A stretch of 64,000 bases of DNA, from assembly GCA_013426755.1 (NCBI GenBank), contig AP019861.1, positions 1,254,270 through 1,318,269 on the forward strand, given 5' to 3'. The notes beneath the pieces were generated by a model. The model saw only the letters and a list, made by a program, of their open reading frames with translations, did not search any database and was not told where the DNA came from. A program made the translations under genes and the position numbers. The DNA comes from Spirochaetota bacterium. Lineage in GTDB: Bacteria; Spirochaetota; UBA12135; COTS27. Numbering within the stretch: the stretch's first letter is position 1; each line of letters begins with the position of its first letter. Of the stretch, positions 1-64,000 are shown in pieces.

Positions 1-177
1 CCTCAGTTAAGATTAAATTAAGTAAATAACTAAATAAATGCAGGTGATACTATGACAGTATTATAATATTATAACATTGTTACCCCGTTTTAACAAATAG
101 TGATTTATATTGATTTATAAAAGAGGGGAGAATAATAATCGGTTAAACTTTAAGGGTAAAGGATTGACTGCTGGGGA

Positions 178-3100
178 TTAATTGCAGGCAGCGGTTGGAT
201 TGCGTTGGCGGTTTGGACAGACAACTGTACGTAATGAGGGGTATTGTCCTGATTGGAAGTTCCAAATCGTATCAAGCCAATTGACGTAGACTTCATTAGC
301 GCCGCTGGGAACAGGTGCGGCGACTTGCAGTTGAGGCGTTGTTCTAGCAGTCCCTGCGGCGCTAGAATCTTTAGTAGAAGTGATGCTATCCCAGTAAGAA
401 TGAATCACACTAGTCGATAAATTTTCTCTATTATCATTACTTCCGATCAAACCTCCGATGTTATTGATGACGTTTCCTGTTACGGTGCCTATAGCATAAG
501 AATTGATGATTTCTCCAAAAGTGGTCATTCCAACCAATCCACCTGTAGCATACATACCATCAACATTTCCTGCTGCGTAAGAGTTGCTGATATGGCCGTA
601 GAAGTTTCTTCCGACTAATCCGCCTACGAAGAATATAGGACTTTCTGGTGGGGTAGTTGTTTTTTGAATATCACCTGTCGCATAGGCAATATCAATAGTT
701 CCCTCGTTAAATCCGACCAATCCGCCTACTCTAAGATCACCCTCAACAGTTCCGTTTGCATAGGATTTACTAATGGTTCTATGTCGGGTATTCCATCCGA
801 CGAGTCCTCCTAAGTAATTAGAGCCTACGACATTACCTGTTGCGTAAGATAAAGAGACAGAACCACCTCTGCCTACTAATCCACCTAAGAAATTTGTACC
901 TGAAATATGTCCCTTAGCGTAAGAACGGCTAATACTTCCAGACAAATCAACTCCAGCTTCTCCTTCTCCGACTAACCCACCTAAGTAATTGCGTCCTGTA
1001 ACAGACCCTGTGGCATGAGAGTCTTCAATTGTTCCCACATTTAGACCCACGAGACCACCTAAGACGTGAGTTCCTGTAATAGATCCCGTAGCATAAGAGG
1101 AGGATTCAATTATTCCTTCATTCTCTCCGACAAGACCGCCTAGCCGATCAGACCCTGTGACGGACCCTGTTGCGTAAGAGGTTTTGATGATTCCTTCGTT
1201 CTGTCCGACTAGTCCGCCTGAGGGTGTTTCTCCCCCTGATGTCCCTCCTGAGACATTTCCTGTCGCATAAGAGTTCTCAATAATAAAGTTAGTGCTCTCT
1301 CTAATATTATGACTTGCACCGAGTAATCCTCCTACAAAAGAATTACCAGTAACGTTTAATGTGACATAAGAATCTCTAATACTGTTAGAGAGAATAGCCG
1401 TATGATTTATGATACTTCCGATAAGTCCGCCAATGTATACACCTCCGCTAACGAGTCCTGTCCCTACTAGATGATTATTAGAAAGGTTAATGACCGAGCT
1501 AGCAAAGATTGCAGCTGGTCCTCCGACAGAACCGATGAAGCCACCGACATGATCGCGTCCGCTAACGGTAGCATTGGTTATCTGTGTATTGGAGATAATG
1601 GTATGACCGGTTAAAGATCCGATGAGTGCACCGACGCGATTTTGTCCTGTGATATTGACATTGCTTAAAACACAATTTTTAATAGTAGCATTCTCGACAA
1701 CACCAAAGAAACCTAGGTTATCAGTGTCAATTTTATCAATATTAATATTTGAAAGGGTATGATTACTGCAGTCTAAGGCACCTGAGAATGCATTCTCCGT
1801 GCGAGTGCTGATGTAAGGGAATTCTGTGAGAATTCCGCCTGCTGTGAGGTCTAGATCGCGTGTTATTCTATAGTCTGCTGTTTTGTAATTACTTTGATTG
1901 TTATTGATAAAAAAAGAAATTGATATTAATTTAAGTTCTTTATCTATCAGATAAGGATTATTTATGGTTCCCTCGCCGTCGATGACACATAAGGGGTAGC
2001 GAATATTGACTACGAAATTATCGGTAAGAACATCGTCGTTGTCACTTATCGTTAAGATTCTTGTAATGATAATACTAGGGGTACCGCTTTCATCAGTAAA
2101 AATGCCATCATTGTAATTAAATGCCCTAGTAATTGGAGAGGACGACCAGGAGCCTACTCGATTAGCGTTTAATACTTCGATAGTCACTGGGTCTAGGAAA
2201 GCGCAGTTCTCGGTTAAAGAAAGCGTTTCACCAGAGCTGATCGTCACAGGACTACCCACAATATTAGCGCTAGTTATTCTCAGTTCTACTAATTCCTCAA
2301 CAAATAAAACTTTAATAATATTAGTCGTTGTCTGTCCGTTAGGTGTCGTGATGATGATAGGATCCAGTGATATTTCAAGAGCATTAGTGCCTTCGGGATT
2401 ATTTAAAGGAAAGGTGATACTGGAACTTGGCGGTGTAGTCGCCGTTTCAATGGTATAGTTTTTCAAAGTGGGGTCTTGGATAAAAACACTTCCTGTGCCT
2501 GCTGCGCCTTTAATGTTTGTGAAGCCTGAGATGAGCACTTCGCCTTCAGATATAATGATATTACTTGGCTGCGTTTTACCAGAAACAATGATGCCAGCAA
2601 ACTCGGCTGTAATGTGTGCCTTCTCTAATGGGGAATTGTATTGAAAAAAATCAAGGACAATATTGTAAGTTTCGCTATTAGTGGGATTATTTTCTTCACT
2701 GATTTTTAATTTGGTATGAATGACGGTTGTGGCAGTGGTTCTTTCGCCATCTGGATCGGTTATGGATATTGTAGAGGGCTCTGCTTTAAAGCCTCTCGGG
2801 ACTTCTACCTCGATAGAACCGCTCCCATCGACGCTATTAGTCTGTCTAAAAATAAGATTAGGATAATCAAAACTCACACTAATCGGCAGTCCATCGAATT
2901 GCCCTGAAACATATTTTTTTACGTTCTGTCCTGAGAACCAATCTGCAACTTTCGGAGTGTCAACACGCACCTTTAGTGTATAAGATACAGCAGGTGAATC
3001 ATCAAACGCGACCATAACCGTATGGGTAAAATCATACGCTAAGACAAAGTCTGTGGTTTGGATTGTGATATTCGTAGGGGTGCTACGGATCCCTAGTTGC

Positions 3101-3369
3101 TGGCGAATGTTTAGTGTCCACGAAGGAGGAGCAACTCCATCTACAGAATTTGTCAATCCTGAAATGATCACAGTTCTACTGATGGGGTCTGATTCGTCGA
3201 TACGGATTGTGAGGTCATCATAATGGGCTGTGCTTTTCTGGAGAACATCGATGAACTCATTTATATTGTCTTGTGATGGTGAAAGCTGGCTACTCCCAAT
3301 ACAGCCTAGTAAGCTACTTATGACTATTAGGAAGAGAATATTAAATCTCTTAATGCGGTAGAGGGTCAT
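178..3369 (-). CDS. GLUG-motif repeat surface lipoprotein (family member 1)
   Basis: 1063-aa ORF. The N-terminus has a signal peptide with a lipobox (SSLLGC). A lead-in (GTINNPYLI ... DYRITRDLDL ... FSGALDCSNHTLSNINI) is followed by more than 20 tandem ~20-aa units of the form GGLVG..I..SYATG.V.G (GLUG motif). It ends YWD...YPSLR plus the tail VVCPNRQRNPTAACN. The N-terminal ~220 aa resembles the module repeated in the neighbouring gene. Confidence 0.8.
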   Translation of the reverse strand: MTLYRIKRFNILFLIVISSLLGCIGSSQLSPSQDNINEFIDVLQKSTAHYDDLTIRIDESDPISRTVIISGLTNSVDGVAPPSWTLNIRQQLGIRSTPTNITIQTTDFVLAYDFTHTVMVAFDDSPAVSYTLKVRVDTPKVADWFSGQNVKKYVSGQFDGLPISVSFDYPNLIFRQTNSVDGSGSIEVEVPRGFKAEPSTISITDPDGERTTATTVIHTKLKISEENNPTNSETYNIVLDFFQYNSPLEKAHITAEFAGIIVSGKTQPSNIIISEGEVLISGFTNIKGAAGTGSVFIQDPTLKNYTIETATTPPSSSITFPLNNPEGTNALEISLDPIIITTPNGQTTTNIIKVLFVEELVELRITSANIVGSPVTISSGETLSLTENCAFLDPVTIEVLNANRVGSWSSSPITRAFNYNDGIFTDESGTPSIIITRILTISDNDDVLTDNFVVNIRYPLCVIDGEGTINNPYLIDKELKLISISFFINNNQSNYKTADYRITRDLDLTAGGILTEFPYISTRTENAFSGALDCSNHTLSNINIDKIDTDNLGFFGVVENATIKNCVLSNVNITGQNRVGALIGSLTGHTIISNTQITNATVSGRDHVGGFIGSVGGPAAIFASSVINLSNNHLVGTGLVSGGVYIGGLIGSIINHTAILSNSIRDSYVTLNVTGNSFVGGLLGASHNIRESTNFIIENSYATGNVSGGTSGGETPSGGLVGQNEGIIKTSYATGSVTGSDRLGGLVGENEGIIESSSYATGSITGTHVLGGLVGLNVGTIEDSHATGSVTGRNYLGGLVGEGEAGVDLSGSISRSYAKGHISGTNFLGGLVGRGGSVSLSYATGNVVGSNYLGGLVGWNTRHRTISKSYANGTVEGDLRVGGLVGFNEGTIDIAYATGDIQKTTTPPESPIFFVGGLVGRNFYGHISNSYAAGNVDGMYATGGLVGMTTFGEIINSYAIGTVTGNVINNIGGLIGSNDNRENLSTSVIHSYWDSITSTKDSSAAGTARTTPQLQVAAPVPSGANEVYVNWLDTIWNFQSGQYPSLRTVVCPNRQRNPTAACN

Positions 3370-3532
3370 TTTTAGCTACGAGCTCCTATAATAATAAGTT
3401 CACTTACGGATGCTATTTTGTGTTATGGATTGCTATTTTATGCTATTAAGCACCTGCTCTATTTAATAATGGCAACTCTTCTAATTATAAGCTCTCAAAT
3501 AATTACTAATAATAATTAATAATCTAAAATTA

Positions 3533-6500
3533 TCAATTACAAGCAGCAGCAGGGTTTGCCTGGCGGTTAGAACAGACCACATTTCGTAGACGCGGGTAAG
3601 CAGCCGCTTGGAATTCCCAGATCATAGCGTCATCCCAGTTTCCATAAATAGCTTCGCCATTAATAATTGTCCCTTTAACAGACTGCAGCTCGGAGCCTGT
3701 AAGTCCTCTTATGTTAGCAGTAATGAGTTCTGTCTGCTCACTAGAAGCTTCTCTATCAGACCCGACTGCTTTAGCAGTAGCAACTGCCCCTTTTACAGTA
3801 AAAGTGGTTTCTGTATTGTAGTAAGAGTCTGTTATACCTTGACCGTCAGGACTGACTAAATTTCCTGGCGCGTGCATGAAAGCATTATACCCTATGAACA
3901 AACCGCCTGCTACTGTCGCTATAACAGTGCTGCGTGTGTAGGAATTGACAACAGTACTGCTAGAAAAATTAAATCCAACTAGACCGCCTACGAGTTGTTC
4001 GCCTGTAACATTACCTGTTGCGTAGGAGTCAGTAATAGACGAGGATTCCCTGTTCCATCCGACCAGGCCGCCAATTGATTGAAACCCAGAGGCATCTCCT
4101 GTTGCGTAAGACTCACTAATGCTAGCACCATCGTAATTGACGCCAACGAGTCCGCCTACATTCCCACTATTAGCATTTGTTCCCGCTGTTGCTGATATGG
4201 CCATGAGTCCTGTTACAGTCCCTGTTGCATAAGATTTTGCGATAGTACTGCCATCATTATATCCGACTAAGCCGCCGACAAGAGAATTTCCTTCTACATG
4301 ACCCGTTGCATAGGAATTGGTAACAGTAGAATTATGAATATTTCGTCCAACTAAGCCGCCTGCGTTAGCATTTGCTGAATTAGAAATAAACCTAGTCACA
4401 TTTCCTGTGGCGTAGGAATTGATAATAGTAGAGTTATTGGTATTTTGACCGACTAGACCACCAATAGTGTGAAACCCGGTTACAGTCCCTCCTGCATGGG
4501 AATCTCGAATAGTCACATGTCCATAATTATTTCCAACCAGGCCACCTCCATTGTACTCAGTTGAGGTGACAGTGGTCATAGCAGAAGAGTTTGTAACCAT
4601 TACGTTAGAAAAAGTTTCTCCGATCAAACCACCTACATCTTCAAAACCAAGAACAGTTCCCGCTGCGCGAGAATTAGTCACTGTTCCGCCATGAACTCTT
4701 CCAACCAGTGTCCCTACATTAGTAAGGCCTAGGATATCGACGTTCGTTAAAATACAATCTTTAATGGTAGCCTCTCTGACGGAACCTAAGAGTCCTACGC
4801 TATTGATAGTTCTATGGATATAGAGATTTGAGATTGTGTTGGCTGCGCAGTCAAATGTCCCTGTGAAAGGGCTTTCTTCTAATCCGATGATAGGGAAGCC
4901 TTCTCTAATAGCGCTCCCGTCCCAGGGCAAACCTACTGAGCCGAGGTCAATGTCCGTAGTAATCCGATAATGCCTACTTCCATAAACAGTATTACTTGTA
5001 TTGACGAGATAGGAGACGAGTTCTAGTTCAGGGGCATTATCTATGCGGTAAGGATCAGATTCAGTACCAGTACCTGAGCCAGCAGGGAAGCTTTCACATG
5101 GCGGGAATTGCAAATTGATCGTGAAGCTAGCTGTGATCTGCCCGGTGGCAGTTTCTACGGTGACTAGCTGCGGCAAAACAAAATTCACTTCACCACCACT
5201 AGGTGCATGTCCCTCTCTGTGATAATAGCGTGGGAGCGACTGAATGCTTCCCGCTGAAACAACACTTCCTGTGCTAGCCATGACAGGAGTTATCGTTGGC
5301 GTAGCGAGGAGGGTACATGGCTCGGAGATTTCAATTGAACCTCCATTGCCAATTGTTACAGGGCTACCTGCAATGTTGGCGCCAGTGACCATGAGTTCAA
5401 CTCCTGTTGGATTTATTAACTCAGCAAGGTCTACAATAATGACGTCATAATTTTTAGTATTGGTGCTCTCACCAGTACTAGGGAATGGGTCTTCAGAGAT
5501 TGTGATAGTACCTGCTTTAACATTATTGAGTGCTCGTGTTCCCAAATCGTCTGGGTCTGTTAACATATCATCACCACTTAGCGAGAAACCGGTAGGAAGT
5601 GTGCCGCTACCTCTTGTGAGAACAACCTCTCCGTTAGGAACATTGGTAAGGGTCCCCGTAATTCTAATATATCTTCCATCAAATCCTAGTGTAGCCGCCA
5701 CAGCGTTATAGGTCACTGATTGAAAATAACTGTTAAACCTAGCCAATGTGAACCAGTCTGCAATAGGCGCTCCTGCTACGTGTGTTTTAAGGGTATAGGC
5801 TTCGGCACTTCCTCCGTCAAAAGCGACCATTACCGTATTCGTAAAATTTTCAGGCGAGATAAGCGCACTTGCTGTGAGGGGAATACTTGTGGGTGTGGTT
5901 GTGATGCCTTGTGATTGGTCGATGGCGATTGTCCACGTGGGCGGTGTTCCTGTTGAGATGTTCGTCAATCCTGTGATGAGCAGTGTTTTTAGTGTCTGGT
6001 CTGAGCTATCGGCACTTACTTTGAAATTTGGATTGCTGGTTTTAAGAACGCTATTACTGGCGTCAATGTGGGAGACGAGTCTAAATAAGATATGTTGCAG
6101 CAATACAATATCAGCAATCGTATACGTTTGACTGTTGTCAGGATTGGCTGTTTCACGAATGGTGATTGTATTTGCTGTGAGCGAAGCGCTTGTGATGGTG
6201 GCTGTATCAAGACCTGCGCCGTCTGGATCGGGAAGAGTGATGGTCTCTTGAGTGGCTGAGAACCCCGTAGGTAGCGACTGAATAGCAATTGATCCCGCTC
6301 CGTTTATTAGATTAGTGAGTCCTGTGAATGTGAGGGTCCCTCCTGTGAGCGTTACCGTAGCTGATGCACTACCTAAGGTAGCGGAAATATAGGTACTTAC
6401 GCTACTTGTGGTGATCCAATCACTTACGAGCGCCCCTGTTACTTGTGTTTTGAGGGTATAGGCTTCGGCACTTCCTCCGTCAAAAGCGACCATTACCGTA

Positions 6501-8224
6501 TTCGTGAAATTTTCAGGCGAGATGAGCGCACTTGCTGTGAGGGGAATACTTGTGGGTGTGGTTGTGATGCCTTGTGATTGGTCGATGGCGATTGTCCACG
6601 TGGGCGGTGTTCCTGTTGAGATGTTCGTCAGTCCTGAGATGAGCAGTGTTTTTAGTGTCTGGTCTGAGCTATCGGCACTTACTTTGAAATTTGGATTGCT
6701 GGTTTTAAGAACGCTATTACTAGTGTCAATGTGGGAAACAAGTCTAAATAGGATATGCTGCAGCAATACAATATCAGCAATGGTATACGTTTGACTGTTA
6801 TCAGGATTGGCTGTTTCACGAATGGTGATTGTATTTGCTGTGAGCGAAGCGCTTGTGATGGTGGCTGTATCAAGACCTACGCCGTCTGGATCGGGAAGAG
6901 TGATAGTCTCTTGAGTGGCTGAGAACCCCGTAGGTAACGACTGAATAGCAATTGAGCCCGATCCGTTCATTAGATTAGTGAGTCCTGTGAATGTGAGGGT
7001 CCCTCCTGTGAGCGTTATTGTAGCAGTGGTGCTACCGAATGTAGCGGAAACATAGGTACTTACGCTAGTTGTGGTGATCCAATCACTTACGGGCGCCCCT
7101 GTTACTTGTGTTTTGAGGGTATAGGCTTCGGCACTTCCTCCGTCAAAAGCGACCATTACCGTATTCGTGAAATTTTCAGGCGAGATGAGCGCACTTGCTG
7201 TGAGGGGAATACTTGTGGGTGTGGTTGTGATGCCTTGTGATTGGTCGATGGCGATTGTCCACGTGGGCGGTGTTCCTGTTGAGATGTTCGTCAGTCCTGA
7301 GATGAGCAGTGTTTTTTGCGTCTGGTCTGAGCTGTCAATATTGACATTGAAGTTTGGATTGCTGGTTTTAAGAACGCTATTACTGGTATCGATATGGGAA
7401 ATCAGGCGTATAAGGTTATCTGGTAGAAGTTCAATGTCAGCAATCGTATACGTTTGACTGTTATCAGGATTGGCTGTTTCACGAATGGTGATTGTATTTG
7501 CTGTGAGCGAAGCGCTTGTGATAGTGGCTGCGGTAGTACTTGCTCCGTCTGGATCGGGAAGAGTGATGGTCTCTTGAGTGGCTGAGAACCCCGTAGGTAG
7601 CGACTGGATAGCAATTGATCCCGCTGTGTCCCTTAGATTGGTAAGTCCTGTGAAGGTAAGGGTATTTTCTGTGAGCGTTACCGTAGCTGACGTACTACCT
7701 AAGGTAGCAGAAATATAGGTACTTACGCTAGTTGCGGTGATCCAATCACTTACACTTGCGGCGTCGACGTAGGCGTTTAGGGTATAAATAACTGGACTGG
7801 CTGCTTCGGAGGTGACGGAGAGGGTTTCTGTGATCATTTCAGCAGAAATAACCGTTGTCGGTGTGAATGTAAGCTGTGTGGGTGTGGTTGTGAAACCTTG
7901 GTTTTGTGGAATGTCGATAGTCCACGTGGGTGCGGTTCCTGTGGCGGCATTTTTCAATCCAGAGACACGCAATGTAGTGAGCGTAGCATCGGTGGCATCG
8001 GCTTCAATGGTGAGTTCTGAATGAGTATTTTGAATGCTAGAAACCAGTTGTTCGAGCAAGTTAGTTGTTTCAGGTGGTGTTGTAGAGGGCTCTGTCCCGG
8101 TACAATTTGCAATGAAACCCAATACAAACATTCCCAGCACTGTTCGTGTGAGAACTGTTCGTGATTTTTTAATCCATTGTGGGCACAATTGACTTTTTGT
8201 TTTATAAGAATCATTTGAAAACAT
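3533..8224 (-). CDS. Giant GLUG-motif surface lipoprotein with four tandem ~221-aa modules (family member 2)
   Basis: 1563-aa ORF with a hydrophobic leader and a lipobox-like FIANC. Four consecutive ~221-aa modules follow (..ISGLTNISTGTPPTWTIAIDQSQG..AYTLKTQV..SDWIT..LTFTGLTNL..ITLPDPDG..ETANPDNSQTYTIADI..), three of them near-identical. Then come the lead-in (DPYRIDN...DIDL...FTGTFDCAANTISNLYI) and GLUG units. The tail is VVCSNRQANPAAACN. Confidence 0.8.
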   Translation of the reverse strand: MFSNDSYKTKSQLCPQWIKKSRTVLTRTVLGMFVLGFIANCTGTEPSTTPPETTNLLEQLVSSIQNTHSELTIEADATDATLTTLRVSGLKNAATGTAPTWTIDIPQNQGFTTTPTQLTFTPTTVISAEMITETLSVTSEAASPVIYTLNAYVDAASVSDWITATSVSTYISATLGSTSATVTLTENTLTFTGLTNLRDTAGSIAIQSLPTGFSATQETITLPDPDGASTTAATITSASLTANTITIRETANPDNSQTYTIADIELLPDNLIRLISHIDTSNSVLKTSNPNFNVNIDSSDQTQKTLLISGLTNISTGTPPTWTIAIDQSQGITTTPTSIPLTASALISPENFTNTVMVAFDGGSAEAYTLKTQVTGAPVSDWITTTSVSTYVSATFGSTTATITLTGGTLTFTGLTNLMNGSGSIAIQSLPTGFSATQETITLPDPDGVGLDTATITSASLTANTITIRETANPDNSQTYTIADIVLLQHILFRLVSHIDTSNSVLKTSNPNFKVSADSSDQTLKTLLISGLTNISTGTPPTWTIAIDQSQGITTTPTSIPLTASALISPENFTNTVMVAFDGGSAEAYTLKTQVTGALVSDWITTSSVSTYISATLGSASATVTLTGGTLTFTGLTNLINGAGSIAIQSLPTGFSATQETITLPDPDGAGLDTATITSASLTANTITIRETANPDNSQTYTIADIVLLQHILFRLVSHIDASNSVLKTSNPNFKVSADSSDQTLKTLLITGLTNISTGTPPTWTIAIDQSQGITTTPTSIPLTASALISPENFTNTVMVAFDGGSAEAYTLKTHVAGAPIADWFTLARFNSYFQSVTYNAVAATLGFDGRYIRITGTLTNVPNGEVVLTRGSGTLPTGFSLSGDDMLTDPDDLGTRALNNVKAGTITISEDPFPSTGESTNTKNYDVIIVDLAELINPTGVELMVTGANIAGSPVTIGNGGSIEISEPCTLLATPTITPVMASTGSVVSAGSIQSLPRYYHREGHAPSGGEVNFVLPQLVTVETATGQITASFTINLQFPPCESFPAGSGTGTESDPYRIDNAPELELVSYLVNTSNTVYGSRHYRITTDIDLGSVGLPWDGSAIREGFPIIGLEESPFTGTFDCAANTISNLYIHRTINSVGLLGSVREATIKDCILTNVDILGLTNVGTLVGRVHGGTVTNSRAAGTVLGFEDVGGLIGETFSNVMVTNSSAMTTVTSTEYNGGGLVGNNYGHVTIRDSHAGGTVTGFHTIGGLVGQNTNNSTIINSYATGNVTRFISNSANANAGGLVGRNIHNSTVTNSYATGHVEGNSLVGGLVGYNDGSTIAKSYATGTVTGLMAISATAGTNANSGNVGGLVGVNYDGASISESYATGDASGFQSIGGLVGWNRESSSITDSYATGNVTGEQLVGGLVGFNFSSSTVVNSYTRSTVIATVAGGLFIGYNAFMHAPGNLVSPDGQGITDSYYNTETTFTVKGAVATAKAVGSDREASSEQTELITANIRGLTGSELQSVKGTIINGEAIYGNWDDAMIWEFQAAAYPRLRNVVCSNRQANPAAACN
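5770..8050. repeat. Coding tandem repeat, period 663 bp (221 aa), about 3.5 copies
   Basis: The same ~150-nt string (gcgaccattaccgtattcgt.aaattttcaggcgagat.agcgcacttgctgtgagggg...) recurs at 5823, 6486 and 7149, exactly 663 bp apart. A diverged copy is phased at 7812. The antisense ORFs at 5874, 6504 and 7167 are near-identical shadows of it. Confidence 0.9.
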
Positions 8225-8328
8225 GGTTAATTTACTCCTATGTTCTTTAAAATTATAATCCTAGCAGGTTATGTTGTATTCAATGTTTAGTTTTCTCTTA
8301 TGCTATAAAATTGATTTACGCACAATTC

Positions 8329-8740
8329 CTATGTGCAGTCAATACTGCAGTCTCTATGTGCAATCAATACTGGCAGTCAAATCACAGCCAGTATATCATT
8401 GTAATATACAATGAACCGCACACAATCGCAATACAAAGCTAAATATGTACCATTAACTCCACATAAATGCGCATAACTGCACGCAAATGCTATATTTATA
8501 ACATATTATTAATAATACTATTAATACGTGAATTTGTCAAGTCATTTTAAACCTGTTAATAACAGGTATTTTATTCGTACACCTTATATTTAACATGCAG
8601 TTTACATTCAACATGCAGTTTTAACACGCAATTTTTAGGCAATCTCAGGCAATTTCAACGCATCACCGACAATTTCAATGAATTTCAATCCATCTCAGGC
8701 AATTTCAATCTATCCATTAGCAATGAATTGAAACTGAAGC
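8329..8740. repeat. Degenerate short direct repeats in an intergenic spacer
   Basis: ctatgtgca.tcaatactg.cagt occurs about 2.5 times at 8329-8390. Motifs of the type caatttcaa / aggcaat.tc are reiterated at 8590-8740. The repeats are imperfect. Confidence 0.45.
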
Positions 8741-8745
8741 AGAGG

Positions 8746-9663
8746 TTAGAATGTTTCTAGGAGTTCTGTTTGGAAGACTTTTTTGTCCTGTTCGATGGGA
8801 GAATTGTTTTCGAGCGGGGCATTTGGGTCTAATTGGTTGTTATCAATGATATCGGCGCGGATATAACGAAGTGTGCTATCCCGTTTGAGTTCTAGCAGGT
8901 TACCTTCTTTGGCGTACCAGAGGACATTTTTATGGGATAGGGTGTCGGGTTTGCCATATTTTTGGTGGAATCGCTCGAGTAGGGTATTGAATGAAAAATA
9001 AGCGGGTAGTGGTTTCAAGCGAATCATGTAAAGCAGTTGGTTTTTGTCGAAGAAGAATTGTGCGGTCTGGAAGTAATTATTGCCATAGGTTTCAATGAAA
9101 AAAATATTGGTGACGGGTGTGAAAAGCGGGTCGAAATCTCCTTTGAGCGTTAACCACGGGTACTGGCGACTTTTGATAAGATTTGTGACTTGGTCGTAGG
9201 GCATATTGAGATTGAAATCACGCCATCCTGCAATCGTTTTATCTTCAATATAAGGAATATCTCGAAATGAACTGTAAGCTTCACCGAGGTCGCCCCTGAA
9301 AAAATCAATCTCCGGCAATGATTTAGTATCGGCTTCGAATTGTCCTTCGAGCGCTTTGTTGATTCCTGAGAGTGATTCTTGTTGGGAAGTCGGAGTATTG
9401 GGGATATTGGGAATATTTGGAGTGTTGGGGGTATTTGGAGTGCTTTTTGGGGCGGGGGCTTCGGTAGTGGGGCTGGTTGGAGGAGAGGTGGACGGATTAT
9501 TGCCTTGGTTGTCTGCTTGACTGTTATTAGTGGGTGTGCCGCGTGTCCCGTAGAATGGGTCTACGGGCTGGCTGAACCCACTAGCGAGACAAAAGATTGC
9601 TGTCACCAGAATAAATGCTAGCAGAATCGTCAATAAGTTATCTTCTTTACGTTGTTGTGACAT
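8746..9663 (-). CDS. Hypothetical membrane-anchored or secreted protein with a Pro/Thr/Asn-rich linker
   Basis: 305-aa ORF. It has an N-terminal hydrophobic helix (LLTILLAFILVTAIFCLA), a low-complexity linker (TPNTPNTPNIPNIPNTP), and a ~200-aa C-terminal domain with no motif I recognise. Confidence 0.6.
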   Translation of the reverse strand: MSQQRKEDNLLTILLAFILVTAIFCLASGFSQPVDPFYGTRGTPTNNSQADNQGNNPSTSPPTSPTTEAPAPKSTPNTPNTPNIPNIPNTPTSQQESLSGINKALEGQFEADTKSLPEIDFFRGDLGEAYSSFRDIPYIEDKTIAGWRDFNLNMPYDQVTNLIKSRQYPWLTLKGDFDPLFTPVTNIFFIETYGNNYFQTAQFFFDKNQLLYMIRLKPLPAYFSFNTLLERFHQKYGKPDTLSHKNVLWYAKEGNLLELKRDSTLRYIRADIIDNNQLDPNAPLENNSPIEQDKKVFQTELLETF

Positions 9664-9960
9664 ATGATGCGGTAGAGGTTATCTTCTCTACGTTGTTGTG
9701 ATCTGATGTAGGCGAAATTGCAAGTAGGTTATAGGGCTATATTTTTTAGGGCTATATTCTCTACGGCGTTTTAACGTCGGTTGTTACTTATAAGGACTTT
9801 ATTTTTCTGATCGCTCAGTTTATGGTTGCTAATAGGTTACTGATCATAGTATCGTCATAAAGAGAAATTTTAGACAATTTTTTAAATAATCTTGAAATGT
9901 GGTGAATAATATTGATAGAGTTGTCCTAAAAACGAAAGCAATGAATGTGAGTCATGGAAG

Positions 9961-11427
9961 TCAATTGAGTTTTTTGAATAATTCCTGGCTACGTGCGTAG
10001 TAATCTTTGAGATAATCGGGATTCATTTTAGAATTGACTAGACTGTCAATATCTTTACGTGCGAAGAGAGTAGCGAGGGTTTCCTTACTCTGCTTATTAT
10101 CGCCCATTTCATAATAGGTGGCTGCGAGATTGTAATCAGAAATGAGATAAGAAAGGGAAGTATGATAAGAGTTTTTAGCAATAGCTTCTTGCCACTTTTT
10201 ATAAAAGGCAATGATCTCTGGTGGGGATTTACTTTTGAGATAGAGTTTGCCTGTATTTTCGTAAGTACTGAGGAGGTTAGGAAAATTGTTCTGGAAGTGG
10301 CTACCTACTTGGTGGCCTTGTTCGAAGCGATTTTCGCGGATGTAGACTCCGATGAGGGCTAGTCCAGCGAAGGAGTTAGCAAGCGTTCCTTTTTCAAAGG
10401 CACGTTTTAGATCGGCAATACCTTTATCTTGTTGGCGGCGTTTTTCATATTTATTGAGAAAGAAGCCAAAGTACGTTGCATACAAATAATCGTATGACCC
10501 CGTCACATAAAAGGGGTCATAAAAATCTTTATTCTGTTCGGTGGCGGCGCGCATGTATTTAAGTCCTCTAAAAGCATCTGCGATCGCTCTATTGTAGTTT
10601 TTGTAAGAGGCGTTAAAGAGCCCACGTAGGCCGTAAGCCATACCGATATAAAATTGTGCCCATGCGTCATCTGTGTTATTCTTTTTGAGCCATTTCTTGC
10701 CTACTTTGATGGTTTGTTTGAGTTCTGCTTCTAAGCGAGGGGCGTATTTATAATTTTTAAGGTCTGCAAAAATCAAATAATAGACCACACTAGAATAAAG
10801 ATAGCTTACGGGGTGGTAATCTACGGTTTCTCTGAGCGCATTAAATATTTTAAGGCTTGCTTCGTACTTGCCATCGTATAAGGCGCGCATTCCTTCGTTG
10901 ACCTTAGCGGAGAGTTTTTTGTCTAGGTCGGGTGAGATTGAAACAATGATTGGAAAGGCTAGATCGCCACTAAGAATTTTTTGTTGGTGGGTACGAAGTT
11001 CTTTCTGCTTTTTAGCTGCTACGGGTACTACTGCGGTGTTAGGAGAGGATGTTTGTTCGCTCTGGGCGAGCAAATGACCGAATTGCTGAGATGCCAGATC
11101 AAACTGCTGAGAAGTCGGATCGAATTGCTGAAAAGCTACGTTAGGATCAGAAGGTCTGGATTGTTGTATGCGGATTTTTTTTGTTGCTGCGGTATTAGGA
11201 GAGAATGCTTGTTTTGATGGGGGTAATGATTTTGCTGAGGAAAGTTTATCTGCATGCTGGGGGAGTAATTTTATTGGGAGAAGTTTATGGGCATGCGTGA
11301 GCGTCTTTGTTGTGAGTGGTTTTGCTTCAATCGTCTTTGTTGCGAGCGTTTCCCCCGTTGTCAATCCACCACTAAGTACTGCCGCCAGTAATAATGTCTT
11401 TAATAAAACAGTGCGGTGTGGAAACAT
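9961..11427 (-). CDS. Secreted TPR-like helical-repeat protein, tandem paralog A
   Basis: 488-aa ORF with a signal-peptide-like N-terminus (LLLAAVLSGGLTTG). A Q-rich repeat (QQFDPTSQQFDLASQQFG) is followed by a conserved ~330-aa helical domain colinear with the next two genes (GDLAFPI.VSISPDLD.KLSAKV ... YHPVSYLYSSVVYY ... GMAY.LRGLF ... YYARSQ.LFKKLN). Confidence 0.7.
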   Translation of the reverse strand: MFPHRTVLLKTLLLAAVLSGGLTTGETLATKTIEAKPLTTKTLTHAHKLLPIKLLPQHADKLSSAKSLPPSKQAFSPNTAATKKIRIQQSRPSDPNVAFQQFDPTSQQFDLASQQFGHLLAQSEQTSSPNTAVVPVAAKKQKELRTHQQKILSGDLAFPIIVSISPDLDKKLSAKVNEGMRALYDGKYEASLKIFNALRETVDYHPVSYLYSSVVYYLIFADLKNYKYAPRLEAELKQTIKVGKKWLKKNNTDDAWAQFYIGMAYGLRGLFNASYKNYNRAIADAFRGLKYMRAATEQNKDFYDPFYVTGSYDYLYATYFGFFLNKYEKRRQQDKGIADLKRAFEKGTLANSFAGLALIGVYIRENRFEQGHQVGSHFQNNFPNLLSTYENTGKLYLKSKSPPEIIAFYKKWQEAIAKNSYHTSLSYLISDYNLAATYYEMGDNKQSKETLATLFARKDIDSLVNSKMNPDYLKDYYARSQELFKKLN

Positions 11428-11488
11428 TCAAAAAAAATCAAAAAAGCAGAGGAAAATGAAAGTCAATAATGAAAATTAATGATGGAAA

Positions 11489-12928
11489 TCAATTGAGTTT
11501 TTTGAATAATTTCTGGCTACGTGCGTAATAATCTTTGAGATAATCGGGATTTATTTTAGAATTGACTAGACTGTCAATATCTTTACGTGCGAAGAGGGTA
11601 GCGAGGGTTTGCTTACTCTGTTCTTGATCGCCGATTTGGTAATATGTGTTTGCGAGTTCGTAGTCAGAAACGAGGTAGGAAAGGGAAGTGTGATAAGAGT
11701 TTTTAGAAATGGTTTCTTGCCATTTTTTATAAAAAGCAATGATCTCTGGTGGGGATTTGCTTCTGAGATAGAGTTTGCCTGTATTTTCGTAAATGTTGAG
11801 GAAGTTTGGAAAATTGCTCTGGAAGTAGTCGGTGATTTCGTTACCTTGTTCGAAGCGATTTTCGTAGGTGTAGATTTCAAGGAGGCCAAAGCCGGCGAAG
11901 GAGCTTGCGAGCGTCCCTTTTTCGAAGGCACGTATTATATTGGCAATACCCTTAGTCTGTTGGCGGCGTTTTTCATATTTATTGAGAAAGAAATTAAAGT
12001 ACGTTGCGTACCAGTAGTCGTATGACCCAGTCAAATAAAAGGGGTCATAAAAATCTTTATTTTTTTCAGTGGCGGCGCGCATGTATTTGAGTCCTCTAAA
12101 AGCATCTGCGATGGCTTTATTGTAGCTATTGTAGGAGGCTTTAAAGAGGCCGCGCAGGGCATAAGCCATACCGACGTAAAATTGTGCCCATACGTCGTCT
12201 GCATTATTTTTTCTGAGCCATTTCTTGCCTACTTTGATGGTCTTTTTAAGTTCTGCTTCTAAGAGAGGGGCGTATTTATGATTTTTAAGGTCTATAAGAA
12301 TCAAGTAATAGACCACACTAGAATAAAGATAGCTTACGGGGTGGTATTCTGCGGTTTCTCTGAGCGTATTGAATATTTTAAGGCTTGCTTGGTACTTGCC
12401 CTGGTATAAGGTGCGTATTCCTTCGTTGACCTTAGCGGAGAGTTTTTTGTCTAGGTCGGGTGAGATTGAAACAACGATTGGAAAGGCTAGATCGCCACTA
12501 AGAATTTGTTGTTGGTGGGTACGAAGTTCTTTCTGCTTTTTAGCTGCTACGGGTGCTGCTGTGGTATTAGGAGAGGATGCTTGTTCGCTCTGGGCGAGCA
12601 AATGACCGAATTGCTGATCAGCCAGATTAAACTGCTGAATGAACTGCTGAAAAACCAAGTCGAATTGCTGAGAAGTTACGTTAGGATCAGAAGACTTGGC
12701 TTGTTGTATGCGGATTTTTTTTGTTGCTGCGGTACTGGGAGAGGATACTTGTTTTGATGGGGGGAGTAATTTTATTGAGGGAAGTTTATTTGCATGCGTG
12801 AGCGTCCTTGTTGTGAGTGGTTTTGCTTCAATCGTCCCCGTTGTGAGTATTCCTCCCGTTGTCAATCCACCACTTAGTACTACCGCCAGTAATAATGTCT
12901 TTAATAAAGCATTGCAGTGTGGAAACAT
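11489..12928 (-). CDS. Secreted TPR-like helical-repeat protein, tandem paralog B
   Basis: 479-aa ORF, colinear and highly similar to 9961-11427 over the C-terminal ~330 aa. It lies 61 bp downstream of the next paralog's stop. Confidence 0.7.
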   Translation of the reverse strand: MFPHCNALLKTLLLAVVLSGGLTTGGILTTGTIEAKPLTTRTLTHANKLPSIKLLPPSKQVSSPSTAATKKIRIQQAKSSDPNVTSQQFDLVFQQFIQQFNLADQQFGHLLAQSEQASSPNTTAAPVAAKKQKELRTHQQQILSGDLAFPIVVSISPDLDKKLSAKVNEGIRTLYQGKYQASLKIFNTLRETAEYHPVSYLYSSVVYYLILIDLKNHKYAPLLEAELKKTIKVGKKWLRKNNADDVWAQFYVGMAYALRGLFKASYNSYNKAIADAFRGLKYMRAATEKNKDFYDPFYLTGSYDYWYATYFNFFLNKYEKRRQQTKGIANIIRAFEKGTLASSFAGFGLLEIYTYENRFEQGNEITDYFQSNFPNFLNIYENTGKLYLRSKSPPEIIAFYKKWQETISKNSYHTSLSYLVSDYELANTYYQIGDQEQSKQTLATLFARKDIDSLVNSKINPDYLKDYYARSQKLFKKLN

Positions 12929-12979
12929 TTAAAAAAGTAGGGGAAAGTGAAAGTTAATAATGAAAATCAATATTGGAAG

Positions 12980-14470
12980 TCAATTGAGTTTTTTGAATAA
13001 TTCCTGGCTACGTGCGTAGTAGTCTTTGACGTAATTTGGGTTGAGTTCGGAATTAACGAGGCTATCAATATCTTTACGTGCGAAGAGGGTAGTGAGGATT
13101 TTCTTACTCTGTTCTTTATCGCCGATTTTATAATAGGTGGCTGCGAGATTGTAATCGGAAATGAGATAGGAGAGGGAGGTACGGTAGGGATTTTTAGAAA
13201 TAGATTCTTGCCATTTCTTATAAAAAGCAATGATCTCTGGTGGGGATTTACTTTTGATATAGAGTTTGCCTGTATTTTCGTAAATGTTGAGGAAGTTTGG
13301 AAAATTGCTCTGGAAGTATTGGGTAACTTCGTTACCTTGTTCGAAGCGATTTTCGTAGGTGTAGATTTCAATGAGGCCGAGTCCGGCGAAGGAGCTTGCG
13401 AGAGTGCCTTTTTCGAAGGCACGTTTTAGATCGGCAATACCCTTAGTCTGTTGGCGGCGTTTTTGATACTTATTCATAAGCAATCCCAAATATGTTGCGT
13501 ACCAGTAGTCGTATAACCCAATGGCATAAAAGGAGTCATAAAAATCTTTACTTTGTTCGGTGGCGGATCGCATGTATTTGAGTCCTCTAAAAGCATCAGA
13601 GAAGGCTTTAGTGTAGTTATCGTAAGAGACGTGAAAAAGGCCGCGCACGCCGTAAGCGACACCGATGTAAAATTTTGCCCATATATCGTCTGAATTATTT
13701 TTTCTGAGCCATCTCTTACCTACTTTGATGGTTTTTTTTAGTTCTTCTTCTAAGCGGGCGGCGTATTCATAATTTTTAAGGTCGACAAAAATCAAGTAGT
13801 AGACGACGCTAGAATAAACATAGCTTACGGGGTGGTAGTCTGCGGTTTCTCTGAGTGAATTGAATATTTTAAGTCCTGTTTCGTAATTGCCATCGTATAC
13901 GGCGCGCATTCCCTCGCTGACCTTAGCGGAAAGTTTCTCGTCTAGGTCGGGTGAGATTGACACAATGGATGGAAAAGCTAGATCGCCATTAAAAATCTTG
14001 AGTTGTTCGGTAAGAATTTTGTTCTGGCTTTGAGTTGTTGCAGTCGGTGTATTAGGAGAAGACACTTGTTCTCTTTGGGCGAGCAAATGACCCAATTGAC
14101 CCAATTGATCCAATTGATCTAATTGACTCAATGGAGCAGCCAGATCAAATTGCTGAGAAGCCAAGAAGTCGAGTTGCTGAACAGTTATATTAGAATCAGA
14201 AGGTCTGTGTTGTTGTGTGTGGGAATTTTGGGCTGCTGCGGTATTAGGAGAAGATGGTTGTTCTGGTGGGGAGAATGGTTTTGTTGAGCGAAATTCATTT
14301 GTGTGAACAGGTTTTTCAGTCCCGAATGCTCCACCACTGAGTAGCGCTACCGATAATAAGGTTTTCAATAAACGAGACTTATAGGTACTTGTTAAAATAA
14401 TGTTAAGAACAATTTTACAAGCATTTCTGCTTTTATAAGCATTTCTGCTCAATATAGATTTATGATACAT
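12980..14470 (-). CDS. Secreted TPR-like helical-repeat protein, tandem paralog C
   Basis: 496-aa ORF, the third colinear paralog. The first ~30 codons (MYHKSILSRNAYKSRNACK...) have no counterpart in paralogs A and B, so the true start may lie further downstream (non-ATG). Confidence 0.65.
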   Translation of the reverse strand: MYHKSILSRNAYKSRNACKIVLNIILTSTYKSRLLKTLLSVALLSGGAFGTEKPVHTNEFRSTKPFSPPEQPSSPNTAAAQNSHTQQHRPSDSNITVQQLDFLASQQFDLAAPLSQLDQLDQLGQLGHLLAQREQVSSPNTPTATTQSQNKILTEQLKIFNGDLAFPSIVSISPDLDEKLSAKVSEGMRAVYDGNYETGLKIFNSLRETADYHPVSYVYSSVVYYLIFVDLKNYEYAARLEEELKKTIKVGKRWLRKNNSDDIWAKFYIGVAYGVRGLFHVSYDNYTKAFSDAFRGLKYMRSATEQSKDFYDSFYAIGLYDYWYATYLGLLMNKYQKRRQQTKGIADLKRAFEKGTLASSFAGLGLIEIYTYENRFEQGNEVTQYFQSNFPNFLNIYENTGKLYIKSKSPPEIIAFYKKWQESISKNPYRTSLSYLISDYNLAATYYKIGDKEQSKKILTTLFARKDIDSLVNSELNPNYVKDYYARSQELFKKLN

Positions 14471-14521
14471 TTGTATTCCTTTTAAACTTATACGGTTGTT
14501 ATACCAATATCCTACTTAGTT

Positions 14522-14861
14522 TTATTTAAACGGGGCACTGAATTATTTAAACGGGGTACTGAAATATTTTTATTGAAACTGGGTCGTGTTACCGAAATAT
14601 TTTACAACAATTTTACAATAACGTAATACATTGGTTGACTTATTTAAGTTCTACATTGACTGACTTCTACATTGATTGACTTATTTAAGTTTTTATCGTT
14701 AGATATTGAAATGCTTTGTGACAATTTTACAATAAAGTCATCTATACAAGCCATTTATATATTACTTACTTAGGTTCTTATTACTTATTTAGGTTCTGAC
14801 TGCTGGTCACTCAAATATTTTATAACAATTTTACAATAAAGCTACTCTCTTACAATAAAGC
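14522..14861. repeat. Composite intergenic repeats including three copies of the motif ACAATTTTACAATAA
   Basis: ttatttaaacgggg.actgaa occurs twice (14522-14563). The motif (a)acaattttacaataa occurs at 14604-14621, 14720-14737 and 14824-14841, with a partial fourth copy ttacaataaag near 14851. Smaller duplications lie between them (ttgacttatttaagtt x2, ttactta.ttaggttc x2). Confidence 0.8.
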
Positions 14862-15041
14862 TATTCTCTTATTAAAGAGTTCCTGCCATTAAATATTCTA
14901 GGATCAATTATTAATTCTTGATTATTATAACATAAATTCAGATGTCAATATGTTTTTTATAAAACATAAAACCAAGCATTATCAATCAAATATCATTAAT
15001 TAAAGACTATTAATTAATAAAAGAAACAACTAAACAATCAA

Positions 15042-18000
15042 TCAATATTTAGTATTAGGTTTATGGTGTAGCATAATTTTAAGTAGATTGGCTTTATAGG
15101 AGAGTTGTTGTGAGAGCAGGGGTGCGTTGGTGGCTAGGGCGTGAAGTTTTTTCTTATCTGAGAGGAGCTGGCGTAATTCTTGGCTGAGCGAATGAATCTC
15201 GGTTGATTGGCAACGGAGAGACCCGTTATGCTGTTCGAAATGGGGTGTGATATCTGAGAAGGCTTTCATGTGAGGTCCGTAAATTGTTGGGGTGCCATGG
15301 AGGGCTGCTTCTAAGAAGTTATGTCCGCCGCTACCACGGACAAATGTATCGCCAATGAGTACAAGGTCTGAACTTTGATAAATGGCTTTAAGAACGCCTA
15401 AGTGTGCGATAATAAGAATTTGTTGCTGCCTAGGTGTGTGCTCTGAATGAGCTATATACTCTGAATGATCCGTATGTTCTGAATGATCTGTATGTTTTGA
15501 ATGATCTGTATGTTTTGAATGATCTGTATGTTTTGAATGATCTATATGTTCTGAATGAGCTGTATGTTCTGAATGAGCTGTATGTTCTGAATGAGCTGTA
15601 TGTTCTGAATGAGCTGTATGTTCTGAATGAGCCGTATGTTCTGAATGATCTGTATGTTTTGAATGAGCTGTATGTTCTGAATGAGCCGTATGTTCTGAAT
15701 GATCTGTATGTTTTGAATGAGCTGTATGTTTTGAATGATCTGTATGTTTTGAATGATCTGTATGTTCTAAATGATTTGTATGTTCTAAATGATCTATATG
15801 TTCTGAATGATCTGTATGTTTTGAATAATCTGTATGTTTTGAATAATCTGTATGTTTTGAATAAGGTATATTTTGCAGCTTCTGTGTGTGTGTTGGCTTA
15901 GAGGGAGGAATACCATTGGTAAGTTCTGTCAAAAAAGCATTCCAATGGGTTTCCATAATTGCAGAATTGCTGTTCTCTGAAATAGTTGTTGAGTTATTTT
16001 CTGAGGCAATTATTGAATTCTTCTCTGAAATGGTTGTTGAATTATTCTTTGAGATAGTTGTTGAATTCTTCTCTGAGATGGTTGCTGAATTCTTCTCTGA
16101 GATGGTTGCTGAATTATTTTCTGAGGCAATTGTTGAATTGTTTTCTGAGAATTTTTTTAATGTGTGTTTATCTAGATAAGAGACTGCAAACTTCTTTCCA
16201 AGTTGCTTGGCTAATTTCAATCCGCGTTCTGGATGACGGGGTACTATGATTAGAAATACTGGGGGCGTTGTTGCGTCTGATTCTATTGTGGCTGAATTTT
16301 CTGTTTCTATTGCAGATGAAATTTTTGTTTTTACTGCGGATGGAGAATTTGACTGCATTGCGGCTGAATTTTCTGTTTCTACTGCAGATGAATTTTTTGT
16401 TTTTACTGCGGATGGAGAATTTGACTGCATTGCGGCTGGAGTTTCTGTTTCTACTGCAGATGAAATTTTTGTTTTTACTGCGGATAGAGAGTCTGACTGC
16501 ATTGCGGCTGGAGTTTCTGTTTCCACTGCAGATGAATTTTTTGTTTTCATTGCAGATGGAGAATTTGACTGCATTGCGGCTGGAATTTCTTTTTTCACTG
16601 CAGATGAATTTTCTGTTTTCACTGCAGATGGAGAATTTGACTGCATTGCGGCTGGAGTTTCTGTTTCCATTGCAGATGAAATTTTTGTTTTCATTGCAGA
16701 TGGAGAATTTGACTGCATTGCGGCTGGAGTTTCTGTTTCCACTGCAGATGAAATTTCTGTTTTTACTGCAGGTGGAATGGTTGAATTTACTGTGGCTGTG
16801 GGCTGGATAAGCATTTCACTTAGGGCTGTGACAATAAGTTGTTCTTCACCTTCATGGGAAGATGCCAATGTGACAATCTGCGGCGTGGTCGTTGTCATGT
16901 GAGCATAATCAATCAAATCACTGAATTTACTTTTACAAAGTCGCTTGATAGGGTAGGGAATGTCTGTAAAAGTTTCATTATTATTTTTTTTGAATTGTTG
17001 TAAGAAACCTTGATTGTATTTTATATTTCCAATTGCTGCAATGATTGGCGTACCAGTAGCAGCCGAATTATTTGAATCAGCAGACGAAGTAGACGACAAT
17101 TTTCGATCAGCAGCCAAATTACTCAAATCAGCAGACGGAGTACTCGAATCAGCAGCCGAATTACTCGAATCAGCAGCCGAAGTAGACGGCAATTTTCGAT
17201 CGGCAGCCGAATTATTCAAATCAGCAGACGAAGTAGACGGCAATTTTCGATCAGCAGACGGAGTACTCGAATCAGTAGCCGAATTACTCGAATCAGCAGA
17301 CGGAGTAGACGGCAATTTGCGATCAGCAGATGAAGTAGGAGTAGAAATAGGAGACAAATTGGGAACAGGAGTGGGAGACAATTTTCGATCAGCAGCCGAA
17401 TTATTCAAATCAGCAGACGGAGTACTCGAATTAGCAGCCGAAGTAGACGGCAATTTGCGATCAGCAGCCAAATTACTCGAATCAGCAGACGGAGTAGACG
17501 GCAATTTTCGATCAGCAGCCAAGTTACTCGAATCAGCAGACGGAGTAGACGGCAATTTTCGATCAGCAGACGGAGTACTCGAATTAGCAGCCGAAGTAGA
17601 CGGCAACTTGGAATCAGCAGATGAAGTAGGAGTAGAAGTAGGAGACAAATTGGGAGTAGGGGAGTATAGTTTTTGTATGATTTTGTGTGTGGTTTCTGAA
17701 CACGTTAAGATGTGGCTTAACCGATGGGTCCATTTGAAGACAGCAGGGAATTTTTGATACCATTTTCCTGCTTTACCTTTGAGTTCGTAATTGACGAGGA
17801 GGCGGTGGTGTCCATTATTTTTGAGTTTTTCTAACAGGACAGGCCACAGATCATTCTCAATCACCACGAATGGCGCCGCAGGTTTCAATGTCTTCACATA
17901 CTTTCCTAGTATAGGAGCAAAATCCAATGGGACATAACAAAAATTAATATTAATATTGTGTTTTATTTTAAGATGTTTTGTTATGGCGGCTGCGCGTTCT

Positions 18001-19703
18001 GCCCCTGTGGAGGATTGGTAAGTGAGCAGGAATTGTGGGATTTCCTTATCCATTGAGTCACTTCTAAATGGGGTAGGAGAGATAGAAGATAAATTTTCAT
18101 TAGCTATTGAATCACTTCGGAGTTGAGGTGAAGACAAGTTTTTACTACCCATTGAGTCATTTCGGGGTGGGGTAGGAGAAGTAGAAGATAAATTTTCATT
18201 AGTCATTGAATCACTTCGGAATTGAGGTGAATACAAGTTTTCACTACCCATTGAATCATTTCTAAATGGAGTAGGAGAAGTAGAAGATAAATTTTCATTA
18301 GCTATTGAATCACTTCGGGGTGGGTTAGGAGAAGTAGAAGATAAATTTTCATTAGTCATTGAATCACTTCGGAGTTGAGGCGAAGACAAGTTTTCACTAC
18401 CCATTGAATCATTTCTAAATGGAGTAGGAGAAGTAGAAGATAAATTTTCATTAGCTATTGAATCACTTCGGAGTTGAGGTGAAGACAAGTTTTCACTACC
18501 CATTGAGTCATTTCGGGGTGGGGTAGGAGAGGTAGAAGATAAATTTTCATTAGCTATTGAATCACTTCGGAGTTGAGGTGAAGACAAATTTTCATTAGCT
18601 ATTGAATCACTTCGGAGTTGAGGTGAAAACAAGTTTTCACTAACTATTGAATCATTTCTAAATGGAGTAGGAGAGGTAGAAGATAAATTTTTATTAGCTA
18701 TTGAATCACTTCGGAGTTGAGGTGAAGACAAGTTTTCACCACCCATTGAATCATTTCTAAATGGAGTAGGGGTAGGAGAAGTAGGAGAAGCAAAATTGTC
18801 ATTTCCTGCTAGAAAGACACGAATTACTTCCGCTACCAAATTCACTTCTCCCGCAGAAATAGCATGAATCCAAGCATCATAACGACCTTTGAATATTTCC
18901 TCCTTAGGAAATCCTGCTTTTTCAAGGTAGTAATTGGTTTTCCTAGAATATTTCTTCTGCCCAGTACTATTATCACGCATCCTAGCATTATCGTGCATCC
19001 TAGTATTATCGTGTATCCTAGTATTATCATGTATCCTAATATTATCATGCTTCCTAGCATTATGACGCATTCTAGCATTATCACAATTGCCTGCATTGAA
19101 TGTAGAGGTCGCACCCATAGTCGCTGTATTGTTGGTACTGGCATGCTCATTGTGAGTACTGGCACGCTCATTATGAGTATCAATGGTGGTCGTATTGCCG
19201 GTACTGGCATGCTCATTGTGAGTATCAATGGTGGTCGTATTGTTAGCATTGGTGTTTACATTGTGAGTATCAATGGTGGTCGTATTGTTAGCATTGGTGT
19301 TTACATTGTGAGTATCAATGGTGGTCGTATTGTTAGCATTGGTGTTTACATTGTGAGTACCAATGGTGGTCGTATTGTTAGTATTGGTGTTCACATTGTG
19401 AGTATCAATGGTGGTCGTATTGTTCGTGCCAGCGGTACGAATTCCGAGTAGAATGCCGAGACCACGGCGATTTAGAGTACTTTTTAGAGTACTCTTTATA
19501 AGATTGCTTATAGTACTCATAGCATTCACTAGGGCATATTTCAATCTGAGGATCATTCCGTATAGACCAAAATAAAACCAAAGTAAGCCCATCGCACATT
19601 GATAGACCCATTCTATAGGGGAAACTTTTTCTAGCTTCATAGCATTTAACAATTGCTTATAGTACTCATAGTATTCACTAGGGCATTTTTTAACCTGATG
19701 CAT
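15042..19703 (-). CDS. waaA: 3-deoxy-D-manno-octulosonic acid (Kdo) transferase WaaA/KdtA carrying six in-frame tandem-repeat insertions
   Basis: All the conserved WaaA blocks I know from E. coli are present in order: WIHAISAGE (cf. HSVSVGE), VVIENDLWP (cf. METELWP), LASSHEGEE (cf. TSTHEGEE), LIIVPRHPER (cf. LVPRHPER) and GGHNFLEAALHGTPTIYGPH (cf. GGHNPLEAAAHAIPVLMGPH). The blocks are separated by six low-complexity repeat tracts. The ORF-track start at 19703 is probably an over-extension. The Met at 19640 (MKLEKVSPIEW..., followed by a TM helix) is the likelier start. Confidence 0.8.
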   Translation of the reverse strand: MHQVKKCPSEYYEYYKQLLNAMKLEKVSPIEWVYQCAMGLLWFYFGLYGMILRLKYALVNAMSTISNLIKSTLKSTLNRRGLGILLGIRTAGTNNTTTIDTHNVNTNTNNTTTIGTHNVNTNANNTTTIDTHNVNTNANNTTTIDTHNVNTNANNTTTIDTHNEHASTGNTTTIDTHNERASTHNEHASTNNTATMGATSTFNAGNCDNARMRHNARKHDNIRIHDNTRIHDNTRMHDNARMRDNSTGQKKYSRKTNYYLEKAGFPKEEIFKGRYDAWIHAISAGEVNLVAEVIRVFLAGNDNFASPTSPTPTPFRNDSMGGENLSSPQLRSDSIANKNLSSTSPTPFRNDSIVSENLFSPQLRSDSIANENLSSPQLRSDSIANENLSSTSPTPPRNDSMGSENLSSPQLRSDSIANENLSSTSPTPFRNDSMGSENLSSPQLRSDSMTNENLSSTSPNPPRSDSIANENLSSTSPTPFRNDSMGSENLYSPQFRSDSMTNENLSSTSPTPPRNDSMGSKNLSSPQLRSDSIANENLSSISPTPFRSDSMDKEIPQFLLTYQSSTGAERAAAITKHLKIKHNININFCYVPLDFAPILGKYVKTLKPAAPFVVIENDLWPVLLEKLKNNGHHRLLVNYELKGKAGKWYQKFPAVFKWTHRLSHILTCSETTHKIIQKLYSPTPNLSPTSTPTSSADSKLPSTSAANSSTPSADRKLPSTPSADSSNLAADRKLPSTPSADSSNLAADRKLPSTSAANSSTPSADLNNSAADRKLSPTPVPNLSPISTPTSSADRKLPSTPSADSSNSATDSSTPSADRKLPSTSSADLNNSAADRKLPSTSAADSSNSAADSSTPSADLSNLAADRKLSSTSSADSNNSAATGTPIIAAIGNIKYNQGFLQQFKKNNNETFTDIPYPIKRLCKSKFSDLIDYAHMTTTTPQIVTLASSHEGEEQLIVTALSEMLIQPTATVNSTIPPAVKTEISSAVETETPAAMQSNSPSAMKTKISSAMETETPAAMQSNSPSAVKTENSSAVKKEIPAAMQSNSPSAMKTKNSSAVETETPAAMQSDSLSAVKTKISSAVETETPAAMQSNSPSAVKTKNSSAVETENSAAMQSNSPSAVKTKISSAIETENSATIESDATTPPVFLIIVPRHPERGLKLAKQLGKKFAVSYLDKHTLKKFSENNSTIASENNSATISEKNSATISEKNSTTISKNNSTTISEKNSIIASENNSTTISENSNSAIMETHWNAFLTELTNGIPPSKPTHTQKLQNIPYSKHTDYSKHTDYSKHTDHSEHIDHLEHTNHLEHTDHSKHTDHSKHTAHSKHTDHSEHTAHSEHTAHSKHTDHSEHTAHSEHTAHSEHTAHSEHTAHSEHTAHSEHIDHSKHTDHSKHTDHSKHTDHSEHTDHSEYIAHSEHTPRQQQILIIAHLGVLKAIYQSSDLVLIGDTFVRGSGGHNFLEAALHGTPTIYGPHMKAFSDITPHFEQHNGSLRCQSTEIHSLSQELRQLLSDKKKLHALATNAPLLSQQLSYKANLLKIMLHHKPNTKY
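15432..15863. repeat. 18-bp coding repeat x24 (His-rich hexapeptide HS[EK]HT[AD]) inside waaA
   Basis: The unit agctgtatgttctgaatg and variants read as 24 consecutive hexapeptides, running from YSKHTD to HSEHTP. The tract lies between the PRHPER block and the GGHNFLEAA block. Confidence 0.95.
15957..16152. repeat. 24-bp coding repeat x~8 (SENNSTTI) inside waaA
   Basis: The protein tract is SENNSTIASENNSATISEKNSATISEKNSTTISKNNSTTISEKNSIIASENNSTTISE. Confidence 0.9.
16265..16800. repeat. 72-bp coding repeat x~7 (TETPAAMQSNSPSAVKTKISSAVE) inside waaA
   Basis: A 24-aa unit is reiterated between the HEGEE block and the PRHPER block. The antisense ORFs at 16246 and 16268 are shadows of this array. 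Confidence 0.9.
17045..17665. repeat. Irregular in-frame coding repeats (SADRKLPST / SADSSN units) inside waaA
   Basis: The protein tract STPSADRKLPSTPSADSSNLAADRKLPST... is reiterated with variable unit lengths. Confidence 0.85.
18040..18800. repeat. In-frame coding repeats (SPTPFRNDSMGSENLSSPQLRSDSIANENLSST units) inside waaA
   Basis: About 250 aa of reiterated ~16/33-aa units lie immediately after the WIHAISAGE block. Confidence 0.9.
18955..19430. repeat. Two adjacent coding arrays inside waaA: 18-bp (HDN[TA]R[IM]) x~8 and 45-bp (NNTTTIDTHNVNTNA) x~5
   Basis: The protein tracts are HNARKHDNIRIHDNTRIHDNTRMHDNARMRDN and TNNTTTIDTHNVNTNTNNTTTIGTHNVNTNANNTTTIDTHNVNTNA... They lie between the N-terminal TM helix and the first catalytic block. 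Confidence 0.9.
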
Positions 19704-19818
19704 TCACTAGGGCATATTTTAATCTGAGGATCGTTCCGTATAGACCAAAATAAAACCAAAGCAAGCCCATCACACATTGATAGACCCATTCTATAAGGGA
19801 AACTTTTTCTATCTTCAT
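19690..19818 (-). pseudogene. Tandemly duplicated 5' fragment of waaA (42-codon remnant)
   Basis: Hand translation gives MKIEKVSLIEWVYQCVMGLLWFYFGLYGTILRLKYALVNASG*. This is ~90% identical to the waaA N-terminus starting at 19640 (MKLEKVSPIEWVYQCAMGLLWFYFGLYGMILRLKYALVNAMS...). The duplication period is 178 bp. Confidence 0.7.
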
Positions 19819-19920
19819 AGCATTTTAACAATTGTCTTCTTTTGCTTTAACAATTGCCTTCTCTCATTTTATCATGAAAAGAACCATTCGCTTTCCAGCG
19901 TAGCAATGAATAATTTTGGC

Positions 19921-20320
19921 ATTGATTTCAATTGCAGCTTATAGCGTAGTTAACCAATTGATCTCAATTGTAACTCATAGCACAGTTAACCGATTGATCT
20001 CAATTGTAACTTATTTGTAACTCATAGCGTAGTATAACCGATTGATCTCAATTGTAACTCATAGCGTAGTATAACCGATTGATCTCAATTGTAACTCATA
20101 GCGTAGGATAACCAATTGATCTCAATTGTAACTTATAGCATAGTTAACCGATTGAACTCAATTGTAACTCACAGCGTAGTTAACCGATTGATCTCAATTG
20201 CAGCTCATAGCATAGTTAACCAATTGATCTCAATTGTAACTCATAGCGTAGTTAACCAATTGATCTCAATTGTAGCTCATAGAATATCAATGGCAGCATA
20301 TAGAGTAGTGACTCATTGCT
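19921..20320. repeat. Intergenic minisatellite, 36/37-bp unit x~10
   Basis: The unit is attgatctcaattgtaactcatagcgtagttaacc(g/a). Each unit carries the palindromes CAATTG (often twice) and usually GTTAAC. Confidence 0.95.
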
Positions 20321-20386
20321 TAGGCTAAAACCCATAACCTAACTACTTATGACTCAACTCGAGCATTACTCGAGCTAAGTCATTTG

Positions 20387-21015
20387 TTGCTAAGATTTTA
20401 TCTTTGCTGCTAAGATTATCTTTATTGCTAAGATTATCTTTGCTGATAAGATTAGCTTTGTTGCTAAGATTATCTTTGTTGCTAGGATTATCTTTGCTGC
20501 TAAGATTATCTTTATTGCTAAGATTATCTTTGCTGCTAAGATTAGCTTTGTTGCTAAGATTAGCTTTGTTGCTAAGATTATCTTTGCTGCTAAGATTAGC
20601 TTTGTTGCTAAGATTATCTTTATTGCTAAGATTATCTTTGCTGCTAAGATTAGCTTTGTTGATAAGATTAGCTTTGTTGCTAAGATTATCTTTGCTGCTA
20701 AGATTAGCTTTGTTGCTAAGATTATCTTTATTGCTAAGATTAGCTTTATTGCTAAGATTAGCTTTGTTGCTAAGATTATCTTTGCTGCTAAGATTAGCTT
20801 TATTGCTAAGATTATCTTTGCTGCTAAGATTAGCTTTGTTGCTAAGATTAGCTTTGTTGCTAAGATTATCTTTGCTGCTAAGATTAGCTTTGTTGCTAAG
20901 ATTATCTTTGTTGCTAAGATTATCTTTGCTGCTAAGATTAGCTTTGTTGCTAAGATTAGCTTTGTTGCTAAGATTATCTTTATTGCTAAGATTATCTTTG
21001 TTGCTAGGATTGTTT
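20387..21015. repeat. Intergenic minisatellite, 18-bp unit x~35
   Basis: The units ttgctaagattatctttg and ctgctaagattagctttg alternate over about 630 bp. Confidence 0.95.
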
Positions 21016-21439
21016 CTCTATTATTATTAATCCAGTGATGTCAAAAAACTTTAACCCAATTCATATCAGGTATTCGCAACTCAAGAAACTCATCGTTTCC
21101 TCAGCTCAAAGACCAATCAAGTACCTTAAAAAAATATTATCAATAACAACACTTATTCACATATACGCAAAATGACTTCGTTTCACTCACACGTAAAATA
21201 GCCTTGTTTTACTATACGTAAAATAATTTTTTTCATTCGTGCCATTAAGATAATTGGGTGGTCTTCTGTCAAGTTAAAGCATTTCACGCTCTCAGGCGCC
21301 TAGGGTAAAAGTTTTGCTTTCTCCTACCCATGCTTCACCTTTACATGCATTTAATAAGGTTCCAATTTGTCTTATACCCTTTCATACAACCACTAAACCA
21401 ATGCTATTGAATATTCTTTATCATTCTTTATTATTGTTT

Positions 21440-21790
21440 TTTGACGTTTTTTTAGTTGACTTTTTTTTTGAGTGCTCATCTATTGAGTCAAGCTTTTTAT
21501 TGTTAAAAATCCTTTTCTCAATATCGCAGTTTTTTAGTTGACTTTTTTAAAAAATGTCTAGCCATTGAGACAAGTTTTTTATTGTTAAAAATCCTTTTCT
21601 CAATATTACAGTTTTTTAGTTGACTTTCTTTAAAAGTGTCTAGCTATTGAGTCAAGTTTTTTATTGTCAAAAATCCTTTTATCAATTTTTGTCAATATTA
21701 CGATTTTTTAGTTGACTTTTTTTTTTAAGTGCCTATTCATTGAGTCAAGTTTTCATTGAGTCAAGTTTTTTATTGTTAAGAGTCTCTTAT
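21440..21790. repeat. Intergenic tandem repeat, ~82-bp unit x~4
   Basis: The marker tagttgac recurs at 21453, 21535, 21617 and 21709. The units share gagtcaagttttttattgttaaaaatccttttctcaatat...tttttagttgac. One unit has a 10-bp insertion. Confidence 0.9.
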
Positions 21791-21944
21791 TTGTTTGAAT
21801 TGCTCGCTAATTTTCTAGGTCTACCCATTTTAACTTTCTTTGAATGTCATTAAGGATAGCTCCAATTCCTAAAATTAAGTTGTTCACTGCAGAAAATCTC
21901 TCATTCCCCAACTTCCGATAAGTTCCATTATGTTAACTTTGCAC

Positions 21945-22268
21945 ATCTTTAAATTGTAATGACTCTCACAGATATTGTATTAAATTTTATGTTAGTTTTG
22001 TATCTTTTTTAGCTGTAATCATTCATACAGATATTGTGTTAAATCTTATATTAATTTTGTGTCTTTTTTAGCTGCGATGATTCATACAGATGTTGTGTTA
22101 AATCTTATGTTAGTTTTGTATCTTTTTTAGCTGTGATGATTCATACAGATATTGTTAAATCTTATATTAATTTTGTGTCTTTTTTAGCTGTGATGATTCA
22201 TACAGATATTGTGTTAAATCTTATGTTAATTTTGTGCTTTTTTTAATTGTAATCATATTCATACAGTT
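21945..22268. repeat. Intergenic tandem repeat, 59-bp unit x~5.5
   Basis: The unit is attcatacagatattgtgttaaatcttat.ttaattttgtgtcttttttagctg.gatg. The whole unit is conserved, so there is no spacer-like unique part. Confidence 0.95.
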
Positions 22269-22453
22269 CTAATCTGCTTTTATCATAGTTATAACATTGA
22301 TTAAATACAGTCAATTCGTCACAGTCACTCAATATCATCACCGTTACTAAATACAGTCAACTCATTACACTTCATAGTATAATCAGTAGACTACCAGCGA
22401 CTATTTTTTCATTAAGTAGCCTATTTTTCATTACTAAATATATTTCATGCAAA

Positions 22454-23335
22454 ATGGACAGCAATTATTCTATTTACAATGGTGATTGCCTGGCTTGGTT
22501 TAAAGAATATAAAGAGAATAATATTGATCTTACCTTCTTAGATCCGCCATTCAATCAGAACAAAGAATATCGTTATTTTAATGATAATTTGTCAGAAAAT
22601 GAGTACTGGCAATTTATGTTAACAGCCCTCAAAGAAATATATCGCCTTTCTAAACCAGGTGCAAGTATTTATTTCATGCAGAGAGAAAAAAATACACAAT
22701 TCGTTCTAGAAAGCTTAAAAAACGCCGGCTGGACTTTCCACAACTTAATTATCTGGAAAAAAAAAACTTCTGCCGTCCCGTGTAAAAATAAATTTAGCAA
22801 GTCTTATCAGATTATTGCTTACGCTACCAAAGGAACTAAACCAACTACTTTTAATAAACTTCGTATCTCTCCTCCATTACCCGCCCATTATAAATACGAA
22901 AGAAAAAATGGACTTTATCTAACCGATGTTTGGGATGATATACGAGAACTCACATCAGGATATTTTGCTAGTGAAGAAGCCATTAGAAATAAAGACAATT
23001 CAAGATTTCACAAACAACAAACTCCCATTGCACTTCTACTTCGCATCCTACTCTCTTCATCCAAACGTGGAGACCTAATCCTTGATCCTTTTGCCGGTAC
23101 AGGAACTACCCTAGTCACCGCATTTCAATTAGACCGTAAAAGTATCGGCATAGAGATAGACCCTAAAAATATAGCCTGTATTACCTCAAGATTAAACCAT
23201 ATCTCCAAAGGCGACCGTATCAATAAATATTTAGACGACTATAAATACACTCAAAATTTACATTGTCTTCTTAAAGAAACCACCCCTGTTAAAACAGAAC
23301 CCCACCAACCCCTTTTTCAAAAAACACTCGTTTAA
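22454..23335 (+). CDS. DNA methyltransferase, N6-adenine/N4-cytosine family, beta-class motif order
   Basis: 293-aa ORF. The catalytic motif IV, FLDPPFNQ (DPPY-type), is near the N-terminus. The SAM-binding motif I, ILDPFAGTGTTLVTA, is near the C-terminus. The order IV then I defines the beta group. The region is more AT-rich than the flanking housekeeping genes. Confidence 0.85.
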   Translation: MDSNYSIYNGDCLAWFKEYKENNIDLTFLDPPFNQNKEYRYFNDNLSENEYWQFMLTALKEIYRLSKPGASIYFMQREKNTQFVLESLKNAGWTFHNLIIWKKKTSAVPCKNKFSKSYQIIAYATKGTKPTTFNKLRISPPLPAHYKYERKNGLYLTDVWDDIRELTSGYFASEEAIRNKDNSRFHKQQTPIALLLRILLSSSKRGDLILDPFAGTGTTLVTAFQLDRKSIGIEIDPKNIACITSRLNHISKGDRINKYLDDYKYTQNLHCLLKETTPVKTEPHQPLFQKTLV

Positions 23336-23405
23336 TTCCCAAAAATTTTCCTTTAATCTTCACAAGCTAATTCTCAGCCCTCCTCTTTGAGATTTTATCT
23401 ACGAT

Positions 23406-24272
23406 ATGCCGATTTATTCTATTTATCATTTCTTTAAAGAGGTATTAAAAAATAAAAATTTTCTTTTGACCTTAAAAAAATTAGAAAATTTTCCCTTCAA
23501 TTCTAATTTATTAGCTTGTCAAAACAAAGGACTTTTTCCTGATCTAGCTATTCGTATAAATAAAAATTCAAATAAAGATATAGCTTTATTTAGTGGAGGC
23601 GAATTAATAGAATTAAAAGACAGTAAGAGTTACTCCATCGCTTCTTTTAATTCTACCATTCCAACAGGCAAAAAAGAAATCAATAAAGTTATCACTTCTT
23701 CCAGTAGTACAATAAAAAAACAAATGGAAGCTAACGGTAATAATATTTATTCTTTGCCCGTAAGAGATGTCTTTTATTTAATTAGAGGATTAACAAAAAA
23801 TAATACAAAAGTTTGTCTCGTCCACGGCAGTTTCTTTGAAACACTTCCAATCGATAAATTAATTCAAAATAGTCTCGAACAATCTTTAAATGAACGCCTT
23901 CATGAACTTGATAAGAAATTACCAACAAAATGGAAAAATAAATTTTTGTCTTTGTTTACAAAACAAGAAAATTTCAGCCGTGTTAGAAATATCGAAAAAG
24001 CATCCGTAAAACTTCGTTTTAGAATTATGACCGAAATAAAAGCAGAAGGAAATATCTTAAACTCTAAAACATACCCCGAAATCTTAGACAATACTCTTAA
24101 TTTTATTTTACCTCTCCATCAATCCATCGAAGAGAGTAATATCTTTAAAAAAATGAATTTTGTTTTCACTCAAAATCAATTGAACCAATTCAAAATCTTT
24201 AAAATTAAGCACCTGCTCAACGGTTATTTCCTAGTCTTTCAAACAAGTTTATCAAAAAATCAATCAAAGTAA
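23406..24272 (+). CDS. Putative type II restriction endonuclease (candidate PD-ExK nuclease)
   Basis: 288-aa ORF lying 70 bp downstream of, and co-oriented with, the methyltransferase. It contains LFPD-x(22)-ELK (..GLFPDLAIRINKNSNKDIALFSGGELIELKDSK..), which fits the PD-(D/E)XK spacing. I recognise no other family signature. Confidence 0.5.
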   Translation: MPIYSIYHFFKEVLKNKNFLLTLKKLENFPFNSNLLACQNKGLFPDLAIRINKNSNKDIALFSGGELIELKDSKSYSIASFNSTIPTGKKEINKVITSSSSTIKKQMEANGNNIYSLPVRDVFYLIRGLTKNNTKVCLVHGSFFETLPIDKLIQNSLEQSLNERLHELDKKLPTKWKNKFLSLFTKQENFSRVRNIEKASVKLRFRIMTEIKAEGNILNSKTYPEILDNTLNFILPLHQSIEESNIFKKMNFVFTQNQLNQFKIFKIKHLLNGYFLVFQTSLSKNQSK

Positions 24273-24339
24273 ATTATTTCCAAACTTAATCTCCTCGCCT
24301 TATTACTCCACTCTTCTTACCGGAAGATCAGGTCAATTA

Positions 24340-25185
24340 TTAAAATGCAACGCTTTCTTTTTTAAGTAGTTCTGTAAAATTGATATAATCAACGTCAAAC
24401 TCCTCACAAACATTGGGAATCTTTATCTTCTTTGCCATTGGACCAGATTTAGTTTCTGCTGTAACAACCGTTATTCTCATATCAATAGCTTTAGCAATAA
24501 GCAATCCGTCTGCAGCTAATTCGTCTGAGCCACCCATGCCCATGAAGTCCTGGTTAATTTCTTGAATATCCCTCCTTGATTTTACCTTCTTATCTTTTTT
24601 ATTTATATAATAATCAGCTATCTTAATTATTTCCTTTTTTACATGCTCTGAAACGATTTTACGCGAAGCACTGCTATTATCTAATATCAGTTTCTTTTTT
24701 AGAGGTTTTAATATCGATTCTAGAGATTCTAATATCAGTTTTAGAGATTTTGATATCTGTTCCTTTTCACTCGAAGCACTGACATCATTTAATATTAGTT
24801 CTAGAGATTTTGATATCTGTTCATCCTTTGGTAAAGATTTATGATGTATTAGCGTACTAGCATGATGATTTAATATATTGGTAATTAAGCTTTTTGCTTT
24901 ATCATGTACAGCGTCAATTGTCTGTATTTTCCCAGACTGAATATTTTGCTTAATAATCTTATCAAGAGATCTAAATAATATATTGATAATCGAGCTTTGG
25001 GCTTGATTGTATACAGCGTCAATTGTCTGTATTTTCTCAGACTGAATATTTTGCCTAATAATCTTATCGAGAGATCTAAATACATCATGAGGGTAAAATC
25101 TTTCTAAATTGATAAAACAATTAGCATCTAGTAAATACTTAGACTGAAACGTCTTAATGAATTGAGAAGCAGTTTTCTGTTCCAC
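24340..25185 (-). CDS. DUF4411-type PIN-like nuclease (putative toxin) with internal duplications
   Basis: 281-aa ORF. The N-terminal YLLDANCFINLERFYPHDVF and the C-terminal AADGLLIAKAIDMRITVVTAETKSG...KIPNVCEEFDVDYINFTELL match the two conserved ends of the DUF4411 PIN-like family as I recall it. The middle contains a 35-aa tandem duplication and SKSLxLIL repeats. Confidence 0.65.
   Translation of the reverse strand: MEQKTASQFIKTFQSKYLLDANCFINLERFYPHDVFRSLDKIIRQNIQSEKIQTIDAVYNQAQSSIINILFRSLDKIIKQNIQSGKIQTIDAVHDKAKSLITNILNHHASTLIHHKSLPKDEQISKSLELILNDVSASSEKEQISKSLKLILESLESILKPLKKKLILDNSSASRKIVSEHVKKEIIKIADYYINKKDKKVKSRRDIQEINQDFMGMGGSDELAADGLLIAKAIDMRITVVTAETKSGPMAKKIKIPNVCEEFDVDYINFTELLKKESVAF
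24874..25083. repeat. 105-bp coding tandem duplication (35 aa x2) inside the PIN-like gene
   Basis: acagcgtcaattgtctgtatttt occurs at 24908 and 25013. The protein copies are FRSLDKIIRQNIQSEKIQTIDAVYNQAQSSIINIL and FRSLDKIIKQNIQSGKIQTIDAVHDKAKSLITNIL. Confidence 0.9.
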
Positions 25186-25235
25186 AGTATAGAATACACC
25201 ACTTACAATAAATAAAAAATTATTGTTCTAACCTC

Positions 25236-26789
25236 TTAGATTTTACTTAACATTTTTTCTAATTTCTTAGATTTAAGTTGTTCGTAATCAAGCCCCAATA
25301 ACCGCCGGGTATCCGTATAAAGCATCCTGTTCTCGAAGAACTCATCGATAGCCGCATTTATAAAAGGCCTCCCCCCTAACCTATAAGGCAGCGTAGCCCA
25401 GAAATCGCCACCACCTTTCTGGCTTGTTGTTCTTTCTTTTTTATTAGAGGTCACTTTCCAGCTCCTATTAAAGTCCTCTTTTTCTATCAGGCCGGTAAGA
25501 TAGGCGCGTATAAGAACAACTTGAAAACTAATTTTGTATCTGTTAACTATCTTTTTACAGATCTCTTCATAATCATGACTGTCATGACCACCACTAAAAA
25601 GCTCCCAATCTCTCCTGATGATTTCATCAGGTAGTAAAACTTTTCCAGCAATACGATTACATCGCTTTTCTTGAGAAAAATTCTCTTTTGAGATCGAAGT
25701 GTCTACATCGATCATATCCACTAGTCCAGAATGTCTTAACTGCAGGTGCGCTAGTTCATGGGCAAGCGTAAAAATCTGAGCCTGCTTTGATAGAGCACCA
25801 TTGATAAATATAAGTGGAGCGTGTGTATCGTATAACGCAAAACCACAAAATTCCTCGACATTTAAGGGTCGGCGAGTATTATTCCCCACACAACCATTAC
25901 GCATAACCATAATGTCTCTGATAACAACCGTTTCAATAAGATTTTTGATTTTTTTATCAGAATCCAGATAATCATCTTTTTTATCTAAATCTAAAAATTC
26001 ACGAATATCGTTTGCTATCAGATCATCATCAGCTTCCTTTAAATCCTTATCAAATCCTGCTAATCCACTAAACTTCCTATACCCATTACCAAGTTTATAG
26101 TCGCGATACCATCTCTGCTTACTTCTAGCGTCTCTTATAACATCGAGCAGCGCAGGCGTAGGTGTCCTAATTATTTTATTACCATAAGTTCTAAAATCTG
26201 TAATCGGTAGCTTGATGTCCTCCTCAGTCAGTTTCCTATCAATAAAAAGATAACCGAATCCAATGTGAAATTTCTTTGCTAATCCCTCGAGTTGCTTCCA
26301 AGTAGGCGGAAGCGACCGTTTATTTTCCCAATTTTCATAGTTCTTATGAATCTTATGAAGTTTTTGCTTTAACTCTGACTGCCAGTAGTTCTCTTCTTCA
26401 TTATCATATTTTTTTTGTTGCTCTTTGGTTAAGTAACTCCATTTCTCATAGACCCATCGCTTTCTAGCCCATCGCAGATTATATGTATTGATCCAAAAAA
26501 CAGTTGACTTTATTTTAGACAGTTTCTTTTTGATAAGAAAATAGCCTAGTGCAACATTAAACTTTTCTGCCAATTCCTCGAGTTGGTTTTCAGTAGGAAT
26601 TAACTCGCCCTTTTCCCAATCTTTATACTTCTCATGAAGTTCTGGCTCCAATACGGACTGCCAGTAGGTCTCTTTTTTATTATCATAGTTACCCTTTTTT
26701 GCCTTAACTAAGCACCGCCACCGCATATCAATCCACCGTTCCCTAGCCCACCGCAGATTATCTCTATTAATATAAGTAGTCGTCATCAT
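25236..26789 (-). CDS. ImmA/IrrE-family (COG2856) zinc metallopeptidase with a duplicated N-terminal XRE-like module
   Basis: 517-aa ORF. The HExxH zinc motif lies in FTLAHELAHLQLRH, preceded by the typical DFR...ALLDVIRDAR..QRWYRDY segment. The N-terminus has two ~95-aa copies of a module (NLRWAR.RW ... W...P....QLE.LA.KF....GY.FI..KL) resembling the HTH part of XRE-ImmA fusions. It is upstream of, and co-oriented with, the PIN-like gene (50-bp gap). Confidence 0.75.
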   Translation of the reverse strand: MMTTTYINRDNLRWARERWIDMRWRCLVKAKKGNYDNKKETYWQSVLEPELHEKYKDWEKGELIPTENQLEELAEKFNVALGYFLIKKKLSKIKSTVFWINTYNLRWARKRWVYEKWSYLTKEQQKKYDNEEENYWQSELKQKLHKIHKNYENWENKRSLPPTWKQLEGLAKKFHIGFGYLFIDRKLTEEDIKLPITDFRTYGNKIIRTPTPALLDVIRDARSKQRWYRDYKLGNGYRKFSGLAGFDKDLKEADDDLIANDIREFLDLDKKDDYLDSDKKIKNLIETVVIRDIMVMRNGCVGNNTRRPLNVEEFCGFALYDTHAPLIFINGALSKQAQIFTLAHELAHLQLRHSGLVDMIDVDTSISKENFSQEKRCNRIAGKVLLPDEIIRRDWELFSGGHDSHDYEEICKKIVNRYKISFQVVLIRAYLTGLIEKEDFNRSWKVTSNKKERTTSQKGGGDFWATLPYRLGGRPFINAAIDEFFENRMLYTDTRRLLGLDYEQLKSKKLEKMLSKI

Positions 26790-26888
26790 TGTTACTTCCA
26801 GATATAGCTATTTTCTTAGAAATTCCCTAACCTATTTAAAGTATCGCTAATTTAACACTTCGCTTAAAATTCTTTACTACTCTCAATG

Positions 26889-26957
26889 TATTATATAATC
26901 TTATACAGATTATTATATAATCTTATACAAATTATTGTATAATTTTATACGAATTAT
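26889..26957. repeat. 22-bp direct repeat x3 in the divergent ImmA / rsmA promoter region
   Basis: The copies are tattatataatcttatacagat, tattatataatcttatacaaat and tattgtataattttatacgaat, lying 100-170 bp upstream of the ImmA start. Confidence 0.85.
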
Positions 26958-27011
26958 TCTACTAAAAATCTCATTTAAAACAAATGGGTAACACTGTAAC
27001 ATTGAAAGAAA

Positions 27012-28160
27012 TTGTTAGCATTGAAAGACATTGTTTTTAAAGACCTCACCAGTCCGCGTGAGCTGCAGCACGTTCTCACCAACCACCCAAAATCAATCAA
27101 AAAATCACTCGGACAACATTATCTCATTGATAAAAATATTGTCAGAAAGATAACAGCACTCATTGAGACCACAACCTCCATCGCCAAAGCCTCCACGCAA
27201 GCAACTCAGATCATTGAAATCGGAGCTGGGCTCGGCACACTCACCGCTTCCTTGCTTTCTACTTCTACTCAAAGTCGTATCATTGCCATCGAAGTAGAAC
27301 AAACCTCCGCCCACCTCCTAAAAAATAACATCAATCCTAACACCGTAAGTATAGTCTCTACACCTAAAGACCTAAGAACGGCGCCCCCACCCGCTCTCAT
27401 GATCATAACAGCAGATGTCTTTGCTTACCCCTGGCCTACCCTCTTACAAGCTCTCGCAGGTCATAAAATAACTTTTGTTGGAAACCTTCCCTACCGCATA
27501 GCTACGCGGCTAATTATTTATCTACTCGAAAATTACGCATTCCTTACCTATGACATGGTCTTTATGGTCCAGCGCGAAGTTGCCCAGAAACTCACAGCAA
27601 CACCCTCATTTTCTCCCCCTCCCAGTCAATCTACACTTAATAAAGCCACACAAAATAGCACACCTAAAAAAACACCCACCACCCATTCTACCGCCAGAGG
27701 AACATACGGCGTAGCCACCCTCCTTATCACCTGGCACGCCACCGTGCGTTGTCATTTCTCTGTTTCGCCCAATTCATTTTATCCTAAACCTAAGATAACC
27801 AGTCAAATAATTAGCATCAAACCCAAACCAGACCTAACTACCCAAACCGTCTCAATAACTTCAATAGACCCAACGACCACGCATCAAGTACCACAAAAAC
27901 AATTATACCCACTCTTCAAACAGATCATCAAAACGGCATTCTCAAAACGGAGAAAAACTATTCAAAATGCCCTACACACAATCGAACCCGATAAAAAACT
28001 GCTCACACAACGTCTGCTCACAGCAAACATTGACCCCAAGTCTCGCCCAGAACAACTCTCTCTCGCTGCTTACACCCACCTAGCCACACTCTTTTACTCC
28101 CCCACGGAGCCCAAGCATGCCCAGACCCACTCATCATCCCCCATCTCCTATCCTCCCTAA
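27012..28160 (+). CDS. rsmA: 16S rRNA (adenine1518/1519-N6)-dimethyltransferase RsmA/KsgA with a low-complexity insertion and C-terminal extension
   Basis: The motifs KKSLGQHYLIDKNIV, IIEIGAGLGTLT (SAM site), GNLPYRIATRLI and MVQREVAQKL are present in the canonical order. At 382 aa it is longer than the usual ~270 aa, owing to a P/S/T-rich insert (TATPSFSPPPSQSTLNKATQNSTPKKTPTTHST) and a tail. The start is an apparent TTG, because no in-frame ATG lies upstream of the first motif. Confidence 0.85.
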   Translation: MLALKDIVFKDLTSPRELQHVLTNHPKSIKKSLGQHYLIDKNIVRKITALIETTTSIAKASTQATQIIEIGAGLGTLTASLLSTSTQSRIIAIEVEQTSAHLLKNNINPNTVSIVSTPKDLRTAPPPALMIITADVFAYPWPTLLQALAGHKITFVGNLPYRIATRLIIYLLENYAFLTYDMVFMVQREVAQKLTATPSFSPPPSQSTLNKATQNSTPKKTPTTHSTARGTYGVATLLITWHATVRCHFSVSPNSFYPKPKITSQIISIKPKPDLTTQTVSITSIDPTTTHQVPQKQLYPLFKQIIKTAFSKRRKTIQNALHTIEPDKKLLTQRLLTANIDPKSRPEQLSLAAYTHLATLFYSPTEPKHAQTHSSSPISYPP

Positions 28161-28237
28161 ATCACTACAGCACGACCTAGCGAAAATTTGAATTGTAGAA
28201 AGATTGAAATAATAGGTAGTGTCGTTACTATTGTTAT

Positions 28238-29629
28238 TTAGAGCATTTTAGCGGGATCAACCCACGTATCGAACTGCTCTTCACTCACATACCCCGAGGC
28301 TACAGCAGCACTTCTAAGCGTTGTCTTCTCCTCATGCGCCTTCTTAGCAATGGATGCAGCTTTCTCATAGCCAATATGTGAATTGAGAATGGTCACCAGC
28401 ATTAAGGAATTATTGAGATGGGCACTAATACGCTCATGATTGGCTTCGATGCCTGCCACACAATTTTTTAAGAATGACAGCGCCGCCTCAGCCAGCAGAT
28501 CACAACTCAGTAATATATTAAACGCAATCATTGGCTTAAAGACATTGAGTTCAAAATGCCCCTGCGCCCCCCCGATCGCAACCGCCGTATCAAGACCCAT
28601 CACCTCAGCACACACCATCGTAAGCGCCTCAGCTTGCGTTGGATTGACTTTGCCTGGCATGATTGACGAGCCTGGCTCATTGGCTGGAAGCATCAATTCG
28701 CCTATTCCACAGCGCGGGCCTGAACCAAGCAATCTAATATCATTGCCGATCTTATTAAGGGATACCGCAAGTCGCTTCAAAACACCTGAAACTTCGACTA
28801 ACGCGTCATTGCTAGCGAGTGCTTCAAATTTGTTAGCCGCCGTTTTAAACGGGTAGCCTGTCAAATCCGCTAACTGCTTCGCCACCGCCTGCGCGTAGCC
28901 AGGGGGCGTATTTATGCCCGTTCCCACCGCCGTACCACCGAGCGCCAATTCGCTTATGCCGCCCAGCGCATTTTCAAGTGATCTGATGCCATGCGTGAGC
29001 TGCGCGGCGTAGCCTGAGAATTCATTGCCAAGTGTAAGCGGCGTTGCATCCATAAGATGTGTCCTGCCAATTTTTATCACATCTTTAAATGCCTCACTCT
29101 TAGCCGTAAGCTCATCACGGAGCGCCTTTATCCCAGGTATCACTTTGCGAATAATTTTATCGTAGACTGCAATATGCATCGCTGTTGGAAATGTGTCATT
29201 CGAGGACTGCGAACAATTGACGTCATCGTTGGGATGAATCTGCTTTTCTTCATCCGTAAGACGACCCCCCATAAGGACGTGCGAACGATTGGCGATCACT
29301 TCATTGACATTCATGTTCGTTTGCGTTCCTGACCCTGTTTGAAAGACTTTCAATGGGAAATGATCGTCTAATTTCCCTGCAATCACTTCCTCAGCCGCAC
29401 GGACAATAGTATCTTTCTTCGCTTCCGCCAGCACACCTAACTTCGCATTTGTCAGAGCCGCCGCCTTTTTAAGGTAGCCAAACGCATAGATAAGTTCAAT
29501 GGGCATCTTCATGCGATCGCCACCGATTGTAAAATTGCGGAGCGACCGCTCCGTCTGAGCACCCCAATACTTCTCGCTAGGCACTTCTACAACGCCCAGA
29601 CTATCACGCTCTTTTCGGTATTCTATCAT
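28238..29629 (-). CDS. fumC: Class II fumarate hydratase
   Basis: 463 aa. The fumarate-lyase signature is [13 protein letters not shown]. The motifs [17 protein letters not shown] and the N-terminal [21 protein letters not shown] match FumC rather than AspA. Confidence 0.95.
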
Positions 29630-29746
29630 TCTTTTTATAACGGATTGCTATTCTTAATAGTTCTGCAAAAATATATTAAAGGTATTAAGGTCGTATATTA
29701 AACTTGTGCCTATCCTATCCTAGCTTTGTAGATTGAACTCGGATAT

Positions 29747-31033
29747 TTACCTGAGCGGGGGACACGTACTCTCACTTGCGTACTGTCGTTCAGGATGGAT
29801 CACGCTAGTAAGACGCGGATCACAACCACGGCTAAAACTCCACGTCGCAGGTGAGCTCTCCCACCCAGGAAATGCTGAACCATTTCTAAGAGAAGTCGAA
29901 TCTACGTCTGTCACACCCACAAGTGAAGTACTTGTACCCGTTGCAGCCGTTTGCCCCGTCCGTATCCTATCCCAATAAGAACCGCTAATAGTAGGTGTAC
30001 CCGCAATGACTCTGCCAATAAATCCACCTTCATTGGTATCGCCAAACACCATTCCTATTGTATAAGCATTCGTAATGCTAGCGCTAGCATCACTTACAGC
30101 CCCTACGAGCCCACCGGCATTTATTCGTGATGAAGAGACGAGACCTGTCGCATAGGCCGAGCGAATCGTACCACTTAAAAATCCCACTAACCCGCCTACG
30201 TTTGTTCCTGAACCTGAGGCTACCCCCGTTGCATAAGAACTTGAAACCGTTCCACTGAGAGACCCCACTAACCCGCCTACGTCGTTAACCCCTGTTACCA
30301 TGCCGCTACTGTAAGAATTCGTAGCAGTACAGACCCTTTGAAAATTAGAAACATCGACTCCACACGATCCACTAAGCCCGCCTACTCGACTTGCGCCTGT
30401 GACTTCTGCCTCACTGTAAGAATCTTCAATAGCGCCCACCGCCAATCCAACCAATCCGCCTACGTCATTATTTCCTTTAACGCTGCCCGTGACGGAAGTA
30501 TTGATAAGTGCGCCAGCCATGTATCCTGCAACCGCTCCTACATTGTCACCGCTACTGTCAATCCTCACATTGACAAGCGAGCATGCACGGACCACACCGC
30601 CACTTGCTAAATATCCAAACAAACCCGTATAATTACGATCCGTTGTCGTTATCGATAGGTTAGAGATGCTTTTACCATCACAGTCGAATTGTCCGTTAAA
30701 ATAATTAATCGGACTCTCACCCGTTCCGATAGGCGTAAAAGCATTCCCGCCAAGGTCTACATCACCCATCAATTTATAATAATCATCAGAGTAAATACTC
30801 GCCTCCGCTTCGATAAGCATCAACTCTGAAACACGATTTAGATCAGCCGCACTAGTGACCTGCCAGGGCGCAGCCGCCGTTCCCGATCCAGCCAGCCCCG
30901 ATTCTGATTCTTTATTCACTCCACCACAACCTAGCAGCAGAACAGTAAGAGCAGTCATACCGCAACCCATCATTTTAAAGATATTTTTGACTCTATACAT
31001 CAATAGGCTCTTCATCACAAAAATTTTTACCAT
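29747..31033 (-). CDS. GLUG-motif lipoprotein, short form (family member 3)
   Basis: 428 aa. It has a lipobox (LLLGC), the lead-in (APWQVTSAADL...DVDL...FNGQFDCDGKSISNLSI) and about 9 GLUG units (VGGLVG...SYATG). It ends SYWD... Confidence 0.8.
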   Translation of the reverse strand: MVKIFVMKSLLMYRVKNIFKMMGCGMTALTVLLLGCGGVNKESESGLAGSGTAAAPWQVTSAADLNRVSELMLIEAEASIYSDDYYKLMGDVDLGGNAFTPIGTGESPINYFNGQFDCDGKSISNLSITTTDRNYTGLFGYLASGGVVRACSLVNVRIDSSGDNVGAVAGYMAGALINTSVTGSVKGNNDVGGLVGLAVGAIEDSYSEAEVTGASRVGGLSGSCGVDVSNFQRVCTATNSYSSGMVTGVNDVGGLVGSLSGTVSSSYATGVASGSGTNVGGLVGFLSGTIRSAYATGLVSSSRINAGGLVGAVSDASASITNAYTIGMVFGDTNEGGFIGRVIAGTPTISGSYWDRIRTGQTAATGTSTSLVGVTDVDSTSLRNGSAFPGWESSPATWSFSRGCDPRLTSVIHPERQYASESTCPPLR

Positions 31034-31141
31034 TCTATCATTCTAATTACCATTAAATATCAATTGTTCTTCATCGATACAAAAAGTCTAAATAACACAT
31101 TACAGAACACTTCAACAAACAAAACTTAAACAAACAATTAC

Positions 31142-31176
31142 AGAAACACAGAAACCACCACAGAGTCTGTGTTTCT
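31142..31176 (-). terminator. Putative intrinsic terminator hairpin downstream of the GLUG gene 31229-34564
   Basis: A perfect 10-bp stem pairs agaaacacag (31142-31151) with ctgtgtttct (31167-31176), with a 15-nt loop. On the minus-strand transcript it is followed by a T-rich stretch (gtaattgtttgtttaagttttgtttg). The loop is rather long for a classic terminator. Confidence 0.4.
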
Positions 31177-31228
31177 CTTCATTCACTCCTAAGTAAAATC
31201 TAATTGTTAGCAAAGCTACGAGTACGCG

Positions 31229-34200
31229 TTAGCGAAGCTGCGGGTACGCTCCTGATCGCAATTGCCATATCATCGTCGTATCCCATCCTACATAGACAGC
31301 ATCACTTCCACTTGGAATAGGATTAGCCACCTGTAACTGGGCAGTCGTTCTTCCCGTACCCCCATCACTCGCAGTCAAGCCGCTCGTATCCGTATCCCAG
31401 TACGACGCTGTTATCACAGCACCAGGACCAGAGTCATTGCTACCATTAAAACCGCCTACGCTAGCAGTACCACTCACCGCACCCGTTGCGTAAGAATTGC
31501 TGATTGAGAGTATATTGTATCCTACAAACCCCCCTACATTCGTAGCACCACTCACATTACCTGTTGCATAGGAATTGTCGATCACTCCCGTATTGCGACC
31601 CACCAAGCCTCCTACACTCGTATTACCCAAACGCCCCGTCACAGCGCCTGTCGCATAGGACCTCGTGATCGTTCCTCCTGAGAAGTGAACATCCCCTACT
31701 AACCCTCCTACATTGACGCTCCCATTCACATTGCCCGTTGCATAAGAATTTGAGATCGTCATGTTACCACCGTAAGCCGCTTTCCCCACTAAGCCGCCCA
31801 CATCACCCGTTCCTGCCACAGCTCCTGTCGCATAAGTATTTATGAGCTCACCACCACTTCCTAACCCAACGAGTCCTCCAGTAAAATCACGCGCCGTCAC
31901 AACCCCCGTCGCATAAGAATCAGTCACCGTTCCACCTCCTAATTCACCTATTAAACCACCTGCAGCACCAGTCGCTCTAGCCCCCACTGAAACCGCTACC
32001 GTCGCATAAGAATTAGAAATCTCCGTAGTACCACCAGCAACACCCACTAAGCCTCCCGCAATAATCCTAACCGCCATTACCCTTCCATTTTGTGCCGAAG
32101 AGTTTATAACCTTTGAAGTCCCATTTAGAATACCTACCAAACTTCCTGCCCGACCATACCCCGTCACATGAGGACTTATCAAGTGGCAATTACTTATACT
32201 TCCTCCTGTATTGACATGTGCAAACAGTCCTTTGACATTGCCATTGGTCTCTCCAGAGGAAACAGCATTGCTAATAAAAAGATTTGAAATCTCATGATTA
32301 TCACAATTAAAATTTCCACTAAAATTATTCGTATGATTTCTGTTATCAAACTGCGGCAACCCATTGAGTTCGTCCATCGCTAAAAGCGTCGAACCAATCG
32401 GCGTGAACCCATACGCACGCGGATTAGCATGCTGCGAACGATCACTCCACGGTGCCTCAGCTATCCCCAGATCAATTGCTCTAGTCAACTCATAGTGATC
32501 GTCTTTATGGGGACTAGGAAGACTAGTTACGTCATTGATCGTACGGGAAATCAGGTCTAGTTTCATGTCATTGTCGATCTGCCAGGGATTGCCACTCGTT
32601 CCAGCCCCTAAGATAGTCGCTGGATTCCCCGTAGCAACCGGGTCAGTAAGCATGCATTCTTGAATAGTTGGCGTTAGCGTATATATCGTCACATCACCGT
32701 CTGCCTCTGTGATCCTAAGCTCTTGCGCGTCTGTTTTGATATTGTTCGCAGCAACCACTTCATCGAAGTAATGATTGATCGCAGGCGCTGGCGTGCCTAT
32801 CGTATAACCGTGATTCTCACTTCCGCCCACCTTAAACGTAACCTCAGGAGCGTACTCACGACAACTCGCATTCGTCAGACTGAGTGGAAAATAGGCTACA
32901 TAGTTTTCATCCAACGTTCCCGTATGGGGCGTCGGTGTGTTAAAAGCAACTATCGTCCCCGCTACATTGAATATTTCGATAAGCGGCTTAAAGTGAATAT
33001 GCATCGTGTACGTCTCGCTATTGCCTTCGGTCGGCGCTGCGATACTTCCCTCAGCAACCGTTATCGTATAGAGACCGTGATTTAGAACCTCAGCAATCCC
33101 AGTCCCATCTGGATCCGTAATCGCAATAGGTAACGTCGTCGGGCTAGGAGGTGTGACTTGATTGACTTCATAAACATACCCTGCGGGGAGATATTGAACT
33201 GGCGGTGTGGGTGGTTCGGGGGTCGCTTGGTCCTTAAAACTAAACGTGCCTGCCACGCCGTCTATAACATTTGTGAACTTCACTGCAAACGCATTCGCAC
33301 CTGTCTGGAAGATACGCGAGGGAAGCGGATTATTGGCATTGAATGACCCTTCGAACGACGTCGCCGTAATCAGTTCTGCCACAGGAATCCCTTTGAAATG
33401 CGTCACAACGTCCATCAGAAAGGCATTGCCGTCGGCTGGAACTATTGTGAATTGTCCTCTATTCGTCACCGAGATATTCGTAATACCAGGAGGGTCACTG
33501 ATTGTCACCGTACGGGGCATCACCGAGAATGGACGTAGATCATCCTCAATCGTGATGTTCACCTCAGCATTTAAATGCGTGTAGGCATTCGTAAGGTTCG
33601 TGATTGTGACGACACCGTTTGCAATGTCAACGTCAATGTCATTAGGATCGGATTCCTTGCCGTTATAGACAACCGTAATGTCTTTGTTGCCCAGCGCCGA
33701 TGTATCGAAGAATCTAGCGACGACTTCATAGGTTTCACTGTTTCCATTGACCGGGTTGCTCGTATCCGTCCCCTCAGCAATGATGATCTTGCCAATGTTT
33801 GTCGTGATCGCATCAATGCTAGGCGGATCATTGATCACCAATTCACTACTCGTATACCCTTCTGGAAGCTCTATCACCTTAAACAAGCCAGCCGCTCCAT
33901 CGCTGAGATTTGTAAACCCGTTTATGATGATTTTATTTCCTGCATTGTCGACTTCAATCACTCCAGCCTGCGGCGGCGTCGTAGGACTGATCACAAGCGC
34001 ACTCTCACTAGGTCCGTACGTTGCACTAAACAAGTCCGCCGAAATAAGCTCCTTCACCGCCACACCAGAAAAATCAATCAATATATCCATCTCCTGCTCA
34101 CGTCCCTCCGCAGGAACCAGCATAAACGCTTCCAGCAGACTTTGTGATTTACTCGCAATTCCCGTAGGATCATCAAACCCTATCGAGAGTGGAAATGCAT

Positions 34201-34564
34201 TGAACGCAGTAGAACGCTCACTGATTGTTATCTTTCCCTTTGCTTGCAGGTTGTCGTAGACATTCGTAAGCCCTGTGACAATAAGCTTAGTTCTACTTAT
34301 GGTGATGTGTTCTTGCGGTACTTTTTCTTCATTGAACACAACCTCAATATCCGCCGAATTAAACGGTGATTTATCCGGCGGTGGATTCTTCTGCAGTAAC
34401 GCCGTACATCCTCCCATCACTACCACTACAACCGCTCCTAGTAATACTATGGCTAGGTATGATCTTACGGGGAACTTGGGTTGTATAGGGAATTTGGGAA
34501 GGGTCCTTGGAAAAAATTTTAGGGCAACTTTCTTTGAAAATTGCTTCAATAACTCAATATTCAT
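31229..34564 (-). CDS. GLUG-motif surface lipoprotein (family member 4)
   Basis: 1111 aa. It has a lipobox-like VVMGGC. The N-terminal half has repeated ..TGLTN../..ITDPDG..NSETY.. modules related to members 1 and 2. The lead-in is NPWQIDN...AIDL...FSGNFNCDNHEISNLFI, followed by GLUG units, and it ends SYWD...YPQLR. Confidence 0.8.
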   Translation of the reverse strand: MNIELLKQFSKKVALKFFPRTLPKFPIQPKFPVRSYLAIVLLGAVVVVVMGGCTALLQKNPPPDKSPFNSADIEVVFNEEKVPQEHITISRTKLIVTGLTNVYDNLQAKGKITISERSTAFNAFPLSIGFDDPTGIASKSQSLLEAFMLVPAEGREQEMDILIDFSGVAVKELISADLFSATYGPSESALVISPTTPPQAGVIEVDNAGNKIIINGFTNLSDGAAGLFKVIELPEGYTSSELVINDPPSIDAITTNIGKIIIAEGTDTSNPVNGNSETYEVVARFFDTSALGNKDITVVYNGKESDPNDIDVDIANGVVTITNLTNAYTHLNAEVNITIEDDLRPFSVMPRTVTISDPPGITNISVTNRGQFTIVPADGNAFLMDVVTHFKGIPVAELITATSFEGSFNANNPLPSRIFQTGANAFAVKFTNVIDGVAGTFSFKDQATPEPPTPPVQYLPAGYVYEVNQVTPPSPTTLPIAITDPDGTGIAEVLNHGLYTITVAEGSIAAPTEGNSETYTMHIHFKPLIEIFNVAGTIVAFNTPTPHTGTLDENYVAYFPLSLTNASCREYAPEVTFKVGGSENHGYTIGTPAPAINHYFDEVVAANNIKTDAQELRITEADGDVTIYTLTPTIQECMLTDPVATGNPATILGAGTSGNPWQIDNDMKLDLISRTINDVTSLPSPHKDDHYELTRAIDLGIAEAPWSDRSQHANPRAYGFTPIGSTLLAMDELNGLPQFDNRNHTNNFSGNFNCDNHEISNLFISNAVSSGETNGNVKGLFAHVNTGGSISNCHLISPHVTGYGRAGSLVGILNGTSKVINSSAQNGRVMAVRIIAGGLVGVAGGTTEISNSYATVAVSVGARATGAAGGLIGELGGGTVTDSYATGVVTARDFTGGLVGLGSGGELINTYATGAVAGTGDVGGLVGKAAYGGNMTISNSYATGNVNGSVNVGGLVGDVHFSGGTITRSYATGAVTGRLGNTSVGGLVGRNTGVIDNSYATGNVSGATNVGGFVGYNILSISNSYATGAVSGTASVGGFNGSNDSGPGAVITASYWDTDTSGLTASDGGTGRTTAQLQVANPIPSGSDAVYVGWDTTMIWQLRSGAYPQLR

Positions 34565-34574
34565 TTCATATTAC

Positions 34575-34860
34575 CTTTCTTTATTTCATATTGCCTTTGT
34601 TTATTTTTTATTCTCTTTATCTATTTTGTGTTACCTTTGTTTATTTTCTATTCTCTTTATCTATTTTGTGTTACCTTTGTTTATTTTTATTCTCTTTATC
34701 TATTTTGTGTTACCTTTGTTTATTTTTATTCTCTTTATCTATTTTATATTGCCTTTGTTTGTTTTCTACTCTCTTTATCTATTTTATATTGCCCTTGTTT
34801 GCTTTCTTTCTACTCTCTTTATTTATTTTATATTTCCTTTATTTTGTATTGCCTTTAATG
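34575..34860. repeat. Intergenic tandem repeat, 39-42-bp unit x~6.5, abutting the start codon of 31229-34564
   Basis: The marker ctctttatct recurs at 34613, 34653, 34692, 34731 and 34771. The unit is tattctctttatctattttgtgttacctttgtttattt. The array begins about 10 bp from the ATG at 34564. Confidence 0.9.
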
Positions 34861-35005
34861 AGGCATGTTTCTATTGAATACTATTCTGTTAGCTATTTTG
34901 ACCGTTGGTTTTATTATTCCTTGCTATTATCATTGTGAACCGTTGGTTTTATCATTGGAGCATTAAATGTATTGTTATCATAACTCATCATTTCCATTAT
35001 AACCT

Positions 35006-35335
35006 GTTTTCAAGTTCAATACTTTAACTTTGCTACTATTTTTGGATTGAGCGATTTATTTTTAGTGCTATTTTCAAATTGAATACTTTGTTTTTATGAC
35101 TATTTTCAAATTGAATACTTTGTTTTTATGGCTGTTCTTAAATTGAATACTTTATTTTTATGGCTATTTTGAAGTTAAATACTTTGTTTTTATGGCTATT
35201 TTCAAGTTGAATCCTTTGTTTTTATGACTATTTTCAAGTTGAATACTTTATTTTTATGACTATTTTCAAGTTGAATACTTTGTTTTTATGGCTGTTTTTA
35301 AGTTGAATACTTTGTTTTTATGGCTGTTTTACTGC
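35006..35335. repeat. Intergenic tandem repeat, exact 32-bp period x~10
   Basis: gaatac recurs at 35081, 35113, 35145, (35177), 35209, 35241, 35273 and 35305. The unit is ctattttcaagttgaatactttgtttttatgg. Confidence 0.95.
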
Positions 35336-35740
35336 TATTTCATCACTATTTTTCATCAATCGCAATCTCAATCTCTTATCCGCAATTCCTCCCCGTATCC
35401 CAACGGTATTTCCTCCCTGCACAGTTTATTCTCCGAGAATCATCACCATTCAGACGCCATCATACGATAACTCATGATATACGATAACTCACGATATTTC
35501 ATGATAACTATTCAAAATTCAGCATAGCATTCAGTATACCATTCAGCATTATAACTGAACCCCTACACTTCAATTAACGGTATGGCTACGCTATAACACA
35601 TTCATTATACGGTATTTCTTGTAGAATGACGCATAAATTTATAACTAGCTGCCATTAAATTTATTTTTAACCGTCAATATAAGGTTTTTGCCCTGTTTTC
35701 ATTTATTTTCTAGCCCTTTCAATATCTATTTCTATTTGCC

Positions 35741-36316
35741 ACTTACCATTTATGATTTACCGTTTATTATTTATCATTTATTATTTACCATTTATTATTT
35801 ACCAATTATCATTTACCGTTTATTATTTACCAATTATCATTTACCAATTATTATTTACCAATTATTATTTACGAATTATTATTTACCATTTATTATTTAC
35901 CAATTATTATTTACCAATTATCATTTACCAATTATCATTTACCATTTATTATTTACCAATTATCATTTACCGTTTATTATTTACCAATTATCATTTACCA
36001 ATTATCATTTACCAATTATCATTTACCAATTATCATTTACCGTTTATTATTTACCAATTATCATTTACCAATTATCATTTACCAATTATCATTTACCAAT
36101 TATCATTTACCAATTATCATTTAGCAATTATTATTTACCAATTATTATTTACCAATTATTATTTACCAATTATCATTTACCGTTTATTATTTACCATTTA
36201 TCATTTACCAATTATTATTTACCATTTAGCATTTACCAATTATTATTTACCATTTAGCATTTACCAATTATCATTTACCAATTATTATTTACCGTTTAGT
36301 ATTTACTATTTATCAT
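35741..36316. repeat. Intergenic microsatellite-like array, 14-bp unit x~40
   Basis: The unit is atttaccaattatc, with the variants atttaccgtttatt and atttaccatttatt. Confidence 0.95.
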
Positions 36317-36420
36317 ATGTGATTTTTAGGTAATTTTATATCAAATTTAAAGTGCTACGGAGTCTTATCCCCGTCTTTACACGTATTCGCCTCATCATTC
36401 GTGTATTGCTCATGCGAACA

Positions 36421-39400
36421 TCATATCCCTATAAGACGCGGATAAATCCCATTCATAAAAGACCACACTCCAGTATCCCAATTCACATATACAGCATTCT
36501 CACCACTACCACCATTAGTCGTCGGAGCTGAGACTTGAAGTTCCACAGTCCTCCGACCTACCGCATTCACATCAGCACTCGCCGACTGCCCTGTTGTCTC
36601 TTTATCCCAATAAGAAGCAATTGTCATCCCACCACTATTATTTCCAACCAGCCCACCTGTAGTCGCATTTCCAATCACACTCCCAGCCGCATACACATTA
36701 GATAACACGCCCCCATAACGCTCACCAACAATACCCCCCACCTGCGTTGTTCCCACAATCGAAGCCGTCGAGTACGCATTCGCTACAGTACCACCCACTT
36801 GCCATCCGACCAGACCCCCCGCCTGAACATCCATACCCCGCACAAACCCCGCCGTATAAGATACACTCACATTCCCCGTAGAACCCAGCTGCCCCACCAG
36901 ACCACCGACAATTCCATTCCCACGCAAAGTACTCTCCACAACATAACTACGCGTGATCGCACCCGCATTCGAGCCCACTAACCCTCCTGTGATCCTCCCG
37001 CGATTAGACAATCCTGCATTTCTTACATACGCATCAAGAATCATTCCTGCATTGTAACCGATCATCCCGCCTAACGGTAAGAACGTTTTCACCTGTCCAT
37101 TACCATTGCTGACCGTGACCTCTTCGAGAGCCACACGATCAATTGTTCCCGCAGCCACCACTCCAGCCAGCCCGCCTAGGTAAGCATTGCCAATAATTTT
37201 TACATTGCGTAACTGACAATTGCTGATCACACCACCATCGACAATTCCAAACAATCCCTTATAATTGCCGTTATTCGTCACATTCGTTCTTGTATTTGAA
37301 ATGTAGAGGTTTGAGATCGTTTGGTTATTGCAGTCAAAAGTGCCACGGAACCGACTCGTATGCGAACCAAAACTATTCACCGCATTTCTAGTCGTCCCAA
37401 TCGGTATAAACCCACCATAATTCCCAGCTCCATCACTATTTCCATCACCACTTCCGCTTTTTGCCTCACTCCACGGCGCTTCCACCTCCCCCAAATCCAC
37501 ATCCGCTGTCAAACGATAATGATCGTCTCCGTAGACATCATTCGTCTCATTGACAAGCTCAGCCACTAAGTTTAACCTAAGAGCGCTGTCGACCTGCCAC
37601 GGATTAGCAGCTGTTCCCACATCGACTAAATCTCCATTGACACCCATCATCCCAACGATATTCTCTTCATCGTCTTTTAATGTGCAAGCCCCTACATTGA
37701 CGGTGAATAAAAATTCTGCTATTGGATTTATTGGATTTTCTAGTGCCGCCTCCCCCTCAGCAATCAATCTTAACCGCCTAGCATACATGCCCGCTTCATA
37801 TGGATTTATAGGACGACTATTCATGTCTTCGATTGTGGCACGGATATGAGTCACTGGCATTCCCCCTACAAAAACCGTAGTGCGCGGTGAAAATTCTGTC
37901 CGACACGGCTTCAATCGTACCTCCGCCGTATCCAAAACCTCGCCTTCCGTAAAAATAACCTCCTCAATACCCCCACTCAAACGAACCTGCACTACTCCCA
38001 CAAATTTTAATTCCACGCGATAAGACAAGCCCCCATTCGACAAGTCCCCATTTGCTCCAATCGGTGTAAAAACAATCTCTTCTTTAACCGTCATTTTAGT
38101 TTCTGCCAGCCCAGGGGGATTGAGTTTCGAACCTGAAATCGTAAACACCTCAGGCTCCGCTCGGTACAACGCATTGCTATCATCACTCCCAATTCTTACC
38201 GTAAGCATTCCCGTCACATCATCGAGCCGATTGGTAACCATTCCAATTGTTATCACATCGTTTGTGATGCTCATCACCGCAGGCGCCTCGTACAGAACGT
38301 CATCTGAAGTTGTGATCCTTATATCCTCACGCTGGACGCATTCTTTAACATTAACGTCGAATGAAAACTCGGTGATTAAAACGCCATTGTTACGCACCGC
38401 TAACACAGCAGCAACCGTTCCAATGATATATGGATTGATTTCACTCACCGTTACGCTCAGTCCTGGCGCATTCTCCGAAGGGTCATTTCTAGTACCCAAG
38501 ATATTTGCAGTGTTCAAGTGGTTATTCTCAGTACCCAAGATATTTGTAGTATTCAAATGATTATTTCCAGTACCCAAGATATTTGTAGTATTCAAATGAT
38601 TATTTCCAGTACCCAAGATATTTGTAGTATTCAAAGGGTTATTTCCAGTACCCAGAATAGCTGCCGTATTCGAGTTAGCATCACCTTCGGTAGGGCTATT
38701 CAAATTGTCCGCACCGTAACTAAACGGCACCTCAATGCCCCCATCCAATACCCTAATGCTAGGCGGGAAATCACTACACGCCCGCAATTCAAGTCTCTCG
38801 CCACCAGCCGCATACTCCGTCAACGTCACCTCACCTTCACCACTCCCAAGACGCACCTGCACCAACCCTCCCAGCTCTACCACAATCTGATATTTTAACG
38901 CCCGATCATAGAGCTTAAAACCCGCCGCATCCACCGGAATGATTGCAATCTCAAACGGAGCTGTCATTCTCTCAGCGCCTATGCCGATTGGATTGAGAAC
39001 TAGCCCTGATATTGTAAACGTCTCGGGCTCCGCTTCGTACGCCACGTCGCTACTGGTGTCTTTGATTGTGACCGTAAGCATTCCTGTAACGTCGTCATTG
39101 TGATTTTTGATATTGCCGATTGTTATCATATTTTTGCTATTCGCATTATCAGTGTTCACATTGTCAATATTCGCATTCTTGGTATTCAAATTATCAGTGT
39201 TCGCGTTCTTGGTATACACATTGTCAATATTCACATTGTAAGTGTTCGTATTCTGGGTATACACATTGTTAGTATTCGCATTGTAAGTGTTCGTATTCTG
39301 GGTATACACATTGTCAATATTCACATTGTTAGTATTCGCATTGTTAGTGTTCGTGTTCTTGGTATACACATTGTAGGTGTTCGTATTCTGGGTATACACA

Positions 39401-39864
39401 TTGCCAATATTCGCATTCTGGGTGTTCGCATTGTAAGTGTTCGTGTTCTTGGTATACACATTGTAGGTGTTCGTATTCTGGGTATACACATTGCCAATAT
39501 TCGCATTCTGGGTGTTCGCATTGTCAGTGTTCGTGTTCTCGACAATACCCGTGATGCGCGGACCCTCATACAACACTACATCCGAACTCTCAATCATAAT
39601 GTCTTCCACAGCCACCGACACAACTTCCACCTCTTCAATCACCTCTGCTATTTCTCCCAAACCACGCTGCCCTATCGTACACCCAAGGGTTATCATTGCT
39701 AATAGGAGCATCAGGAGCATCAGGGGCATCAGGAGCATCACCACCACCGCTCCTAGCCTTAATAGTCCTCCTCCTCCCCTCTTCTTATACAAAAAGGTTC
39801 TGGGTAGTAGGGACGCGCTTATTGATATTGAAGATCGGAGCATTGATTTTTCTTTTTCATTCAA
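36421..39864 (-). CDS. GLUG-motif surface lipoprotein with Asn-rich repeat tracts (family member 5)
   Basis: 1147 aa. It has a hydrophobic leader plus the lipobox ITLGC and an Asn/Thr-rich tract. Duplicated ~250-aa modules share the motif DDVTGMLTV.I...S...Y.AEPE.FTISG..LNP.G. There is also a 13-aa repeat tract. The lead-in is NPWQVDS...DVDL...FRGTFDCNNQTISNLYI, followed by GLUG units, and it ends SYWDKETTG...YPRL. Confidence 0.8.
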   Translation of the reverse strand: MNEKEKSMLRSSISISASLLPRTFLYKKRGGGGLLRLGAVVVMLLMPLMLLMLLLAMITLGCTIGQRGLGEIAEVIEEVEVVSVAVEDIMIESSDVVLYEGPRITGIVENTNTDNANTQNANIGNVYTQNTNTYNVYTKNTNTYNANTQNANIGNVYTQNTNTYNVYTKNTNTNNANTNNVNIDNVYTQNTNTYNANTNNVYTQNTNTYNVNIDNVYTKNANTDNLNTKNANIDNVNTDNANSKNMITIGNIKNHNDDVTGMLTVTIKDTSSDVAYEAEPETFTISGLVLNPIGIGAERMTAPFEIAIIPVDAAGFKLYDRALKYQIVVELGGLVQVRLGSGEGEVTLTEYAAGGERLELRACSDFPPSIRVLDGGIEVPFSYGADNLNSPTEGDANSNTAAILGTGNNPLNTTNILGTGNNHLNTTNILGTGNNHLNTTNILGTENNHLNTANILGTRNDPSENAPGLSVTVSEINPYIIGTVAAVLAVRNNGVLITEFSFDVNVKECVQREDIRITTSDDVLYEAPAVMSITNDVITIGMVTNRLDDVTGMLTVRIGSDDSNALYRAEPEVFTISGSKLNPPGLAETKMTVKEEIVFTPIGANGDLSNGGLSYRVELKFVGVVQVRLSGGIEEVIFTEGEVLDTAEVRLKPCRTEFSPRTTVFVGGMPVTHIRATIEDMNSRPINPYEAGMYARRLRLIAEGEAALENPINPIAEFLFTVNVGACTLKDDEENIVGMMGVNGDLVDVGTAANPWQVDSALRLNLVAELVNETNDVYGDDHYRLTADVDLGEVEAPWSEAKSGSGDGNSDGAGNYGGFIPIGTTRNAVNSFGSHTSRFRGTFDCNNQTISNLYISNTRTNVTNNGNYKGLFGIVDGGVISNCQLRNVKIIGNAYLGGLAGVVAAGTIDRVALEEVTVSNGNGQVKTFLPLGGMIGYNAGMILDAYVRNAGLSNRGRITGGLVGSNAGAITRSYVVESTLRGNGIVGGLVGQLGSTGNVSVSYTAGFVRGMDVQAGGLVGWQVGGTVANAYSTASIVGTTQVGGIVGERYGGVLSNVYAAGSVIGNATTGGLVGNNSGGMTIASYWDKETTGQSASADVNAVGRRTVELQVSAPTTNGGSGENAVYVNWDTGVWSFMNGIYPRLIGI
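38488..38672. repeat. 39-bp coding repeat x~5 (ILGTGNNHLNTTN)
   Basis: agtacccaagatatttgtagtattcaaatgattatttcc is reiterated. The protein tract is ILGTGNNPLNTTNILGTGNNHLNTTNILGTGNNHLNTTNILGTENNHLNTANILGT. Confidence 0.9.
39125..39545. repeat. Nested 15/30/90-bp coding repeats (Asn-rich N-T-N-T-Y-N-V-Y-T-K-type units)
   Basis: The segments 39361-39450 and 39451-39540 are almost identical 90-bp copies built from ggtatacacattgt.a.tgttcgtattct subunits. The protein tract is NTQNANIGNVYTQNTNTYNVYTKNTNTYNA... Confidence 0.9.
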
Positions 39865-40045
39865 TCTTTTTTATTCTGCATTGAATTTATTCTAATTTTC
39901 TATACAACACCAGCCAGCGTTTTAAGGAACACTCCTCCCATTAGTGCCGCTTAAGTACTATTTTGGAAGACACGCCGATTAATATTGCAAAAAATTTGAA
40001 TAATCTAGAAAAAATTTGTTCTCCAATACCAATTGAAATGCAATT

Positions 40046-40328
40046 TTCTAAGAATTGTATTCTCTAAGATTGTAATTTTCTAAGAATGCAATTCTCTAAG
40101 ACTGCAATTGGAGAACTCACAGACTTTCTCAATCAAAGATTCAATGCTTTTTAATTTCCAACTTTCAATCAAAGAACCACAGATTTTCTCAATCAAAGAT
40201 TCACAGATCTTCTAAGAATTGCATTCTCTAAGATTATAATTTTCTAAAAATGCAATTCTCTGAAACTGTAATTGGAGTTACTCTCTGGTAACAATTTCCA
40301 ACTTTCAATCAAAGAACCACAGATTTTC
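40046..40328. repeat. ~164-bp intergenic segmental duplication (about 1.7 copies)
   Basis: ttctaagaattg.attctctaagatt.taattttctaa.aatgcaattctct.a.actg.aattggag... starts at 40046 and again at 40210. Both copies continue into tttccaactttcaatcaaagaaccacagattttctcaatcaaa. Confidence 0.85.
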
Positions 40329-40700
40329 TCAATCAAAAATTCATTGCTTTTTATCAATCATTCGCAACTCCTCTCAATCAAAAATTCATTGCTTTTTATC
40401 AATCATTCGCAACTCCTCTCAATCAAAAATTCACTGCTTTTTATCAATCATTCGCAACTCTTCTCAATCAAAAATTCACTGCTTTTTATCAATCATTCGC
40501 AACTCTTCTCAATCAAAAATTCATTGCTTTTTATCAATCATTCGCAACTCTTCTCAATCAAAAATTCATTGCTTTTTATCAATCATTCGCAACTCTTCTC
40601 AATCAAAAATTCATTGCTTTTTATCAATCATTCGCAACTCCTCTCAATCATTCATAGCTTTTCTCAACTCTCAATTAAAAATTCACAGCTTTTTCATCGC
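40328..40700. repeat. Intergenic tandem repeat, 45-bp unit x~7.5
   Basis: The unit is ctcaatcaaaaattca.tgctttttatcaatcattcgcaactc.t. The whole unit is conserved. Confidence 0.95.
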
Positions 40701-40888
40701 TAACCACATTGCTGCCTTGTCGTATAACATTTATATACAACAAGATTGGAATAAATATTGAATTATTTTTTGATATTTTATATTATTTTTATTCATTTGA
40801 ATAAAAATAGTATTTATTTCAATAATTATCGTATTTATTTAAATAAATATCAAATTGATAAATTTCAAAAATCTTAAATCATTGAATT

Positions 40889-41310
40889 TTGGGGTGATTG
40901 GGTTATGGTGATTATTTTTTGGGGTGATTCGGTTTTTAGGTGGGTCGATTGTTAGGTGGCTGGGTTTTTAGGTGGTTGGATTGTTGGGTGATTGGGTTTT
41001 TAGGGGGTTGGATTATTGGGTGATTCGGTTTTTGGTGGTTGGATTGTTTTTAGGTGGTTGGGTTTTTATGGGGGTAGATTTTTGGGGTGATTGGGTTATT
41101 TTGGGGTGATTCGGTTTTTAGGTGATTATTTTTTGGGGTGGCTGGATTTTTGGGTGGCTGGATTGTTGGGTGATTGGGTTTTTAGGTGATTATTTTTTGG
41201 GGTGGCTGGATTATTGGGGTGGTTGGGTTTTTAGGTGGGTCGATTGTTAGATGATTGGATTGTTGGGTGGCTGGATTGTTGGGTGGCTGGATTTTTTGGG
41301 GCGATTGAGT
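40889..41310. repeat. G/T-rich, almost C-free degenerate ~15-17-bp repeat array
   Basis: Units of the type ggtgattgggtttttag, ggtggctggattgttg and tggggtgattcggttttta are reiterated. More than 25 runs of at least 3 G lie on the + strand, with very few C. Confidence 0.9.
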
Positions 41311-41420
41311 TATCAATGGGGAATGATTCCCATTTCCTATTCTCGAGATTGCCCCCCTTATATTAGGGGTTTCAAGGTTAAGCATGGAATATTGCCTATT
41401 CAATGCTTGTTAAAGCACAA

Positions 41421-41895
41421 ATTGGCAGACTCAGATTATCAAGCTTAATCAGATTGGTAAGCCCAGATTGTCAGATTGTCGGGATTAATCGGATTGGTAA
41501 GCCCAGATTGGCAGGCTTAATCAGATTGGCAGGGTTAATCAGATTAGCAGGCTCAGATTGGCAGGGTTAATCAGATTGGCAAGCCTAGATTGGCAGATTG
41601 GCAGGGTTAATCAGATTGTCAAGCTTAATCAGATTGTCAGATTGGCAAGCTTAATCAGATTGTCAGATTGGTAAACTTAATCAGATTGGCAAGCCTAGAT
41701 TGTTAGATTGTTAGGCTTAATCAGATTGTCAAGCTTAATCAGATTGTCAGATTGGTAAACTTAATCAGATTGGCAAGCCCAGATTGTCAGATTGTTAGGA
41801 TTAATCAGATTGGTAAGCCCAGATTGTTAGATTGTTAGGCTTAATCAGATTGGTAAGGGCAGATTGGCAGATTGGTAGGGTTAATCAGATTGTCA
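41421..41895. repeat. Nested degenerate repeats with core CAGATTG (18-40-bp higher-order units)
   Basis: aatcagattg[gt][ct]a[ag]g[cg]tt and cagattgtcagattggcaagcttaat are reiterated throughout. The array runs into the stop codon of ORF 41893-42291. Confidence 0.9.
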
Positions 41896-42291
41896 GAATG
41901 GGCTATTGAAATATGGATTGGGCGCTTCCTCGTCCTCGTCTTTCGCCTTAGAATTGGGACGCAGGAGGTAATTTTGCTTATTGCATTCGCATGATGAGAT
42001 CAATTTCAGGTATTTCACCGCTTCCTCTTGCGATATATGGACAGATTTTATCTCGCCAGCCGCTATCTTCGTCAAAACCGTCGCCGTCAATTTTTCATCC
42101 GACGAAAAATCACGATCCGCTTGCTTCAATTGACACACTTCACTCAACATCAAATTTAACTGCTTCCTAGCAAACGCTAGCAATGTCGAGCGAAATGAAC
42201 TATGCCCTATCTTATCCGCTGATACAGACATTCCTGCCTTCTTATCACGCCGCCGCTTCACCTTCAAATAACCTCTTCCGCTGCTTCTCAC
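41893..42291 (-). CDS. Hypothetical small protein downstream of a pentapeptide-repeat gene
   Basis: 132-aa ORF with a basic N-terminus. No motif is recognised. A possible alternative start is MSVSADK. It lies 94 bp downstream of, and co-oriented with, 42386-44041. Confidence 0.4.
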   Translation of the reverse strand: MRSSGRGYLKVKRRRDKKAGMSVSADKIGHSSFRSTLLAFARKQLNLMLSEVCQLKQADRDFSSDEKLTATVLTKIAAGEIKSVHISQEEAVKYLKLISSCECNKQNYLLRPNSKAKDEDEEAPNPYFNSPF

Positions 42292-42385
42292 ATATTCCTT
42301 CTTTCATTCCTACCTCCTCCTACTATTAATATACTACTCTTTCTTTAAATGATCGGAAAATTTTATCATTATTCTATTAAAAATT

Positions 42386-44041
42386 TTATAAATTCTTGAA
42401 AAATTTCTGTTGTTTTTTTAGCCTCTTTTTAACTTCTTCTAGCATTGCGATAATCTTGTCTGCTTCTGCTTTGGGGTATTCTTCTATTTCAGCCCCAGGA
42501 GGAATAGGAGTATTATTAGGTTCACCTAAGTTTTCTTCTAGTATTTCTTCGACTCTGTTCATTCTCTCTTTAAAATTGTTAATATCATTATAATTTATAC
42601 CAGTTAATACCTTCTCGATCTCTGTTCTACAACTCTTAAAGTTCTTTAAATTATCTGCTTTTACACCTCCACTAAATATAACATCTTTGAGATCAGCTTT
42701 TTTACCTGATCTATTCTTTAATCTATCAACTGCAAGTTCTAAATTTGTTTTTGGTGGTATATGTATAGATATATTGGGATCAGCATAGGCTCCATTAAAA
42801 TTAATGACTGCAAACTCATCAGACTGAAGTTGAAGTTGAGCTTTATATAAGTTAGTCGCTTGAAATCGAGCCGTCATTAAATTTGCTCCTTGAAACTGAG
42901 CATAACTTAAATCAGCTCCTTGAAAATCAGCACAACTTAAATCAGCCCCTTGAAGCTGAGCTTCTCTTAAATTAGCCCCTTGAAGTTGAACTCCATTTGA
43001 AAGAATAATTTGAGGCTGTTTTTTTTCTGAATCAGTCGTTTGAAGAAACCCTAATCGAGCCCCTTGGAGATGGGATTTTCTTAAATTAGCACCTTGGAGA
43101 TGGGACTCTCTTAAATTAGCCCCTTGAAGTTGGGCTTCTTCTAAATTAGCCCCTTGAAGATAAGCTGATTGTAAAGTAGCCGCTTGAAGCTGGGCTTTCT
43201 CTAACTTAGCCTCTTGAAGTTGAGCATAATCTAAATTAGCCTCTTGAAGATATGCATGATTTAAATTAGTCCCTTGAAGCTGGGCATTCCATAAATAAGC
43301 CTCTTGAAGTTGGGCAGAACCTAATTTAGCACCTTGAAGCCAAGCTTGCCTTAAATTAGCTCCTTGAAGTTGGGCTTTTTCTAAATTAGCTCCGTTAAGA
43401 TGCGCATTTGCTAGGTTTATCCAGTGACTCTTAAAAGGAAAGTCCTTATTATTCTCTTTATTTGTTAGAAGATCGAGAATGCTCTGCACCTCGTCAGAGG
43501 GTTTAGTTTTATATCTTTCAGAGTAACTTTCTTTGTCAAAAATAGGTCCCACAGTAGTCGCAAGGTCCTTTTGCCTGTTAAAAATAGGTTTCTCACTGGT
43601 CGTAATGCCTCTTATGTGGACACAGAGCACATTGCAGATGTTTACACGACGGTCTTCATTATCTCTGGCTAGATAATACAGTCCGTAAGCTCCTGCTAGA
43701 CGAACACTTGAATTTTCATTTCCAAATTGTGTGATTGCATTTTTATAGCGGTCCTCGATGTTTCCTTGATCTAACGCTCTTACTCGCTCAAGGGCAGCCA
43801 CCGCAACCAATGATGCTATCACACCACCGATCGCATATCCTAAACGTACTATGAGTACTCCAGGATTGCAGAGTTGATTAGTTTCTGTAATGCCTAAATT
43901 TTTGATAAAACAAGGGCGGCAGTACTCCCCAGAAAGATTGGCAACTAAAAGTCCGATAAGAAATAAAAGTACAACAATGACGAGACATTTAACCCAGTTT
44001 TTTTTAAACCAGTTTTTAAAAGATTTTACATTCATAGCCAT
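42386..44041 (-). CDS. Membrane-anchored pentapeptide-repeat protein (PRP family member 1)
   Basis: 551 aa with two hydrophobic helices. The conserved N-domain is QGNIEDRYKNAITQFGNENSSVRLAGAYGLYYLARDN..RR.NIC.VLCVHIR..TTS ... KPSDEVQSILDLLTNKENNKDFPFKSHWINLANAHL. About 200 aa of A(N/D)LxxAQLQG pentapeptide repeats follow. The conserved C-domain is IFSGGV...YPKAEADKIIAMLEEVKK. Confidence 0.85.
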   Translation of the reverse strand: MAMNVKSFKNWFKKNWVKCLVIVVLLFLIGLLVANLSGEYCRPCFIKNLGITETNQLCNPGVLIVRLGYAIGGVIASLVAVAALERVRALDQGNIEDRYKNAITQFGNENSSVRLAGAYGLYYLARDNEDRRVNICNVLCVHIRGITTSEKPIFNRQKDLATTVGPIFDKESYSERYKTKPSDEVQSILDLLTNKENNKDFPFKSHWINLANAHLNGANLEKAQLQGANLRQAWLQGAKLGSAQLQEAYLWNAQLQGTNLNHAYLQEANLDYAQLQEAKLEKAQLQAATLQSAYLQGANLEEAQLQGANLRESHLQGANLRKSHLQGARLGFLQTTDSEKKQPQIILSNGVQLQGANLREAQLQGADLSCADFQGADLSYAQFQGANLMTARFQATNLYKAQLQLQSDEFAVINFNGAYADPNISIHIPPKTNLELAVDRLKNRSGKKADLKDVIFSGGVKADNLKNFKSCRTEIEKVLTGINYNDINNFKERMNRVEEILEENLGEPNNTPIPPGAEIEEYPKAEADKIIAMLEEVKKRLKKQQKFFKNL

Positions 44042-44107
44042 AGAACACGAGTAGAATATTAAAGAATTATACTCTGCTTGAGTTACTCTTCGTAACGGTA
44101 TTAGTTA

Positions 44108-45646
44108 TTAGCCCCAGTAGTATTGTCTTATTTCTATTTCTATTAGCTGTTTATTTAATTCTTCTAGCATTGCGATAATCTTGTCTGCTTCTGCTTTGGG
44201 GTAGATTCCTGTTATAGCGCCAGAAGGAATAGAATTGTCTTCGGGTTTACTTAAGTTGTCTTCTAGTATTTTTTCGACTTTATTCATTTTCAGTTCAAAG
44301 TGGTTAATTCTAACTTGATTATAGTTTTTTATCTTATCCAACTCGTCCAATGTTGTTGCTGTTGTTTTCTTAAAATCGTCTAATTCATATTTTCTTACTC
44401 CTCCACTGAAGATCGCATTTTGAATGTCGTCTTTTTGATTTCTTTTATCTTTTAATTTTTTAATCGCCGCATCAATATTAAAATCTGTATTATACTTCTG
44501 TTCAGTAAAAGCTCCTCTAAAATCAGTTTTTATTAAATCAGCCCCCTGAAACTGGGCAGAACTTAAATTGGTCATTTGAAGTCCGGCAGAACTTAAATTA
44601 GCCCCTTGAAGTTGGGCTCCTCTTAAACTAGCCCCTTGAAGTTGAGCTTCTCTTAAATTAGCCCCTTGAAGTTGGGTTAAATTTAAATCAGCCCCCTGAA
44701 ACTGGGCAGAACTTAAATCAGCCTCTTGAAGATGAGCATAACTTAAATTGGCTCCTTGAAACTGGGCATATTTTATCTCAGCATTTTGAAGCTGGGCAAG
44801 CCTTAAAACAGCCCCTTGAAGCTGGGCAGACCCTAAAACAGCACCTTGAAACTGGGACAAACTTAAATGAGCCCCTTGAAGCTGGGCTTGATATAAACTA
44901 GCCCTTTGAAGCCGGGCATTCCATAAATTAGCTCCTTGAAGTTGGGCTTTCCATAAATTAGCCCCGTTAAGATAGGCACTTGCTAGGTTTATCCAGTGAC
45001 TCTTAAAAGGAAAGTCTTTCTTGTTTTCTTTGTTTACCAGAAGATCGAGAATGCTCTGTATCTCGTTAGATGGTTTGGTTGCATATTTTTCAGAGTATTT
45101 TATTTCTTTACCATCACTATTTTTACCGACGGCAACTTCGCTAGTTGTAAGTTCTCTTATGTGGACACAGAGTACGTCACAGATATTTTCGCGACGGTCT
45201 TTATTATCTTTCGCTAGATGATACAGTCCGTAAGCGCCTGCTAGACGAATACTTGGATCTTCTTTTCCAAACTGTTCGATCGCGTTTTTATAACGGTCTT
45301 CGATGTTTCCTCTCTCCTGTGCTTTGGCGGTTTCATCTAAAGCTCGTGCTCGCTTAGCACCAGCCATCGCAACAAATAACGCTATCACACCGCCGATCGC
45401 ATACCCTAACCGTACTATGAGTGTTCCAATTTCACAATCTCCATTAGTTTTTCCTAAGGCAGGAGGCCAGCAGTACTCCCAAGAAAGACTAACCATTAAT
45501 AATATAAAGAGAGATAAGAATATAAAAATTATAACAGTTGTAGTTATTGTAGTTGTATAGGGATGTTCATAGTATTCCTGTAATTTACGTAAGCATGACG
45601 TTATTGTCTTACGTAAGAATGATGGTGTTTTTTTTATTGGCTTCAT
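44108..45646 (-). CDS. Membrane-anchored pentapeptide-repeat protein (PRP family member 2)
   Basis: 512 aa with the same architecture as member 1. It shares a ~45-nt string, identical by eye, with member 1 near the 3' end (ttcttctagcattgcgataatcttgtctgcttctgctttggggta). Its ATG (45644-45646) is 2 nt from the glyQS stop codon. Confidence 0.85.
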   Translation of the reverse strand: MKPIKKTPSFLRKTITSCLRKLQEYYEHPYTTTITTTVIIFIFLSLFILLMVSLSWEYCWPPALGKTNGDCEIGTLIVRLGYAIGGVIALFVAMAGAKRARALDETAKAQERGNIEDRYKNAIEQFGKEDPSIRLAGAYGLYHLAKDNKDRRENICDVLCVHIRELTTSEVAVGKNSDGKEIKYSEKYATKPSNEIQSILDLLVNKENKKDFPFKSHWINLASAYLNGANLWKAQLQGANLWNARLQRASLYQAQLQGAHLSLSQFQGAVLGSAQLQGAVLRLAQLQNAEIKYAQFQGANLSYAHLQEADLSSAQFQGADLNLTQLQGANLREAQLQGASLRGAQLQGANLSSAGLQMTNLSSAQFQGADLIKTDFRGAFTEQKYNTDFNIDAAIKKLKDKRNQKDDIQNAIFSGGVRKYELDDFKKTTATTLDELDKIKNYNQVRINHFELKMNKVEKILEDNLSKPEDNSIPSGAITGIYPKAEADKIIAMLEELNKQLIEIEIRQYYWG

Positions 45647-45648
45647 GG

Positions 45649-48600
45649 TTAAGAAAATTGATGCCAGTCGAGGAATTGATCTAATTGAGATTTAATATGA
45701 TCAAGTAAGGTTAGCCGATTGACCTTTAAAGATTGATTCTTATCGTTAACCATAACATTATCAAAAAACTTAGAAGTGCGCTGTTCATAATTGCCAAAAA
45801 GTTCTAAAATGTCATTGAAGGATTTATGAGACGCTTCGTCAGGATTTTTTGATTGTAGAGCCGACCGCTGCAGAAGTGATTGGACCTCCTGGTAATACGC
45901 AAACAGATCGTATTCCGCCCCTTCACCGAGGAGAGTTTCATTGATAGCCAGCCCGAGACCTATACCAACGTCGGTGATTGTCTTTTTTTCACGGGTAAGG
46001 ATATGAGAGATGCGTTTATGGACGGTTAGGATTGCAAGCCATTTTACAGGGCTTTTATTTCTAAAATCAATGATACATCTTAATAAATTAAAAGAATGTA
46101 GCGGATTCCAATCGCAATCGGTCAGAACAGATTTGAGTAATTCAGAAAAAGTCTCGTCCATTGATGGCGGGATTTTTTTAGATTTAAGGTATTCTTTCTT
46201 TAAAGCATTGGGAAGTCGGCTATTGAGGAGGGAGAGCAATTCTTTAAAGAGCTGGTTAGCATTGAGTTTTTTAGGGTGATGTTTCAGATAGGGCTCGTAG
46301 AGGTAGGGATTGGCTGTCCAGAATTTTTTAAACGAGAACGAAGGCCTATAACACTCAGAATCCCCCGTACTAGCATTCTTAACCCAGATGCCACCAAGCA
46401 GTAAATCGGCAATTTCAATGACCGCACGTCTAATCCCCTTAGGGTCTTTACTCCCAGTTACCGGTATACCCACCGCAAAAAGCGGGATAAGGTGCGTCAA
46501 CCGATCCGCTAACGCAAAGAAATAACGAAGCATTGCATCCTGCTCTGGCAGCTCAGAAAGCAACCGATTCGGAGCGACGTATTGGTATTTGATCGCATCT
46601 GTAATTGGGTCTATCTGGTCAGGTTTGAGATTATTCGCATTGTTATGACGCAGGGCATAATCTGTATAGTAAGAACCGATAACACCCTGGAGATGGGGGA
46701 ATTCAGCGACCATTTGTGACGCAATGTCAATCTTAGCGTAGTCACAGAGCGTGGAAATTGTATTGGAATCTGGAATTGAAGCGTAGCCATGGGGTGAATA
46801 GTTTTCGATTAGAGTTTTGAGTACCTGGCGCAGTAGTGAAACCTTGTCTTGGTAAGAGCCGATTCCTTCGTAGTAGGTGATCGTTTGAAGTTTATGGGTC
46901 CTATAAAAAGCTAGGTTTTTAAGATCATTCTCATAGAAGAAGAGACCGTCACGAAGCCGCGCCGTCAAGACTCGCTCATTGCCTGTTTTAACGGTATCAT
47001 TGCTTTCTTTGATATTGCTAGTGATGATAAAGCGAGGAAGTAATTTCTGCGTTTTACGGTCACGGATAGGAAAATATTTCTGGTGTTCGACCAATTCACT
47101 AACAATCACCTCTTCAGGTAAGGTTAGAAATTGTTCTGCAAACTCACCAATGATAATGATTGGGTATTCGATCAATTGCGTTACGACGGGTAATAATTTA
47201 TGGTAGGCTACAAATTCCCAGTCATTGCGTTCGCTTAACCTCGTAAGTTCCGCTTCGATCATGGATTGTCGCTTCATTCTATCAGCAATAACGTAGTGAT
47301 CTGCCAAAATATCTTCCCAATGATTAGGGTTATTGATAGAAATTGATTGTCCTGCGAAGTCATTGCGAATAGTTGTGTTATTTTTATCAGAACCAGGAGT
47401 TAACCACCGATGACCGCGAGTTATCGGTGCATTGGTAATACCCGCGTAGCTGAACTCAATAGGATCATTGTTTAGTAGAATAAGAATATAGGTGATTGGG
47501 CGGATGAATACTTTTTCTGTTTCATCGGACGTGCCCCAGCGCATTGTCTCGCCTAAATTGGACTTTTTAAGCGGCAATTTTTCAAAAATCTGTTGGATTG
47601 CATGTTCAATTGGTTTCAATAATGCTTCATGGGGTGGATTGTTATTGGATTGTTCCAATTGACATAGAAATGCTAGTCTACGCGGCGTACTGAATGCCTT
47701 AGCATTCGAGCAAGTTAATGCATGGTTAACCAATGTTTGCGTGCAGAGTGTATGGAAATTGATTTCAGTTTTCTCAAGTGTTTCATGCGGAAGTTCTTCA
47801 ACGCCAATCTCAATGAGCAGAGAGTTTTTTCGAGCTGGATCGACATTGCGGGGATTGGGTGGAATTGCTGGTGGTGAGAGAGTTTTTGCTGGCTGCGGAG
47901 GGGTTGCATTGAATTTTTCAGAGAACGTCTTGATGTATTTTGTAAGCGGGAAACCAGCGGCTTTGCGTTCACTCAGATAATTTTCAGCAACTTGCTTTGC
48001 CAGGGTGCGGATTCTAGCGATGTACGTATCACGCTCAATAGCAGAAATTGCCGAACGTGCATCGAGGAGATTGAAGAGGTGCGAACACTTGATAACAAGA
48101 TCGTAACTTGGTAGGGCACTGGTTGTTATTGAATCGGTAGGTGAATCTTTTTTATGGGTATGCTGCTGTTTGTCATTGAAATGATGAGCAAGTAGTTCTT
48201 TTGCTTCATTTTCATAGAGAGTGAACAATTGCATAAGCCTTTTTACAGAAGCAAGTTCAAAATTGTACTTCGAGTGCGCCTGTTCATTATGAAGGTAAAT
48301 ATCACCATAAGTAAGGTGATCATTGAATCGAATGTCATAAACCGAGTCAACGCCTTGCAGAAATAACGCCAATCGCTCGAGCCCATAGGTGATCTCACCT
48401 GTCACAAGCGGAACGTCAATGCTAGCAACTTGTTGAAAATAGGTGATTTGTGAGACTTCCATTCCACTAAGCCAGACTTCCCAACCCAGACCTTTTGCCC
48501 CTAAAGTTGGGGATTGCCAATCGTCATGCACAAGCCGTACGTCGTGTTTATGCCCATTTATACCGAGCATTGCTAGGCTTTTGAAATATAATGTGAGAAA

Positions 48601-48885
48601 TTGCCGTGGTACCGGTTTCAGTATAACCTGATATTGAAAGTACCGTTGCAGCCGATTGGGATTTTCTCCATAACGCCCATCCGTCGGTCTTCTAGAAAGT
48701 TGCGTATAGGCAGCACAGTAAGGCTCTGGCCCTAACGAGCGAATAAACGTAGCAGGATGAAATGTTCCCGCCCCCACTTCGCCATCGTAACTGTGGTGTA
48801 GCACACACCCTTGTTCTTTCCAGAAATCATTTAACTTTAAGATAATATCTTGAAACGTGAGCATAGAAAATTCACCGCCAAACAA
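45649..48885 (-). CDS. glyQS: Glycine--tRNA ligase, fused alpha and beta subunits (GlyQS)
   Basis: The alpha-subunit part is [19 protein letters not shown] ... [25 protein letters not shown] ... [33 protein letters not shown] Pro-rich linker follows ([19 protein letters not shown]). The beta subunit then begins [11 protein letters not shown]. The track start at 48885 is TTG, and the ATG at 48864 (MLTFQDII) is the likelier start. Confidence 0.9.
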
Positions 48886-48921
48886 TAAGAAGAATTGTTA
48901 GAATTGCTAAAATTGTTCTCC

Positions 48922-48951
48922 TAGGACGTGCTCAATTCAATTCACGTCCTA
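48922..48951 (-). terminator. Hairpin between accA and glyQS (putative terminator or attenuator)
   Basis: A perfect 9-bp stem pairs taggacgtg (48922-48930) with cacgtccta (48943-48951), with a 12-nt loop. It lies 80 nt downstream of the accA stop. On the transcript it is followed by gagaacaattttagc, which is only weakly U-rich. Confidence 0.35.
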
Positions 48952-49030
48952 AGTCAATACCCCACAGAACCACAACAAAAAAACAACTCACATAGCCAAT
49001 ACAGACCACTATCCACACACGTACACCGTG

Positions 49031-50029
49031 TTAAGAAGCTTTGTTAAGAATGCCAATATTAGCAAATTTCTCAATCCGATGTGAAATAAGCTTTTCTGGT
49101 GCATAAGTAGAAAATACACCCAGACTCTTGGATAACGCCGCCTTAATATGCGAACTAGTCATAGTAAGACCGCGATGTGCCCCACCCGGCGCTTCTTTAA
49201 TGATTTCATCGACAACTTTAAGGCTTTTGCCCGTAAACGCATCATTTTTAAGCGCCATTGCCGCGTCACGTTTGTACCCTTCGTCCTTCCATAATATAGC
49301 CGCACAAGACTCAGGCGATATCACCGAATAGATAGAATTCTCTAACATCATCAGATGATTGCAGACCGACAAAGCAAGCGCACCACCACTCCCGCCTTCG
49401 CCAATCACAACAGACACAATAGGAACACGCAATGTAAACATTTCTTGCAAGTTCTTAGCAATAGCCTCAGCCTGCCCACGCTCCTCAGCCCCAATCCCAG
49501 GATACGCCCCCGGCGTATCAATAAACGTAACAATAGGCTTATTGAATTTATCAGCCAAACGAAACAATTTTAACGCCTTCCGATAACCCTCTGGGTGCGG
49601 CATACCAAAATTACGCTTAATATTCTCTTCCGTAGACCTCCCCTTCTGCTGCCCAACAATAACCACACTCCGCCCCTCCAATGAAGCAATCCCTCCAATA
49701 ACAGACCGATCATCACCAAAAAGCCGATCCCCCGAAAACTCTTGAAAATCATCAAAAATATGACTCAAGTAATCCAATGTATACGGACGCTGCGGGTGCC
49801 GTGCCACTTGTGTACGCTGCCAATTGTCAAGCTTTTTGTAGAGCGACTTAGCTTTTGTTTGAAATTCCAGCTCAAACTCTTTCAGTTTTTCAAGGTCTTT
49901 ATCAGAAGCAGACTTTTTTTGCATAATTGCAGTCATTTTCTTATGCAAGAGACCCAAGTCTTTTTTTTCAAACTCTAACAGGTCAGGGAAACTTTCCGAA
50001 GTAACCGTTCCAGTATTCATGATTTTCAA
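49031..50029 (-). CDS. accA: Acetyl-CoA carboxylase carboxyltransferase alpha subunit
   Basis: 332 aa. ARHPQRPYTLDYLSHIFDDFQEFSGDR...RNFGMPHPEGYRKALKLFRLADKFNKPIVTFIDTPGAYPGIGAEERGQAEAIAKNL is nearly colinear with E. coli AccA. Confidence 0.95.
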   Translation of the reverse strand: MKIMNTGTVTSESFPDLLEFEKKDLGLLHKKMTAIMQKKSASDKDLEKLKEFELEFQTKAKSLYKKLDNWQRTQVARHPQRPYTLDYLSHIFDDFQEFSGDRLFGDDRSVIGGIASLEGRSVVIVGQQKGRSTEENIKRNFGMPHPEGYRKALKLFRLADKFNKPIVTFIDTPGAYPGIGAEERGQAEAIAKNLQEMFTLRVPIVSVVIGEGGSGGALALSVCNHLMMLENSIYSVISPESCAAILWKDEGYKRDAAMALKNDAFTGKSLKVVDEIIKEAPGGAHRGLTMTSSHIKAALSKSLGVFSTYAPEKLISHRIEKFANIGILNKAS

Positions 50030-50072
50030 TGCCCAAACAAAATTATAAAAGTATACTCAGAATTACACTCAA

Positions 50073-50200
50073 TTTCAATACATTTTCATTTAATTACCTG
50101 TGCTCTCGCTTTCAATACATTTTCATTGAACTACTTATGCTTTCAATACATTTTCATTTAATTACTTGTACTCTCGCTTTCAATACATTTTCATTTATAT
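50073..50200. repeat. Intergenic tandem repeat, 31-38-bp unit x4
   Basis: ttcaatacattttcatt occurs at 50073, 50111, 50142 and 50179. Confidence 0.85.
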
Positions 50201-50224
50201 TGCATTTATATCGCCTTCATTCAT

Positions 50225-50297
50225 ACAGTCAAATACAATCAAATAGAATCGAGTACCATCAAATAGAGTCAAATACAATCAAATACAGTCAAAGTAC
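50225..50297. repeat. 10-bp repeat x~7
   Basis: The units run aaatacaatc, aaatagaatc, gagtaccatc, aaatagagtc, aaatacaatc, aaatacagtc. Confidence 0.8.
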
Positions 50298-50310
50298 TAC
50301 TGTACAGTCT

Positions 50311-50404
50311 TCTCAATCATATTAAATCTCAATCATCTTAAATCTCAATCATTCTAAATCTCAATCATCTTAAATCTCAATCAGTCTAAATCTCAATCAT
50401 CTTA
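50311..50404. repeat. 16-bp repeat x~6
   Basis: The units are aaatctcaatcatctt, aaatctcaatcattct and aaatctcaatcagtct. Confidence 0.9.
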
Positions 50405-50434
50405 ATAATATTGTACTATCATCTTAAAAACTTA

Positions 50435-50535
50435 TTCACATATTATAATACATTCACATATTATAGCAGTTTATAATACATTCATATATTATAGCAGTTT
50501 ATAATATATTCACATATTACAGCAGTTTATAAGCC
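50435..50535. repeat. 28-bp repeat x~3.5
   Basis: The unit is attcacatattatagcagtttataatac. The first copy contains ttattcaca (50432-50440), which matches the DnaA-box consensus TTATNCACA. Confidence 0.85.
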
Positions 50536-50950
50536 TTACCACCCATTCTCCGCAGAGTTTTCGCAGAATTCTAAACAATAGTGTACTCTTAACAACTCAT
50601 ATCATAATCAAGTGCCCATAATCAATAGGCTATATATACAACATAAATCGTATAATTCATGAATATTGTAAACCAGTTAATCATAAAATTTGTTATTTTT
50701 ATCGGCACAAATTGTTATTTTTATCGACACAATATCAAAATTATAGGGGTTATGATGATATAATATACACATGCATTGAATATACACATGCATTGAGTAT
50801 ACAGACACATTGAATAGGCACACACATTTGAAATAACCCTAATTGCTATAAATAGCACAAAAATATCAAAAAGTATATAAAATATCAGGAATATATAACA
50901 TATATACAATATCAATTTTTACACACCATTATTAACAATTATTAATATCC

Positions 50951-51220
50951 AATCACATTGAATATCAATCACATTGAATATTAATCGCACTGAATATCAA
51001 TCACATTGAGTATTAATCGCACTGAATATTAATCGCATTGAATATTAATCACATTGAATATTAATCACATTGAATAATAATCGCATTGAATAATAATCGC
51101 ATTGAATAATAATCGCATTCAACATTGACATCACATTCAACATTGATATTACATTCAACATTGATATTAAATAGTAAGTAGTAAATAGTAAGTAATAATA
51201 ATAGTAAGTAATAATAATAT
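50951..51220. repeat. Composite arrays filling the 270 bp upstream of rpsU: 16-bp x~10, 18-bp x3, then agtaagta-type units
   Basis: The 16-bp unit aatcacattgaatatt / aatcgcattgaataat runs 50951-51116. The 18-bp unit attcaacattgatattac runs 51117-51170. The tract agtaagtagtaaatagtaagtaataataat... then runs up to the ATG at 51222. Confidence 0.9.
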
Positions 51221-51221
51221 T

Positions 51222-51443
51222 ATGGCAGTCGTATATATTAGAGAAAGTGAGAACATTGAGGGTTCTATCAGAAGATTTAAAAAAGAAGTCGATAAAGAGC
51301 GCATCATCAAAGAACTTAAAGAAAGACGCTTTTATAAAAAACCAGCGCTCGTTAAAAAAATTGAAGCCACACGCCTAGAAAAACGCATTCGTAGAAATAA
51401 GCGATTCACACGTTACATCATCAATCGCCGCCCCACTTACTGA
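51222..51443 (+). CDS. rpsU: 30S ribosomal protein S21
   Basis: 73 aa and basic. IRRFKKEVDKERIIKELKERRFYKKPA..KK matches the S21 pattern (ALRRFKR..EK.G...E.R.R.FYEKP). Confidence 0.9.
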   Translation: MAVVYIRESENIEGSIRRFKKEVDKERIIKELKERRFYKKPALVKKIEATRLEKRIRRNKRFTRYIINRRPTY

Positions 51444-51748
51444 TTGCTCCCCCCTAGCCTAGCCGCTTCTTGCCCCCTCCCAAGTGATCCTCACCCTCTC
51501 AGTAGTATCACTTATTCATTCATAATAAGACCTCTGCTCTTATGTGATATGGCTAGTAGATCAAATTGATTTCAACAATTGCAAATTGGATTTTCTATTC
51601 ATTATCGCCAGTGCTTATCATTATCGTATAACGTCTTATTCAATTGTTACCCATTCGATCTCAATCTTATCATTCAATTTTTACCATTCACTAATTCACA
51701 CATTCAATCTTATTATCCTATTATTTAATTATTTAGTACCGAGTACCT

Positions 51749-52282
51749 ATGAATCTATGGCATGACTTACCCTTAAGCAAAAAATTTCCTGCAGAATTTC
51801 CAGTCATCATTGAAATCTCTAAAGGCTCCAACGTCAAATACGAACTCCATAAAGATACAGGCCTCATCGCTGTCGATAGAATCCTTCACAGCGCTATGCA
51901 TTATCCTCTCAATTATGGCTTCACGCCACGTACCTATTGTAAAGATAATGACCCTATCGATGTTCTGCTAATGGGCGAATATGCCTTGATGCCAGGCTCA
52001 TTCATTCAAGCACGTGCCATTGGGTATATAGAAATGATTGACGACGGCGAAGAAGACCATAAACTTATTGCAATTCCAGTCAGCGATCCAGAACTCGCTC
52101 ACATTGACGACATCTCGAAAGTAAGCCCTCATCTCATTGAAAAAATTAAAAACTTCTTTGCCACCTACAAAATAATGCAGAAAAAAGACGTCGTCATCAA
52201 CAACCATTATTCACGCGAAAAGGCACTCGCACTTCTTACCACCGCCGCCGACAGCTATCTCAAAAAATTTCCCAACCACTAG
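51749..52282 (+). CDS. ppa: Inorganic pyrophosphatase (family I)
   Basis: 177 aa. The motifs VIIEISKGSNVKYELHKDTGLIAVDRIL, YPLNYGFTPRT, DNDPIDVLL and DHKLIAIPVSDP are the classic soluble PPase motifs. Confidence 0.95.
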   Translation: MNLWHDLPLSKKFPAEFPVIIEISKGSNVKYELHKDTGLIAVDRILHSAMHYPLNYGFTPRTYCKDNDPIDVLLMGEYALMPGSFIQARAIGYIEMIDDGEEDHKLIAIPVSDPELAHIDDISKVSPHLIEKIKNFFATYKIMQKKDVVINNHYSREKALALLTTAADSYLKKFPNH

Positions 52283-52320
52283 CCGCCCACCATCCCTAAA
52301 AAAATCTATGGTCGAATATT

Positions 52321-53940
52321 ATGCATTCAGAACCTAAGATTTCATCCTCTGAAAAGAATTCATTTCTGAAAAGAGTTCGTGATTGGGGTAAAGAGAAGTG
52401 GCGTGTTATAGATTGGGGTAAGATTTTTACAGTTATCCCATCTGGTATATTATTTGTTTTAGTTATAATTTTAGTTATAACTATTTATTTCATTGATGCG
52501 CCTTCAAATAAAGAAGTCATGTGTCATGTATTATTAAGAAATTTAGGAATAGCAAACGATAAGAACTGTGATATTGGACTAGCCATAGAACGCTTAGGTA
52601 TCGCGATTGGTGGTATCATAGCATTACTAGTCGCACTCGCTAGTTTCCAGCGAGCAAAAGCTTTAGATGATACCGCTAAAGCACAGGAACAAGGAAACAT
52701 CGAAGACCGCTATAAAAACGCAATCACACAGTTTGGAAATGCCAATTCAAGTGTTCGTCTGGCGGGAGCTTATGGGCTCTATCATTTAGCCATAGATAAC
52801 GAAAAGCGTCGTAAAAATATCTGTGACGTGCTCTGTGTTCATATAAGAGACCTTACGACTAGTGGGCGGCCTATTTTTAACGAGAAAAAAGACCTTGCGA
52901 CTACTGTGGGACATATTTGTGATGAGAAAAGTTACTCTGAAAAATATGAAAATAAACCCTCTAACGAGGTGCAGAGCATTCTCGATCTTCTAACAAACAA
53001 AAGCAACGAGAAAAATTTTCCTTTTAAGAGCCACTGGATAAACCTAGCAAACTCCTATCTTAACGGGGCTAATTTAGATTATGCCTGGCTTAAAGGGGCT
53101 GATTTAGAAGGAGTCCAATTTCAAGGGGTTATTTTACGACAAGCTCAGCTTCAAGGGACTAATTTAAAAAAGGCCCAGCTTCAAGGGGCTGTTTTATCAG
53201 AAGCTCAGCTTCAAGGGGCTAATTTATCAGAAGCTCAGCTTCAAGCGGCTAATTTATTCAGTGCCGAACTTCAAGGGGCTATTTTATCAGAAGCTCAGCT
53301 TCAAGGGACTAATTTAAAAAAAGCCCAACTTCAAGGGGCTTTTTTGCCAAAAGCTCAACTTCAAGCTGCTAATTTAAAGGAAGCCTGGCTTCAAGCGACT
53401 ATTTTATGGAAAGCCGAACTTCAAGGGGCTTTTTTACCAAAAGCTCAACTTCAAGCGGCTAATTTATTCAGTGCCGAACTTCAAGGGGCTATTTTAGAAG
53501 AAACAAATTTTAGCGGAGTTTTTACTGAAGAAGATATTGAAAAATATTTTTACATTGATATTGCGATTAAGCAATTAAAAGATAGAACAAATAAAGAAGC
53601 CTACATTGAAAACGCGATCTTCAGTGGAAGTGCAGCATTCAATGGAAGTGCAGCAAGAAAAAAATCAATGGAAATAAAATTAAAAAATCTCCAGAAAGTA
53701 ATAACAGAAACAGTAAAAAAGTTGAGTAAGATAATAGATTATCCTAAATATATGATTCAAGATTTTGTTGCTGATATGAATAATGCATATTATATTATAC
53801 AATCAAATATGAATGATGCCCCAGATTCTGATTTTCCTAAAGAATACGCTGCTAATATTAAGGATGGAAATTACCCCGAAGCGGAAGCAAGAAAAGTTAT
53901 CGAGATGCTAGAAAGAGTTAAAAAAGAGTTTAAGGAATAA
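52321..53940 (+). CDS. Membrane-anchored pentapeptide-repeat protein (PRP family member 3)
   Basis: 539 aa. It has TM helices and the conserved N-domain (QGNIEDRYKNAITQFGNANSSVRLAGAYGLYHLAIDN..RRKNICDVLCVHIRDLTTS ... KPSNEVQSILDLLTNK..EKNFPFKSHWINLANSYL). Pentapeptide repeats follow, then a C-domain ending YPEAEARKVIEMLERVKKEF. Confidence 0.85.
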   Translation: MHSEPKISSSEKNSFLKRVRDWGKEKWRVIDWGKIFTVIPSGILFVLVIILVITIYFIDAPSNKEVMCHVLLRNLGIANDKNCDIGLAIERLGIAIGGIIALLVALASFQRAKALDDTAKAQEQGNIEDRYKNAITQFGNANSSVRLAGAYGLYHLAIDNEKRRKNICDVLCVHIRDLTTSGRPIFNEKKDLATTVGHICDEKSYSEKYENKPSNEVQSILDLLTNKSNEKNFPFKSHWINLANSYLNGANLDYAWLKGADLEGVQFQGVILRQAQLQGTNLKKAQLQGAVLSEAQLQGANLSEAQLQAANLFSAELQGAILSEAQLQGTNLKKAQLQGAFLPKAQLQAANLKEAWLQATILWKAELQGAFLPKAQLQAANLFSAELQGAILEETNFSGVFTEEDIEKYFYIDIAIKQLKDRTNKEAYIENAIFSGSAAFNGSAARKKSMEIKLKNLQKVITETVKKLSKIIDYPKYMIQDFVADMNNAYYIIQSNMNDAPDSDFPKEYAANIKDGNYPEAEARKVIEMLERVKKEFKE

Positions 53941-54024
53941 GACGATCTATTTAAGAAGTTATGAGTATTAAATAGAATTTAGAAACTACAATTTCATTCT
54001 CTGAAGAGAGTTGGTAATGGATTT

Positions 54025-57000
54025 ATGAAAATGAAAAACGGGCTTAAAAAGATTTGGCTTCCGATAAAGGAGTTCTTAAAGAAGTGGGATGTTATAGATT
54101 GGGTTGTAAGTTTCATATGTGCTGCAATTATCACACTTGAATTATTTCTTCTAACAAAACTAGAGATTTTACCCTTCATAATAGAGATTTTACCCTTCAT
54201 AAAGGAGTGGCCTTATATACACTGGATAGTTGGACTTATAGTTATTTTTCTATTAGTTCTTCTAACATTATTATTTATAAAACAGCGACTTCTTACAGAT
54301 TTGTATATATTATTATTCACATTTCTTATATTAATTGGGTTAGATATAGTTTTATCATTCTCAGAAGATTGGTCTCTTATATATAGGATAATTATTGTTA
54401 TTCTTATTATTTGGCTAGATATTATTTGGCTAGACTTTCTAAAAAACCATGCAGTATTATCCTTTATAAAACAGCGGCATCTTACAGATTGGGTTATAGT
54501 AATCACATTTTTTATATTAATTAATTTAGGTATAGTTTTATATAAAACTATTTATCACGATACAAACTATCAGAGTAAAAGTGCACAGAATGAAAAATGT
54601 CTGCCTGAAGTATTAGGAAATTTAGGAAAAACAAGCAACAATGTAATAAACGACAATAAAACAACAAAAGAAACAGTAGACAACGGTAAAACAAACAACA
54701 ATTCAACAAACAATGAAATAGAAAACTATAGCCAAATAACCAACAATTTACCAAAAAATAACGCAACAGAAGACAATGAATGTGGCAATATTGGAGTAGC
54801 CATAGAACGTTTAGGTTTCGCGATTGGTGGTGTCATAGCGTTATTAGTCGCACTGGCTAGTTTAAGACGAGTAAAAGCTTTAGATGATACCGCTGAGGCA
54901 CAGAATAAAATCGCCGAAGCAGAGGAACAAGGAAATATCGAAGACCGCTATAAAAATGCGATTGAACGGCTTGGAAACGATAAATCAAGTGTTCGTCTGG
55001 CAGGAGTTTATGGACTGTATTATCTAGCCAAAGATAACGATTTCCGTTGCGAAAATATCTGTGACGTGCTCTGTGTTTATATAAGAGATATTACGACTAG
55101 TAAAGAACCTATTTCTAAAAATCTCCCTAAAATTTACTCTGATATATATAAAAACAAACCATCTAACGATGTGCAGAGCATTCTCAATCTTCTAACAAAT
55201 AAAGATGAGGATAAAAATTTTCCTTTTAAGTCTCACTTGATAGACTTATCAAATGCTTATATCAACGGGACTAATTTATCACGAGCCCAGATGCAAGGAG
55301 CTGATCTAGAAGAGGTCGAACTTAATAAAGCTAATCTAGAAAATGCTAATCTTAACCCTTACGAAGATAAAACTAATTCAGAGGATGAAAAACAAAAGAC
55401 TAACTTAAAAAAAGCTAAACTTCAAAATGCTAATCTAAAAGACGCTGAGTTTAAAGAAGCTAATCTAGAAGGAGCTAACTTCAAAGAGGCTAATCTAGAA
55501 AGGGCTAACTTCAAAGGCGCTAATCTAGAAAAAGCCTACTTTAGCTGCATTCATAATTCTAAAAAAAAGACTAATTTAAATAACGCTATCCTTCAAGAAG
55601 CCAATCTAAAAGGTGCCAACCTTAGATATGCTACGTTAGATGATGCTAACTTTCAAGATGCTGAGTTAAACAAGAAATGTCTTAATAGCATTGATAAGGC
55701 TTATCTAAAAAAAGTTAATCTCAATAGTATTATTTTTACGGGTACGGATTTTAATAAAATTAATTTAACGGGCGCCCAGCTAACAAATGCCAATCTTAAA
55801 AAGGCTGAGTTAATGAAAGCCAATCTTCAAAGTACTAATCTAGAAAATGCAGAACTTCAAAGGGCTAATCTAGTAGAAGCCAACCTTAGCTCTAAACGCA
55901 AAAACAATCGAACTAATTTAAGTAATGCCAAATTTCAAGGAGCTATTCTAGAAAAAGCCAACTTTAAAGGTGCTATCTTAAATGGAGCTGAATTTCAAGG
56001 TGCTAAGTTAGATAAAAAATGTCTTGATAGCATTGATAAGGCTTATCTAAAAGATGTTAATCTTAGTGGTATTGTTTTTACGGGTATGAGTTTTAGGAAA
56101 ATTATTTTAAATAATGCCCAGCTACAAGAAGCTAACCTTCGGGGAGCTAATCTAGAAGAAGCCCAACTTAAAAATACTGTTCTTAAAAAAGCTAAACTTA
56201 ACCCTTACAAAAAAACTAATTCAAATAGCGAAAAAATTACTAACTTAAAGAAAGCCCAACTTCAGGGGGCTAATCTAGAAAAAGCCGAACTTAAAAAGGC
56301 TATTTTAGAAAGTGCCAACCTTGAAGATACTACCTTAAATGGAGCTAAATTTCGAGGTGCTAAATTAAATAGAAGATGTCTTAATAGTATTCTTAGAAGT
56401 AAAACTGCATCAATAGATATAAAAAAAGTTGATCTTAGTGGTATTGTTTTTACGGTCAAGAACTTTGATAAAATTAACTTAACAAACGCCCAGCTAAAAG
56501 ATGCTATTTTTATAGACAAAACTACATTTAAAGGAGCCACTTTAACAAATGTCGTTCTTGAAAATGCTACTTTAAAGACAGCCCAATTTCAAGGGGCTAA
56601 TCTAGAAAATGCAGAACTTCAATCGGCTAATCTAGAAAGTGCAAATCTTAACCCTTACAAAAAACAGAAGACTAATTTAGAAAATGCCAAACTTCAGGGA
56701 GCTATTCTTGAAGGTGCTATGCTAAAGGATGCCAATCTTAGAGGTGCTAATTTTGAAAAAGCTAACCTTAACCCTTACAAAAAGAGTAATCCAAAGGGGC
56801 AAAAACAAAAGAATAAAGCAATAAATACCCAACTTCAAGGTGCTAATCTAGAAGGTGCCAACCTTAAAGATGCTAATCTAGAAGGTGCCAACCTTAAGAA
56901 TACGACATTAGATAAAAAGGCTTTTGAGTCGCTTAAAAAAGCAAAATCCTTAAGGAATGCAAGTGTCATTGGAATGAAACTTATACCGAGTAGATTTAAT

Positions 57001-57156
57001 CAGATATTCAATATTGAGTCGCTTAAAAAAACAAAACTCATTGGAAAGCAGCCTATATCGAGTATATTTAATCAGATATTCAATAAAAATCCAATACCAC
57101 TAACACCAAAACAGAAAAATGAACTTAAAAAGAAATTTCCTGGTGTGATTTTATAG
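54025..57156 (+). CDS. Large polytopic pentapeptide-repeat protein (PRP family member 4)
   Basis: 1043 aa. The extended N-terminus has about 6 hydrophobic helices, including a duplicated FIKQR.LTD module. An N/T-rich linker and the family N-domain follow (QGNIEDRYKNAIERLGNDKSSVRLAGVYGLYYLAKDN ... KPSNDVQSILNLLTNK). Then come about 650 aa of Lys-rich pentapeptide repeats (ANLE.A.LK.ANL) interrupted by CL.SIDKAYLK..NLS.I.FTG modules. It lacks the family C-domain. Confidence 0.85.
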   Translation: MKMKNGLKKIWLPIKEFLKKWDVIDWVVSFICAAIITLELFLLTKLEILPFIIEILPFIKEWPYIHWIVGLIVIFLLVLLTLLFIKQRLLTDLYILLFTFLILIGLDIVLSFSEDWSLIYRIIIVILIIWLDIIWLDFLKNHAVLSFIKQRHLTDWVIVITFFILINLGIVLYKTIYHDTNYQSKSAQNEKCLPEVLGNLGKTSNNVINDNKTTKETVDNGKTNNNSTNNEIENYSQITNNLPKNNATEDNECGNIGVAIERLGFAIGGVIALLVALASLRRVKALDDTAEAQNKIAEAEEQGNIEDRYKNAIERLGNDKSSVRLAGVYGLYYLAKDNDFRCENICDVLCVYIRDITTSKEPISKNLPKIYSDIYKNKPSNDVQSILNLLTNKDEDKNFPFKSHLIDLSNAYINGTNLSRAQMQGADLEEVELNKANLENANLNPYEDKTNSEDEKQKTNLKKAKLQNANLKDAEFKEANLEGANFKEANLERANFKGANLEKAYFSCIHNSKKKTNLNNAILQEANLKGANLRYATLDDANFQDAELNKKCLNSIDKAYLKKVNLNSIIFTGTDFNKINLTGAQLTNANLKKAELMKANLQSTNLENAELQRANLVEANLSSKRKNNRTNLSNAKFQGAILEKANFKGAILNGAEFQGAKLDKKCLDSIDKAYLKDVNLSGIVFTGMSFRKIILNNAQLQEANLRGANLEEAQLKNTVLKKAKLNPYKKTNSNSEKITNLKKAQLQGANLEKAELKKAILESANLEDTTLNGAKFRGAKLNRRCLNSILRSKTASIDIKKVDLSGIVFTVKNFDKINLTNAQLKDAIFIDKTTFKGATLTNVVLENATLKTAQFQGANLENAELQSANLESANLNPYKKQKTNLENAKLQGAILEGAMLKDANLRGANFEKANLNPYKKSNPKGQKQKNKAINTQLQGANLEGANLKDANLEGANLKNTTLDKKAFESLKKAKSLRNASVIGMKLIPSRFNQIFNIESLKKTKLIGKQPISSIFNQIFNKNPIPLTPKQKNELKKKFPGVIL

Positions 57157-58275
57157 CAGAAAATTTTCGGATGAAGGAGGCGGGATAGGTCCCCAGTTCC
57201 GTGCCGTAAAGAATGCGGTAAGATCACCTTCATTTTGAATCATTGCCTGAAAGACCATTCGCTTATACGTCACAGGATGAGAAAATGAAAGCATTTCTGC
57301 ATGCAAGAAATGACGCGGTAATTCCAATTTTTCTAACAAAGCCGATGTAAGCCCCTGTTCTAAAAAGTTTAAAAAATAAGTCTCACTGCGTCCGTAGATC
57401 TTATCACCCACCACAGCAAAACCACTCTCACAAAGATGCGCCCTCACCTGGTGCGTCCGCCCCGTTAACGGATAAGCTGAAAGTAACGAATACGTCTCAC
57501 CCTCCCAATCATACTCGGCGTCTTTATGAAAGTGCGTAACACTTGGTTTGCCAGTTAACGTGTTACGTCCTTGCTTTTTACTCACAATACTGCCTTGCTT
57601 ACGTCCTAACGGAAGCTCCATTTTAAGCATAGGTGGAAATGCCCCATAACTAAGGACACGGTAGCGTTTACGTCCAGTTCTAAGCGCATGACTGAAAATA
57701 GGGACAGCAGCCGCCGTTTTCACAGCCAGCAAAACACCCGAAGTTTCCGCATCCAAACGGTGAATGAAATGACACTTGATACCCCGCTCTGCTAATAGCT
57801 TAACCATGCAGTTATTAAAATAGGCGCCCGAAGGATGACAGGGAAGGCGCGGTGGTTTATTGAAGACGAGTAATTCATTGTCTTCGTATAATAGAGAGAT
57901 GTTGGTTGAGATTGGCGGCTCTGGAAAAATGGTCTCCTTAGCGTAAATGAGGAGATCGCCCTTCTTTAACGGGTATTTAGCAGAGATAAAGGCATTAAAT
58001 ACCTTCATTCGCCCCGCCCTAATCACGCCCTCCCAATGAACCCCCTTATCGTAACGATAAAGGTATTTTAAAACTCCTATATCCTCCGTAATGCCAAAAC
58101 AAAGATAGCCCTTGTAAAAAAGAGGCTCCGTAGGAAAAGATTTTTGCAGATGCGCCGCATTCTCATTATCAATGCTATCTATATAACGACTCAATTCACC
58201 GATCAGCGTATTTTGAGATTTTCGCTGTACCCAAGTACGTTTGTCTCTGTGTTTACGCCATTCTAGTAAATTCAT
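57151..58275 (-). CDS. RluA-family pseudouridine synthase
   Basis: 374 aa. The catalytic motif is HRLDAETSGVLLAVKT. The downstream LTGRTHQVRAHL and FLHAEMLSF motifs are typical of RluA/RluC/RluD enzymes. Its stop overlaps the convergent gene 54025-57156 by 6 bp. Confidence 0.85.
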   Translation of the reverse strand: MNLLEWRKHRDKRTWVQRKSQNTLIGELSRYIDSIDNENAAHLQKSFPTEPLFYKGYLCFGITEDIGVLKYLYRYDKGVHWEGVIRAGRMKVFNAFISAKYPLKKGDLLIYAKETIFPEPPISTNISLLYEDNELLVFNKPPRLPCHPSGAYFNNCMVKLLAERGIKCHFIHRLDAETSGVLLAVKTAAAVPIFSHALRTGRKRYRVLSYGAFPPMLKMELPLGRKQGSIVSKKQGRNTLTGKPSVTHFHKDAEYDWEGETYSLLSAYPLTGRTHQVRAHLCESGFAVVGDKIYGRSETYFLNFLEQGLTSALLEKLELPRHFLHAEMLSFSHPVTYKRMVFQAMIQNEGDLTAFFTARNWGPIPPPSSENFLL

Positions 58276-58356
58276 TAGGCTAGCAGAAATAATATTGAGT
58301 TTTTAATTGAAACTTTTATTGAGTTTTTAAAAAATGCTTATAAATGATTGATAGCA

Positions 58357-58465
58357 TTTTCAAGGAATAACTGGATTTTCAAGGAATAACTAGATTCGCA
58401 GGGAATAACTAGATTTGCAGGGAATAACTGGATTTTCAAGGAGTAACTGGATTTGCAGGGAATCA
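58357..58465. repeat. 19-bp tandem repeat x~6 abutting or overlapping the stop codon of the ThiF-family gene
   Basis: The units are ttttcaaggaataactgga, ttcgcagggaataactaga and tttgcagggaataactgga. The last unit contains the stop (tca at 58463-58465). Confidence 0.9.
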
Positions 58466-59434
58466 GTTAATGGCTGGAATTGGCGGAACATTACTGGGAG
58501 CAAGTGTTTTACAGAATGAACAGAACGGACTTCGTTTGAGGATATGAAATCTATTTTTAGCCGCATCTAGGGTGAGTAATTGATTGGTGAGTAAAGACGT
58601 ATTCGTGTGCAGCGTATTGGGGTTATTATCATGAGGGAAGAGAGCAGCTGTGGAAGTAGCATTTTTGAGATTGGAATCTTTGGGGCTGGAATCTTTGAAA
58701 TTGGATTTGGGGGGGCTGGAATGTGTGAAATTGGATTTTGGGGGGCTGGAATCTTTGGAATTGGAATCTGTGGGAATAGTAGAAGGTACACGGCGTAATA
58801 TAAGCAGAGCTTTTAAAACTTCACTTGCCAGAAAAGACCCGATCATTCCACAGAGCGGAGCAAATACACCATGCGCCGCACAACTCCTCCGCTCATCACT
58901 GTCAATAGTATCAAAAAAACAACGTAAACAGGTACTTTTACTAGGGATAATTGTTGTCACTTGTCCTGTCATGCCTAAGGCACTGCCGTGTACAAACCAT
59001 TTCCCCGCACGAAGTACGGCGTCATGGAGCATTATTTTATCACCCAGAGCGTCTAGACAATCAACAACAATATCTACATTCCGAGTAAGATCAGGCACTG
59101 TGGCTGCATTCAGCTTAACTGCAAGTGGAATTGTGATGATTTCTGGATTGAGTTTTCTAACGACTGCGGTTGCTTGCCGTGTTTTTAGCCGATCAATGTC
59201 GTTCATCGTATAAAGAATCTGACGTTGTAGATTTGATAAAGAAACTTTATCAAAATCGGCTAAATAAAGCGTGCCAACACCCGCCGTAGCAAGATAATAC
59301 GTAACAGCCGAACCCAAGCCGCCCAGCCCCGCAACCAACACTCGCCCACTAGCAATCGCAGAAACACCCACTTCTCCTAACTGAGGCAGAACTAAATGTC
59401 TCGCATGCCGTTCTAAAGTTGCTTCATTCATCAC
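58463..59434 (-). CDS. ThiF/MoeB/HesA-family adenylyltransferase (E1-like) with a repeat insertion
   Basis: 323 aa. It has RHARHLVLPQLGEVG, the nucleotide-binding loop VLVAGLGGLGSAV, and LADFDKVSLSNLQRQ. Two CxxC pairs (CLRC and CSFC) resemble the MoeB/ThiF zinc site. A 30-bp x~4 repeat (SSPPKSNF..) is inserted between the two CxxC pairs. No ThiS/MoaD-like partner ORF is seen nearby. Confidence 0.8.
   Translation of the reverse strand: MMNEATLERHARHLVLPQLGEVGVSAIASGRVLVAGLGGLGSAVTYYLATAGVGTLYLADFDKVSLSNLQRQILYTMNDIDRLKTRQATAVVRKLNPEIITIPLAVKLNAATVPDLTRNVDIVVDCLDALGDKIMLHDAVLRAGKWFVHGSALGMTGQVTTIIPSKSTCLRCFFDTIDSDERRSCAAHGVFAPLCGMIGSFLASEVLKALLILRRVPSTIPTDSNSKDSSPPKSNFTHSSPPKSNFKDSSPKDSNLKNATSTAALFPHDNNPNTLHTNTSLLTNQLLTLDAAKNRFHILKRSPFCSFCKTLAPSNVPPIPAIN
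58664..58783. repeat. 30-bp coding repeat x~4 inside the ThiF-family gene
   Basis: gaaattggatttgggggggctggaatgtgt and variants are reiterated, with gaaattgg at 58697 and 58727. The protein tract is KDSSPPKSNFTHSSPPKSNFKDSSPKDSNLKN. Confidence 0.9.
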
Positions 59435-59516
59435 CCGTCAAATATATCGTATCTTTATTAGAATAAGATTGAAATCAATCTAAATCAATCTAAATTGATC
59501 TAATCGTTTTAAAAAT

Positions 59517-59969
59517 TCAAATAGAATAACTGCGGTCTTCTTGCGTTAATTTATGGTAAGACGTGACAAGCTCACGCAATGTAATCTTTCGCATCGTATC
59601 TAGTGTTCTATTCTGGACTTGTTCGAGGGCTGATTGAATGCTCTGAACAGCATTGACAGAATCATTCGTAGGTGAAGCAGAAAAATCATGTCGGTAATTG
59701 CTTACCGCCCCATCAATCAATAAAATCACTTCGTATAACGTAATATCATTAGGGCTCTTGTCCAGAAAATACCCCCCTTGCGCCCCACGACTACTCCTAA
59801 TCAATTTTCCATGCTTAAGCTGCACAAGTACCATAGACAGCACTTTAAAGGGAATAGATAGCTGCCCTGCTAATTCTTTTGTTGTTATTTTGTATTGACG
59901 AAGGTCTTCACGATAAGCAATGTAAATAAGGGTTCGCAAAGCATAATCGCAACGCCGTGTGATCTTCAT
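59517..59969 (-). CDS. Rrf2-family transcriptional regulator (no Fe-S ligand cysteines evident)
   Basis: 150 aa. MKITRRCDYALRTLIYIA...ELAGQLSIP...L..L...KLIRSSRGAQGGYFL is the Rrf2 winged-helix pattern. The three-Cys cluster of the IscR/NsrR type is absent from the region after the wing. Confidence 0.85.
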   Translation of the reverse strand: MKITRRCDYALRTLIYIAYREDLRQYKITTKELAGQLSIPFKVLSMVLVQLKHGKLIRSSRGAQGGYFLDKSPNDITLYEVILLIDGAVSNYRHDFSASPTNDSVNAVQSIQSALEQVQNRTLDTMRKITLRELVTSYHKLTQEDRSYSI

Positions 59970-60140
59970 AAGGTTCTCGTTTTCACTTGAAAATCTTAAT
60001 TGTTCTCACAATGATACCACATTTAACTCTCAATTGAAAATCTTAATTGCTCTTACAATTATATCACGTCTAACCTAGCTGGAATAAAAGTTTTTATGGA
60101 ATTTCAAGCTAAATCGAATCAATCTCATTGAAATATTGTA

Positions 60141-60200
60141 AATTATCTAAAATTATCTAAAATTATCTAAAATTATCTAAAATTATTTGAAATTATTTGA
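60141..60200. repeat. 10-bp tandem repeat x6 overlapping the stop codon of the TPR gene
   Basis: aattatctaa occurs four times, then aattatttga twice. The TAA stop (60193-60195) and the last codons lie inside the final units. Confidence 0.9.
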
Positions 60201-62484
60201 ATAGGTCTAGGAGTTTTCCATTGCGGAGAGTCCGTATTTTTTGATTGTTGGGGTCCATTTTGTAGGCTGTGTCTAAATATCTGCGCGCCCTGGCAAATTG
60301 ATATGATTGCACAGAGTTTAAACTGGAATGAAAATAGACCATTGCTGTGAGCGTTTCGTCATTGTCTTCGTCGCTTTCTAAGCGCGCTTTATAGAGATAA
60401 TGTTGATATCTGGCATTGTTTTCTAATTTTTTCTCTACTAGGGCTAGATTATATGTGAAGGGCAATGAACGTGGATGCTCTGTTTGTGCTTTTTCTAGCA
60501 TGTTTTTAGCACGCGCCATATCGCCTAATTGGGCGTAGGCGAATGCTTGATTATTGCGAAGTTCTGCTAATTTTTCATTATTGCCCGTCTCAGCAATGGC
60601 GCGATTGTAATAATCTAAGGCGACGTCGTATTCTTTGAGTTTCAAGTAGAGATCAGCGACTTTTTTGTTCAGATCAGGTGACGGACGTTGATAGCGCTTG
60701 AGCAATGCAATGACAGCGTGGTAATCATGGATACTTTCAAAATATTTGGCTAGAATCAATCTAAAATTCTCGTCTGTCTCGTATTCTTTGGTGAACTCAC
60801 GGTATTGTTCTAGGAAATTTTCTTTACCTAAGAGGATTTCTAATTCCAAAATGCTATAAACAACCTCAGGATAACGTCCCCAATTGTCCGTAAACGTTTT
60901 TAGCGCCAGGTAGGCTTTTTCATAATTTTTAGCTTGAAGGTAGACTTGGGTGCGTAAATAATCAACCGCCCGTACTAAACGCGCATTCAATTCATAATCC
61001 TTTGTCAATCTATTAAGAATAACCAACGCTTCATTCCCCTCTTCTAGATTGAAATGCGATACCGCCAAGTAATACAGCAGATCTCTCGTCTCTTCAGACG
61101 TTTTACTGAAACATGAATTGATCGGGTACGTTATTTCTGATCTCGCATATTGCACGCGACTTACTGTAGCGCGATGCGATGCTGAGATTTCTGAGAAGCG
61201 ACCTGATTTTTGCGTAGGATTGATTGCGTTTTGATCGACCCATGCTAAATAACGTTTATAAATAATCCGACTCTTTTTGTAATAACCTTGCATATAATAG
61301 GCATTGCCAAGGGAACGCAGGACTGTGCAGTACCTCATGTCTGCTGGTTCTAGATTGATAAGTGTTTCTTGGTAAAGATCAATGGCACGGTCAAATTGGT
61401 TTGCTTTTAGGGCGCTTTGCCCCCAGTAGTAGAGATAATTGCCGCGCGCTTCCTTCGTTGCCGTATTGACTGCTTTTTCAAAGTAAATCTCTGCTTCCTT
61501 GTAATTACGATCCTCGCTGTGACTCATGGCACGGATAAAATAGACGCGATCGAGATGCCGCGTCCGTCCCAATAACGGGACATTCCCAAGATAATTCAAT
61601 GTCTCTTCGATATTTTCCAGAAAGAAATTGACAAGACTGATCTTAATCATTGTACTCGGCAATTTCAATAACGCCAGGTCTTCGTAAATCACCAATGCTT
61701 CGTCATAACGGGCATTTCTAAAGTAATAATCACCCAATTTTTCATACCCACTCCGATCATTCCCACTGCTTAACGCGCCTGCTTTTTTGTAGTGATAAAC
61801 CAATTTCCCTTCATCGCCCAATTCCTCATAGATCATTCCCATAAACAAATGCGTGAACACGTTTTCATCTAAAACATGCGCCTTTTCTAGTATTTCCAAT
61901 GCTTTTTCATGATTTCCATGCTTCCACAATGTCGTACTCAATAGGAGGTAATATTGGTATTGCTGGCGTTCGCTTACTATTTCCAATGAAGCCTGTTTTA
62001 GATAATAGAGCGTGCGTTTCAATTGTCCTTGTTTGTACGCATCGTAGGCGTAACGGTAGTAATGTCCGAATAATTCTGAGGCTCCTGCATTGATACGATT
62101 GCTTTTTTTATTGGCATTTTTTGGGGTGGTTGCATTGGGTTCTTCAAATAAATTGCTATACTCCTTTAAAAAGTCATTCGCAGCGAGCCGATCCGCTTTA
62201 TTATGCGGGCTATTCAAAACTCCATCTGAGGCATGCTCCGATGGTTTAGAAAAAGAGTCAATGGCTACTTCATTTTCTGCATCCTCTGGGTAAGCAGTGG
62301 TGATTTCCTGCTGCCAGCTGTCTTCAGCACTCTTTCCTACGCTACTCTCCCCTACTTTATACCCTAGCGGGTCTTCGCGTAGCACCACGTACAGCGACAA
62401 AAAACAGGCTGACGCGCCCAGAACCGCCAGGTAATAGCGGCTTTTCTTAATAAAGGCTAGTAACTTATTTTTAGTGATTGGCAT
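60193..62484 (-). CDS. Large TPR-repeat protein with an N-terminal membrane anchor or signal
   Basis: 763 aa. It has a hydrophobic N-terminus (YYLAVLGASACFLSLYVV). Many 34-aa TPR-like units have the A..Y...G.Y..A...Y..AL periodicity (for example YYNRAIAETGNNEKLAELRNNQAFAYAQLGDMARAKNMLEKA). Confidence 0.75.
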   Translation of the reverse strand: MPITKNKLLAFIKKSRYYLAVLGASACFLSLYVVLREDPLGYKVGESSVGKSAEDSWQQEITTAYPEDAENEVAIDSFSKPSEHASDGVLNSPHNKADRLAANDFLKEYSNLFEEPNATTPKNANKKSNRINAGASELFGHYYRYAYDAYKQGQLKRTLYYLKQASLEIVSERQQYQYYLLLSTTLWKHGNHEKALEILEKAHVLDENVFTHLFMGMIYEELGDEGKLVYHYKKAGALSSGNDRSGYEKLGDYYFRNARYDEALVIYEDLALLKLPSTMIKISLVNFFLENIEETLNYLGNVPLLGRTRHLDRVYFIRAMSHSEDRNYKEAEIYFEKAVNTATKEARGNYLYYWGQSALKANQFDRAIDLYQETLINLEPADMRYCTVLRSLGNAYYMQGYYKKSRIIYKRYLAWVDQNAINPTQKSGRFSEISASHRATVSRVQYARSEITYPINSCFSKTSEETRDLLYYLAVSHFNLEEGNEALVILNRLTKDYELNARLVRAVDYLRTQVYLQAKNYEKAYLALKTFTDNWGRYPEVVYSILELEILLGKENFLEQYREFTKEYETDENFRLILAKYFESIHDYHAVIALLKRYQRPSPDLNKKVADLYLKLKEYDVALDYYNRAIAETGNNEKLAELRNNQAFAYAQLGDMARAKNMLEKAQTEHPRSLPFTYNLALVEKKLENNARYQHYLYKARLESDEDNDETLTAMVYFHSSLNSVQSYQFARARRYLDTAYKMDPNNQKIRTLRNGKLLDLFK

Positions 62485-62614
62485 TTTAGCATTGATTTTT
62501 TGGGCACCGTGTTATCAGTCATTTCGGCTACTTTTGAGGGCAGAATGTTAGAGTTAATATTATCGGAGTATTACCAGTCAAAAGTCAATCCTCTTCCTGC
62601 TAATTAGATTTTTT

Positions 62615-63949
62615 TTATGCGGATAGATCATTGATTATCCTTTTTAGGTCTTCGATAACCTTATCGGCGTCTGCTTTGGGGTAGATTCCTGTTATAACTT
62701 TATTAGAAGGAATAAAAGTGTTAGGAGGACCACTGTTTGTACTTAGTATGTTCTCGACTTTATCCATTTTCTTTCTAAAATTACTAATATCATTATATTT
62801 TATATCGGTTAATACATTCTCGATATCTGTTCTTTTTCTTCTAAAATTTGATATATCATCTGGTTTTACACCTCCACTAAATACAATATTATTATTTAAA
62901 TCAGTCGATTGACCTACTCTATTTTCTAATCTGGCAACTGCAAGTTCTAAATTTGTTTGTCCCGATATAGAAGTGGGAACAGTATAAGCTCCGCTAAAAT
63001 TGGTTTTATCAAACTTAGCTCCCTGAAACTGAGCTTTCGATAAATTAGCCCCTTGAAGCTGGGCATTACTTAAATTAGCCCCTTGAAGTTGGGCTCCTGT
63101 TAAATTAGCCCCTTGAAGCTGGGCATGAAATAACTTAGCTCCTTGAAACTGGACGCACGTCAAATCAGTTCCTTGAAACTGGACTTTATATAAATTAGCC
63201 GTTTGAAACTGAGTTCCTTGTAAATTAATCCCTTGAAGCTGGGCTTTCGGCAACTTAGACCCTTGAAGTTTGACTCCTGTTAAATTAGCTTCTTCGAACT
63301 GGGCATTTTCTAAATTAGTATTTTTTAGATTAGCCCTTTCAAGTTGTGCTTTTTCTAAATTAGCCCCTTGAAGCCGGGCATTTTCTAAATTAGCCCCTTG
63401 AAGTTGGGCTCCTTTTAAATTAGCATTATTAAGATTAGCACGCTGAAAATAAACGTTTGACAAGTCTAGCCATTTACTAGAAAAAGGAATTTCCTTTCCA
63501 TTCGGAATTTTCTCTGCATTCTTTTTTTCAATAAGAAGGTCTAAAATAAATTGTATTGTCGCTGGTGAAATATCACAATTCTGAACACGACTTTCTGTTT
63601 GAAGATAATTACAAAAAACTGTACAGATACGTTTTCTTTTATCATTTGATTGTTCTTCTAACGCCAATTCATATAGATTTTGAAAGCCAATTCGAACGAC
63701 TCCCTGTCTTTTACTTTCAATCTGGCTTATAGCATAGTTGTAACGCTGTTCAGTGTTACTCTTACGCTGTTCAGTGTTACTTTTTTCTTGTGCCTCTGCT
63801 ACTCTGTGCTGTTCTAACATAAGCATGAAACTAATTATAGCCGTTATAAATAATACAAATAATGTTGCGGTATTATTTAAATTAAATTCAAATACTAAAA
63901 CTCCAACTAAACCTCCAGCTATGCCCAGAAGGATAGGTACACTAAACAA
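62615..63949 (-). CDS. Membrane-anchored pentapeptide-repeat protein (PRP family member 5, divergent)
   Basis: 444 aa with two TM helices. The N-domain is diverged (EQRYNYAISQIES....VRIGFQNLYELA ... ICTVFCNYLQ ... TIQFILDLLIEKKN). Pentapeptide repeats (ANL..AQLQGANL) follow, then the family C-domain (VFSGGVKPDDISNF...YPKADADKVIEDLKRI). Confidence 0.85.
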   Translation of the reverse strand: MFSVPILLGIAGGLVGVLVFEFNLNNTATLFVLFITAIISFMLMLEQHRVAEAQEKSNTEQRKSNTEQRYNYAISQIESKRQGVVRIGFQNLYELALEEQSNDKRKRICTVFCNYLQTESRVQNCDISPATIQFILDLLIEKKNAEKIPNGKEIPFSSKWLDLSNVYFQRANLNNANLKGAQLQGANLENARLQGANLEKAQLERANLKNTNLENAQFEEANLTGVKLQGSKLPKAQLQGINLQGTQFQTANLYKVQFQGTDLTCVQFQGAKLFHAQLQGANLTGAQLQGANLSNAQLQGANLSKAQFQGAKFDKTNFSGAYTVPTSISGQTNLELAVARLENRVGQSTDLNNNIVFSGGVKPDDISNFRRKRTDIENVLTDIKYNDISNFRKKMDKVENILSTNSGPPNTFIPSNKVITGIYPKADADKVIEDLKRIINDLSA

Positions 63950-64000
63950 AATAATATTATAGACAATGGACGTATTATAACAATTATATAAATGCTCAAT

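Follow-up and report, generated by a model that had tools for sequence, protein, structure and literature searches.

Pentapeptide-repeat proteins are among the most abundant repeat proteins of bacteria, and outside the Qnr and MfpA group we know of almost none whose function has been established. DNA mimics of the Qnr/MfpA class are soluble dimers of ~200 aa that carry neither transmembrane (TM) anchors nor caps. HglK of Anabaena, in comparison, combines TM helices with C-terminal pentapeptide repeats and is associated with the membrane.

Such repeats also appear in systems of biological conflict. Bacterial NLR-like defence proteins use pentapeptide and HEAT repeats as sensor modules, and Orc/Cdc6 conflict ATPases exist as fusions with pentapeptide repeats. 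HalA, which serves the Hailong system as its membrane-anchored effector, forms a tetrameric channel gated by DNA and has a nucleotidyltransferase as its partner. Canonical Type III restriction-modification systems (EcoP15I-like) consist of two genes, Mod and Res, and the searchable literature yielded no account of a third component that is tethered to the membrane and carries pentapeptide repeats. Here we examine a cluster of membrane-anchored pentapeptide-repeat genes in COTS27, a subcuticular spirochaete that lives as an extracellular symbiont in crown-of-thorns starfish, and ask what their relatives elsewhere suggest about their role.

Five paralogues embedded in housekeeping operons

The window, by which we mean the whole stretch of 64,000 nucleotides that was analysed, holds five intact paralogues, m1-m5 (Table 1), which are each other's best matches; a six-frame HMM scan recovered exactly five family members and no fragments. 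All five open reading frames are found where the original prediction put them, and on the same strands, with the correction that m5 extends beyond the window end: ~17 N-terminal codons lie outside, and its start, judged by length, would fall near 64051, past base 64000. The annotated start of m4 may also differ, as its exact sequence was absent from the protein collection searched.

Table 1. Family genes of COTS27, their domains and neighbouring features (positions in the window)
Feature	Position	Strand	Length	Domains and remarks
Methyltransferase	22454-23335		293 aa	
m1 (COTS27_00813, BBM89120.1)	42386..44041	-	551 aa	Identical to database protein. Approximate domains: TM hairpin 43781-44011; N-cap 43397-43762; solenoid 42803-43396, ~10 turns; C-cap 42389-42802
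m2 (COTS27_00814, BBM89121.1)	44108..45646	-	512 aa	Approximate domains: TM hairpin 45353-45559; N-cap 44969-45307; solenoid 44525-44968, ~7.4 turns; C-cap 44111-44524
Housekeeping core between family pairs	45649..52282	mixed		glyQS, accA, rpsU, ppa
glyQS (fused)	45649-48885	-		
accA	49031-50029	-		
rpsU	51222-51443	+		
ppa	51749-52282	+		
m3 (COTS27_00819, BBM89126.1)	52321..53940	+	539 aa	Approximate domains: TM hairpin 52405-52656; N-cap 52696-53061; solenoid 53062-53505; C-cap 53506-53937
m4 (atypical member)	54025..57156	+	1043 aa	TM region 54088-54873; N-cap 54934-55263; solenoid 55264-57153, ~31 turns; without C-cap
m5 (COTS27_00825, BBM89132.1)	62615..64000 (runs past window end)	-	478 aa in full	Approximate domains: TM hairpin 63806-63976; N-cap 63446-63757; solenoid 63002-63445; C-cap 62618-63001

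The mirror orientation that had been noticed around glyQS-accA-rpsU-ppa is real, as the order and strands of the reading frames show: accA, glyQS, m2, m1 and ORF132 run leftwards, divergent from rpsU, ppa, m3 and m4, and the intergenic region between accA and rpsU is rich in repeats. The start of m2 lies directly behind the stop codon of glyQS, that of m3 38 nt past ppa, and no terminators were predicted between glyQS or ppa and the downstream family genes, which appear to be co-transcribed with them. Such an arrangement is unusual for defence genes and speaks against a defensive reading of the family. Third-position GC content (GC3) of the family genes (0.24-0.30, against 0.35-0.46 in neighbouring housekeeping genes) looks foreign. 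No Res homologue was found in the window and no Mod or Res beside any COTS27 family gene; the sole methyltransferase of the window is small, Type II-like and located ~19 kb from m1.

Patches of DNA identity between m1 and m2 had been taken as a sign of recent duplication or gene conversion. Exact shared tracts do occur (up to 45 nt), but overall nucleotide identity among the COTS27 copies is only 72-75%, and the duplications are therefore not recent. Short exact tracts, together with a mosaic of domain similarities in which m5 has the most divergent N-cap, yet a C-cap closest to that of m1 (53%), hint at recombination among copies. The five COTS27 copies are accessory genes embedded in housekeeping operons; they probably arrived by horizontal transfer, became inserted behind housekeeping genes and diversified thereafter.

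Domain architecture and membrane topology

All five proteins share the architecture that had been proposed for them, namely TM helices, a helical N-cap and a pentapeptide solenoid, with a C-cap in four. PF00805 matches each (122-324 bits against a cut-off of 20.2; E 4e-36 to 4e-99), with m1 reaching E 1.9e-54 against Pfam Pentapeptide. Two or more TM helices had been expected at the N-terminus, and hydropathy finds two in each protein but m4, which has about six or seven in a TM region that bears signs of internal repetition. TM2 carries a conserved small-residue motif, and the loop between TM1 and TM2 contains two or three cysteines in m1-m4.

An HMM of the N-cap built from diverse members matches all five window proteins (E 3e-38 to 4e-59), with the consensus ..ERLKNAIEHLG..SVRLGGAYELFHLA..ILCAHIR.TT...KPSEEIQSLL.LLF; the original prediction called its strings near-invariant, which is borne out within m1-m4 (64-80% identity) but not for m5 (40-44% to the others). 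The C-cap HMM, with the consensus ..IGK.SDLS.VIF.GGL...H.G.P.S..LP...GAITG.YT.EEAE.WI..Y, matches m1, m2, m3 and m5 (E 1e-54 to 1e-60) and gives no match in m4, in keeping with the four of five counted in the first reading of the sequence. When compared with Pfam and solved folds, N-cap and C-cap yielded no match bar one HEAT-like repeat in the N-cap, and the two domains are, as anticipated, without an annotated counterpart of known function. The solenoid surface is rich in Gln, Ala and Gly rather than acidic; its net charge, as a crude residue count and not a computed electrostatic surface, is -3 in m1, +2 in m2, -2 in m3, +6 in m5 and +41 in m4.

Residues 29-55 and 73-126 form helices in the AlphaFold2 model of m2 (pLDDT 90.1, pTM 0.75), in which the helical N-cap spans 131-203, the beta-solenoid ~216-385 and the helical C-cap 391-511. 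Single-residue strands recur every five residues across 216-385, the right-handed quadrilateral beta-helix fold, and Foldseek matches the model to pentapeptide crystal structures with E down to 3.5e-13. Exactly two hydrophobic peaks are present in 35 of 40 aligned full-length family members, and in these 35 Lys and Arg residues average 3.8 ahead of TM1 and 3.9 behind TM2, compared with 2.3 in the intervening loop, whose median length is 22 aa. Nothing resembling a cleavable signal peptide was noticed in the sequences, as judged without a dedicated predictor. The anchor is predicted to be an N-terminal hairpin of two TM helices in the inner membrane, and both termini, hence the whole rod, are predicted from hydropathy, flanking charge and the AlphaFold model to face the bacterial cytoplasm. 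TM2 runs on into a helical stalk, visible in the m2 model and variable in length across the family, which leads to the conserved N-cap. Beyond this lies the right-handed beta-solenoid of pentapeptide repeats, likewise variable in length, and at the far end the rod is usually capped by a helical C-cap that is itself variable.

A widespread and mobile family

The N-cap is not specific to the lineage, as a profile search recovered 5,462 protein clusters at E<=1e-3, with 520 at E<=1e-10; the five COTS27 genes are a lineage-specific paralogue cluster of a very large, widespread and uncharacterised family. The original suggestion that a similar module precedes pentapeptide repeats in many uncharacterised proteins is thereby confirmed, and extends to plasmids of Anabaena and Streptomyces, among 113 plasmid records carrying the family, all annotated merely as 'pentapeptide repeat-containing protein'. 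In an alignment of 40 full-length homologues, 36 of them from outside COTS27, the C-cap is conserved, and it is missing from many other family members. Integrases, the AbiEii toxin and HNH nucleases are neighbours of the plasmid-borne genes. Arrays of four to six diverged copies occur locally in five other loci (L113, L114, L115, L018 and L053), with N-cap identities of 54-91% within the first four, where they were measured. Distribution is patchy and copy number highly variable. The family behaves as an accessory one that moves horizontally, in arrays, on plasmids and next to defence genes. Its linkage to Type III operons, defence islands and plasmids, and the fact that multi-copy arrays are usual for it in other genomes, had no place in the original prediction.

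Linkage to Type III restriction-modification

Genomic neighbourhoods were compared across 78 related loci from species-representative genomes, the relatives kept being the 80 that best matched a query constructed from top hits. A Mod gene lies immediately downstream of the family gene in 32 of the 78, in 22 of these 32 with a gap of -1 nt, such that stop and start codons overlap, and 29 of the 78 contain the complete order of family gene, Mod and Res. The family gene therefore heads a Type III operon, translationally coupled to the gene behind it, in ~40% of sampled relatives. Mod matches PF01555 (1e-50) and, over its full length, the PADLOC model MTase_III (2.7e-190), and Res matches PF04851 and REase_III (8.3e-184). 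The same cassette is found in two sponge metagenome contigs (L083, L094), and in a broader metagenome sample in only 3 of ~12 contigs long enough for judgement. Elsewhere, methyltransferase genes alternate with family genes (L002) or a methyltransferase-HNH gene adjoins one (L001). Other neighbours include an HTH regulator, an HTH+Peptidase_M78 protein, PIN, the HEC-01A ATPase and a PDC-M23B/HamB-like helicase, and in two loci (L003, L004) they are ordinary metabolic genes.

Averaged over 24 cassettes, the N-cap shows 77% identity and the C-cap 51%, against 66% in Mod and 71% in Res, and the COTS27 paralogues follow the same gradient from a conserved N-cap to a variable C-cap. The linkage may be mostly traceable to one cassette spreading horizontally among symbionts of marine invertebrates, and the 32 linked loci are for that reason not to be counted as 32 independent events. 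Furthermore, sponge symbionts are generally rich in restriction-modification systems, which weakens guilt by association. PADLOC-DB v2 contains no credible match for the five window proteins or for a restriction-linked relative (L014).

A tentative role in defence and its alternatives

Since the family so often heads Type III restriction-modification operons in other bacteria, a part in defence against foreign DNA suggests itself. We put the chance that these proteins serve as membrane-tethered sensors or adaptors against invaders at a little below even. Besides the operon linkage, this reading draws on the other defence and mobile neighbours, the arrays elsewhere, the gradient from conserved N-cap to variable C-cap, the foreign-looking GC3 of the COTS27 genes and the precedent of pentapeptide and HEAT repeats as sensor modules. 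Tethered at the membrane, such a protein would act in the conflict with invading DNA, the membrane-proximal conserved N-cap and TM hairpin forming a constant output or docking end, and the solenoid with its variable distal C-cap a recognition end. This end would either bind invader components or keep the restriction complex at the membrane, the site of entry of foreign DNA, or regulate it there. The copies in COTS27 would then be 'solo' members that work by themselves, or in trans with a system whose genes lie elsewhere in the genome. Whether the mechanism is one of sensing, docking, regulation or membrane disruption we can only infer. The absence of an adjacent Mod or Res from the COTS27 members, the metabolic neighbours in L003 and L004 and the want of a PADLOC model for the family are observations that run against a defensive role.

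That many of the closest relatives found (among the best 80 matches) are symbionts of marine invertebrates from many phyla, and that COTS27 itself is a starfish symbiont, would suit a symbiosis or host-interaction factor: a repeat-containing 'eukaryote-like' protein exported by invertebrate symbionts, whose hydrophobic hairpin would insert in a host or outer membrane and whose solenoid would bind host proteins (cf. PipB2, NleL). Sponge origin is confirmed in the literature only for the Aplysina aerophoba assemblies MKWU/MPMZ, and for bins RHO3, IRC4, SB0661 and Entotheonella is deduced from record names. An enlarged set of paralogues that vary at their distal ends would be in line with diversification of host targets, and the pentapeptide regions do match PipB/PipB2 models, but at 62-84 bits against cut-offs of 274 and 354, and through repeats only. 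The taxonomic enrichment is itself biased because only the best matches to a query built from top hits were kept, the sequences show no signal-peptide-like feature, and translational coupling to Mod and Res and carriage on Streptomyces and Anabaena plasmids are hard to explain on this basis. Secreted effectors of intracellular bacteria had been raised as a parallel; COTS27 is extracellular and the predicted N-in/C-in topology keeps the solenoid in the bacterial cytoplasm, making an effector role unlikely and a host factor in the wider sense improbable. Slightly less improbable is a housekeeping protein of the envelope or of cell organisation, a membrane-anchored scaffold or ruler comparable to cyanobacterial HglK, which would serve envelope biogenesis or protein localisation and be expressed constitutively from housekeeping operons. 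Its appeal lies in COTS27 genes that follow glyQS and ppa directly, without a predicted terminator in between, in the metabolic neighbours of L003 and L004, and in a rigid, TM-anchored rod whose length varies, as would befit a spacer or scaffold. Patchiness and variable copy number, plasmid carriage, foreign-looking GC3, rapid divergence of the C-cap and tight restriction-modification linkage are all atypical of a core housekeeping function, which they disfavour.

Least probable of all, in our estimate, is a membrane-anchored DNA mimic, in which a solenoid resembling B-DNA would directly inhibit or buffer a DNA enzyme such as gyrase or the Res/Mod complex itself, for example by preventing self-restriction while a new system establishes. 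Foldseek sets the m2 solenoid near MfpA, Qnr, AlbG and EfsQnr, but also near neutral pentapeptide proteins, and the first-gene position, sometimes behind a small HTH regulator, recalls restriction-modification control elements. The original prediction had pointed to Qnr and MfpA, a lead supported neither by the solenoid charges, near zero in four members and strongly positive in m4, nor by the Qnr/MfpA NCBIfam scores of 30-68 bits against cut-offs of 240-500. Moreover, most family members, including all five here, lack an adjacent cognate enzyme gene, and proteins of 478-1043 aa with TM helices stand apart from a small, soluble and unanchored class.

Returning to defence, we hold more tentatively still, as possible though on balance doubtful, that the family is a previously unrecognised defence component, either a third subunit that tethers or regulates a widespread Type III class at the membrane, or a self-contained sensor-effector. 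In the latter form, the TM hairpin would be the output and the solenoid with C-cap the invader sensor, frequently travelling with restriction-modification systems and diversifying into multi-copy 'solo' arrays like the five of COTS27. The architecture covers thousands of protein clusters annotated merely as 'pentapeptide repeat-containing protein', for which linkage to Mod-Res operons offers a first testable functional context. If a membrane-tethered partner or sensor is indeed at work, classical restriction systems would gain a membrane-based, spatial element, and it would become easier to understand why repeat proteins have expanded in marine-invertebrate symbiont genomes, an expansion usually taken for host mimicry.

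Comparison with known systems

The closest structural relatives are HetL (3du1), Np275/276 (2j8k), Rfr23/Rfr32 and the designed Beta1 solenoids, which share the right-handed quadrilateral beta-solenoid of A(D/N)LXX repeats; Foldseek against solved pentapeptide proteins gives E 1e-11 to 1e-13 at 32-42% identity over the repeat region. These proteins are soluble and comprise little beyond the solenoid, whereas in the family studied here a TM hairpin and a stalk are present as well, together with helical N- and C-caps. Qnr, MfpA, AlbG and McbG likewise share the solenoid fold and a link to DNA enzymes, here through neighbouring genes, but have no TM anchor, no caps and a surface that is not neutral, whereas the COTS27 solenoid is near neutral or basic; with that near-neutral solenoid it is not an acidic mimic of the Qnr/MfpA type. 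In PipB and PipB2 of Salmonella the solenoid is a protein-binding module behind a different N-terminal region, and the scores given above fall short of membership. HglK is alike by description, in its membrane association and its solenoid, and differs in its N-terminal region. HalA resembles the family as a membrane-anchored defence effector with a cytoplasmic extension; it was absent among the 50 best matches listed for the m2 model in the fold search, and its NCBIfam model NF051894 matches m5 alone (E 6e-4), through repeat residues only, with 19 bits against a cut-off of 250.

With NLR-like/STAND sensors, whose repeats may be pentapeptide, HEAT, TPR or LRR, the family has in common superstructure-forming repeats, residence in defence islands and variable recognition ends, but it has no NTPase domain, leaving the TM hairpin as the only candidate output module. 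Finally, although the COTS27 genes stand beside neither of the two genes of a canonical Type III system, the family as a whole resembles such systems in the operon that it shares with Mod and Res in 29 of the 78 loci.

Five paralogues of a single architecture

Five ORFs (m1 to m5; see table) encode proteins in which a transmembrane (TM) hairpin and a helical N-cap precede a pentapeptide solenoid, which ends, except in m4, in a helical C-cap. The original prediction placed all five where ORF calling finds them, with the proviso that m5 is not wholly contained in the window: the gene runs past the window end, and the deposited protein has 478 residues. Every member matches Pfam Pentapeptide (E 4e-36 to 4e-99), with no other above-threshold match in Pfam, PADLOC or NCBIfam. 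A five-way alignment displays both of the N-terminal boxes that had been proposed and the C-terminal domain in four of the five (m1, m2, m3 and m5), while hydropathy bears out the N-terminal TM helices, of which m4 has roughly six or seven and each of these four has two. When all six reading frames of the window were translated and searched with N- and C-domain HMMs, exactly m1 to m5 were matched and no family fragments were found.

Coordinates of the family genes in the window and of segments in the structural model of m2
Feature	Position	Strand	Description
m1	42386-44041	-	ORF call; BBM89120, locus tag 00813
m2	44108-45646	-	ORF call; BBM89121, locus tag 00814
m3	52321-53940	+	ORF call; BBM89126, locus tag 00819
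m4	54025-57156	+	ORF call
m5	62615-63949 as first given; continues past window end	-	BBM89132, locus tag 00825
m2 model, N-terminal helix	start		amphipathic
m2 model, TM1	residues 29-55		followed by short loop
m2 model, TM2 and stalk	residues 73-126		54-residue helix
m2 model, N-cap	residues 131-203		helical
m2 model, solenoid	about 216-385		regular beta-solenoid
m2 model, C-cap			three long helices and a few strands

Exact protein look-up assigns m1, m2, m3 and m5 to 'Spirochaetota bacterium' COTS27. The genes lie on its chromosome of 2,684,921 bp, which encodes 1,650 proteins; there one group (accA, glyQS, m2, m1 and ORF132, in order of reading) diverges from another (rpsU, ppa, m3 and m4), and the earlier description of a mirror orientation around housekeeping genes is therefore correct. 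The start of m2 directly follows the glyQS stop, and that of m3 lies 38 nt 3' of ppa. Scans for promoters and terminators returned the same counts as in shuffled sequence. The glyQS gene itself (45649-48885) is a fusion of glyQ and glyS into a single glycine--tRNA ligase gene of about 1,071-1,078 aa.

Anatomy and topology

An AlphaFold2 model of m2, built from a 40-sequence alignment, is confident (pLDDT 90.1, pTM 0.75). A fold search with the whole model listed only pentapeptide solenoids among its 50 best matches, and the solenoid is an ordinary pentapeptide-repeat fold. In m1, m2, m3 and m5 it makes about 7.4-10 turns and is near-neutral (charge -3 to +6); in m4 it makes about 31 turns and carries a charge of +41.

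Neither cap is an annotated domain of known function, as had been anticipated: Pfam matches neither the C-cap nor, among 25 diverse members scanned individually, the N-cap. Compared with the PDB, the N-cap profile gave weak matches only, to HEAT-like repeats of both designed and natural proteins (alphaRep 5e-4, 2db0 0.013), through the segment 'AIEHLG..SVRLGG.YEL..LA'. For a separate model of the C-cap (pLDDT 91.5), structural searches yielded no neighbour, the best E being 0.83 in the PDB and 0.89 against viral models. An apparent likeness of the C-cap to polyubiquitin was dropped as spurious because a single 30-residue motif (..IFAG.QLED..) had been counted repeatedly and the C-cap model is helical.

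Across 35 two-TM members, mean K+R is 3.8 before TM1 and 3.9 after TM2 against 2.3 in the intervening loop, which has a median length of 22 aa and in m1 to m4 contains 2-3 cysteines. The basic residues flanking the hairpin favour an N-in/C-in topology, in which the whole rod would lie in the cytoplasm. The multi-TM N-terminus of m4 (54088-54873) appears to have arisen by internal duplication of the loop and TM2 unit, repeating the strings 'SFIKQR.LTD' and 'IIWLD' and containing, at 54161-54202, a perfect 21-nt repeat present twice. Duplicated hairpin units and 4-6 TM helices are also found in several distant homologues (P0054, P0004 and P0083).

A widespread accessory family

A word-indexed search with the m3 N-domain returned no matches, missing even the window paralogues, and a genome scan with COTS27-specific peptide patterns was also empty; an exhaustive profile search took the place of the former. 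Against 1.84 billion representative proteins, the profile of the five N-domains matched 5,462 with an E of at most 1e-3, 520 of them at 1e-10 or below; the only three under 1e-30 were the window's own proteins. Homologues share the entire architecture, including in many cases the C-cap, and the family stands in databases under a generic name only: Pfam has no model of either cap, and PADLOC none of the family. A literature search, weak evidence given its incomplete coverage, found no description of the architecture or of a Type III link, and the COTS27 paper mentions neither pentapeptide proteins nor the family.

The family behaves as an accessory, mobile component of genomes and forms arrays. 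With the N-cap as query, tblastn matched 113 plasmid records (94 from Streptomyces and one an Anabaena plasmid), in which any gene listed at the match was annotated 'pentapeptide repeat-containing protein' and neighbours included integrases, an AbiEii-type toxin, HTH regulators and HNH nucleases. A phage origin was considered and rejected, no relatives being found in phage genomes or viral contigs. Four loci elsewhere (L113, L114, L115 and L018) carry arrays free of restriction genes, with four to six members per 10-12 kb and N-cap identities of 54-91% within an array, and a fifth (L053) holds a shorter array; the clustering of five genes in 22 kb in COTS27 is thus typical of the family and not peculiar to one genome.

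Coupling to Type III restriction-modification

When one genome per species was scanned with a tighter alignment built from the mainstream subfamily and the 80 best matches were kept, 78 loci were recovered from Binatia, Nitrospirales, Latescibacterota, Gammaproteobacteria, Acidobacteria, Entotheonella and other lineages. Many carry the names of sponge-symbiont bins, and the source accessions MKWU and MPMZ were confirmed as the Aplysina aerophoba sponge microbiome, in which restriction-modification genes are enriched (PMC5649159). Calling ORFs in these loci and clustering the neighbour proteins revealed a protein of about 513 aa directly 3' of the family gene in 32 of the 78, followed in 29 by one of about 880 aa. 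The former is a Type III methyltransferase, Mod (PF01555, 1e-50; PADLOC MTase_III, 2.7e-190, full length), and the latter a Type III restriction subunit, Res (PF04851; PADLOC REase_III, 8.3e-184). In 22 loci the gap between family gene and Mod is -1 nt, an overlap of stop and start codons. A large subset of relatives is coupled to Mod and Res in an operon. The same cassette occurs on sponge metagenome contigs L083 and L094.

Cassettes (L014:2089-7712, L028, L064, L094 and 25 more loci) occur in genomes assembled from metagenomes and spanning many phyla; judging by bin names, many of these genomes apparently belong to sponge symbionts. In many loci, Mod and Res are separated by additional small ORFs or by about 550 nt. 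The cassette enzymes are 50-96% (Mod) and 60-93% (Res) identical across phyla, which suggests that the cassette has spread horizontally. A comparison of 24 complete cassettes ranks the family protein (mean identity 56.5%) below both Mod (66.2%) and Res (71.4%) in conservation. Within the family protein, the N-cap (77%) exceeds either enzyme and the C-cap (50.6%) is the most variable part, a gradient repeated among the COTS27 paralogues.

More distant relatives also adjoin methyltransferases: in L002 methyltransferase and family genes alternate, and in L001 the family gene has a methyltransferase-HNH gene and an AAA_21 ATPase nearby. In several loci the family gene adjoins Mod or Res fragments, suggesting one route to 'solo' copies. 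Recurrent neighbours comprise a small HTH regulator directly upstream, HTH+Peptidase_M78, PIN, a HEC-01A ATPase and a PDC-M23B/HamB-like helicase. The last is seen at L099:2537-5749 and in L103 as a 1,070-aa helical protein resembling Hachiman HamB, matched over its full length by the candidate-defence model PDC-M23B (E=0, 1407 bits) and encoded immediately upstream of a co-oriented family gene: a second defence-type partner, distinct from Mod-Res.

In COTS27 none of m1 to m5 adjoins Mod or Res, and the window holds no Res homologue. Its sole methyltransferase (22454-23335) is short and Type II-like. This 293-aa N6/N4 DNA methyltransferase, with a GC3 of 0.30 as low as that of the pentapeptide genes, belongs to a small defence-like patch (22454-26789), 16-20 kb away, in which it is followed by a 288-aa ORF of no family match, possibly its endonuclease; the opposite strand carries a DUF4411 (PIN-like) gene and a 517-aa Peptidase_M78/IrrE-like gene.

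Age of the paralogues and their surroundings

Recent duplication or gene conversion had been proposed for m1 and m2. DNA identity among the five amounts to just 72-75% across 0.8-1.1 kb, and m1 and m2 share no exact match longer than 45 nt, pointing instead to old paralogues with short conversion tracts at most. The N-domain of m1 is nearest those of m3 (80%) and m2 (77%) and its C-domain nearest that of m5 (53%), and this mosaic suggests recombination between copies. Since the COTS27 copies are each other's best matches, with the nearest outsiders 39-47% identical in the N-cap, the cluster is a lineage-specific expansion of a widespread family. The low GC3 of m1 to m5 (0.24-0.30 vs 0.35-0.46 in glyQS, accA, ppa and other flanking genes) is consistent with horizontal acquisition and subsequent insertion downstream of housekeeping genes.

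The surrounding sequence has further peculiarities. Intergenic regions, among them the accA-rpsU divergent region, are packed with non-coding tandem repeats (34563-36306, 40037-41892 and 50073-51169) for example of 16- to 110-nt units, a 14-nt unit x40 and a 45-nt unit x7 at 98% identity; a 143-aa 'ORF' (40272-40703) is the translation of one array, and according to the COTS27 paper the assembly has gaps at tandem repeats. Two neighbouring giant ORFs (178-8224; 1,063 and 1,563 aa) match Pfam through multiple GLUG motifs only. A 1,553-aa ORF (15042-19703) fuses a Kdo-transferase N-terminal domain (residues 557-683) to a C-terminal group-1 glycosyltransferase domain and is unusually large for a lipopolysaccharide-core enzyme. 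A ThiF/MoeB-like gene (58463-59434), overlapped by a 187-aa antisense ORF (58650-59213), has a low-complexity C-terminal insert encoded by a 30-nt tandem repeat (58664-58774, 'SSPPKSNF.DSSP').

A possible role in defence

Several explanations compete for these proteins, and a part in conflict with foreign DNA is better supported than the others. Secreted effectors came to mind from the occurrence of pentapeptide proteins in intracellular bacteria, and chlamydial Inc-like effectors in particular from the fused glyQS and the two-lobed hydrophobic hairpin; the genome, however, is that of the spirochaete COTS27, an extracellular symbiont and not an intracellular pathogen, and an effector directed at the host would conflict with the predicted cytoplasmic rod, the operon coupling to Mod-Res and the plasmid distribution. 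Mimicry of DNA after the fashion of Qnr and MfpA, the other lead of the original prediction, sits poorly with solenoids that are neutral or basic, sub-threshold Qnr/MfpA scores and a TM anchor; scores for the Qnr, MfpA, PipB, PipB2 and HalA families all fall far under their cut-offs. A housekeeping scaffold, which the positions beside glyQS and ppa might bring to mind, would hardly show such a patchy distribution, foreign composition and fast-evolving C-cap.

The reading we tentatively prefer, at slightly below an even chance, is that these proteins are sensors or adaptors, tethered to the membrane, that take part in conflict with foreign DNA. Their constant end would be formed by the TM hairpin and N-cap and a variable recognition end by the solenoid and C-cap; the protein might dock or regulate a restriction complex at the membrane, sense invader components or disturb the membrane upon triggering. 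Our confidence is held there because the restriction linkage may derive largely from one horizontally spreading cassette, because sponge symbionts are generally rich in restriction systems and because the COTS27 genes have no Mod or Res neighbour. Pentapeptide and HEAT repeats both have precedent as sensor modules in bacterial defence proteins.
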